From IMG/VR virus record IMGVR_UViG_3300043029_000019: a DNA stretch of 20,000 nt. One strand, given 5' to 3'. How positions within the stretch are numbered: the first letter of the stretch is position 1; each line of letters starts with the position of its first letter. Below, piece after piece: positions 1 to 20,000 of the stretch. Both the position numbers and the translations under genes were made by a program. Below the pieces are notes generated by a model. It made no database searches and was not told the origin of the DNA. It worked only from the letters and a program-made list of their open reading frames with translations. The DNA comes from an uncultured virus (IMG/VR IMGVR_UViG_3300043029_000019) (Duplodnaviria; Heunggongvirae; Uroviricota; Caudoviricetes).

Positions 1-349
1 CCATATCACCAAATACGCGACTGGTTGCGGCGAAGAACTCAGGCGTATCGTAGGTGCCATTTTCAATACTCTGCTCCATGAGAACAAGATCCTGGTACAT
101 CTGCTTGGTTTCTTCTTCTTCCTCATACCGTTTCATCAGCATTTCATGCTGCTTTTGCTGCCAGGCAAACCGCTTTTCGGACCGTTCGTCCTGTTTTATC
201 TGACGATCTCGATTGAACTCTCGGTCCTCAGCCCGCTCTTTGTCGAGACGCTTTTGACGCTTTATATTCTCAGCGTTCGCGACCAAGCCCTGACCGACAG
301 ACAGCCCGCGCAATAAACTGTTGGAAAATGCCCCTGGATCGAAACCCAT
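1..349 (-). CDS. Putative internal virion/DNA ejection protein, 5' part (runs off the window)
   Basis: ATG at 349 after a GAGGGGGG RBS; open to the window edge: MGFDPGAFSNSLLRGLSVGQGLVANAENIKRQKRLDKERAEDREF..., with a charged coiled-coil. Lies after two ejection-like genes. Not in the ORF track. Confidence 0.6.
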   Translation of the reverse strand, partial: MGFDPGAFSNSLLRGLSVGQGLVANAENIKRQKRLDKERAEDREFNRDRQIKQDERSEKRFAWQQKQHEMLMKRYEEEEETKQMYQDLVLMEQSIENGTYDTPEFFAATSRVFGDM

Positions 350-363
350 AGTTACCCCCCTCT

Positions 364-903
364 TTAAATCATCATGGCGGCAAGTCCAAGACCGGCACCG
401 ATCATGGTTGCGTTCGATGAAGCGACCGATGCTGCATTCGCGGAATTGGCCGAATTGCGGTTTGCTTGCATCTGCGCTACCTGCCCCCATCCAGATTGGG
501 CGCTACCTGCCACCCCTTGGCCGAGGGCAAACAAGCCGTTCTGGACGGCATCACGCCTTGCGTCCGCGGCGATTCGCGTATCATTGGCGGTCTGTGTAAT
601 GTCCAGCGATTTGGTAATCGAACGCTCTTTATCCATGGCGGCCTTCTCTTCCGGAGACACGTTCACTCCGTAACGCTCAATTGATCTTGCGGTGCTTCCC
701 TCTGCCGCTTCATACGAATCGCTCACCGCGCTCTTTGCTGTGTCCACGTTATTCTGGACCATATCCGGATCGTTTATGTAAGAAACCAACGAATCGACCT
801 GAGGCGCGAACTTCTCCTTCCACAGGTCCCACTGTTCGCGTGAAATTTTGGCTTGGGCGTCAGAGGCCGTTGTGTCCTGTTTTACGCTGCCGCCCATACT
901 CAT
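364..903 (-). CDS. Putative internal virion/ejection protein (paralog of 900..1487)
   Basis: Likely start is ATG 903, overlapping the upstream TGA (ATGA), or ATG 897, rather than 999. Ala/Gly/Ser-rich helical protein with a hydrophobic C-terminus (IGAGLGLAAMMI), typical of podovirus ejection proteins. Confidence 0.6.
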   Translation of the reverse strand: MSMGGSVKQDTTASDAQAKISREQWDLWKEKFAPQVDSLVSYINDPDMVQNNVDTAKSAVSDSYEAAEGSTARSIERYGVNVSPEEKAAMDKERSITKSLDITQTANDTRIAADARRDAVQNGLFALGQGVAGSAQSGWGQVAQMQANRNSANSANAASVASSNATMIGAGLGLAAMMI

Positions 904-1487
904 ACCGCACCTGCCTTGTCGGAAGGATCGAACCAGCCTTTTTTCTGCCCGTAAGCGCCAATGCCCATGCCAGCAACCGTTCCGGCAGCATTGCCCCATG
1001 CCTGACTTGCCGCCTGTTCTGCCTGAACGTCTGCGATCTTGGATTGATTCTGCATGGTGCCGGCCATGGCTAGCCCCTGCTGAGCCCCAGAAGCAATTCC
1101 GCGACCTGAGGCGATTACGTCCTGCACACCAGTTACATATTCGGCTTCGTGAGCCTGCTGAGTCGTTGCTACCGAATTGCCCATCTGTGAAGCCTTGGAC
1201 ATGTCAAATTTACTCACTCCGGTTTTGAATTTGCCGCTGTTTGGATTTATCCCGGCCCGCAGACCAGCCCCAACAGCGTTGGACCGTTGCTCCTCAAAAG
1301 CGTCACTGACCGCCTCGGTTGCTTGGCGCGTTTCACCTGACAGACCACGCTTATTGTCCATGGTTTTCTGGATCAGTGGGTCGATCTCACCAGCGAATTT
1401 TTGTTTGTAAAAGTTCCATTCCTCAGTGGCGATCTTGGCAAGCTCCTTTTCGCCCCAAGAGGCTTTTACTTTTTTTGAACTGCCCAC
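900..1487 (-). CDS. Putative internal virion/ejection protein
   Basis: 195 aa, MGSSK start, Gly/Ala-rich C-terminus (WGNAAGTVAGMGIGAYG); downstream of the tail genes. Confidence 0.6.
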   Translation of the reverse strand: MGSSKKVKASWGEKELAKIATEEWNFYKQKFAGEIDPLIQKTMDNKRGLSGETRQATEAVSDAFEEQRSNAVGAGLRAGINPNSGKFKTGVSKFDMSKASQMGNSVATTQQAHEAEYVTGVQDVIASGRGIASGAQQGLAMAGTMQNQSKIADVQAEQAASQAWGNAAGTVAGMGIGAYGQKKGWFDPSDKAGAV

Positions 1488-1488
1488 G

Positions 1489-1881
1489 CTAAACCTCCAT
1501 CTGGTATACTTTGGTCACCAGCTTCCATCCGGTCTTTTTTGCCCGTCGCTCAAACCCAGGTCGAGGGGATGCTGTTTCCAGCCGTACAGCACCAATCTTG
1601 CGAGCGATTTCTTTGATTTCAGGCAAATAGTATTCTTGCGCACTTTTGCCTTTCGCATAGGTGATCCAAATGAATAACTCCAGCTCGCCTGCCGGATTTG
1701 TCTGATGCTGCAACACGCAAAAATCATCACCATGCATGAACAGAGCAGCACGACCTTCACGGCAGGCGTCGTAAACGTCCACCGGTCGCCAAGCAGTTCG
1801 GCATATACGATGAACATGCTCCAGGCCAGGTCGAATTCTGTCCCAGCATGTGCGTATGTCTGTCAGTTTGAGTTTTTCCAT
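1489..1881 (-). CDS. GNAT-fold/acetyltransferase-like virion-associated protein
   Basis: 130 aa; ELFIWITY...EIKEIARKIGAVRLETASPRPGFER...GW pattern resembles the degenerate GNAT proteins that precede ejection genes in podoviruses. Confidence 0.5.
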   Translation of the reverse strand: MEKLKLTDIRTCWDRIRPGLEHVHRICRTAWRPVDVYDACREGRAALFMHGDDFCVLQHQTNPAGELELFIWITYAKGKSAQEYYLPEIKEIARKIGAVRLETASPRPGFERRAKKTGWKLVTKVYQMEV

Positions 1882-1888
1882 AGCCTCG

Positions 1889-1974
1889 AAAACGCAAAAA
1901 GCCCGACCAAAACCGCAAAGGGTTAAGGATCGGGCTTCAAGGTCACCGAGGGAGTGGCGGGACCGTCAATCACC
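1889..1974 (-). terminator. Intrinsic-terminator-like hairpin with conserved upstream motif (copy B of a repeated cis-element)
   Basis: Minus strand: GGTGATTGACGGTC-N16-GACC-TTGA-AGCCCG...CGGGCT-TTTTGCGTTTT, ending about 7 nt before the ATG at 1881. Confidence 0.65.
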
Positions 1975-2007
1975 GTGGGCACTAAATTTTCAGATACTTT
2001 CCCATGT

Positions 2008-4296
2008 TTAAGCGGAAATGTCCAGTTTACATTCGAGCACAAAGGCAATCCGGCACCTGGCACTGGCGGTAAACTTGAGCTTCTTCCATCCGGCCCCGGA
2101 GAAACGGCTTGTCAGATCGATGTTAAGCTGATCGCCAGAATACCAGAGTGGTGTTCCATACCCTGCGCCATTATCGGTGTTGACCGTGATGCTTGGACTG
2201 TTGCTTTCTTCGTAGATGCCGAAATCTATGCCATGGGTATGATTGGGTATCGTAACATCGTGCGTATGAGCGCTTGGAGATTCAGAAGTAGGATTCACGT
2301 AATTCGTACCTGACGCTACCGCACTAACTAAAGAACTGCCATAAAGATAAACCTGCGCGTTGGTACCGCTATACGCGCCATCCAGCGAAAACACATGAGT
2401 ATGCCCGTTGACCTCTGTCGTGGTTACTTTTGCGCCAGAACACCTTAGGGTGTTTGAATCTGCATAGTAATTAACGTATGACTTGCCTACATAACTGTCT
2501 GTGTAATAGGCTCTTATTTCATGATTGTGTCCGTCAGATGTTTCAAGAGTAAAGTCATAATAGCCGCTCGTTGCCCCCCCTGATTTGTAAAGATACAGCT
2601 TGCCATCTTGGTTGCCATACATCAGCGTGTAGCCGGCTGAATAACTGTTGCCCACAATCTTCAATGTATGGTCGTGGGTTGGGACTGGTTCTTCGGTTGT
2701 ACTTTGCACAGATGAACCACCACTCAACGTGGTTGTTGAATAGGCACGATACGGCATAATTTTGAAAGACAATCGCACCGACTGAATCGCTGTCAGCTCT
2801 GATAACAGCAAAAACGGCACTTCAAAAGGATAGGAAGCATCGAGCGAATCCCACCCATTGAATATCAGCGAATTACGCAATTCATTGTATTTGCTTGCCG
2901 TGATGCTGTTGGCTGTGATCTTTCCACCGGAGATATTGGCAACCTTGGCATCGTCCACGGCCAAGTCCTTTATAGCGGCCCTACTTACCGTCAAATCTCC
3001 GATCAGGGCTTCGGAAATAATGACAGCCGGCGACCCGTCGACCGTTCCGACCATGAAGGGAATCGTCAGTGGTTCGCCTTCGCTTGCCGTCGGCTTGACG
3101 ATGGCGAATTTGTCGGCCAGCATGATGATCTCGGATTCAATCGGGCCGGATGCCCCGCCGGATACCGCCACTCCCATGCCGGCGATATGACCATTGGCGT
3201 TGACCTTGATGGTGTGTTCGGCCTCCAGGGTGCCGTCAGCGTTCGCCCGAGCCGTGGCCTCCGTCTGCACGGCGGTATGGGCTGCAGCTAGGCCTGTATC
3301 AGGATCCTCCACGGTTGCTTCGAGTAATGAAATGTCGCCAGCCATAGCACTGTCGGCATCGGCTCTTGCCGATTGTTCCGTGGTTATCGCGGCCTCGTTG
3401 TCTGAAATCCCCCCCTCTGCCGCCGTGACCCTGACCGCCAATGCTTCCCTCGCACTGGCTTCGGCCGAATCTGCGTTCGCCCTGGTCGTGGCCTCGTCCT
3501 GAACTGCGGAGTGCGCCGCGGCCAAACCGGTCGCCGGATCTTCAACCACAGATTGCAGCGTCGTTACGTCCTCGGCGATAGCGTTGTCGGCGCTCTGCCT
3601 GGTCGAGGCTTCGTTATTGACCGCCGCTTCACGATCCGTGACTTCCTGCGCCAGACTATCGATCAACCCCGTTCCCGGGGCGTCGATGTTGTCAATGCGG
3701 GTATTGAGTGTGGAGGCAAGGTGGCTTTCGGACAATTCCCCCTGCAGCAGCTCCAAAACATAGGTAGGTTCATCAGCCGTTGCCGCAGAGGTTCCTGCGG
3801 TGGCGTTGAACGGACCGATGATCGAGGCATCCCACCTGTTGATCGCCCGTACCCAATAGAAATAGGTCGTGGACATGGACGAATCCGGGGGGGTGTCGAC
3901 ATACTTCAAGGCACTGGTGGTGCCAATCTTGACCGCCGTGCCTTGGTCGTCCACCGTGTTACGGAATATCTCATAGTGCCCGATATAATCGCCAGGAGAG
4001 GCAACCCACTCCAGCATAATCTGGTTAAAGCCCCCCGTCGCCGTGAGACCTGTCGGTGCCGAGGGGATGGTGTAATCAGGAGCAAACAGATTCGCTTCAT
4101 TCATAGATTCCTGAATGGCCTGATTTAGCGTTTCCTCGTCCACCGTGGCCACCACTTCCGTGGTCAAACCTGACGAAATTGCCGCTGTCTCTTCCGCAAC
4201 CTGCTTCAGGTGCATGATCAGCGTCTGGATCGCCCGCTTTACTTCGGGATCGACCTTGGACGACAGACTTGGGGTGGTGATGTTGGATGCCGTCAT
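2008..4296 (-). CDS. Tail fibre/tail tip host-specificity protein
   Basis: 762 aa. N-terminal FN3-like domain (PSAPTGLTATGG...YFYWVRAIN...GPFN), coiled-coil repeats (EATARANAD), a DUF1983/gpJ-C-like segment (HTIKVNANGHIAGMGV...ADKFAI...PFMV), and a C-terminal region with five HxH motifs. Confidence 0.8.
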   Translation of the reverse strand: MTASNITTPSLSSKVDPEVKRAIQTLIMHLKQVAEETAAISSGLTTEVVATVDEETLNQAIQESMNEANLFAPDYTIPSAPTGLTATGGFNQIMLEWVASPGDYIGHYEIFRNTVDDQGTAVKIGTTSALKYVDTPPDSSMSTTYFYWVRAINRWDASIIGPFNATAGTSAATADEPTYVLELLQGELSESHLASTLNTRIDNIDAPGTGLIDSLAQEVTDREAAVNNEASTRQSADNAIAEDVTTLQSVVEDPATGLAAAHSAVQDEATTRANADSAEASAREALAVRVTAAEGGISDNEAAITTEQSARADADSAMAGDISLLEATVEDPDTGLAAAHTAVQTEATARANADGTLEAEHTIKVNANGHIAGMGVAVSGGASGPIESEIIMLADKFAIVKPTASEGEPLTIPFMVGTVDGSPAVIISEALIGDLTVSRAAIKDLAVDDAKVANISGGKITANSITASKYNELRNSLIFNGWDSLDASYPFEVPFLLLSELTAIQSVRLSFKIMPYRAYSTTTLSGGSSVQSTTEEPVPTHDHTLKIVGNSYSAGYTLMYGNQDGKLYLYKSGGATSGYYDFTLETSDGHNHEIRAYYTDSYVGKSYVNYYADSNTLRCSGAKVTTTEVNGHTHVFSLDGAYSGTNAQVYLYGSSLVSAVASGTNYVNPTSESPSAHTHDVTIPNHTHGIDFGIYEESNSPSITVNTDNGAGYGTPLWYSGDQLNIDLTSRFSGAGWKKLKFTASARCRIAFVLECKLDISA

Positions 4297-6191
4297 GCTT
4301 GCCTCAATTCGCGCATAGTCTCAGCCAAAAACACTTGGCGCACGGGAGCTGTCCCTGTGATTTCGATTTCAAAGAGTTCGCCACGGTATCCGGACGGGAG
4401 CCTAAAGGGGTTGCCGTTGGCCACTTCCTGCGTATGCTTGATGACGCCGTTAGAGAAAATAAGTTCGCCGTTTATGTCGTAGACGGATTCTTGCTCTCCT
4501 GCGTCGTTGATGGCGTAGAGTAGTTCGTCGTCTGCGCTGCTCCGAGAGTATATCTTCATAGTGACCGGGTACGCATCGGCCTTTACCTGGGCCGCACCTG
4601 GGTTGATCGGCAGAGGGGCTGGAAACGGACGACTCTTCCACACATAAGTCAGATTGCCGCTGCCGCCATCCCACTGTTTGATGTTGTCGCCCACCTGCAG
4701 GAACAGCTTGCCGGTCTTGGGATCCGAATAGGCCGCCGTGGCGTAGACATCGATTTCGACAAACGTCCCGTTGACCGGATCCAGAATAAACCCGCCCTGC
4801 TTGGTGCCAGTATTGTAAAAGCCGTAATACTTATTGTTGTGCCCTACCCCCAACAGCGATTCAGGCTTGTACGCCTGCCACTGGTCCCGGGTAAGGATTT
4901 CTGCGGTTGCCAGCTTGGCCACGCCTACCCCGATCAATACCGCGCCGTCGGTCGACGGGTAGACCGCCCCATAGCCAAGATCGGCCATGCCGCGCTTGGA
5001 CACGCATGGGTAATTCATTTCCATCTTTTCCGACAGCATGCCATTCGGGCTGGCACCGGTCAGCACATACGGCTGGGCTTTGGTCGCCACTAGCATAGAC
5101 GTCCCGAAGGCGCACAGGGCCACAGGGTCGTTAAACGCCTGCCGATAGCCAACCGGCCAGGCGTGATATTGATAGGGCTCACAGAAGCACACTTGATTGC
5201 CGGAAATACCCGCCATGCCTCCGTTGGGCAATTCGATCAAGCCATTCAGATCATCGGGCGGGGCCGCCCAGGTGGTGCTGGGTAACGATTCGCCAAGAGA
5301 GGCCGACTCCACATTGTCGACAAGTGTTGTGGTGCCGGCCACCACTTCCCCGACATACAGGTAATAACCGCCGTGGGTCCGGTAAATTCGCACCTTGACC
5401 ACGTTGTAATTGCCTTCCGGAGGCCCGGGAATGGCGCTCAGATCAATAACCTGGTCCGCGCCACAAGTGATAATGTCCGACGGATCCGACGGCGGGCCCT
5501 CTTCGCCGTAACCGGTCACATAGGTACAAACATAGGCGCGATCTTCCTTGTCGGCGTCGGCCCAAGCCCTCTGCCAGGTGCCGGCTGTAAAGGTGTCATA
5601 ATCGCTCGAATCGACGTTATCCAGGGTGAAGTTGTCGGTATCGATGACCGTTACCGGGCCTTCCCAACCGTCCAGATCAGTCATGCCGGTGACGTCCAAC
5701 AACACCCGCTGTCCGGTCGTGAGGCCGTGACCGGCACTTTCGACTTGGGCAGGGTTGTCCTTGGTGATCGCCGTAATGGTGCCGCCAGGCGTGACGGGGC
5801 TCAGTGTCGGGGCAACATCCGGAGCCGGCAAGCCGAGTTGCCAAGCGTTGGTGGGGTATTGGTCGCCGCCCGCCGTGGCGATACTGCTATCGGTGACCTT
5901 GGGCGTACCGTCGCCGGTAAAATAGGTGCGTTCCTGGGTATCTCCGGCAATCGCACCGCGTACCACGTCCACATCGGCCAGCCAATGAAACCAGAAAGCG
6001 TCAGCGAACAGATAGATGCTCTGCTTGGTCCCCGCCTTGGCCGGTACCGCCACCTGCAGCAAATCTCGAAATGCCTTGAGGTTGCCGCTTTCAAGGTTGC
6101 AATTCTGCGCGATTTGCGCCGCCTCCACGGGCAATAGGTCGGGGGAGAGCTTGGGAACGATCCCTTTGAACTGTTCGAGCTTGATCAGCAT
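4293..6191 (-). CDS. Tail tube/nozzle (head-stabilisation-type, beta-propeller) protein with an inserted E1-FCCH-like beta domain
   Basis: 632 aa. N-terminus FKGIVPKLSPDLLP..AAQIAQNC, YVCTYVTGYGEEGPPS, FCEPYQYHAWP, CVSKRG, WKSRPF and FRLPSGYR are typical of this podovirus tail protein. Follows the adaptor genes. Confidence 0.7.
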   Translation of the reverse strand: MLIKLEQFKGIVPKLSPDLLPVEAAQIAQNCNLESGNLKAFRDLLQVAVPAKAGTKQSIYLFADAFWFHWLADVDVVRGAIAGDTQERTYFTGDGTPKVTDSSIATAGGDQYPTNAWQLGLPAPDVAPTLSPVTPGGTITAITKDNPAQVESAGHGLTTGQRVLLDVTGMTDLDGWEGPVTVIDTDNFTLDNVDSSDYDTFTAGTWQRAWADADKEDRAYVCTYVTGYGEEGPPSDPSDIITCGADQVIDLSAIPGPPEGNYNVVKVRIYRTHGGYYLYVGEVVAGTTTLVDNVESASLGESLPSTTWAAPPDDLNGLIELPNGGMAGISGNQVCFCEPYQYHAWPVGYRQAFNDPVALCAFGTSMLVATKAQPYVLTGASPNGMLSEKMEMNYPCVSKRGMADLGYGAVYPSTDGAVLIGVGVAKLATAEILTRDQWQAYKPESLLGVGHNNKYYGFYNTGTKQGGFILDPVNGTFVEIDVYATAAYSDPKTGKLFLQVGDNIKQWDGGSGNLTYVWKSRPFPAPLPINPGAAQVKADAYPVTMKIYSRSSADDELLYAINDAGEQESVYDINGELIFSNGVIKHTQEVANGNPFRLPSGYRGELFEIEITGTAPVRQVFLAETMRELRQA

Positions 6192-6193
6192 GG

Positions 6194-6826
6194 TTACCCC
6201 TTGGTCTGTGTCGCCATACGGATCCCGAGCACCTGGGCCATGGCCTGATAGTGGGCTGCGGATTTTGAAGCACTGCCGGCCTCCGTCTCTTCGCCGTAAG
6301 CGCGGTACAGAACGTAATCCAGCAAAGCGTTGGCATATACATCACGTACCGTTATGACAGAGTCTACACTTGCCGGATCGGCGGGCAATACACCATAAAC
6401 AGATTCGATCTTGTGGGAGATATCAGGCTGCGGAGGGACCGTGAAAAAAGTAACGGGATCCTCTTTGTCGTAGCCGACGAAAAGCACCTCCCCGTCGCCC
6501 GTCATGGCGCTCCACTCAGGAAAAAGAGTTTGGAGAGTAGTCATGTCAAACATTTCGATGGAACGCCCTGGCGTGATCCCATCGGCGCCCATGTTACGCA
6601 CCGGACGCACAAGACCGGTCGCGCCGTCAGGCAAGGTCTGCTTACTACCGGCCACCAGTGTTACATTTCCCGTCACCGTGCAGGCATCAGGCTTGAGGGC
6701 CGCGATCTCTCGCTGCCCGTCTTTGAGGTAGTCGAACAGGGTTGTCTGAGTCCAGCGTACAGCGCCGGTATCCTGGAGTTGTTTACCCGCCTTGGTGAGA
6801 ATCGCACTGCAAAGAATATCCCCCAT
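6194..6826 (-). CDS. Head-tail adaptor protein (DUF6682-like)
   Basis: 210 aa; LQD...VRWT..L.DYL.DGQREIA..KPDA, GSKQTLP, NALLDYVLYRAY and HYQ motifs; GGAGG RBS. Confidence 0.65.
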   Translation of the reverse strand: MGDILCSAILTKAGKQLQDTGAVRWTQTTLFDYLKDGQREIAALKPDACTVTGNVTLVAGSKQTLPDGATGLVRPVRNMGADGITPGRSIEMFDMTTLQTLFPEWSAMTGDGEVLFVGYDKEDPVTFFTVPPQPDISHKIESVYGVLPADPASVDSVITVRDVYANALLDYVLYRAYGEETEAGSASKSAAHYQAMAQVLGIRMATQTKG

Positions 6827-6840
6827 GGATCAACCCTCCG

Positions 6841-7446
6841 TTAGAACCAGCAGCCCGACGTTCTACGCCGTCCCGCCTTGCGTTTGGGTAGAATAGAATC
6901 GACCTCGCCGGCCATGAACAGCATGAACGCCTGATCGACGGCAAAGGCGCTACCCGCCGCCGCACCACGAACAATGGCCTCCTTGAACACTTCATCGAAC
7001 ATGCCGTTGTACGGAAGGGTATCGGTGATGGCCGTGACCCTGGCCGGAGCCTGCCAGTATTCGCCGATCACCGTACAGGGCTCTGCGGGAACCGGATACA
7101 GCAACAGGTTAAGACCGCGCAGATCGTACCGCTCAGGCGTCCCCGTTTGCCCGTAATAGGCCGCCCGCCTCTGCGCCTGCAACGGTTCCAGGGGCTTTAC
7201 CATGGTCGTCAGTTGCGGTTTGTCGGCCAGGCCGCGGCAATCGGTCGGCAGGATCTTCGAGGCATCGGAGGCCGCGAATTCAAGGCTATAATCTTGCTTC
7301 ACAAGATCACTACCCTTGTTGACCAAATACCGAAACAGCACATCCATGCTGGCGTTGACCGCCTCGATGGCGCTCATGGCCGGTTTTGGGATCTGTTTCA
7401 GGCGTGGGGCCGTGGCCTTTACCAAGTCAAGCACTGTCGTTGCCAT
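6841..7446 (-). CDS. Putative head-tail connector/adaptor protein
   Basis: 201 aa; GTPERY...LLLYPVP adaptor-like motif; GAGG RBS; position before the tail genes. Confidence 0.55.
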   Translation of the reverse strand: MATTVLDLVKATAPRLKQIPKPAMSAIEAVNASMDVLFRYLVNKGSDLVKQDYSLEFAASDASKILPTDCRGLADKPQLTTMVKPLEPLQAQRRAAYYGQTGTPERYDLRGLNLLLYPVPAEPCTVIGEYWQAPARVTAITDTLPYNGMFDEVFKEAIVRGAAAGSAFAVDQAFMLFMAGEVDSILPKRKAGRRRTSGCWF

Positions 7447-7453
7447 GGTTACC

Positions 7454-7597
7454 TCATTGTCCGGGTAAAAGGATGGTGCAGAGACGCCAGCCGCAATAAC
7501 CGGCCGAAGCGATCAGTGAAGACAGCAGGGTTAAGGCAAAGATCCCGCTCACCAGCAAAGCGCCGGGGCGTGGGTGATTGCGCGTCCATGGGCTCAT
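7454..7597 (-). CDS. Small membrane protein (47 aa)
   Basis: Hand translation: MSPWTRNHPRPGALLVSGIFALTLLSSLIASAGYCGWRLCTILLPGQ; AAGGAG RBS; one hydrophobic helix; tiles the gap exactly. Not in the ORF track. Confidence 0.55.
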   Translation of the reverse strand: MSPWTRNHPRPGALLVSGIFALTLLSSLIASAGYCGWRLCTILLPGQ

Positions 7598-7599
7598 GG

Positions 7600-7767
7600 T
7601 CAAAGCTCCTTTCCGTCAATCGTCCACTCGCAACCGCATTCCGGGCAATACAGCACTTCGTCCGGTCCTTCCCCGCGAATGCGCAAATAGGCATTGCAGG
7701 GTTTAACCATCTTGAACGGGCCGTCACCCTGCGGGCGTTTTAAGGGGCAGCGGGTCAATTCATTCAT
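7600..7767 (-). CDS. Small Cys-rich (zinc-ribbon-like) protein (55 aa)
   Basis: Hand translation: MNELTRCPLKRPQGDGPFKMVKPCNAYLRIRGEGPDEVLYCPECGCEWTIDGKEL; start overlaps the stop of 7760..8041. Confidence 0.55.
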   Translation of the reverse strand: MNELTRCPLKRPQGDGPFKMVKPCNAYLRIRGEGPDEVLYCPECGCEWTIDGKEL

Positions 7768-8041
7768 CGGGAAACCGCTGTTCAGTACCGCACTGCCAGC
7801 ACAAAAGACTTCCAGACTTTCCGCTTATCGTGAACAACCAACATCCACAGTTGCATATCCAGGTCGGTTCTGGAACAACTCCGTTAACCAAAACGGACTT
7901 AAAGGTTCCGCATTCCGGGCATTCCATGTCTTTGAAGACGCCTACTGGAACAACGGCTTGGTAAGTATGGCCGCAGTTGATGCACTTCGCTTCGCCTGAC
8001 AGGTGCGGAGATCTTGATAGAATGTCGACTACCTCACCCAT
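7760..8041 (-). CDS. Double zinc-ribbon protein
   Basis: 93 aa with CINC, CPEC, CNCGC and CWQC motifs. Confidence 0.65.
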   Translation of the reverse strand: MGEVVDILSRSPHLSGEAKCINCGHTYQAVVPVGVFKDMECPECGTFKSVLVNGVVPEPTWICNCGCWLFTISGKSGSLLCWQCGTEQRFPDE

Positions 8042-8047
8042 GATTGT

Positions 8048-8464
8048 CTACAACACCTCGCAATTTGGCATGTCCCATTGCTTGGCCATGTGCTCGATAA
8101 TCGGAATAATCTCTTCATCGCCTTCGGCCTTAGCCCTAGCGATACACTCGGCCGCCGAGGTCGGAATAACATGATAGGAAACGGAACAGCCGATTTTCCC
8201 GGACTCGTCAATCCATTCCTGCCGTCGCTTTGCCGTGGTGTTTGTGGCGTCCACTATGATCTTGTCATGACCGGCAAGGAACAAAGACCGAACCATATAC
8301 TTGGCCGTGGTCCACACCATCGGTTCAGCATCGTGGATAAAACGCTGGCCATGAATGGCCAAACGGATACTGTCAGGATTGACAATCGGGATCTCCTGCT
8401 GTTTCGCCCATGTGGTTTTTCCGGATCGTGGAAGTCCCACGGTCAAGATCAGTTCTTTCGGCAT
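8048..8464 (-). CDS. P-loop kinase, AAA_33/polynucleotide-kinase-like
   Basis: Walker A GLPRSGKTT, NPDSIR, IIVDATN and ECIAR motifs of the stand-alone PNK kinase domain. Confidence 0.8.
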   Translation of the reverse strand: MPKELILTVGLPRSGKTTWAKQQEIPIVNPDSIRLAIHGQRFIHDAEPMVWTTAKYMVRSLFLAGHDKIIVDATNTTAKRRQEWIDESGKIGCSVSYHVIPTSAAECIARAKAEGDEEIIPIIEHMAKQWDMPNCEVL

Positions 8465-8780
8465 GTTCCCTCTCTCTCAACATCAGTTCCAAAACCGCCA
8501 GATTTCCCCAGGCCCGATGGGCCGCATGCAGCAACCCGCTTTCCTCGTCCGTCACCTTCCCTGCAGCGTCGGCCAGATCGTGCCGCAAGCGGGCATCGTC
8601 ATAACGCCCCTTGGCATCCTCGATGCTATCCCAGGTATCCCAGCCGTGGTTCGAGGCGCCGTGTTCATTGACGCGGGCAATCTCCTCGATGGCGCGAGGG
8701 AAATAACGCAACACCGAATGGATATACGGCTTGCCAGCGTCGTACTTGGCACCGGCCCCGCGGCGGTCATTCTTTGCCAT
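8373..8780 (-). CDS. dATP/dGTP diphosphohydrolase-domain (DUF5664-like) protein
   Basis: Likely start ATG 8780 (MAKNDRRGAGAKYDAGKP); GAKYDAGKP, RY.DA.LRH and DEESGLLH.AH.AW signature. Confidence 0.75.
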   Translation of the reverse strand: MAKNDRRGAGAKYDAGKPYIHSVLRYFPRAIEEIARVNEHGASNHGWDTWDSIEDAKGRYDDARLRHDLADAAGKVTDEESGLLHAAHRAWGNLAVLELMLREREHAERTDLDRGTSTIRKNHMGETAGDPDCQS

Positions 8781-8913
8781 GGTGTTTTCCCTTGGCCTTG
8801 TGCCGGGTATAGATAATACCGCGTTGCCCGTTCCCGAGGCGTTCACAGACCTCGCAGGGCGTTTTGTCCAGTGGCTGCCCCTCGTATGCACAGGTGCTGC
8901 AGTTGATGGCCAT
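8767..8913 (-). CDS. Small CxxC-x11-CxxC protein (48 aa)
   Basis: Hand translation: MAINCSTCAYEGQPLDKTPCEVCERLGNGQRGIIYTRHKAKGKHHGKE; starts 6 nt after the upstream stop. Not in the ORF track. Confidence 0.55.
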   Translation of the reverse strand: MAINCSTCAYEGQPLDKTPCEVCERLGNGQRGIIYTRHKAKGKHHGKE

Positions 8914-8918
8914 ATCGA

Positions 8919-9434
8919 TTAACCCTTTTGTTCACGCAGAATCTTGATCCGGTTACCAACCCAAGATTTCGACTTGCCGACAACTTCGCCGATCTTGGCA
9001 TAGGACATATTGGAATCGGCCATGTTCAAAATGGCCGCGTCCCGCTCTTCGTCGGTCATACCCTCGCCCCCCTCTTCCTCCAACGGTTCGCCGTCTTCCG
9101 TGCCTTCCTCAACCGTATCGTGCTGGCCGGCGTCATCTCCGTCGGGCGCATCGGTATCAAGTTCAGGCGTCGTATCAGGTTCGGGATTAGACTCGGGTTC
9201 TACAGTATCCGGTTCAGTCCCAGGCAGTGATTTTGGGTCCGGACTTTCCGACGGTTTGACGCCTTCGTACTTGCGGTACAACCCCGTCACCATCAGTTGA
9301 GTGATGTGGGAATCGTTGGTCACGTCACACACTGCGGCACCACCAAAATCGGGATTTTCCTTGAAGCAATAATCGAACTTGTCGATGGTTACAAAGGTAG
9401 GTCCGTCTCTCTTGATCAGGCACTCAATCCACAT
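8919..9434 (-). CDS. Hypothetical protein with acidic linker and C-terminal helix-turn-helix
   Basis: Likely start ATG 9434 (MWIECLIKRDG) after an AGGAGG RBS; C-terminal MSYAKIGEVVGKSKSWVGNRIK HTH pattern. Confidence 0.65.
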   Translation of the reverse strand: MWIECLIKRDGPTFVTIDKFDYCFKENPDFGGAAVCDVTNDSHITQLMVTGLYRKYEGVKPSESPDPKSLPGTEPDTVEPESNPEPDTTPELDTDAPDGDDAGQHDTVEEGTEDGEPLEEEGGEGMTDEERDAAILNMADSNMSYAKIGEVVGKSKSWVGNRIKILREQKG

Positions 9435-9491
9435 GGGTTCAGTCCTCCTGAACTTGTGTAGGGGCGAGTTCCCCCGCCCCATGATTTAGGG

Positions 9492-9929
9492 TTATGCCGG
9501 CACCGACAACGATTTGAGGCGCAGTTTTCCGGCTGCAGGAGTGCCAGCCGCGGTAACGACCTTGGCACCGATAACACGATCCGATGTGGATGCCGCAAGC
9601 TGCAAACCGGAAACGGTGTCGGCCCGCGCAACCCCACCAGCCTGTCCGACAGTGGACGAGTCGATGAGATTGGTAGACGCCACCAGATCGTCCCCATCAT
9701 CATTGACGATACCGACGCTCAACACCAAAGCGGTTGCATCATCGAGGTCATCCGCTTCCAGGATGGCATCAACAGGTTTGTGACCTGCCGGAAGATGGGC
9801 CAGTTTGACAATATCGTTCTGAGCCAGGGAATCGGGCAGCGAGTATTCACCCTCGTTGCACACCACCACCCCGGCTTGACCACCGGTAACGGGCGGGCGG
9901 GAAAGGTTTTTTGCGGTAAACAGAGCCAT
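9492..9929 (-). CDS. Putative capsid decoration/cement protein
   Basis: 145 aa, beta-rich (NDIVKLAHLPAG...DDLD...LSVG), directly after the major capsid gene; AAGGAG RBS. Confidence 0.6.
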   Translation of the reverse strand: MALFTAKNLSRPPVTGGQAGVVVCNEGEYSLPDSLAQNDIVKLAHLPAGHKPVDAILEADDLDDATALVLSVGIVNDDGDDLVASTNLIDSSTVGQAGGVARADTVSGLQLAASTSDRVIGAKVVTAAGTPAAGKLRLKSLSVPA

Positions 9930-9950
9930 GGTTCTATCTCCTTGGATAAG

Positions 9951-9969
9951 GCCCCGGTTGCCCAGGGGC
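9951..9969 (-). promoter_or_regulatory. GCAA-tetraloop hairpin between capsid and decoration genes
   Basis: Minus strand GCCCCTGG-GCAA-CCGGGGC with no strong U tract; possibly an mRNA stability or partial termination element. Confidence 0.4.
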
Positions 9970-9996
9970 GCTATGCTGTTACGTTACGCAGCTACC

Positions 9997-11106
9997 TTAA
10001 ATAGACGGGGCAGCCGCAGCGGTATCGATGGCGTATACGCCGAAATCGACGCCGTTGAACGTACACTTTTTAAAGCCCCAGATACACGAGGTCGAGATGA
10101 TGATCTCGTTGTCGTTATCCTCGGTGCCTTCGTACCAGTCGAAGCGCAGACCGACGCCGCCCTTGGAGCCGAACGCCACTGCGCCAGCCTGACGGCCAAG
10201 CACCAGAGCGCGGGCTGCGGCCACGTCGCCACCGCTGCCGTAGTCGGAGAATCGGATAATGCCTTCTTCCTCCTGCAGCACCATGTTGCCGTACTTGCCG
10301 AGGGAGTTTTTGAAAATATCCGCATCCCGACCGACAGCATTGGCCAGAGCTTTCTGCAGGTCCATCCATTGTCCGGTACCGGTATTGGTGCGCAGATCCT
10401 CGGCCTGCTGGGGATTCATCATGCACACATAGTGCTTTTCGCCGTTGATCATGACCGGCTGCAGTTTGGGAGTCCCCTGGGAACCGCCGCCCATGAGTTT
10501 GATAGCCGTCCCAACCTTGTCGAGTTCGGTCAGGGTCATGGTGTCGGTGCTGGCCAACGTCGCCTTGGTTTTACCGCCGCCGTAGCGGATATGGTAGCTA
10601 TCCGGAGCCGACAGGCTGTTGTTAGCGCGACCGGTCCAGTCGGTGTCGTAAACGAAATCATCGTTTACGCCGCGGGCCCCCGACAGATACATGAACACAC
10701 ACTCGGAGAATGCCCGTGCCCACCATTCGGACATGCGCGCCTTGGCGGTATTCCGCATGGAATGCAGGGTACGCTTCCGGGTCATGCGCCCGCCGCCATT
10801 GACGCCGCCGCGCATCTGGTCGATATAGACCGAATCCGAGTAGAATTTCAGCGCTTCTTCGGTCCCGCGCTGCTTGTTGTCCCCCTCTATGGGCCTCTGT
10901 TTGAGCTGTACCGACAGATCGTAAGTGATCTGTTCGCCGGCATCGCTTTCGAGCTCGTCCAGTTGGACAATGGGGGCTTGGGCTGCCTCGCCTTTGCCGA
11001 TGTACTTCCGGTTCCAGGGGTTTTGCCGGGCAACATCGACGGCCATCATGCCGGAGTACCGTTTGACCGCCTTGGGGTCGCCCAGGCCAACGATGGATCT
11101 CGCCAT
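9997..11106 (-). CDS. Major capsid protein, N4-gp56/DUF4043-like family
   Basis: 369 aa; DPKAVKRYS, ELESDAGEQITYDL, EGDN..RGTEEALKFYSD.VYIDQMR.GV and DFGVYAIDTA; follows the scaffold. Confidence 0.9.
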   Translation of the reverse strand: MARSIVGLGDPKAVKRYSGMMAVDVARQNPWNRKYIGKGEAAQAPIVQLDELESDAGEQITYDLSVQLKQRPIEGDNKQRGTEEALKFYSDSVYIDQMRGGVNGGGRMTRKRTLHSMRNTAKARMSEWWARAFSECVFMYLSGARGVNDDFVYDTDWTGRANNSLSAPDSYHIRYGGGKTKATLASTDTMTLTELDKVGTAIKLMGGGSQGTPKLQPVMINGEKHYVCMMNPQQAEDLRTNTGTGQWMDLQKALANAVGRDADIFKNSLGKYGNMVLQEEEGIIRFSDYGSGGDVAAARALVLGRQAGAVAFGSKGGVGLRFDWYEGTEDNDNEIIISTSCIWGFKKCTFNGVDFGVYAIDTAAAAPSI

Positions 11107-11127
11107 GGGTTCATCCTTTCTGTGTGC

Positions 11128-11141
11128 GGCACTCCAGCGCC
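11128..11141 (-). promoter_or_regulatory. GGA-loop hairpin upstream of the capsid RBS (candidate CsrA-type operator)
   Basis: Minus strand GGCGC-TGGA-GTGCC (5 bp, one G-U pair), followed about 10 nt later by the SD AAGGATG. Confidence 0.5.
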
Positions 11142-11150
11142 AGGGTTAAT

Positions 11151-11327
11151 TTATCGGGCTTTCCTCAGCCCTTCTTGTTTTTCGTCCCTCTCAATCGGGA
11201 CGGACCTATCCGCTTCTATACGCAGCCGGACGCGCTGACCGCTCTTTTCCTCCACCGCGACCTTAGCCTTGCCGCCTATCTTGATGGCCTCACCCGGCCG
11301 CAAATCCAAAAACAGCCTGCACGTCAC
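11151..11327 (-). CDS. CsrA/RsmA-like RNA-binding protein (58 aa)
   Basis: GTG start after a GAGG RBS. MTCRLFLDLRPGEAIKIGGKAKVAVEEKSGQRVRLRIEADRSVPIERDEKQEGLRKAR aligns without gaps to the CsrA pattern (L.R..GE...IG....V.V....G.QVR+.+.A...V.+.REE). Below the ORF-track size cut-off. Confidence 0.75.
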   Translation of the reverse strand: MTCRLFLDLRPGEAIKIGGKAKVAVEEKSGQRVRLRIEADRSVPIERDEKQEGLRKAR

Positions 11328-11333
11328 GGTCTG

Positions 11334-12380
11334 TTACCTCCCTGCCAAATAGCGTTCCTGCTGTGCCGGTGTCATTTTCTCCAGCGCCGTTTCCAGATCC
11401 ACACCGGTCAGCTTGTCCAGGTGGGCAAACTCGCTATTGTTGGCCTTCGGGTTTTCCACACCAGCGGCCGGCACATCGCCGAGGTTCGGGGCGTCCGGAG
11501 CCTTGGACTTGGGCTTGGCAGTTTTTTGACCCTTGTTTTTCTTGCCGCCCGCGTCGGGCTTGGGCTTTTCGGGAACAAATCCAAATGCTTTTTCCACATT
11601 GGACTTGGCCTGTTCCAGAATCTGCATATGGCCCATATTGCCGATCTCACCAGCCTGCACCATGCGTTTCACTTCGCTGTCCAGGGCGGCAAACTTGGTC
11701 GGGTTGCTCTCCTGGGTATAATCCTTGTGCTGGGACAGGAAGACGGTGACCGCTTTGCCCCAGCGCCGATTCTCGGTCTCCTGCATGCGCTGCTGATAAT
11801 CGTCCGACTTGATCTTGTCCACCTGCTCGTCATACTCGGCGGGCGACAGCTCACCATCGTTGAGTTTTTCGCGCAGGTCTTTGATCTGCTCCTGTGCCGC
11901 ATCGGAGTAATCGAACGGATTGACCGGTTCTTCCTTGTCGTCGTATTCGACCGGTTCGGGATCAGCATCCCCGTCGTCAGGTTCATCTCCTTCGGGACTT
12001 TCCTCGTCGGGGTCGTCCCCATCATCGGTGTCCTGCTCTTCGCCTTCATCGTCTTCGGCATCTTCGCCGTCGGGGTCGTCGCCCTCTTCTCCGACATCAT
12101 CCCCTTCGGGAGCCCCATCCTCCCCGCCTTCATCGTCTTCGGCATCTTCGCCGTCGGGGTCGTCGCCCTCTTCTCCGACATCATCCCCTTCGGGAGCCCC
12201 ATCCTCCCCGCCTTCATCGTCTTCGGCATCTTCGCCGTCTTCCTCCCCGTCATCGTCGGGCAGGTCGACCGGGGAAGCCGTGGCGGTCAGTTCAGCTTCG
12301 TCCACGTCGGCCTCGATGGCGGCGCGTTCCTCTTCCGACAAACTGGCCAATTCCTCATCGCTGTATCCGCTGGTGCTCAT
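11334..12380 (-). CDS. Capsid scaffolding protein (highly acidic)
   Basis: 348 aa; D/E-rich N-terminus; C-terminal PNLGDVPAA...EFAHLDKL.G.DLE.AL.KM...QQERYL; lies between portal and capsid. Confidence 0.75.
   Translation of the reverse strand: MSTSGYSDEELASLSEEERAAIEADVDEAELTATASPVDLPDDDGEEDGEDAEDDEGGEDGAPEGDDVGEEGDDPDGEDAEDDEGGEDGAPEGDDVGEEGDDPDGEDAEDDEGEEQDTDDGDDPDEESPEGDEPDDGDADPEPVEYDDKEEPVNPFDYSDAAQEQIKDLREKLNDGELSPAEYDEQVDKIKSDDYQQRMQETENRRWGKAVTVFLSQHKDYTQESNPTKFAALDSEVKRMVQAGEIGNMGHMQILEQAKSNVEKAFGFVPEKPKPDAGGKKNKGQKTAKPKSKAPDAPNLGDVPAAGVENPKANNSEFAHLDKLTGVDLETALEKMTPAQQERYLAGR
12041..12239. repeat. Perfect in-frame 84-bp tandem repeat (about 2.4 copies)
   Basis: Units start at 12041, 12125 and 12209; encodes EDAEDDEGGEDGAPEGDDVGEEGDDPDG. 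Confidence 0.95.
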
Positions 12381-12404
12381 GCTCCGTGCTCCTTTCGCTT
12401 TCCG

Positions 12405-14594
12405 TTATTGGTTGTTGTTCTGCGCAGGGATCCCCCGCGCTGCATCGTCCATAATATCGTCTGCCATGGTCCCAAGTGCCGGGGTCGCATGCAATGCCGA
12501 GGAAATCTCCAGAGCCTGCTTCATGCCGTCGAGCTTTTCGGTGAGGGCCTTGGCCATAGATGTGTTGCCCTTACCTAAGGCTTCCTTGGCCTCGCCTTCC
12601 AGTTTTTCAAGTTCAGCCATGACTTTACGCATCTGCAGTTCCTGATCCTGCTTCTGCTGTTCGTCAAGTTCCGCCTTTTCTTCCTCGCTCAACTCTTCAT
12701 CGTCTGGCCGCTGCCCGGTGATCTTGCGAACCCTTGCCACCACTTCATCACGCATCGGGATGTCGGCCATTTCCAAAGCAATATCCAGCAAGGCCATGGC
12801 CGCCTGTGCCATACCTCCTTGCGCCAGCGCCGTGATCAGTTCCATCATTGTTTCGTACATGGCCTGACGGACACTAGTGTGATATGCCCGCTCGTCAATA
12901 ATGAAATCGGCCTTGGCCGCTGTAACCGGATTTAGAACCTCTCCACCATCGGCATTTTCGTTGATCGTTGTGTATTCCGGATTACCACGCTCGTTGGTCA
13001 GCCGGAATGTCTTTTCCTCGTCGTAATACTGCTCGACCAGGCAAAGCTGCTTCTCGCCGGAGATTTGCCGCGCCAAGCGCAGATTGTCGAACAGATCCAG
13101 CGTTGTAAGGCTGCCCTGTTCCTGCCGCCGTTCAATGGCCGCGCCACTGACAGCATTGGTCTTGCGCCCCATCAGTTCATCGGTGACGCCGGATACCTCG
13201 GAAATGTATTGCGCATCCTGGCCCATCAGATTCACATACTCTTCGGCCAGGGTTTTATCGTTGCGGATCTCCAGGTTCTTATTCGACTTTTTAAAGATGA
13301 TGCCGTCCGGCCGCGCCACCTCTTCGGCCAGTTCGTCCACGTCGTCGACGGCCCCTTCATCGGCTATGACCTGGTTGGTGGCCAGAATAAACTGCGCCTT
13401 GGAACGGGCTTTATTCAGGTCAACCTGGGGATCGCGCAGGTTGCGCACCGCACCGTAAGGGGCGTTGTCGCGCTTGCGCCGATAGCCCCAAACAGGAGTG
13501 AGTGGAAAACGGTTGTGCCAATAAGGAAGCGGTCCTTCGTGCAGTAATTCACCGTCGAATGCCTTTTCGGTTTCCATTCCGGAGGGTGCGGTAAAGATCA
13601 TGTGCCGCATCACCATCATCATGCGATTGCCGACAATGGGAGCCAGGCCGTTCTCCACGGCCCACACAAGCACTTGGTCCTGCTTGTTGTACCAACAGCC
13701 TCGAAAAGGACCGTTGCCGCCGAGAATCTGCACCACTTCAGGGTTTTTGTACCAGCACTCGACCAAACGCACACGTTGGCGCCGGGTGCCGTCGCCGTTG
13801 GGAATATTGTCGACATAAGCGGTACGCGACTCGCCCACCACGCGCAGATCGTCATCGTCCATGCCGGTCAGATAAGACTGATTCTCAGCCGCTGCCTCCA
13901 AGACCCTCTCATGCCCCTTGAACAGCATCTTGGCCACGTCCAGATCGATGGACCGGCTGCGGAACAGGAAACGGGCGTCGCTCATGTCCGGCTCGACGCT
14001 CAGGTGGTCGTAATGAACGTTGCGCCAATTCTCGTAACGCACGAACAGCTTTTCCTCTAGAGGGTTGGGGTTGATCCCCTCTTCCACCCAGCCGACCCCA
14101 GCCGATACGCCATCATCGAACGCTCGGGACCATATTGAACGCTGGCGATTAACGTCATGCACGTATTTCAGCAACTTGGTCTTGCTCTCGGCACCATCAG
14201 CATCTTCCTTGCCGCGGGGAACCACCTTGAAATCGACGCGGGTGCGCTTTTCGCTGCCGGTGATCCAGGCGATGGCCGGCTTGATCTTGTTGAACACCAG
14301 CGGCGCCTGATTGCGGTCGCGCAGGGCCTGAATTTCATCTTCGGTCCACTGAATGCCGTCGCGGAAATCCTGATCTGTTGCCATCTCGACTCGGTTGTCC
14401 GACTGATAATCACGCTCGTCGATGTAGCGACACAGCATCTGCGTGAACCGTTTTTGCACTTCTTTCTTCTGCAAATGAGCCTTGGACCTGAGCGCCTGCG
14501 GAACAGGCTGTGCAGCCAAAAGTTCAGCCTCTTTGTCTACCCATGGCTGGCGGGCTTGGACTGTGCGTACATTCTCGATCTGCGCTTGATTCAT
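12405..14594 (-). CDS. Portal protein, P22-like
   Basis: 729 aa; DFRDGIQWT...R.Q.PLVFNKIKP, G.GWVE, PYG.VR.LRDPQ.DLNK, SG.AIERRQEQG and a C-terminal coiled-coil barrel. Confidence 0.9.
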   Translation of the reverse strand: MNQAQIENVRTVQARQPWVDKEAELLAAQPVPQALRSKAHLQKKEVQKRFTQMLCRYIDERDYQSDNRVEMATDQDFRDGIQWTEDEIQALRDRNQAPLVFNKIKPAIAWITGSEKRTRVDFKVVPRGKEDADGAESKTKLLKYVHDVNRQRSIWSRAFDDGVSAGVGWVEEGINPNPLEEKLFVRYENWRNVHYDHLSVEPDMSDARFLFRSRSIDLDVAKMLFKGHERVLEAAAENQSYLTGMDDDDLRVVGESRTAYVDNIPNGDGTRRQRVRLVECWYKNPEVVQILGGNGPFRGCWYNKQDQVLVWAVENGLAPIVGNRMMMVMRHMIFTAPSGMETEKAFDGELLHEGPLPYWHNRFPLTPVWGYRRKRDNAPYGAVRNLRDPQVDLNKARSKAQFILATNQVIADEGAVDDVDELAEEVARPDGIIFKKSNKNLEIRNDKTLAEEYVNLMGQDAQYISEVSGVTDELMGRKTNAVSGAAIERRQEQGSLTTLDLFDNLRLARQISGEKQLCLVEQYYDEEKTFRLTNERGNPEYTTINENADGGEVLNPVTAAKADFIIDERAYHTSVRQAMYETMMELITALAQGGMAQAAMALLDIALEMADIPMRDEVVARVRKITGQRPDDEELSEEEKAELDEQQKQDQELQMRKVMAELEKLEGEAKEALGKGNTSMAKALTEKLDGMKQALEISSALHATPALGTMADDIMDDAARGIPAQNNNQ

Positions 14595-14601
14595 CGTCGC
14601 C

Positions 14602-14997
14602 TCAGTTCAGAAGGTCTTGCCGGAAGGATTTGCCGTTCATTTTCCCGGTTATCTCGCCCACTACCTGCCGCTCACGCTTCGGAGCTGCAGGAGCATGCAC
14701 CAACTCGTCAAGATGGTCCTGGACGTAAAACGCGATATGGGACAAGGTAGATTCGTCTGTCGGATAATCCAGCGCCCCGGCAATGTTGCGGCAGGCCAGC
14801 AGCACCGCCATTTGATCGTTCCTGTTTTCCGGTTCGTTGTACTTCCACGCCGATTCCAGCGGAATAATGGCCGACCGCCCAAGATACCCGGGACGGTATA
14901 GAAACAGGGCTGGCTGCTCTTTATGGGGCTGTTCCGGGTCCAGAGCAAAGTGAATGATCTTGTGGGTCAAATCACCTGTCAGATTGATACCGGCCAT
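14602..14997 (-). CDS. Phage hypothetical protein preceding the portal
   Basis: 131 aa; start overlaps the upstream stop (TAATG); GGAGGG RBS. Confidence 0.65.
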   Translation of the reverse strand: MAGINLTGDLTHKIIHFALDPEQPHKEQPALFLYRPGYLGRSAIIPLESAWKYNEPENRNDQMAVLLACRNIAGALDYPTDESTLSHIAFYVQDHLDELVHAPAAPKRERQVVGEITGKMNGKSFRQDLLN

Positions 14998-15248
14998 TAG
15001 CTATCCCTCCGCGTAAAATGCCGCCACAGGCGAACATACCAGGGCGCGACGGGCTTCTTGCAGGCCACCTTGCCCTCGCACTTGAGAACAATACGATCCC
15101 GAGAAACGATCTTTTGTACCCGCCACAAAGCGCCGTTGACCTCCCACACTTCCCCGCGCACTACCGGAGCAGCGTCGAGTTTGCGGTGTCCCAGCAGCAT
15201 TTCACGCTGCTTGGCGTCCAGGGGATTCGTGCAGCCCTTGCTTTTCAT
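14997..15248 (-). CDS. Hypothetical protein (83 aa)
   Basis: Translationally coupled on both sides (ATGA / TAATG); small beta-rich domain. Confidence 0.55.
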   Translation of the reverse strand: MKSKGCTNPLDAKQREMLLGHRKLDAAPVVRGEVWEVNGALWRVQKIVSRDRIVLKCEGKVACKKPVAPWYVRLWRHFTRRDS

Positions 15249-15871
15249 GCCAGTGCCCCCAGGTCGTTGCCGTCCTTATGCGGAAAATCGCGGTGATCGA
15301 CCGTCGAACCGTTAACCATGATCCGGCTGCCAAGCTCGATACGGGCCGACAGCAGCATCTTGTCACCGCGTTTGACACCGATATAGGGCGGGTTCTGGTT
15401 GTTCAGCACGACGCGCAGGGGATCAGCAGCGGCCACAACCGCACCAGGCTCCAGGTTCTCCAACTCGGCCGGGTCAATATCAACGCTGGCAACAACTTCG
15501 ACTTTGCCGAAATCCTCATACCCTTCGACCAGCGGCGCCAGGGCATGCACGGTATTACGGAACAACACGTCTTTGGCCTGTTGCTCTTTGGGCAACTGAT
15601 CGAACGGAACCATGCAGGGGTGGGTCTTGGCCGTACCGTCCTTCTCTTCGCCGAATACCCAGCCGTCAGCCTCTTTCTGTGCCATCCAGCTTTCATGGCT
15701 GGCCTGCGGTCCTGCGTTAGGGTTGTCCAGATGGAACTGAACTCCCGCAATAGCGCTTTCCTTCTGCCACTTCGGAGCGTAATGCCAGCTTTTCTGGCTG
15801 TCGTCGCCCAGGGCTTGGCAGTATTCGCGGTTGGCTTCGTGGCAAATTTCGGCGATCTGTTCAACGGTCAT
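15245..15871 (-). CDS. RyR (ryanodine-receptor repeat) domain protein with a C-terminal extension
   Basis: HESWMAQKEADGWVFGEEKDGTAKTHPCMVPFDQLPKEQQAKD matches the RyR domain signature (H..W...K...GW.YG...D...K.HP.+VP+..L...++.KD). Confidence 0.8.
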   Translation of the reverse strand: MTVEQIAEICHEANREYCQALGDDSQKSWHYAPKWQKESAIAGVQFHLDNPNAGPQASHESWMAQKEADGWVFGEEKDGTAKTHPCMVPFDQLPKEQQAKDVLFRNTVHALAPLVEGYEDFGKVEVVASVDIDPAELENLEPGAVVAAADPLRVVLNNQNPPYIGVKRGDKMLLSARIELGSRIMVNGSTVDHRDFPHKDGNDLGALA

Positions 15872-16145
15872 TGGCTTTGCTCCCTTTGATATAGCCTTCG
15901 GCCAGCTTGATTGCGGCCTCCGAGTCGGTCATGTCCACTGGCACCATGACCTTAACTGTCAATACGGATTTGCGATAAAGAGCTGTCGTAAAGTGGCAAT
16001 ACTCAGGCGTTAAAGCCTCGTCTACTCCAACCCTAAAAGGTTTATGTCTACCCGCCGCCTCTACGGTATCCATGCGGCTATCAACCAAGTTAATCTGCCC
16101 AGCCGCGATTCCCCCGACGAACAACAGCCTTTCCATATTCGGCAT
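15861..16145 (-). CDS. Hypothetical protein (about 94 aa)
   Basis: Likely start ATG 16145 (MPNMERLLFVGG) after an AAGGGG RBS; overlaps the RyR gene start. Confidence 0.5.
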   Translation of the reverse strand: MPNMERLLFVGGIAAGQINLVDSRMDTVEAAGRHKPFRVGVDEALTPEYCHFTTALYRKSVLTVKVMVPVDMTDSEAAIKLAEGYIKGSKANDR

Positions 16146-16155
16146 CCTTGCCCCC

Positions 16156-16557
16156 TTACTCGTTACACGCAATCGCGGCATTGGCCCACATGACCGCTTG
16201 CCGCACATTCAAAAGCGCCTCAGTCCGTTCAATTCCGGGCGGGCAGAACTCTTCAATGAGTGTGGCCAGTTCCTTCCCGGCTTCGCGGATCTTCTGGTAG
16301 CGCTCCACCTGGTCGCCCTTGGGGGGATGATGGGTAAACAGATTATTGAGTGCGTCGTCTCGCTTCTGTTCCCGTCTCTCTTTGGCTTTTTTCATGTGCT
16401 TATGGTGCAGCATTTCTGCAAGACCGTTATAATCGCTTGCAGTCGCTCCGAAACCACACAGACTGCAATGGGCAGACGCTCCACCGTGCCCATATTCGGG
16501 TTCTACAACCTCAAGCAACCCTCCGCACTCAGGACAACCAAGGATCTTTTCAATCAT
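16156..16557 (-). CDS. Zn-ribbon fused to an Acb2/Tad1-like helical hairpin domain (candidate anti-defence nucleotide sponge)
   Basis: Likely start ATG 16557 after AGGAGAGG. N-terminal CPEC...CSLC; C-terminal FTHHPPKGDQVERYQKIREAGKELATLIEEFCPPGIERTEALLNVRQAVMWANAAIACNE, whose A.MWA..A+ ending resembles Acb2/Vs.4. Confidence 0.65.
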   Translation of the reverse strand: MIEKILGCPECGGLLEVVEPEYGHGGASAHCSLCGFGATASDYNGLAEMLHHKHMKKAKERREQKRDDALNNLFTHHPPKGDQVERYQKIREAGKELATLIEEFCPPGIERTEALLNVRQAVMWANAAIACNE

Positions 16558-16570
16558 GGCTTCCTCTCCT

Positions 16571-18079
16571 TTACGCTGTCTTCCAGCTTCCCTTCTTACG
16601 CCTGCGGCTTCCTTTGGTGGCCGGCACATACCGATACCCGCGGGCCAGTGTTTCCAGTGCGTCATAACCGTGCATCGCCCAATCGTGCCGCGGGCGGTTC
16701 TTCCAGCATCCGTTGTGGTCGTCCCATTCGCGCCGGAAGTTGTCCAGACACTTGATCCCTTCGCTGCAGGACTCTTCATCGAACCAGCATGTTGGCAGGA
16801 ATTGCCGCGTCTCCTGGATCGCCGTGTACTTATCGTCAATCCTGGGGACCACGACGATGTTTTGCATATTGGCGTCGGACAGGATCTGTTCAATGGTGCG
16901 CGGTTTTTCGTCGGCGCTCTTGGTGGATCCCATACGGCGCTGGCCGGCATCGTGCGGCAGAAAGTGTTGCCCCCAGATGTAACCGAGCCTTTGCATCTCC
17001 CGCCAGTAGTACAAAACGTCATCGTCGGATCCGGTCATATAGCCGATGATCCGGTTTTCCAGTCCCACCCGCTGATGGAACCAGATGCACATAAGGTCGT
17101 TGAGGCCGAAGTCCCAGGCGCTGTTAACCGGTATGCCAGGCTCATGCGGCACCGTGGTAATGCGTACATCCTTACGAAGCTTGGCCATCTGCTTGGCCAG
17201 ATAGGCCCCCTCGATGGCGGCGGCAAATGCTTCTTCGGGATAGCTGGGATGTTCTCGGGTCATATCGTCCTGCAACGTCTTGAGCTTCTCGGCGTACCAG
17301 GCTTTCTGAAACGGATCGAGCTGGACACCGGTAATCGCCTCGATCTCGGCAAAATACTTGGCCAGTTCCTTGGTAATGACCACGCCTTTCGGATTCAGCC
17401 GCTTACGAGGATCTTCCCACCAAGCGAAGAAATGCAGCTTGTACTGCAGCTTATTCGGCTTTTGCCCTGCCTGCTGCCGTTTCAAGGCCTCCATGCAGTA
17501 ATCGTAAAAGTAGCCGTCGTTGCCTTCAGCGGTGCTTTCGATAAAGATCATGTTGCCGGGGTGGACTGTTTCCAGGGTGCCGGTGACAATCTCCCGGGCC
17601 TTCTCGGGGAATTTGGCGCACAGCTTGCCGAACTCGGAGATATGCACCATCTGATAGGTGCCTGAACGCAAACTTGTCCCGACCTCGATCATGGACCCGT
17701 TCCCAAACTTGAGCTTCTTCGCGCTTTCGGTATCGGCCGGACGTGCGTTTTTCAACCCATCAGGAAGCTCGTCGTAGGGGAATTGCACCTTCTTTTCGTG
17801 GATCTTCTCCACGTCTTCCCGGGTATGGGCGTTGATACCCACCGAGTAATGATCCCGAAACAGCGCCTGATCCAAACCGAAAATCCCCAAAAAGGTGGTG
17901 AAACCCAACTGGCGGGCCTTAAGGATCAGGTTGAGGTACCACAGGTTTTCAATGAGCGTGGTTTGCGCTGCGTTCGGCCTGAACGGGGTCTTTTTGCCGT
18001 CCTCGTTCACGCAGTAATACAGGTTGTGCAGTCTCCACATTGGAGAGCTGAAATTTTCAATCAACTCAACGCGATTCAT
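16571..18079 (-). CDS. terL: Terminase large subunit
   Basis: 502 aa; Walker A ILKARQLGFTT, Walker B VHISEFG, motif III ESTAEG, nuclease WDFG, LPHDA and HDWAMHGYDA. Confidence 0.95.
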   Translation of the reverse strand: MNRVELIENFSSPMWRLHNLYYCVNEDGKKTPFRPNAAQTTLIENLWYLNLILKARQLGFTTFLGIFGLDQALFRDHYSVGINAHTREDVEKIHEKKVQFPYDELPDGLKNARPADTESAKKLKFGNGSMIEVGTSLRSGTYQMVHISEFGKLCAKFPEKAREIVTGTLETVHPGNMIFIESTAEGNDGYFYDYCMEALKRQQAGQKPNKLQYKLHFFAWWEDPRKRLNPKGVVITKELAKYFAEIEAITGVQLDPFQKAWYAEKLKTLQDDMTREHPSYPEEAFAAAIEGAYLAKQMAKLRKDVRITTVPHEPGIPVNSAWDFGLNDLMCIWFHQRVGLENRIIGYMTGSDDDVLYYWREMQRLGYIWGQHFLPHDAGQRRMGSTKSADEKPRTIEQILSDANMQNIVVVPRIDDKYTAIQETRQFLPTCWFDEESCSEGIKCLDNFRREWDDHNGCWKNRPRHDWAMHGYDALETLARGYRYVPATKGSRRRKKGSWKTA

Positions 18080-18702
18080 CCTCTTGAAACTTCTGTTACA
18101 AGCGCCCTTTCAATTGGCCAACCCCTTCTTATTCTGTTGCGCACGAGGTAATAATCTAGGCCGGCATTTTCTGCCAATTCGGCCAAGCTTTTTATTGCAC
18201 CTCGATACTCAACCAACTTGGTTCCCCTCCTATTCCTCATTTGCTCTTTTTGGGATGCCCATCGACAATTACTTGGTGCGTAATTTCCATTCACATCAAT
18301 CCGGTCAAGTGAATATTCAGAGCCGGGCTTCTCTCCCATGTCGGACAAAAAAGCCTCAAAGCTATTTCTCCACCTAGAGCAAACCTTTATGCCGCGTTCA
18401 CCGTAATGCTTGAATTTCTCCGAGCCGACTCTTTCACACCGGTCAATCATTCCAGTCCAAGCCTTGTACTCGGGCGTCCCCACTCTTCCATGAACAGAGA
18501 GCCTTTCTTTGCTTTTCTCGTTTCGCAAGCAGCCGCAACTTCTTGTGTCACCGTTTCGCAAAGACTGGCCAACTATTTCCGCCCGCTCGCCACAGTCACA
18601 CAGGCAAATCCAAGTTAGGTGTCCATTCCGATTTCTTTGCCCCTTCGCTACAACCAACAGCCGTCCAAACCTTTGGCCGATAAGATCAATAAGCTTGCCC
18701 AT
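18076..18702 (-). CDS. HNH-type (homing) endonuclease-like protein
   Basis: GQRFGRL, WICLCDCG, SCGC, YGERGIKVC.RW, F.AFL.DMG and SLDRIDVNGNY.PSNCRWA..KEQ.RN motifs; more AT-rich than its neighbours. Confidence 0.85.
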   Translation of the reverse strand: MGKLIDLIGQRFGRLLVVAKGQRNRNGHLTWICLCDCGERAEIVGQSLRNGDTRSCGCLRNEKSKERLSVHGRVGTPEYKAWTGMIDRCERVGSEKFKHYGERGIKVCSRWRNSFEAFLSDMGEKPGSEYSLDRIDVNGNYAPSNCRWASQKEQMRNRRGTKLVEYRGAIKSLAELAENAGLDYYLVRNRIRRGWPIERALVTEVSRG

Positions 18703-18728
18703 TGCGAACTCCTTCGCCTCACAATTTC

Positions 18729-18786
18729 AGCAGCGGCAGCGGAGGTGAGTAGGCTCCGTTTTCGCCTGGCCAGACTAGCCGCTACT
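18729..18786 (-). promoter_or_regulatory. Predicted three-way-junction RNA structure in the HNH gene leader
   Basis: Outer stem AGTAGCGGC/GCCGCTGCT enclosing GTCT-GGCC-AGGC and CGGAG-N9-CTCCG hairpins. Confidence 0.45.
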
Positions 18787-18798
18787 ATTCTTAATTTT

Positions 18799-19416
18799 TC
18801 ATTCACCGTCCTTGACCAGGCTGGCATTGCGCTGCGCAACTTCGTCCAGGACGGATTCAAGGTCGGAAACCGGGCCCTGCTTCTCGTCCAAATTGAAGGC
18901 TTGACGTTCAAGCGCGATCAGGTTTTTCATGGCCGTCGACAGGTCGCGGATGGTCCCAGCATGCCCCGGGAGGGAAACGGCCCGAAGCATTTGGTTGCGG
19001 CGCTTGACGTTGCTGTCACCGGCTGTCTCATCTTCAATGGCGTCCTCGATCTCGTCGCGGTTGGTTGCGGCTTCTTCGAGTTGCCCCATAAGGAGGCCAA
19101 CCAAGGTACGACCGTGATTTATGTCCTTGCGGTGAAGCCTGATAACTTCGGCCCCGCGTTCTGCAGCCGCCTCGACAACCTCGGCTTCGTTAACACTCGC
19201 GTTACCCTTGTTAACCTCTGTGTTAACCAGCTTAGCGTTAACCGCTTTTCGTACCTGGTTGCTCAGGTCGCGGTTCCACCCCTCCTTTTTGGCTTTCTTG
19301 GTGATTGCAGGAGCGGATACGCCGTATTCCCGACCGATTTCACGAATAGACAACTGGCCGGCGCGATACTCACGCTCAACGGCTTCCCAATCGATCTTTT
19401 TACGTTTATCTGCCAT
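18799..19416 (-). CDS. terS: Terminase small subunit
   Basis: Likely start ATG 19416 (MADKRKKIDWEAVEREYRAGQLSIREIGREYGVS..AI.KKAKKEGW.R, an N-terminal HTH); C-terminal LIALERQAFNLD; upstream of terL. Confidence 0.8.
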   Translation of the reverse strand: MADKRKKIDWEAVEREYRAGQLSIREIGREYGVSAPAITKKAKKEGWNRDLSNQVRKAVNAKLVNTEVNKGNASVNEAEVVEAAAERGAEVIRLHRKDINHGRTLVGLLMGQLEEAATNRDEIEDAIEDETAGDSNVKRRNQMLRAVSLPGHAGTIRDLSTAMKNLIALERQAFNLDEKQGPVSDLESVLDEVAQRNASLVKDGE

Positions 19417-19426
19417 TGTCCCGCCC

Positions 19427-19506
19427 AAAAAAAAACAAAAGCCCGGCAAAAGCCTTTCGGCCTGCCGGGCTCCCGGTCGCATCCTCCTGGAGGACCGTGA
19501 ATCACC
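19427..19506 (-). terminator. Intrinsic-terminator-like hairpin with conserved upstream motif (copy A of a repeated cis-element)
   Basis: Minus strand: GGTGATTCACGGTC-N14-GACC-GGG-AGCCCGGCA-GGCC-GAAA-GGCT-TT-TGCCGGGCT-TTTGTTTTTTTTT, ending 10 nt before the terS ATG. Confidence 0.75.
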
Positions 19507-19617
19507 TGTATCGTCAGTAGAGGCCTCCGCCTCTTTTCTGTCGGGGAATGGGCAGCGCTACCAATCAGCCCGTCGACCGATCACCCCTTGCGGAGTGCAT
19601 CCCCCTTCCCGTGTGAT

Positions 19618-19800
19618 TTAGAATTCAAGTGCTACCTGCGGGGGTTTGTCCACCCCGCCACAGTTCATGTGGATCTTTACGGTTACGGTGCCGCTGAATT
19701 GATCCCCAGCCAGATCTACAGCTTTGGGAACCATCTCACGGACCTTGGAGCATGCCCGGTTTACCAATTGATTTACCTTGCGTTCCGTGCCGTCTTTCAT
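19618..19800 (-). CDS. Small hypothetical protein (60 aa), first ORF of the late transcript
   Basis: ATG 19800 after a GGAGGGG RBS: MKDGTERKVNQLVNRACSKVREMVPKAVDLAGDQFSGTVTVKIHMNCGGVDKPPQVALEF. Confidence 0.65.
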   Translation of the reverse strand: MKDGTERKVNQLVNRACSKVREMVPKAVDLAGDQFSGTVTVKIHMNCGGVDKPPQVALEF

Positions 19801-19832
19801 CGCCCCTCCACATCCACTGAACATTTTTGATG

Positions 19833-19861
19833 AGTCTGCCAGAAAGCTCGGTGTAATGCAA
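19833..19861 (-). promoter_or_regulatory. Candidate sigma70-type promoter
   Basis: Minus strand TTGCAT-17 nt-CAGACT with an extended TG; AT-rich upstream region. Confidence 0.4.
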
Positions 19862-20000
19862 GGGGGTTTTGAATATAGACGATTACCCGAGGGTAGGTAA
19901 ATATCTCAACTTTCGCAGACGAAAAATATCTTTAACATGCTGAAATAAATAGACAAAAGCATCATCTCTTGTTGTAAAATAGGTTATCGCCAAACAACCT

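Follow-up and report, generated by a model that had tools for sequence, protein, structure and literature searches.

Genes and repeated elements at the locus

The window, by which we mean the whole 20,000-nucleotide stretch of DNA that was analysed, belongs to a 37,163-bp record of an uncultured virus with a completeness of 61%; the missing portion, about 40% of the genome, includes the early region. Two intergenic cassettes on the minus strand of the window, A and B, have the same order of parts: a conserved box, a bulged hairpin (hairpin 1), a spacer of 3–4 nt, a strong intrinsic terminator, and then the next gene's RBS and ATG. The late genes spanned by the cassettes are co-directional over at least 37 kb. 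Cassette A precedes terS, the gene for the small terminase subunit (18799..19416, minus strand; PHROG 1206, E 5e-57), and cassette B separates the tail-fibre gene from the internal-virion block, where the first gene encodes a protein of 130 aa (1489..1881, minus strand). The distance from U tract to ATG is 7–10 nt, with the terS ATG at 19416 lying 10 nt beyond the T tract of copy A and the ATG at 1881 lying 7 nt past that of copy B. The elements were thus placed correctly in the preliminary description, directly before two late-gene blocks, one starting with terS and the other following the tail-fibre gene. The label GNAT that it gave to the gene after copy B was not supported, as searches of Pfam (E up to 10) and of PDB sequences returned nothing and the only match was to PHROG 610, a family without an assigned function.

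Upstream of copy A, the minus strand carries a cloverleaf-like structured RNA in the leader that separates the box from orf60 (19543..19605), the small conserved protein gene orf60 itself (19618..19800), and a promoter-like motif, TTGCAT-17 nt-CAGACT with TGG just upstream (19833..19861). The orf60 gene was found only in contigs that contain cassette A. No family was identified for its product in Pfam or PHROG, a large protein set contained just three clusters, the Atlas matches were solely to unnamed viral clusters with scores of at most 0.85, and the AF2 model (pLDDT 67) was too weak for a fold search. The promoter-like motif is a consensus match only; it is kept in three lineages and is the only such motif of the coding strand at an intergenic position, in a window where 8 promoter-like sites were found and 9.8 were expected from shuffles.

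Direct reading confirmed each detail of the architecture that had been claimed for the two minus-strand intergenic regions. The 37-kb virus record contains the box, GGTGATT(C/G)ACGGTCC, at exactly two sites, as GGTGATTCACGGTCC in copy A (19492..19506) and as GGTGATTGACGGTCC in copy B (1960..1974), both on the minus strand. The likeness of the boxes, given earlier as 13 of 14 positions, holds, but its real extent is one base longer (14 of 15), and the sole difference between them (C in A, G in B) is the same in every lineage. When the window was scanned with the degenerate 14-mer, two of the eight matches were exact and the remaining six had two or three mismatches, compared to 3.5 matches expected at up to three mismatches from shuffles of the window. 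Over the whole 37,163-bp record, the pattern gave only two matches with at most one mismatch, both on the coding strand, and the reversed control pattern gave none. The distance from box start to ATG is close to constant, at 89–93 nt in five copies. We conclude that the repeated box-hairpin-terminator element is real. An open reading frame through cassette A, with an ATG at 19482 in frame with terS, was considered and rejected, as the frame is lost in contig L112.

Hairpins, terminators, and a third copy

Hairpin 1 of copy A (19474..19497, minus strand) comprises GGTC, 14 nt, and GACC, with the final 6 nt of the box serving as its 5′ arm; the MFE fold has nine pairs, bulges on the 3′ side, and an AGGA loop. 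In relative L030, a U-A pair is replaced by C-G and the loop is UUCG. The equivalent structure in copy B (1941..1964, minus strand) has 16 nt between GGTC and GACC and, as read from the sequence, pairs GGUCCCG with CGG(U)GACC, leaving one bulged U and a 9-nt loop; the MFE structure of the isolated piece favours another pairing. A single change is seen here in L114, and it falls in the loop. The spacer that follows is GGG in copy A and TTGA in copy B. Two further structural features were examined and discarded. A CsrA-type GGA loop in hairpin 1 is present in the window and L062 only and is absent from L030 and copy B, and pairing of the box with the loops, the region of the U tract, or the stretch following the orf60 stop was seen in one MFE structure (AAUCAC with GUGAUU) that, by eye, is not kept in L062 or L030.

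Terminator A (19427..19471, minus strand) has the stem AGCCCGGCAGGCC / GGCUUUUGCCGGGCU (AGCCCGG...CCGGGCT) at 19471–19440, with a folding energy of about −28.7 kcal/mol, and the U tract UUUUGUUUUUUUUU at 19440–19427; the length of the T tract differs among Logan contigs. Terminator B (1889..1936, minus strand) has the stem AGCCCGAUC...GGUCGGGCU at 1936–1900, about −20 kcal/mol, and a U tract (UUUUGCGUUUU) that extends to 1889 and was entered in the membership test for intrinsic terminators as UUUUUGCGUUUU. A covariance model built from three A-type sequences alone recovered copy B (28.6 bits, E 3e-6) and a further copy, C (30.6 bits), for three matches in its own record. Copy C is degenerate, with a box matching at about 10 of 15 positions, and is located beyond the window, after the gene for a virion protein of 4544 aa; its terminator has a folding energy of −22.7 kcal/mol. 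The core common to A, B, and C is a single-stranded GAUU followed by ACGG and the hairpin. A GANTC methylation site in the box is found in A and C and not in B, and was rejected as a candidate function.

All three copies have a GC-rich hairpin directly before a U tract in the transcribed strand, and they are the only intergenic coding-strand sites of this kind at or below −19 kcal/mol that a terminator scan found in the 37 kb. The sequences comprise three A variants, two B variants, and one C, and alignment A4 was fitted to the model. In the six-sequence alignment 95.7% of cells are paired overall, all cells are paired in helix 2, the terminator stem, and five pairs are changed on both sides; the covariation is thin because there are so few variants.

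The interval from each terminator to the next ATG leaves no room for a promoter, and none is detectable there; the downstream late genes are therefore probably expressed by read-through. Of the earlier claim that each element contains a strong intrinsic terminator needing read-through, the first part is borne out by the stable folds and the second is suggested by the missing promoter. In phage lambda, the PR'/tR' arrangement of promoter and terminator yields 6S RNA, and this precedent raises the question of whether the box could serve as a promoter or mark where a small RNA gene begins, with a transcript running from in or near the box to the terminator. TTGACG occurs inside copy B, and about 60 nt upstream of box B are conserved too. 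By eye, no copy has an acceptable −10 at the right spacing or an acceptable −10/−35 pair, the consensus scan of the window places no sigma-70-like site in or beside the cassettes, and the sequences upstream of A, B, and C have no common motif. A promoter function for the box is, on these grounds, highly improbable.

Distribution among relatives and position at module borders

Box A is invariant in L062, L030/L044, and L112, and box B is invariant in L114 and identical in L088 and L089. At copy A, L062 shows one difference from the start of the box to the end of the terminator, within a 631-nt segment that is 79.4% identical, and all of the differences in L030 and L112 are in the two loops or the upper stems. 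At copy B, L114 has about six changes, none of them in the box or the hairpin stem, between flanks that are 78% identical. Box and hairpin are invariant in these diverged metagenomic relatives, the flanks of which are only about 78–79% identical. The results support the earlier view of A and B as homologous composite modules under selection, in which box and stems are kept while loops diverge, and extend it to diverged relatives.

Outside this group the element was not recovered. Neither box nor hairpin was found in five cultured Bcep22-like phages, in five contigs that are more distant, or in the GTDB genomes, and blastn with the copy A region as query gave no matches in 50,697 phage records. 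An exact scan for the box in IMG/VR returned 55 loci; the architecture is present at 6 of them, in 5 contigs, and the other 49 look like chance matches within genes. Searches for the box together with GACC and AGCC gave 10 loci in GTDB, all coding-like and none with a terminator, and 21 loci in metagenomes, 3 of them real (L100, L112, and L114). Among relatives of terS, the box is present in 2 of 21, these being the best of 30 loci with L079–L087 left out as short, weak matches. A scan for A-type terminators regardless of the box found only the same four contigs. As judged by these searches, the element is confined to a few uncultured relatives of Burkholderia phage Bcep22. The phage itself was traced to metagenomes of oil-field, wastewater, and aquatic origin, with no RNA run listed among the data sets that contain it. 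The expected conservation of the box in related phages was thus seen within a narrow metagenomic clade and failed in other members of the family. Some box-less members have plain terminators at matching positions; in relative G005, four strong terminators lie directly before the RBSs of late genes, that of terS included, with no common box, so read-through in this phage family would not generally need such a box.

The two halves of the cassette differ in specificity. Among 117 viral terminators with the same tail, the AGCCCG arm is common to 58 and the box is carried by one, which belongs to a relative. Because the AGCCCG...CGGGCT–U-tract half is common to many unrelated phages, its earlier inclusion in a specific system was withdrawn. 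By sequence comparison, box and hairpin 1 are the specific part of the cassette, and the terminator half is generic.

The surroundings of the cassettes are mosaic. A conserved island surrounds cassette B (1840..2035, minus strand) in the comparison with G003/L089, where 149 of 150 counted positions are identical over 1840–1989; the upstream tail-fibre gene is non-homologous there and the downstream genes are 78% identical. A Logan contig with a loose end leaves the window sequence at 2017. In an X6 contig, terS, cassette A, and orf60 together differ at 3 of 1076 positions compared to 111 of 1033 in terL, and in L062 the terS product has 48% amino-acid identity whereas the module upstream of terS is about 79–90% identical. 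From these breaks in identity, the cassettes are located at mosaic recombination junctions, a role that the preliminary description had not considered, and recent recombination instead of selection may account for a share of the apparent conservation.

Such conserved cassettes between differently diverged neighbours, seen here in island B, at the loose end at 2017, and in the terS–A–orf60 patch, resemble the PeSLs of T4-like phages, which the accessible parts of PMC4122927 and PMC2839356 describe as short stem-loop-terminator cassettes at module borders where unrelated genes are exchanged. By the same sources, PeSLs contain an early promoter and occur in the hyperplastic regions of large myoviruses, whereas the cassettes have no detectable promoter, number two or three, and lie between core late-gene blocks of a podovirus. 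Together with the PeSL precedent (PMC4122927, as far as its accessible part goes), the junctions, the generic terminator half, and the box-less terminators of G005 at comparable places would fit plain terminators, acting as attenuators or insulators, that arose by cassette duplication and were kept as a module-boundary recombination sequence, the box and hairpin having no partner in trans and read-through being leaky or set elsewhere. Recombination alone leaves unexplained why 15 nucleotides and the base of the hairpin are fixed in three lineages while loops and spacers diverge, and why C in A and G in B both persist across lineages. We regard this account as possible, if doubtful.

Possible roles of the box and hairpin

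The reading that we prefer, and put forward tentatively, is that the cassette is a nut-like recognition site governing terminator read-through. It would be a composite cis-regulatory cassette in late mRNA, in which a clade-specific, sequence-constrained, single-stranded box, GGUGAUU(C/G)AC, runs into a small hairpin with a 3′-side bulge, followed 3–4 nt later by a generic strong intrinsic terminator and then by the next gene block with its RBS and start codon. The three cassettes would act ahead of terS (A), at the border of tail-fibre gene and internal-virion block (B), and after the gene for the 4544-aa virion protein (C). By recognising box and hairpin in the nascent RNA, a phage or host factor would determine if RNA polymerase continues through the neighbouring terminator; in its absence, the late blocks would be insulated by the terminators. 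Secondarily, their conservation could turn the cassettes into crossover points for module exchange. No candidate for the trans-acting factor, including an N-like arginine-rich protein, was found among the 25 proteins scanned, in a record that does not contain the early region.

In the lambda nut layout, a single-stranded box is followed by a hairpin. The cassette is like nut (boxA plus boxB, with N and Nus) in presenting such a pair in the nascent RNA upstream of terminators to be passed, and in recurring within a single phage genome, with boxes that are nearly identical and flanks that differ. The sequences differ, as the cassette box is GGUGAUUSAC where boxA has a CGCUCUUA-like consensus, and the loops of hairpin 1 (AGGA, UUCG, or 7–9 nt) are variable where boxB has a GNRA-like pentaloop. 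In addition, nut sites are promoter-proximal in early operons, whereas the cassettes are in a late operon, one for each terminator and 3–4 nt from it. Rfam cmscan gave nothing at either cassette in the window (E up to 1) or in L112, L062, L127, and L114 (E up to 5), the sole match in the window being int-alpA at 18716–18785. The element was earlier said to have no Rfam family and no sequence likeness to boxA or boxB, and cmscan and the box and loop comparison agree with this. Processive antitermination uses one site per operon, not one per terminator, which speaks against a nut-like role, as do the degenerate box of copy C and the very short kinetic window left by a hairpin 1 that ends 3–4 nt before the terminator stem. 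The put RNA of HK022 (PMC9378689) is also a nascent RNA with two stem-loops that acts in cis on the transcribing polymerase; it is ~70 nt long, neither stem-loop is a terminator, the terminators lie well downstream of it, and no Rfam-level or sequence match to the cassettes was found. Adjoining the terminator sets the cassette apart from nut, qut, and put sites alike.

The hairpins next to a single-stranded segment may instead concern the fate of the mRNA. Phages have intercistronic processing sites, such as the RNase III sites of T7 and the RNase E sites of T4. Like the cassettes, these are conserved, structured, and placed between the late-gene blocks of a polycistronic mRNA, and they have an AU-containing single-stranded segment beside a hairpin; at the T4 RNase E site a downstream stem-loop reportedly plays a role. 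An RNase E-type cut in the box of the read-through RNA, at G/AUU, could leave hairpin 1 and the terminator hairpin as a protective 5′ end and stopped transcripts would receive a protective 3′ hairpin, giving late blocks of different stability. The GAUU–ACGG–hairpin core of A, B, and C and the constant spacing from box to ATG agree with such a site, and the motifs RAUUW and RNWUU have been put forward for RNase E (bioRxiv 10.1101/2020.07.22.216051, in its accessible part). The 15 conserved nucleotides are far above what RNase E needs, the motif's A or U corresponds to C or G in the box, and the T7 and T4 sites are not fused to intrinsic terminators. From the sequences compared, a processing or stability site seems unlikely.

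A signal at the level of DNA was also weighed: an ops-like pause or loading site, or an operator, where a NusG-type or other regulator would read the box in the non-template strand and act on RNA polymerase just before the terminator. The box, at 12–15 nt, is similar in length to ops and stands at the head of long gene blocks, and by eye GGTGATTSAC|G fits the elemental pause pattern G(-10)...Y(-1)G(+1). The ops consensus, GGCGGTAGnnTG, is matched by eye at only about 5–6 of 12 positions, the 37 kb examined contain no NusG paralogue, and the conserved hairpin 1 would have no explanation, making this mechanism quite improbable.

On late-gene timing and balance in Bcep22-like podoviruses, the accessible part of PMC9144972, a paper on this phage group, gives no account and only lists predicted terminators. 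A short RNA or DNA signal with strong conservation, attached to each strong terminator in the late operon, would provide a handle on late-gene control in these phages, and, if the factor exists, a compact and portable part, a conditional terminator. The reach is limited because no more than a handful of metagenomic contigs were seen to carry the cassette. Even on the plainest reading, it is a clear example, from phages other than the T4-like ones, of a conserved regulatory cassette that marks exchange points of phage modules.

For conAn (PMC8191782, accessible part), an antitermination system has been described together with long operons that have terminators inside them. That bipartite processive system of pLS20 is comparable in its very long operon with several internal intrinsic terminators, and in having a small protein gene and a downstream structured RNA at the operon start, a place that orf60 and the cloverleaf leader could conjecturally fill here. 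It differs, within the same part of the source, in needing no box at each terminator, and there is no sequence relationship. A bolder form of the preferred nut-like reading, which we consider improbable, is a new terminator-by-terminator antitermination in which each intrinsic terminator of the ~40-kb late operon would have its own factor-recognised pass, the factor being perhaps the 60-aa orf60 protein and/or the cloverleaf RNA; such a system would be bipartite and without a described relative. The cloverleaf leader has no match in Rfam or to tRNA, and a tRNA or tRNA-like element was rejected, ARAGORN finding no tRNA genes in the window. It has an 8-bp closing stem and three hairpins, the consensus fold of the window and L062 shows compensatory changes, and the z score of the whole leader is −3.8.

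Cassettes at module borders of a late region

Judged by sequence, the window is late-region DNA from an uncultured phage of the Bcep22-like group. It corresponds to bases 16942-36941 in an IMG/VR virus record of 37,163 bp (estimated completeness 61%), and all of its genes lie on the minus strand. Read in the direction of transcription, they begin with a small ORF, terS, an HNH endonuclease gene, and terL, continue with a P22-type portal, a scaffold-like protein, and the major capsid protein, then with SU10-type adaptors, an internal virion or tail protein, and a tail-fibre-like protein, and close, at the end of the window, with a block of virion proteins without assigned function, past which follow ORFs of 498, 4544, and 105 aa and an amidase gene. 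The portal shares ∼43-46% identity with its counterparts in Bcep22-like podoviruses (e.g., DC1, BcepMigl, Itty13, POI1126, Parlo, and Gervaise), and gene synteny agrees with DC1. The 4544-aa ORF (G000:C1:2282-15916 in the virus's full record, minus strand, outside the window) resembles the giant virion protein that Bcep22-like phages encode.

Direct reading of the sequence confirmed that both elements of the preliminary description, cassette A before terS (∼19427-19506) and cassette B after the tail-fibre gene (∼1889-1974), are present precisely as claimed; the shared box stood as described except in length, being one base longer, GGTGATT[C/G]ACGGTCC, with 14/15 positions identical between A and B. 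On the 3' side of each box follow hairpin 1, a spacer of 3-4 nt, a GC-rich hairpin, a U tract, and an ATG 7-10 nt past the U tract with the RBS between. In both copies hairpin 1 is small, with a GGUC/GACC base and a bulge on its 3' side, and the second hairpin is long, with an AGCCCG/CGGGCU base. The isolated pieces folded with z-scores of -3.4 and -3.5. Within the window the degenerate 14-mer matched exactly twice; the remaining 6 of 8 matches have 2-3 mismatches, compared with 3.5 matches at ≤3 mismatches in shuffled sequence. In the whole record it gave two coding-strand matches at ≤1 mismatch, against none for the reversed control. The A/B observation is real and non-random.

The covariance-model scan suggested at the outset was run with a model (R1) trained on only three A-type sequences (the window and the relatives' loci L062 and L030). 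R1 recovered copy B at 28.6 bits and found a third site, G000:1971-2057(-), at 30.6 bits. This cassette C (G000:C1:1971-2057, minus strand) separates the 4544-aa gene from the 105-aa ORF preceding the lysis genes. Its terminator (AGCCCGG/CCGGGCU) is as in the other copies and its small hairpin (GGACC/GGU(G)CC) has the 3' bulge; the box is degenerate (GGAUUCUGACGG, ∼10/15 match), with GAUU and GACGG retained. Hairpin-plus-U-tract scans of the whole record gave A, B, and C as the only intergenic coding-strand sites of about -19 kcal/mol or lower; the remaining sites listed are within ORFs.

Constraint on the box and its distribution

An IMG/VR scan for the terminator tail CGGGCTTTTTGCGTTT matched at least 117 loci; among the 117 matches listed, 58 have the AGCCCG arm and one, a relative, has the box. 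The AGCCCG...CGGGCT half, originally counted as part of a special element, is thus commonplace, so the likeness of the A and B terminators carries little weight, and the support for the finding is the box and hairpin 1. No Rfam family matches these parts in the cassettes or in the relatives' loci, and blastn against 50,697 phage records returned neither a sequence match to box and hairpin nor a cassette.

The proposal that box and stem bases are kept by selection while loops diverge was borne out in relatives with ∼78-79% identical flanks. From box start to terminator-stem end, copy A of L062 has a single difference from the window, in surroundings of 631 nt that are 79.4% identical and with a terS of 48% amino-acid identity. 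In L030, L044, and L112, where the leader can barely be aligned and the upstream small protein gene orf60 has 68-70% identity, the box (15/15), hairpin base, and lower terminator stem of copy A are unaltered and the differences are confined to loops or upper stems; among these differences are a U-A to C-G pair change and the replacement of an AGGA loop by UUCG. Copy B of L114, between flanks 78% identical, has ∼6 changes, which leave the box and hairpin stem untouched. In a six-sequence alignment, a small sample fitted to the model, 95.7% of cells paired versus 25-49% with partners slid, and five pairs had changed on both sides. The alignments indicate that box and hairpin are under constraint. 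The single A/B difference (C versus G) is constant in every lineage, and A and B have therefore long been kept apart.

Among the sequences scanned, the cassette is limited to a small group of metagenomic contigs: 6 of 55 loci, on five contigs, in an exact box scan of IMG/VR; 3/21 loci in a pattern scan of JGI metagenomes; and 0/10 loci matched by pattern in GTDB species genomes. The best R1 scores were ≤16.1 bits in five whole cultured Bcep22-like genomes and ≤10.3 bits in five more distant IMG/VR relatives, and the box was present in 2 of 21 terS-relative loci inspected (nine weak loci left out). As to conservation in related phages, the box is unchanged in a small clade and absent from the cultured and more distant relatives scanned. 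Several relatives have plain terminators immediately before terS, and the relative record G005 has four strong terminators directly before late-gene RBSs with no common upstream motif; terminators in the late operon are thus a habit of the family and the box a small-clade trait.

Operon head and proposed read-through

Just upstream of orf60 lies a promoter-like motif (TTGCAT-17 nt-CAGACT with TGG before it; 19833-19861, minus strand) that is kept in three lineages, in L112 within the end of a methylase gene. The orf60 product (19618-19800, minus strand; 60 aa, no family) is 68-90% identical in L062 and L112, forms only three clusters in a 5.8-billion-protein set, and was seen only in contigs with cassette A; its low-confidence AF2 model has a long helix plus a beta hairpin. 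Between orf60 and box A, the leader holds a cloverleaf-like RNA (19543-19605, minus strand) with an 8-bp closing stem and three hairpins, in which L062 and the window differ by compensatory changes; the RNA has no Rfam match, and ARAGORN calls no tRNA. A small hairpin (19520-19533, minus strand) lies 3' of it. This arrangement of the operon head, a small conserved protein gene and then a cloverleaf-like RNA, is reminiscent of bipartite systems such as conAn (PMC8191782); nothing ties the two together. In L112 the orf60-leader-cassette A-terS unit is downstream of DnaB and methylase genes on the same strand, so terminator A there divides replication from morphogenesis genes. On the plus strand of the window, an ORF with a helix-turn-helix-like stretch (19830-20000, running to the record end) diverges from the AT-rich region upstream of orf60; in L112 this upstream position is taken by replication genes running in the same direction as orf60 (DnaB, MT-A70-type methylase).

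In each cassette the U tract and next ATG leave space for an RBS only, and a promoter scan found no site near the cassettes and no excess over shuffles; we therefore infer that terS and all later genes are expressed by read-through of A, then B, then C. That the cassettes are promoters or small RNA genes is highly improbable. We tentatively favour a nut-like reading, in line with the antitermination first proposed: the single-stranded box and hairpin 1 would be recognised in nascent RNA by a putative factor that would let polymerase pass the adjoining terminator. Against it, no candidate factor emerged from the 25 proteins scanned, the site adjoins the terminator and is repeated at every one, and relatives without the box manage. 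That the box acts at the DNA level, as an ops-like site of loading or pausing, seems improbable. An RNase E-type processing and stability site, which would use the G/AUU that the copies share beside a hairpin, is rather unlikely; RAUUW and RNWUU are cited as RNase E motifs (bioRxiv 10.1101/2020.07.22.216051).

A literature search gave no account of such a motif in Bcep22-like phages, and the accessible part of the JC1 paper lists predicted terminators and nothing further on it (PMC9144972). Conserved regulatory cassettes built on a terminator at module borders are already known; this one has a narrow distribution, and the mechanism favoured here is a candidate reading.

Mosaic junctions

Compared with the window, the relative record G003 is 99.6% identical over terS and cassette A, 92-96% in most structural genes, and 78% in the block past cassette B, and the C-terminal part of its tail-fibre gene is non-homologous; in an island around cassette B (about 1840-2035), which lies between that tail-fibre part and the 78% block, 149/150 counted positions are identical. 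Among Logan contigs, two runs from a single study each have one that diverges from the window at 2017, and a contig of run X6 differs at 3 of 1076 positions across terS-A-orf60 versus 111 of 1033 in terL. The island, breakpoints, and patches therefore place the cassettes at crossover points, as described for the PeSL cassettes of T4-like phages (PMC4122927). That they are duplicated plain terminators retained as recombination linkers is possible, if doubtful. The T-tract length at A is polymorphic in Logan contigs.

The HNH endonuclease gene (18076-18702, minus strand) lies between terS and terL, with an int-alpA RNA just upstream (18716-18785, minus strand; Rfam RF02996, 46.6 bits, above the gathering score). 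In G003 and the X6 contig, ∼18180 is joined straight to ∼18797, so the pair looks like a mobile insertion. In Logan contigs of runs X3 and X5, window positions 8057-8462, 12137-12253, and 15886-16157 are replaced by 14-31 other letters; relatives thus differ by small indels or replacements in the kinase-like gene, the scaffold-like gene, and a small ORF.

Follow-up and report, generated by a model that had tools for sequence, protein, structure and literature searches.

A CsrA-family gene of tailed phages and a conserved hairpin in the leader of the adjacent capsid gene

Described CsrA systems and their phage relatives

In the Bacillus subtilis CsrA-FliW-flagellin (hag) system, a CsrA protein sets how strongly the most abundant component of a large self-assembling structure is translated, and control is exerted by a partner switch. 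In phage Mu, the small protein Com activates translation of the late mom mRNA by binding a hairpin upstream and opening a structure that inhibits it; Com is a zinc-finger protein and is unrelated to CsrA.

The RNA recognition of CsrA itself is summarized in the accessible part of a review (PMC7652899), in which L4 and R44 are named as critical for RNA binding, GGA is invariant in the SELEX ligands, and paired sites are bridged over a range of 10–63 nt. Hairpins with GGA in the loop beside a Shine-Dalgarno (SD) sequence are given there as sites bound by host CsrA, and E. coli ymdA and moaA as cases in which CsrA activates translation by exposing a sequestered SD.

Phage homologues of CsrA have been catalogued and called morons or host-manipulating factors, and the published accounts, in the parts available, give no target or function for them. 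The closest are the genes annotated as "CsrA-like regulator" that separate scaffold from capsid genes in Bcep22-like podophages, which are called morons in the available text (PMC9144972, PMC10269572); for these, the same accounts describe no RNA target and state the role as unknown. Bcep22 gp54, DC1 gp46, JC1 gp47, CSP3 orf23, and the homologues in Ralstonia GP4-like phages and in the Pseudomonas phages Skulduggery and Itty13 belong to one family with the 58-aa protein described here, the Bcep22-like homologues being 41–63% identical to it (tblastn).

The locus lies in a 20,000-nt stretch (the window) of an uncultured member of the Caudoviricetes (IMG/VR record IMGVR_UViG_3300043029_000019), from a 37-kb contig that is estimated to be 61% complete. 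A first-pass annotation of the window had presented the csrA-like gene as hidden, which it is not: it is already annotated as CsrA-like or carbon storage regulator in nine of the 11 GenBank relatives examined. These 11 share with the window the gene order portal, scaffold, csrA-like, capsid, and virion structural protein, a scaffold-position gene standing between portal and capsid in all of them. What appears to be new is the RNA element, a hairpin in the capsid leader, for which no earlier description was found in the literature outside subscription journals and supplements. The features of the region are collected in Table 1.

Table 1. Features around the major capsid gene, in positions of the window
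Feature	Positions	Strand	Evidence or remark
HP3 hairpin GUUCAG-GAGGA-CUGAAC, SD in loop; possible further site	9437..9453	(-)	2 nt before ATG 9434 of phrog_13934 gene
Major capsid protein gene, 369 aa	9997..11106	(-)	Phage_capsid_3 E 1.4e-53; phrog_334 major head protein E 5e-95
Capsid SD AAGGA; possible second GGA site	11114..11118	(-)	Read from sequence; capsid ATG at 11106
HP2 capsid-leader hairpin UGGCGC-UGGA-GUGCCG; proposed operator	11127..11142	(-)	Covariance model 24 bits, E 5.8e-4
CsrA-like regulator gene, 58 aa	11151..11327	(-)	GTG start at 11327, stop 11153-11151
HP1 hairpin GGGCU-GAGGAA-AGCCC	11156..11171	(-)	Inside last csrA-like codons; modest support
Scaffold-position gene, 348 aa, acidic, tandem repeat	11334..12380	(-)	phrog_8246 E 1.5e-35
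SD GGGAGG of csrA-like gene	11337..11342	(-)	Read from sequence; 9 nt before GTG 11327

A CsrA-family gene among the head genes

The short reading frame that follows the scaffold gene and precedes the capsid gene is indeed a member of the CsrA family, as the first-pass annotation had proposed. The Pfam CsrA profile (PF02599) matches its product at 39.9 bits against a cut-off of 27 (E 4.1e-10), with residues 5-49 on profile positions 2-46 of 53, and the phrog_8397 "CsrA-like regulator" profile matches at E 4.4e-14. A six-frame search of the contig with the CsrA profile found it as a single copy (38.6 bits). Family members in the wider protein alignment are matched by PF02599 in 23 of 37 cases at E<=0.01. 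The SD of the gene (11342-11337) falls within the last codons of the scaffold gene.

The ungapped CsrA-like pattern with an arginine at the position of R44 was recovered in an alignment to RsmE (2jpp), which runs without gaps from query residues 5-52 to RsmE residues 2-49 and places L7 at the position of L4 and R47 at that of R44. Among relatives, the R44 position is held mostly by R or K, with exceptions. The N-terminal strand is divergent, as had been noted: T5 and R6 of CsrA are replaced by D8 and L9 while K/R7 corresponds to R10, giving LDLR in the beta-1 strand of the window protein versus LTRK/LTRR in RsmE and CsrA. Compared with the Bcep22-like proteins, those of the window's clade are shorter, with 58 aa and no C-terminal AAKIAA..GI tail.

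The predicted fold is CsrA-like as well. With the AF2 model of the protein (pLDDT 82, residues 51-58 at low confidence), the best 13 Foldseek matches are all CsrA, RsmA, or RsmE chains with TM-scores of 0.61–0.72 and rmsd of 1.0–1.7 Å over 39–47 residues, at E-values of only 4.7e-3 to 6.2e-2. A chain of the B. subtilis CsrA-FliW structure (5dmb_D) is among both the sequence and the fold matches. DSSP assigns three strands and no C-terminal helix to the model, whereas a CsrA chain has five beta strands followed by a C-terminal helix. A homodimer of the interleaved CsrA form, with beta-1 and beta-5 of one chain packing on the other, is also predicted: it scored 0.44 versus 0.00 for the best control, with run-to-run contact agreement of at least 94% and partner pLDDT of at least 69. 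This clears a mark that 20 of 30 solved homomers attain, against 1 of 23 single chains, and the prediction may draw on memory of solved CsrA dimers. The predicted contacts join residues 4-10 to residues 33-38 of the other copy, and residues 15-17 to residues 45-46.

A conserved hairpin in the capsid leader

Downstream of the csrA-like gene, the first-pass annotation had placed a GGA-loop hairpin ten nt past the stop codon, followed by an AAGGA SD. Both elements are present, and the hairpin (HP2) begins 9 nt past the stop codon. Its core GGCGC-UGGA-GUGCC spans 11141-11128, and a U.G pair extends it to 6 bp (11142-11127). Relatives were collected by searching viral contigs with an alignment of the capsid protein, and at the same position in their capsid leaders we found the conserved element nGCGC-[A/U]NGA-GUGCn. 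A covariance model trained on 46 distinct copies, HP2 being one of the 46 rows, has HP2 as its sole match with E<0.01 on both strands of the 37-kb contig, the runner-up reaching 12.6 bits (E 0.51). In the 46 aligned copies, 85.4% of the stem cells are paired versus 70.0% after shuffling (none of 500 shuffles as high), double changes occur at six of the seven pairs, and the covariation score is 0.394 versus 0.137. The three outer pairs, which were not used in selection, carry four to five pair types each. RNAalifold on 24 full leaders returned this hairpin alone, and no known Rfam family fits it, the sole match in 10800-11500 being a chance-level snoRNA (E 0.93).

The element is specific to position and strand. 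Capsid leaders, 10,098 nt in all, contain 48 copies of the strict motif versus 142 copies in 1,088,138 nt elsewhere, a 36-fold enrichment. All 68 model matches (E<=1) in 100 related loci are on the sense strand, as are 30 of the 32 in an independent hold-out set of 35 loci. Given that most SD sequences contain GGA and that 5-bp GC stems are common at 57% G+C, the window's hairpin and SD GGA might be a chance pairing beside a small CsrA-like ORF; we regard this as exceedingly improbable, and it is refuted by the covariation, the single match in the contig, the leader enrichment, the strand bias, and the recovery of the hairpin in independent loci.

The hairpin is real and conserved, and GGA is not the constant feature of its loop. 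Among 50 loops, AGGA occurs 25 times, AUGA 10, UGGA 8, AAGA 6, and ACGA once, so that GGA is present in 33 and AUGA, AAGA, or ACGA in 17, the invariant part being xNGA. The loop A, G, and A and a G.U second stem pair are conserved, which is more than stem stability demands. Among 47 distinct proteins compared by eye, no residue varied in step with the loop class. The second GGA proposed to overlap the capsid SD is likewise present in the window; 8 of 45 distinct leaders have none in their SD. In the window, the GGA of HP2 and that of the SD are 19 nt apart (start to start), and the capsid ribosome-binding site (RBS) is predicted to be open, with an unpaired probability of 0.65 over -15..+5.

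A further hairpin, HP1, sits 29 nt (GGA to GGA) upstream of HP2, and both spacings fall within the 10–63 nt bridging range of CsrA. Relatives in the clade have a hairpin at the place of HP1 with altered stems and xNGA loops (GGGCU-AAGAC-AGCCC in L007, GGGCC-GAUGAC-GGCUC in L006 and L008, CGGGC-GUGGAC-GCCCG in L010), and L035 has one without the loop motif; with six sequences in the comparison, the support for HP1 is modest. Elsewhere among the relatives, two hairpins stand 31–34 nt apart in five leaders.

A hairpin of the HP2 type also precedes the scaffold gene, the decoration gene, and a fourth head gene in some relatives, and the extra model matches that we inspected lie in the leaders, or across the start codons, of neighboring head genes. 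HP3 of the window is conserved in L004-L010, and the phrog_13934 homologue of L039 and L051 has a covariance-model match at its SD, the window copy of HP3 itself scoring only 10.7 bits (E 1.6) under the HP2 model.

The hairpin co-occurs with the csrA-like gene, as had been expected of a protein and its site. Of 102 related loci, 71 have a family-HMM match immediately ahead of the capsid gene. Requiring a stem of at least 4 bp, 51 loci have both gene and hairpin, 18 the gene only, 30 neither, and none the hairpin only. The 18 of 69 gene-bearing loci that lack the motif as scripted mostly contain other hairpin variants. The hold-out set gave the hairpin in 17 of 20 CsrA-positive versus 3 of 15 CsrA-negative loci. 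In one of those three, L140, inspection by eye showed a diverged CsrA-like ORF. The gene changes state just four times on the capsid tree, which leaves three to four independent pairs (sign test, p >= 0.5), so the co-occurrence could reflect shared ancestry.

Readings of the hairpin and capsid translation

Roughly half of the relatives have a competing helix, in which the hairpin's loop and 3' arm pair with the start-codon region. The duplexes within a leader average -9.6 kcal/mol versus -7.0 kcal/mol across leaders, and none of 5000 permutations was as low; this helix was scored by scripts, and its partner is out of register in the leader alignment. The capsid RBS has a predicted median openness of 0.31 in leaders with gene and hairpin versus 0.45 in CsrA-negative ones (Mann-Whitney p 2.7e-4), a contrast to which we give little weight because the G+C content differs between the groups (0.53 versus 0.45) and the statistic ignores relatedness. 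The leaders with the competing helix resemble ymdA and moaA, a likeness predicted from sequence: one fold closes over the start region, and the other, open, displays the loop motif, so that a protein bound to the open fold would unmask the RBS. The window's own leader differs in that the start-codon-sequestering helix seen in Bcep22-like relatives is absent from it and from its clade, and the hairpin is kept.

The hairpin may need no phage protein and be a stand-alone cis RNA element of the capsid leader: a two-state switch of translation, kinetic or thermal, a 5' stem-loop that stabilises the mRNA, or a site of processing. The CsrA-like protein would then act elsewhere, for example on host mRNAs, as in the moron reading found in the available text of PMC9144972 and PMC10269572. 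The independently supported helix is consistent with this, as is the second loop position, which covaries with the start-codon region and not with any protein residue. The co-occurrence is not significant in the tree-aware test, and L108 and L110 retain the hairpin, the 1.5 kb fetched upstream containing no csrA-like gene in either. However, the motif is absent from all 30 CsrA-negative loci of the first set and found in only 3 of 15 in the hold-out, and the window's clade keeps the hairpin without the alternative helix, which implies that something besides a switch maintains it. The conserved loop bases and G.U pair argue against a purely structural role, and the csrA-like gene is fixed in its position among the head genes across phages of Burkholderia, Ralstonia, Pseudomonas, and Ochrobactrum, which is unusual for a moron. 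We consider a cis element acting alone rather unlikely.

It is less likely still that the hairpin serves a host RNA-binding protein (CsrA/RsmA or another) and that the phage protein reprograms the cell, either by mimicking or competing with this factor or by titrating host Csr targets. Host CsrA binds hairpins of this kind beside an SD, according to the accessible part of the review (PMC7652899), and phage-encoded RsmA/CsrA may, as proposed in PMC8450108 (available part), take advantage of host Rsm control over CRISPR-Cas. On the other hand, one third of the loops lack GGA, and no chromosomal csrA is reported in the available text of PMC7366521 for Burkholderia cepacia and B. cenocepacia, which are hosts of phages with both gene and hairpin. 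No sponge RNA of the CsrB/RsmZ type was found at the Rfam gathering score in the 37-kb contig, which at an estimated 61% completeness may miss one. The only Rfam match at threshold there is an int-alpA RNA. The interference with host Csr suggested in the first-pass annotation is not favored: these Burkholderia hosts are reported to lack csrA, and the motif lies in phage head genes.

The absence of csrA reported for Burkholderia hosts of such phages (PMC7366521, available part) instead points to a target in the phage. On balance, we lean toward a phage CsrA-family dimer that acts within its own head-gene module, with the capsid-leader hairpin as its operator, and the hairpin is probably the binding site through which the CsrA-like protein controls capsid synthesis. 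Both the binding and the sign of its effect are what we infer from the comparisons above. The 58-aa protein would dimerise in the usual interleaved form and recognize the GCGC-[A/U]NGA-GUGC hairpin that the major capsid mRNA carries in its 5' leader. In the window, the GGA of HP2, possibly together with HP1, would be the upstream site and the SD would offer a second GGA on an otherwise open RBS, a likeness to the two-site targets of CsrA; the dimer would most likely clamp hairpin and SD and throttle capsid translation relative to the scaffold. The scaffold-position gene upstream is probably co-transcribed with the csrA-like gene, and no sigma-70-like promoter was found between portal and capsid (10900-12500). 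Bcep22, Heva, and Skulduggery differ here, with a TTGnnn-17-TAnAAT-like site (by eye) between the csrA-like and capsid genes, where the window's clade has no promoter. In the half of the relatives with the competing helix, the hairpin would be one of two exclusive folds, and binding would hold the leader open and may switch capsid translation on. Activation is at least as likely as repression in those leaders. The first-pass proposal that capsid:scaffold stoichiometry is tuned is partly supported: a role in capsid-module translation is the best reading.

Several observations count against this operator model. The loops are not always GGA, although GGA is invariant in CsrA SELEX ligands, and tolerate U, A, or C where those ligands hold the first G. 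No residue tracks the loop class, R6 is gone from the N-terminal strand, and an acidic residue has appeared there. Regulation whose sign differed from clade to clade would also be unparsimonious. The 18 gene-bearing loci without the scripted motif and the hairpins of L108 and L110 without a nearby gene do not conform to it, the AF2 model lacks the C-terminal helix, and the dimer score may be a memory effect.

More tentatively, the system may be a self-contained, protein-operated RNA switch. The hairpin, with its A-N-G-A loop and conserved G.U pair, would be the ON fold, and the competing fold would bury the start codon; the CsrA-family dimer, made together with the scaffold protein, would trap the ON fold so that capsid production has to await expression of the scaffold operon. 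With this operator also placed ahead of the scaffold, decoration, and other head genes, a small capsid-assembly regulon would result. Such a protein would have relaxed, non-GGA specificity and act mainly as an activator, also in hosts without a Csr system.

Under the operator model, the phage protein departs from bacterial CsrA in being phage-encoded and in having proposed targets that adjoin it in the head module instead of a global regulon. The parallel with hag would lie in the control of an abundant structural subunit, and the system differs in that no FliW-like partner was identified for the window protein; coupling to the state of capsid assembly is speculation.

Taken together, the csrA-like gene keeps its place in the head-assembly module in phages from several bacterial classes, accompanied by a conserved, covarying hairpin in the capsid leader, and what phage CsrA proteins do can be tested directly with a single protein and a 60-nt RNA. 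Should the link between the two hold, it would represent post-transcriptional control of capsid protein supply in tailed phages and a natural case of CsrA-family specificity drifting away from GGA, and this compact protein-RNA switch might be reused as a tool.

The csrA-like gene and its relatives

The window carries a tailed-phage structural module read on the minus strand, in the order small terminase, HNH endonuclease, large terminase, portal, scaffold-position gene, 58-aa ORF, capsid, virion structural and tail genes, and derives from a 37-kb linear virus record with a completeness estimate of 61%. The scaffold-position protein is extremely acidic, and a unit of about 28 residues, GEDAEDDEGGEDGAPEGDDVGEEGDDPD, is repeated in tandem within it (two full copies and the beginning of a third). 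Between the small terminase gene and the HNH endonuclease gene, the latter situated ahead of the large terminase gene, is a match to int-alpA RNA (Rfam RF02996) scoring 46.6 bits, where the gathering score is 35.8. Outside the virus collections, the closest capsid relative (L106, genome_contigs; 81% identity) is located on a 12-kb contig assigned by binning to a Desulfuromonadales MAG, and the sequencing runs containing the window DNA are labeled as oil-field, wastewater, aquatic and subsurface metagenomes; taking the binning as given, the two together offer a weak hint of the host.

The 58-aa ORF had been noticed in the first-pass annotation as a hidden CsrA-like gene retaining the arginine of CsrA R44. 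It starts at GTG 11327, 9 nt after a GGGAGG located inside the final scaffold-gene codons, and matches both Pfam CsrA (39.9 bits; curated cut-off 27) and phrog_8397, "CsrA-like regulator". The protein aligns with RsmE without gaps, keeping L4 as L7 and R44 as R47, the two residues named as critical for RNA binding in the available text of a CsrA review (PMC7652899). R6 is lost and Asp occupies the T5 position, in line with the divergent N-terminal strand noted earlier. The AF2 model, computed with 37 relatives, has a pLDDT of 82 and lacks the C-terminal helix; its 13 best Foldseek matches are all CsrA, RsmA or RsmE chains (TM 0.61–0.72), none with E ≤ 1e-3. Two copies are predicted to form an interleaved dimer, with a score of 0.44 versus 0.00 for the best control, contacts agreeing between runs by at least 94% and a pLDDT of at least 69. 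With the mark applied, 20 of 30 solved homomers pass, as does 1 of 23 single chains; solved CsrA dimers may have contributed in part to the result obtained here.

A tblastn search with this protein returned 43 phage records (Ralstonia 31, Burkholderia 10, Pseudomonas 2). All 11 GenBank relatives examined (Bcep22, DC1, BcepMigl, Heva, YL4, RPZH3, Claudette, GP4, Skulduggery, Itty13 and POI1126) have a CsrA-like ORF between the scaffold-position and capsid genes, annotated in nine as CsrA-like or carbon storage regulator, so the gene is already known rather than hidden. In the available text of the reports on JC1 and CSP3, the gene is labeled a moron, and one peptide of its product was found in JC1 virions (PMC9144972, PMC10269572). 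A survey, likewise in its available text, lists 30 CsrA-positive phages, calls for loss-of-function tests, and describes Burkholderia cepacia and B. cenocepacia as having no chromosomal csrA (PMC7366521). The portions available of these three papers name no RNA target for the phage gene.

The capsid-leader hairpin and its association with the gene

Related loci, 103 in all, were assembled by way of the capsid protein and from the GenBank relatives; L019 and L086 were dropped for short upstream sequence. Of the 102 loci with 121 nt or more ahead of the capsid start, 71 were found to carry the csrA-like gene by a family HMM derived from the initial hits. The capsid leaders of CsrA-positive loci share the hairpin nGGCGC-[A/U]NGA(N)-GUGCCn, with the loop at a median of 35 nt before the ATG. 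For covariation, 46 distinct copies were chosen by a script that fixed the closing C-G pair, the [A/U]NGA loop and a minimum of four pairs, leaving the rest free. Paired cells amounted to 85.4%, versus 70.0% after shuffling (0 of 500 shuffles as high), and pairing fell to 29–53% when the partner was shifted by 1–3 columns. Six of the seven pairs show double changes, the outer three occur as 4–5 standard pair types each, and the second is G.U in 37 of 46 copies (U.G 5, G-C 3, C-G 1).

The window hairpin is the sole significant match of the resulting covariance model on the contig. The model's 68 matches at E ≤ 1 in 100 related loci all fall on the sense strand. Capsid leaders contain the strict scripted motif at 36 times the density seen in the remainder of the loci (48 in 10.1 kb versus 142 in 1088 kb). 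Among 35 hold-out loci from bacterial genome and MAG contigs, which took no part in model building, 30 of 32 matches are on the sense strand and most lie in the capsid leader. The hairpin proposed in the first pass is thus real; the GGA loop ascribed to it holds for the window (UGGA), but the loop is not simply GGA across the relatives, since 50 hairpins in 45 distinct leaders have AGGA (25), AUGA (10), UGGA (8), AAGA (6) or ACGA (1).

The hairpin accompanies the gene. Among 99 loci placed on the capsid tree (stem of at least four pairs; L010, L024, L025 and L086 left out for short capsid fragments or flanks), 51 have both, 18 only the gene, 30 neither and none only the hairpin. In L010, a close relative of the window, the capsid gene matches in two pieces, 1259–1606 and 2549–3307; the gap of about 0.9 kb between them suggests an insertion (intron, intein or homing endonuclease). 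Most CsrA-positive loci without the scripted motif carry related variants with AUUAG, AGAA or AGCA loops, and the L048 clade has GCGCCG-AGGA/AUGAUA-GGCGC followed by gcAGGAgug. Among hold-out loci, the hairpin is present in 17 of 20 CsrA-positive versus 3 of 15 CsrA-negative ones; of these three, L140 contains, as judged by eye, a diverged CsrA-like ORF, and L108 and L110 have unrelated upstream genes on the opposite strand. Diverged CsrA-like ORFs are also present in L024 and L051, scored negative in the first set. The gene changes state only four times on the capsid tree, giving 3–4 independent pairs, in about two of which the hairpin follows the gene and in none the opposite; with so few changes, a tree-aware co-occurrence measure cannot reach significance.

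Further hairpins and promoter-like sites

Model matches outside the capsid leaders were inspected in 9 cases from the first set and 6 from the hold-out set. All are on the sense strand, in leaders or across start codons of neighboring head genes (table), and we regard the hairpin-bearing head genes as a possible small regulon. Where the scaffold start codon lies in an AUGA loop, operator motif and start codon coincide, and the proteins begin Met-Ser-Ala/Ser. In the window, a further xNGA-loop hairpin, 29 nt ahead of the main one, overlaps the csrA-like gene at its end.

Bcep22, Heva and Skulduggery (L001–L003) have, by eye, a TTGnnn-17-TAnAAT promoter-like site between the csrA-like gene (or a small inserted ORF) and the hairpin, which would place the hairpin close to a capsid transcript's 5' end, whereas none was seen in the window's clade. 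A GGTTCAnTATAGCC-like motif, which may be a phage-specific promoter, is located about 60–90 nt before the capsid ATG in CsrA-less relatives whose capsid gene directly follows the scaffold gene (L012, L015–L021, L059–L066, L080, L085, L089), and also in the L048 clade.

Features of the head module in the window and in related loci (L-numbers)
Feature	Sequence	Coordinates	Strand	Remark
int-alpA RNA	window	18716-18785	-	
P22-type portal	window	12405-14594	-	
Scaffold-position protein	window	11334-12380	-	
csrA-like ORF	window	11151-11327	-	
Major capsid protein	window	9997-11106	-	N4-gp56/Phage_capsid_3-type
Virion structural protein	window	9492-9929	-	
Hairpin GUUCAG-GAGGA-CUGAAC	window	9437-9453	-	perfect 6-bp stem, SD in loop, conserved in window's clade
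phrog_13934 gene, as listed	window	8919-9482		
phrog_13934 gene, probable extent	window	8919-9434	-	translation probably starts at ATG 9434, which is residue M17 of the listed ORF and the first position of the phrog_13934 match
Hairpin before virion structural (decoration-position) gene downstream of capsid	L034, L037/L038, L041, L053, L082, L114			
Hairpin at SD of phrog_13934 homologue	L039, L051			
Hairpin before scaffold gene	L024, L073			
Scaffold start codon in loop of GCGC-AUGA-GUGC	L111	95-118		
Same	L121	212-235		
Same	L127	206-229		
Same	L134	258-281		
Same	L136	241-264		
TTGnnn-17-TAnAAT region	L001	2700-2730		by eye
Same	L002	3110-3140		by eye
Same	L003	2695-2725		by eye

A second leader fold and the proposed regulation

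The hairpin loop and 3' arm are complementary to the remaining leader, at about -10 to +2 relative to the ATG, with z < -2 in 21 of 44 distinct leaders (mean -1.8; z > 0 in eight). This long-range helix displaces the hairpin in the minimum-energy fold of 18 of 23 folded leaders, by 2.5–16 kcal/mol, among them those of Bcep22, Heva, Skulduggery, POI1126, L011, L014, L036, L041, L044, L053, L056 and L063; the hairpin prevails in the window, L006, L010, L042 and L103. Hairpins pair better with their own start region than with those of other loci (-9.6 versus -7.0 kcal/mol; 0 of 5000 permutations, uncorrected for relatedness). Position 2 of the loop forms G-C (8), U-A (5), G-U (2) or U-G (1) pairs in the second helix, and position 2 of the arm U-A (16) or G-C (2). 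AUGA loops are thereby complementary to UCAU(G) at the start codon. Both hairpin and competing helix appear to be under selection, in a switch-like arrangement. The window's clade (window, L004–L010, L035) is without the second helix, with z of +0.2 to +0.9 for five tested leaders from the window, L004 and L006–L010 and -0.5 for L035; here the hairpin is the minimum-energy fold, and the prediction is for an open RBS.

The first-pass pairing of a csrA-like gene with a capsid-leader hairpin is confirmed, and in our reading the protein is devoted to translational control of the head module and would use the hairpin as its operator. That it binds the hairpin we consider slightly better than an even bet. 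In the window, the hairpin GGA and the SD GGA lie 19 nt apart on an RBS predicted to be open, with no promoter found between the csrA-like and capsid genes; this layout matches CsrA two-site repression, for which the available review text gives a bridging range of 10–63 nt (PMC7652899). We lean towards a dimer that throttles capsid translation relative to scaffold; if the protein does bind, we consider repression somewhat likelier there than activation. In the closed-fold relatives, the leader of the phage's most abundant protein would be off by default and need opening, for which dimer binding to the hairpin fold would be the obvious candidate, on the model of ymdA activation by CsrA as described in the same portions of the review; given binding, activation is more likely in these switch-bearing phages. 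As far as our literature searches reach, there is no earlier description of the operator-like hairpin, of its spread across the leaders of head genes or of the two-state leader. The conservation of the hairpin, this spread and the two-state leader argue against the reading of the gene as a moron.

Follow-up and report, generated by a model that had tools for sequence, protein, structure and literature searches.

A candidate late-gene switch in an uncultured tailed phage: a 60-residue protein and RNA boxes abutting repeated terminators

The question raised by this locus is how transcription could reach the packaging and virion genes of an uncultured tailed phage when an intrinsic terminator stands between their promoter and the first start codon, and whether the 60-aa protein and the structured RNA encoded ahead of that terminator take part. 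An earlier note on this DNA had suggested that the small protein may be the factor acting on a repeated element at the terminator, and the present study considers that suggestion together with its alternatives. The DNA analyzed, here called the window, is a stretch of 20,000 nt taken from a linear viral contig of 37,163 nt, in which it occupies bases 16942-36941; the contig is rated 61% complete. All genes of the contig lie on the minus strand; its end is reached 222 nt past the window, and the early region is missing from it.

The short transcription unit ahead of terS

The order of elements read in the earlier note is confirmed on the minus strand, namely promoter, gene for the 60-aa protein (ORF60), leader RNA, terminator and terS (Table 1), followed in the direction of transcription by an HNH endonuclease gene, terL, the portal and major head protein genes, and the internal virion and tail-fibre genes. 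Given this anatomy, a short transcript running from promoter to terminator would yield a protein plus a structured RNA. The first gene behind the terminator, terS, starts at the ATG at 19416 and not at 19419. The module is located at the boundary between replication genes and late genes, and replication or nin-like genes precede it in relatives (replication initiator, DnaB, RusA, RecE-like exonuclease). Further along, the HNH endonuclease gene looks like a free-standing homing endonuclease inserted in the terminase operon. Just upstream of it, in the 96-nt gap that follows the terS stop, there is a full-length match to the Rfam family int-alpA (RF02996; 18716-18785, minus strand; 46.6 bits against a gathering score of 35.8, E 5.5e-7). 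Three tandem copies of an 84-nt repeat with 67-100% identity (11982-12264) occur within ORF 11334..12380 (minus strand), which is flanked by the portal gene (12405..14594) and the major head gene (9997..11106).

Promoter A was aligned by eye, a consensus scan having made no call there. Its spacer ends in TGG, which is an extended -10, and this arrangement (TTGCAW or TTGATT, 17 nt, TGn plus nAGAnT) precedes ORF60 in the relatives L004, L031, L032, L036 and L051. The promoter that the scan did call, at 19901..19872, is not the site conserved in relatives and sits at the edge of an IS-like repeat. The insertion of this repeat some 40 nt ahead of the conserved promoter follows from three observations: the depth of contigs jumps ~40-fold from ~19900 in three public runs, several contigs diverge at 19865-19905, and the plus strand at the contig end codes for a transposase-like N-terminus. 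The upstream neighbours of promoter A differ by lineage, being a methyltransferase, small ORFs, divergent genes or an IS, and no conserved gene was found upstream of the promoter across the lineages compared. Just after the -10 there is an 11-mer, AAAAATGTTCA, which is near-identical in L004 and L031, related in L032, and absent from G402, a complete 55-kb relative.

Terminator A is an intrinsic (Rho-independent) terminator, with a G+C-rich hairpin and a U tract, and the other strand is without a U tract; a simple terminator scan missed it because of an internal bulge. Together with the adjoining box it folds at -38.3 kcal/mol (z -3.71). The terminator ends 10 nt ahead of the terS ATG, which leaves terS without room for a promoter of its own, and a similarly tight layout of terminator and late gene occurs in L004, L032, L036 and L051. 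In the comparison of the window with L004, box and terminator are the best-conserved piece: pre-box, box and terminator stem are identical at 74 of 75 nt, against 84% identity for ORF60, 80% for the four-way junction described below and 66% for the first 117 nt of terS. In box A, loops and linkers show no less conservation than the stems.

In the more distant L032, L036 and L051 the box core CGGU..GCR..RYCG is kept with its tip changed or absent; the hairpin tip differs per lineage (AGGA, UUCG, a triloop, 14 nt) and is missing in L036 and L051. Across the five lineages the terminator base GCCCGG...CGGGC-U(n) follows 2-5 nt 3' of the box hairpin, and the late genes come next. In the terminator stem of L036, pair 7 has changed from C-G to U-A and pair 6 from G-C to G-U. 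These box and terminator pairs are described from the sequences themselves, MAFFT alignments of the five orthologues misplacing the short boxes of L036 and L051. No alternative pairing, in which the box hairpin would overlap the 5' half of the terminator, was found by reading the sequence. A pattern scan of viral contigs for the box returned nine loci, four of them family members and five of them chance matches (L042-L045, L047) in coding regions without a terminator.

Table 1. Positions of the features discussed; coordinates are those of the window unless another contig is named.
Feature	Position	Strand	Details
Late promoter A, sigma-70-type	19833..19861	-	-35 TTGCAT (19861..19856), 17-nt spacer, -10 CAGACT (19838..19833)
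Motif AAAAATGTTCA	19818..19828	-	11-mer just 3' of the -10; also after the -10 of promoter C (C1:~2056-2066, -)
ORF60 (60-aa protein gene)	19618..19800	-	RBS GGAGGGG at 19809..19803
Four-way-junction RNA	19543..19605	-	From fold and pair counts on window, L004 and L036
P1	19605..19598 with 19550..19543	-	GGGGGAUG/CAUUCCCC
P2	19597..19582	-	CACUCC-GCAA-GGGGUG
P3	19581..19564	-	AUCGGUC-GACG-GGCUGAU
P4	19562..19551	-	GGUA-GCGC-UGCC
Hairpin P5	19519..19534	-	AGAGGC-GGAG-GCCUCU; kept in L004, absent in L036
Box A	19474..19515	-	Conserved stretch GACGAUACAGGUGAUUCACGGUCC plus hairpin CGGUC...GACCG (19497..19474), variable tip
Intrinsic terminator A	19427..19470	-	GCCCGGCAGGCC-GAAA-GGCUUUUGCCGGGC; 8-bp G+C-rich base, inner stem, U tract UUUUGUUUUUUUUU (U4GU9)
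terS (terminase small subunit)	18799..19416	-	phrog_1206, E 4.9e-57 (query began one codon early, 19419)
HNH endonuclease gene	18076-18702	-	phrog_374, E 5.5e-70; between terS and terL, 4-nt overlap with terL start
Unit B	1889..2024	-	Promoter-like TGGACA (2024..2019), 17 nt, TGg plus GAAAGT (2001..1996)
Unit B box	1974..1960	-	GGTGATTGACGGTCC ... GTGACC
Unit B terminator	1935..1889	-	Directly before ORF 1881..1489 (phrog_610), after tail-fibre gene
Unit C	Contig C1, ~2080..1983 (outside window)	-	Promoter TTGACC-17-CACTAT, looser box, terminator; precedes endolysin cassette

Repetition of the box and terminator along the genome

The claim of a repeated element is borne out. A 15-mer of the box, GGTGATTCACGGTCC, recurs with one mismatch just upstream of the terminator of unit B, and with up to two mismatches allowed it gives 2 matches against 0.04 expected, none of 200 shuffles giving 2. 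Including unit C, which lies on the phage's contig beyond the window, the three units follow one another along the minus strand of the contig, in the order A, B, C; this is the coding strand. With box A, boxes B and C and those of distant relatives have no more than a loose core in common. The box lies ~330 nt from the promoter in unit A and 20-30 nt from it in the other two, and in each unit the RBS and start codon of a late operon follow within 10-25 nt, the operon being without any other promoter.

The contig continues beyond the window with a 4544-aa ORF (L065:2282-15916, minus strand) and then the endolysin cassette. The giant ORF belongs to the operon behind box-terminator B, and its PHROG matches are to DarB-like antirestriction, DNA methyltransferase and helicase proteins. 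A reading of the phage as N4-like, with an N4-type virion RNA polymerase, was rejected on these matches, and with it the idea of the box as a hairpin promoter was dropped.

A comparable arrangement is found in relatives. The complete genome G402 carries the same three units on its coding strand, at 13825, 30377 and 45679; the unit at 30377 precedes an Amidase_3 gene, and that at 45679-45716 precedes a homologue of ORF 1881..1489 and is orthologous to unit B. Two units are present in the Desulfuromonadales MAG G001. As a separate observation on G402, a reverse transcriptase lies next to a bAvd-like gene (L064:13391-15096, minus strand) and looks like a diversity-generating retroelement.

In each unit a strong terminator follows the promoter and precedes the first start codon, so that the packaging, virion, DarB-like and lysis genes would be expressed only on read-through. 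It is likely, in our assessment, that the three late operons are gated by promoter-proximal terminators that are regulated. An alternative explanation could be that there is no switch, that the terminators are ordinary and leaky and ORF60 is unrelated to them; the upstream hairpin would then protect 3' ends, or units B and C would be small-RNA genes and unit A the source of a 3'-UTR-derived small RNA. A promoter followed after ~60-100 nt by a terminator does have the form of a small-RNA gene, and loops and linkers as conserved as the stems in box A fit a seed or a protein-binding sequence better than mere structure. This would not account for the position of the units before late operons that have no other promoter, and leaky expression of lysis genes would be costly. 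Among the phage sense transcripts scanned, no pairing target for the 24-nt box stands out, the best pairing being -27.0 kcal/mol and the mean best of shuffled boxes -27.6. An absence of any switch is thus considered improbable, and regulated terminators are preferred.

The small protein, the leader RNA and other candidate regulators

If the terminators are regulated, the next question is by what. ORF60, read from 19800 to 19618, encodes the 60 residues quoted in the earlier note. Homologues were found at 98% and 87% identity in a clustered protein database, at 45%, 42% and 37% in an exhaustive representative search and at 67%, 68% and 42% in a profile search. The family consists of about nine clusters with a core of 60-63 aa throughout, and C17, R21, P25, G32, F35, G37, G48, G49, P54 and F60 are invariant. 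Compared with L004, the difference is 0.52 at synonymous and 0.05 at non-synonymous sites (pN/pS 0.09), and pN/pS is 0.15-0.48 in the other nine pairs; from these ratios and the spread of clusters, ORF60 is, on sequence grounds, a real gene.

The family had no match in the GenBank phage collection at either the DNA or the protein level, and a class-level genome search found it in 1 of 401 genomes, that one being the genome at the centre of the search; the sole hit among genomes is a Desulfuromonadales MAG. Scans of viral contigs with the single proteins P0014, P0012 and P0008 returned no further members. A 23-residue match in L037 (E 2e-4) inside a long coding region was dropped as a non-homologue, and apparent fused forms of ORF60 (proteins of 672-3246 aa, a plant LRR kinase) were rejected as short repeated matches around residues 28-42 only. 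In G402, a small hydrophobic-looking and possibly membrane-spanning ORF (L036:3185-3424, plus strand) overlaps the stop of the ORF60 homologue and precedes a structured leader; it has no counterpart in the window.

The shape foreseen for the protein, a helix and then beta structure, agrees with the AlphaFold (AF2) model, in which a helix spans residues 3-31 and short strands residues 38-42 and 55-59 (mean pLDDT 77.7). The loose likeness to YezD/DUF2292 proteins, by contrast, found no support, there being no Pfam match at E <= 10 among six family members. For the window protein itself no Pfam family was matched at E <= 1 and no PHROG at all, and NCBIfam gave nothing of note across nine family members. 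The Foldseek comparison that had been asked for returned no match at E <= 0.001 with the ORF60 model; the best row was GnsA (4xo2_B, E 0.68, TM 0.50, rmsd 4.4 over 56 columns), for which VIA gave Z 3.6 and rmsd 3.5 over 54 aligned residues with no Pfam match, and a wide VIA search with ORF60 reached at best Z 4.1. A profile search of the PDB gave nothing beyond a short LRR-like motif shared with a plant LRR kinase, and the best score in the ESM Atlas (0.85) was to viral clusters without names. The family is mildly basic (pI 7.8-10.0; K+R 7-10 of 60, spread along the sequence), and neither Pfam, Foldseek, VIA nor charge gave a nucleic-acid-binding signature.

The association of ORF60 homologues with the box and terminator, a check proposed in the earlier note, was found in all five distinct lineages with downstream DNA (window and L002; L004, L030 and L031; L032, L034 and L035; L036 and L033; L051 and L052). 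Of the outcomes that the earlier note named as refuting, two were examined, namely homologues without the element and leader stems without covariation (see below), and both examinations went in favour of its reading. ORF60 is the only gene always linked to the promoter and the terminator. It was found in none of five terS relatives that lack a box-terminator before terS, the same model detecting the family in G001; in two of these relatives there are generic terminators with the same base and without a box, adjoining a gene on the opposite strand. As these phages are distant, the absence lends weak support to the co-occurrence, and with five lineages only, at orthologous positions, shared descent explains part of it. 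In the comparison of the window with L004, homology falls off immediately 3' of the terminator, terS being 48% identical in amino acids, and the terS family behind ORF60 and the box-terminator is phrog_1206 in the window and L032, and phrog_51 in L036 and L051. Since they are kept beside divergent terS genes and other terS families, ORF60 and the terminator travel as a mosaic module. One terS relative without ORF60, L011, has a promoter and terminator directly before terS, which indicates that promoter-terminator attenuators do not need ORF60.

The leader is strongly structured. Its minus-strand fold has a minimum free energy of -92.5 kcal/mol (z -4.15; 0 of 200 shuffles as good), and the opposite strand gives z -3.11. 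The three hairpins named in the earlier note (P2, P3 and P5) are present in this fold, and the fourth small hairpin, P4, makes the domain a four-way junction. The helix said to enclose them fared partly: the inner hairpins stand, whereas the outer pairing GGGAAGGG/CCCATTCCC does not, covariation favouring GGGGGAUG/CAUUCCCC. The stems do covary, with 8 of 31 pairs changed on both sides among the window, L004 and L036, which are three sequences only and the same three from which the structure was derived; with the partner slid the number is 0-2, and 0 of 500 shuffles reach this. Junction cells are paired at 96.6%, against 35-54% with the partner slid. The G-U pairs make the structure strand-specific and so point to RNA.

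The near-identical contig L002 begins inside the leader, which had prompted the idea of a cos or pac packaging site in the DNA; this was rejected, as stems with G-U pairs covary on the sense strand only and other contigs run through. The leader matched no known RNA family: Rfam cmscan at E <= 1 gave nothing in 19420..19900, the int-alpA match being the sole one in the window, and nothing in the leaders of L004, L032, L036 and L051. A pattern scan of viral contigs on the strand of the junction found four loci, three being family members and one a chance match in coding DNA (L038).

The distribution of the junction is narrower than that of the box. It occurs in 3 of 5 ORF60 lineages; L032 has a different leader of 300 nt (z -1.17) without a four-way junction, and L051 has ~40 nt from stop codon to box, also without one. 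In one contig from another run, 121 other letters replace the 115-nt stretch of junction and P5, with ORF60 and the box-terminator kept. On this comparison of lineages the multi-hairpin domain is not an obligatory partner of ORF60, the constant partner being box plus terminator.

These observations bear on the possibility of a cis-acting RNA, in the manner of conAn, HK022 put or EAR, in which the four-way junction would make polymerase resistant to terminators A, B and C, and ORF60 would either aid processivity, as ConAn1 does, or play no part. Such an RNA is consistent with the order of first gene, large structured RNA and terminators, which matches conAn, with the covariation in the junction and with the co-linearity of A, B and C on the minus strand. 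It would not account for the lineages and the further contig in which the junction is missing or replaced, nor for a conserved box at each terminator and the own promoters of B and C, and a constitutive cis antiterminator beside terminator A would give no switch. We therefore regard a cis-acting RNA as unlikely.

The best single hypothesis, which is the model of the earlier note, partly supported here and held tentatively, is that ORF60 is the leading candidate for a read-through factor acting on the box-terminators. Host RNA polymerase would start at promoter A, transcribe ORF60 and the structured leader, and meet terminator A, with the packaging, head and tail genes expressed only on read-through; units B and C would gate the DarB-like giant-gene operon and the lysis cassette, each behind its own promoter. 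The ORF60 protein, made from the short terminated transcript, would accumulate and act in trans on the box RNA at each terminator, or on paused polymerase there, to suppress termination, so that the three late operons would come on jointly, with a delay. Because the box abuts each terminator whatever the distance to the promoter, a locally acting trans factor is suggested. Since the transcript that stops at terminator A includes ORF60, this protein would be the first to appear and could act as a timer. Several observations given above count against this model, namely the lack of a family, fold or nucleic-acid-binding signature in ORF60, the small and syntenic sample of lineages, the loose boxes B and C, and the layout of L011. 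Two considerations add to them. If the phage is temperate, a constitutive promoter A with a self-encoded antiterminator would leave it without control, and the near-total conservation of loops would also fit a small-RNA function.

Alternatively, the terminators may be regulated by another factor, either a phage protein of the early region (for example, one acting in a Q-like way at the promoters) or a host factor, with ORF60 a bystander and the short transcripts by-products or small RNAs. It is a point in favour of such a factor that AAAAATGTTCA closely follows the -10 in both promoter A and promoter C, which is the region where Q-type factors engage polymerase; Q proteins of the lambda, 82 and 21 types work with a promoter-linked DNA binding element and a -10-like pause element in the stretch transcribed first. 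The contig is without the early region, in which such a protein could be encoded, and among the G402 genes are many small ORFs without assignment and one for a TraR/DksA-type zinc-finger protein. The latter is a 72-aa ORF (L063:7363-7578, minus strand), and two transposase genes are also present in that genome. The layout of L011, with promoter, terminator and terS and without ORF60, is likewise in keeping with another factor, and the StxS small RNA produced from PR'-tR' of Stx phages is a precedent for such transcripts, as described in the available part of that report (PMC7547250).

Other observations fit a separate factor less well. Known antiterminator families (Q, N, AlpA) were not found among the ORFs scanned of G402, L032, L036 and L051, the scan comprising Pfam on 38 small or unassigned G402 ORFs and PHROGs on the scanned ORFs. 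ORF60 is always conserved between lineages and the upstream genes never are. A Q-type processive mechanism leaves a box at every terminator unexplained, given its very different distances from the promoters, and the shared motif is absent in G402. A factor other than ORF60 accordingly appears rather unlikely, while retaining some weight, and ORF60 is kept as the preferred candidate. Whether ORF60 in fact founds a new class of small antiterminators, which would recognise an RNA box abutting the terminator and switch three late operons in trans, with the four-way junction as an added cis-regulatory or small-RNA domain, is a further step that we consider somewhat doubtful; if true, it would be a terminator-proximal late switch of protein plus RNA that differs from N, Q, put and conAn. 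The cis elements are uncommonly easy to read here, so that the hypothesis is directly testable with a reporter and one small protein.

Relation to known systems

How tailed phages time their late genes has been worked out in a few models, namely Q, N and the late activators Ogr, C and gp55, and to our knowledge most environmental phages have no recognisable late regulator. The locus resembles lambda Q/PR'/tR' in its sigma-70 promoter, its promoter-proximal intrinsic terminator before a long late operon and its short terminated transcript, and it occupies the same genome position as Q/PR' of lambdoid phages, after replication and nin-like genes. It differs in that no Q family was found in the ORFs scanned, in that the short transcript encodes a protein, and in that there are three gated units rather than one, each with a box at its terminator that Q does not need. 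The likeness to lambda N/nut lies in a small phage protein at the start of an operon, a hairpin RNA box upstream of terminators and a feed-forward timer. In contrast to N, ORF60 is not arginine-rich or disordered and has a predicted helix and sheet; the loop of boxB is its recognition element, whereas the tip of the box hairpin here is not conserved, and every terminator has its own box 2-5 nt away, where nut occurs once in an operon.

A protein-binding hairpin directly 5' of an intrinsic terminator, acting locally with one site each, as is proposed here, is also the arrangement of BglG/SacY-RAT, ANTAR and HutP. ORF60 is without these domains, Pfam giving no CAT/PRD, ANTAR or HutP match, and the alternative pairing between box and terminator was not found.

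In architecture the locus is also like conAn, in which a first gene, a structured non-coding RNA and terminators lie in one transcript, judging from the parts of that account available (PMC8191782). That account describes conAn as a bipartite antitermination system of Gram-positive conjugative plasmids in which protein and RNA work as a pair, the RNA antiterminating and the protein extending its range; conAn2 is ~300 nt, AT-rich with a GC-rich patch, and conAn acts in cis only, and processively (PMC8191782, as far as its available text goes). ConAn1 is much larger than the 60 aa of ORF60, with codons 1-103 and 82-172 having been tested and hence at least 172 codons, the two being compared here by size (PMC8191782, same portion). 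The constant partner in the present case is, unlike in conAn, a box at each terminator behind separate promoters, and this repetition of an abutting box calls for action in trans. Similar too is the capsid operon of the Bartonella gene-transfer agent with its Q21-like BrrG, where a constitutive promoter and a long attenuating leader with a terminator precede capsid and packaging genes; the regulator there is a Q21-like DNA-binding protein from another locus, and the available part of that report describes no small ORF or repeated box (bioRxiv 10.1101/2024.11.20.624540).

Pfam, PHROGs, NCBIfam and Rfam contain no entry for the protein family, the RNA domain, the box or the three-unit layout, and the same parts were not found in open-access full texts on phage late antitermination. 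Confirmation would add a new protein family and RNA motif for antitermination and provide a compact, orthogonal terminator switch. In comparison with the systems above, the control logic is known, resembling that of lambda Q/tR', N/nut and conAn, and the parts are new.
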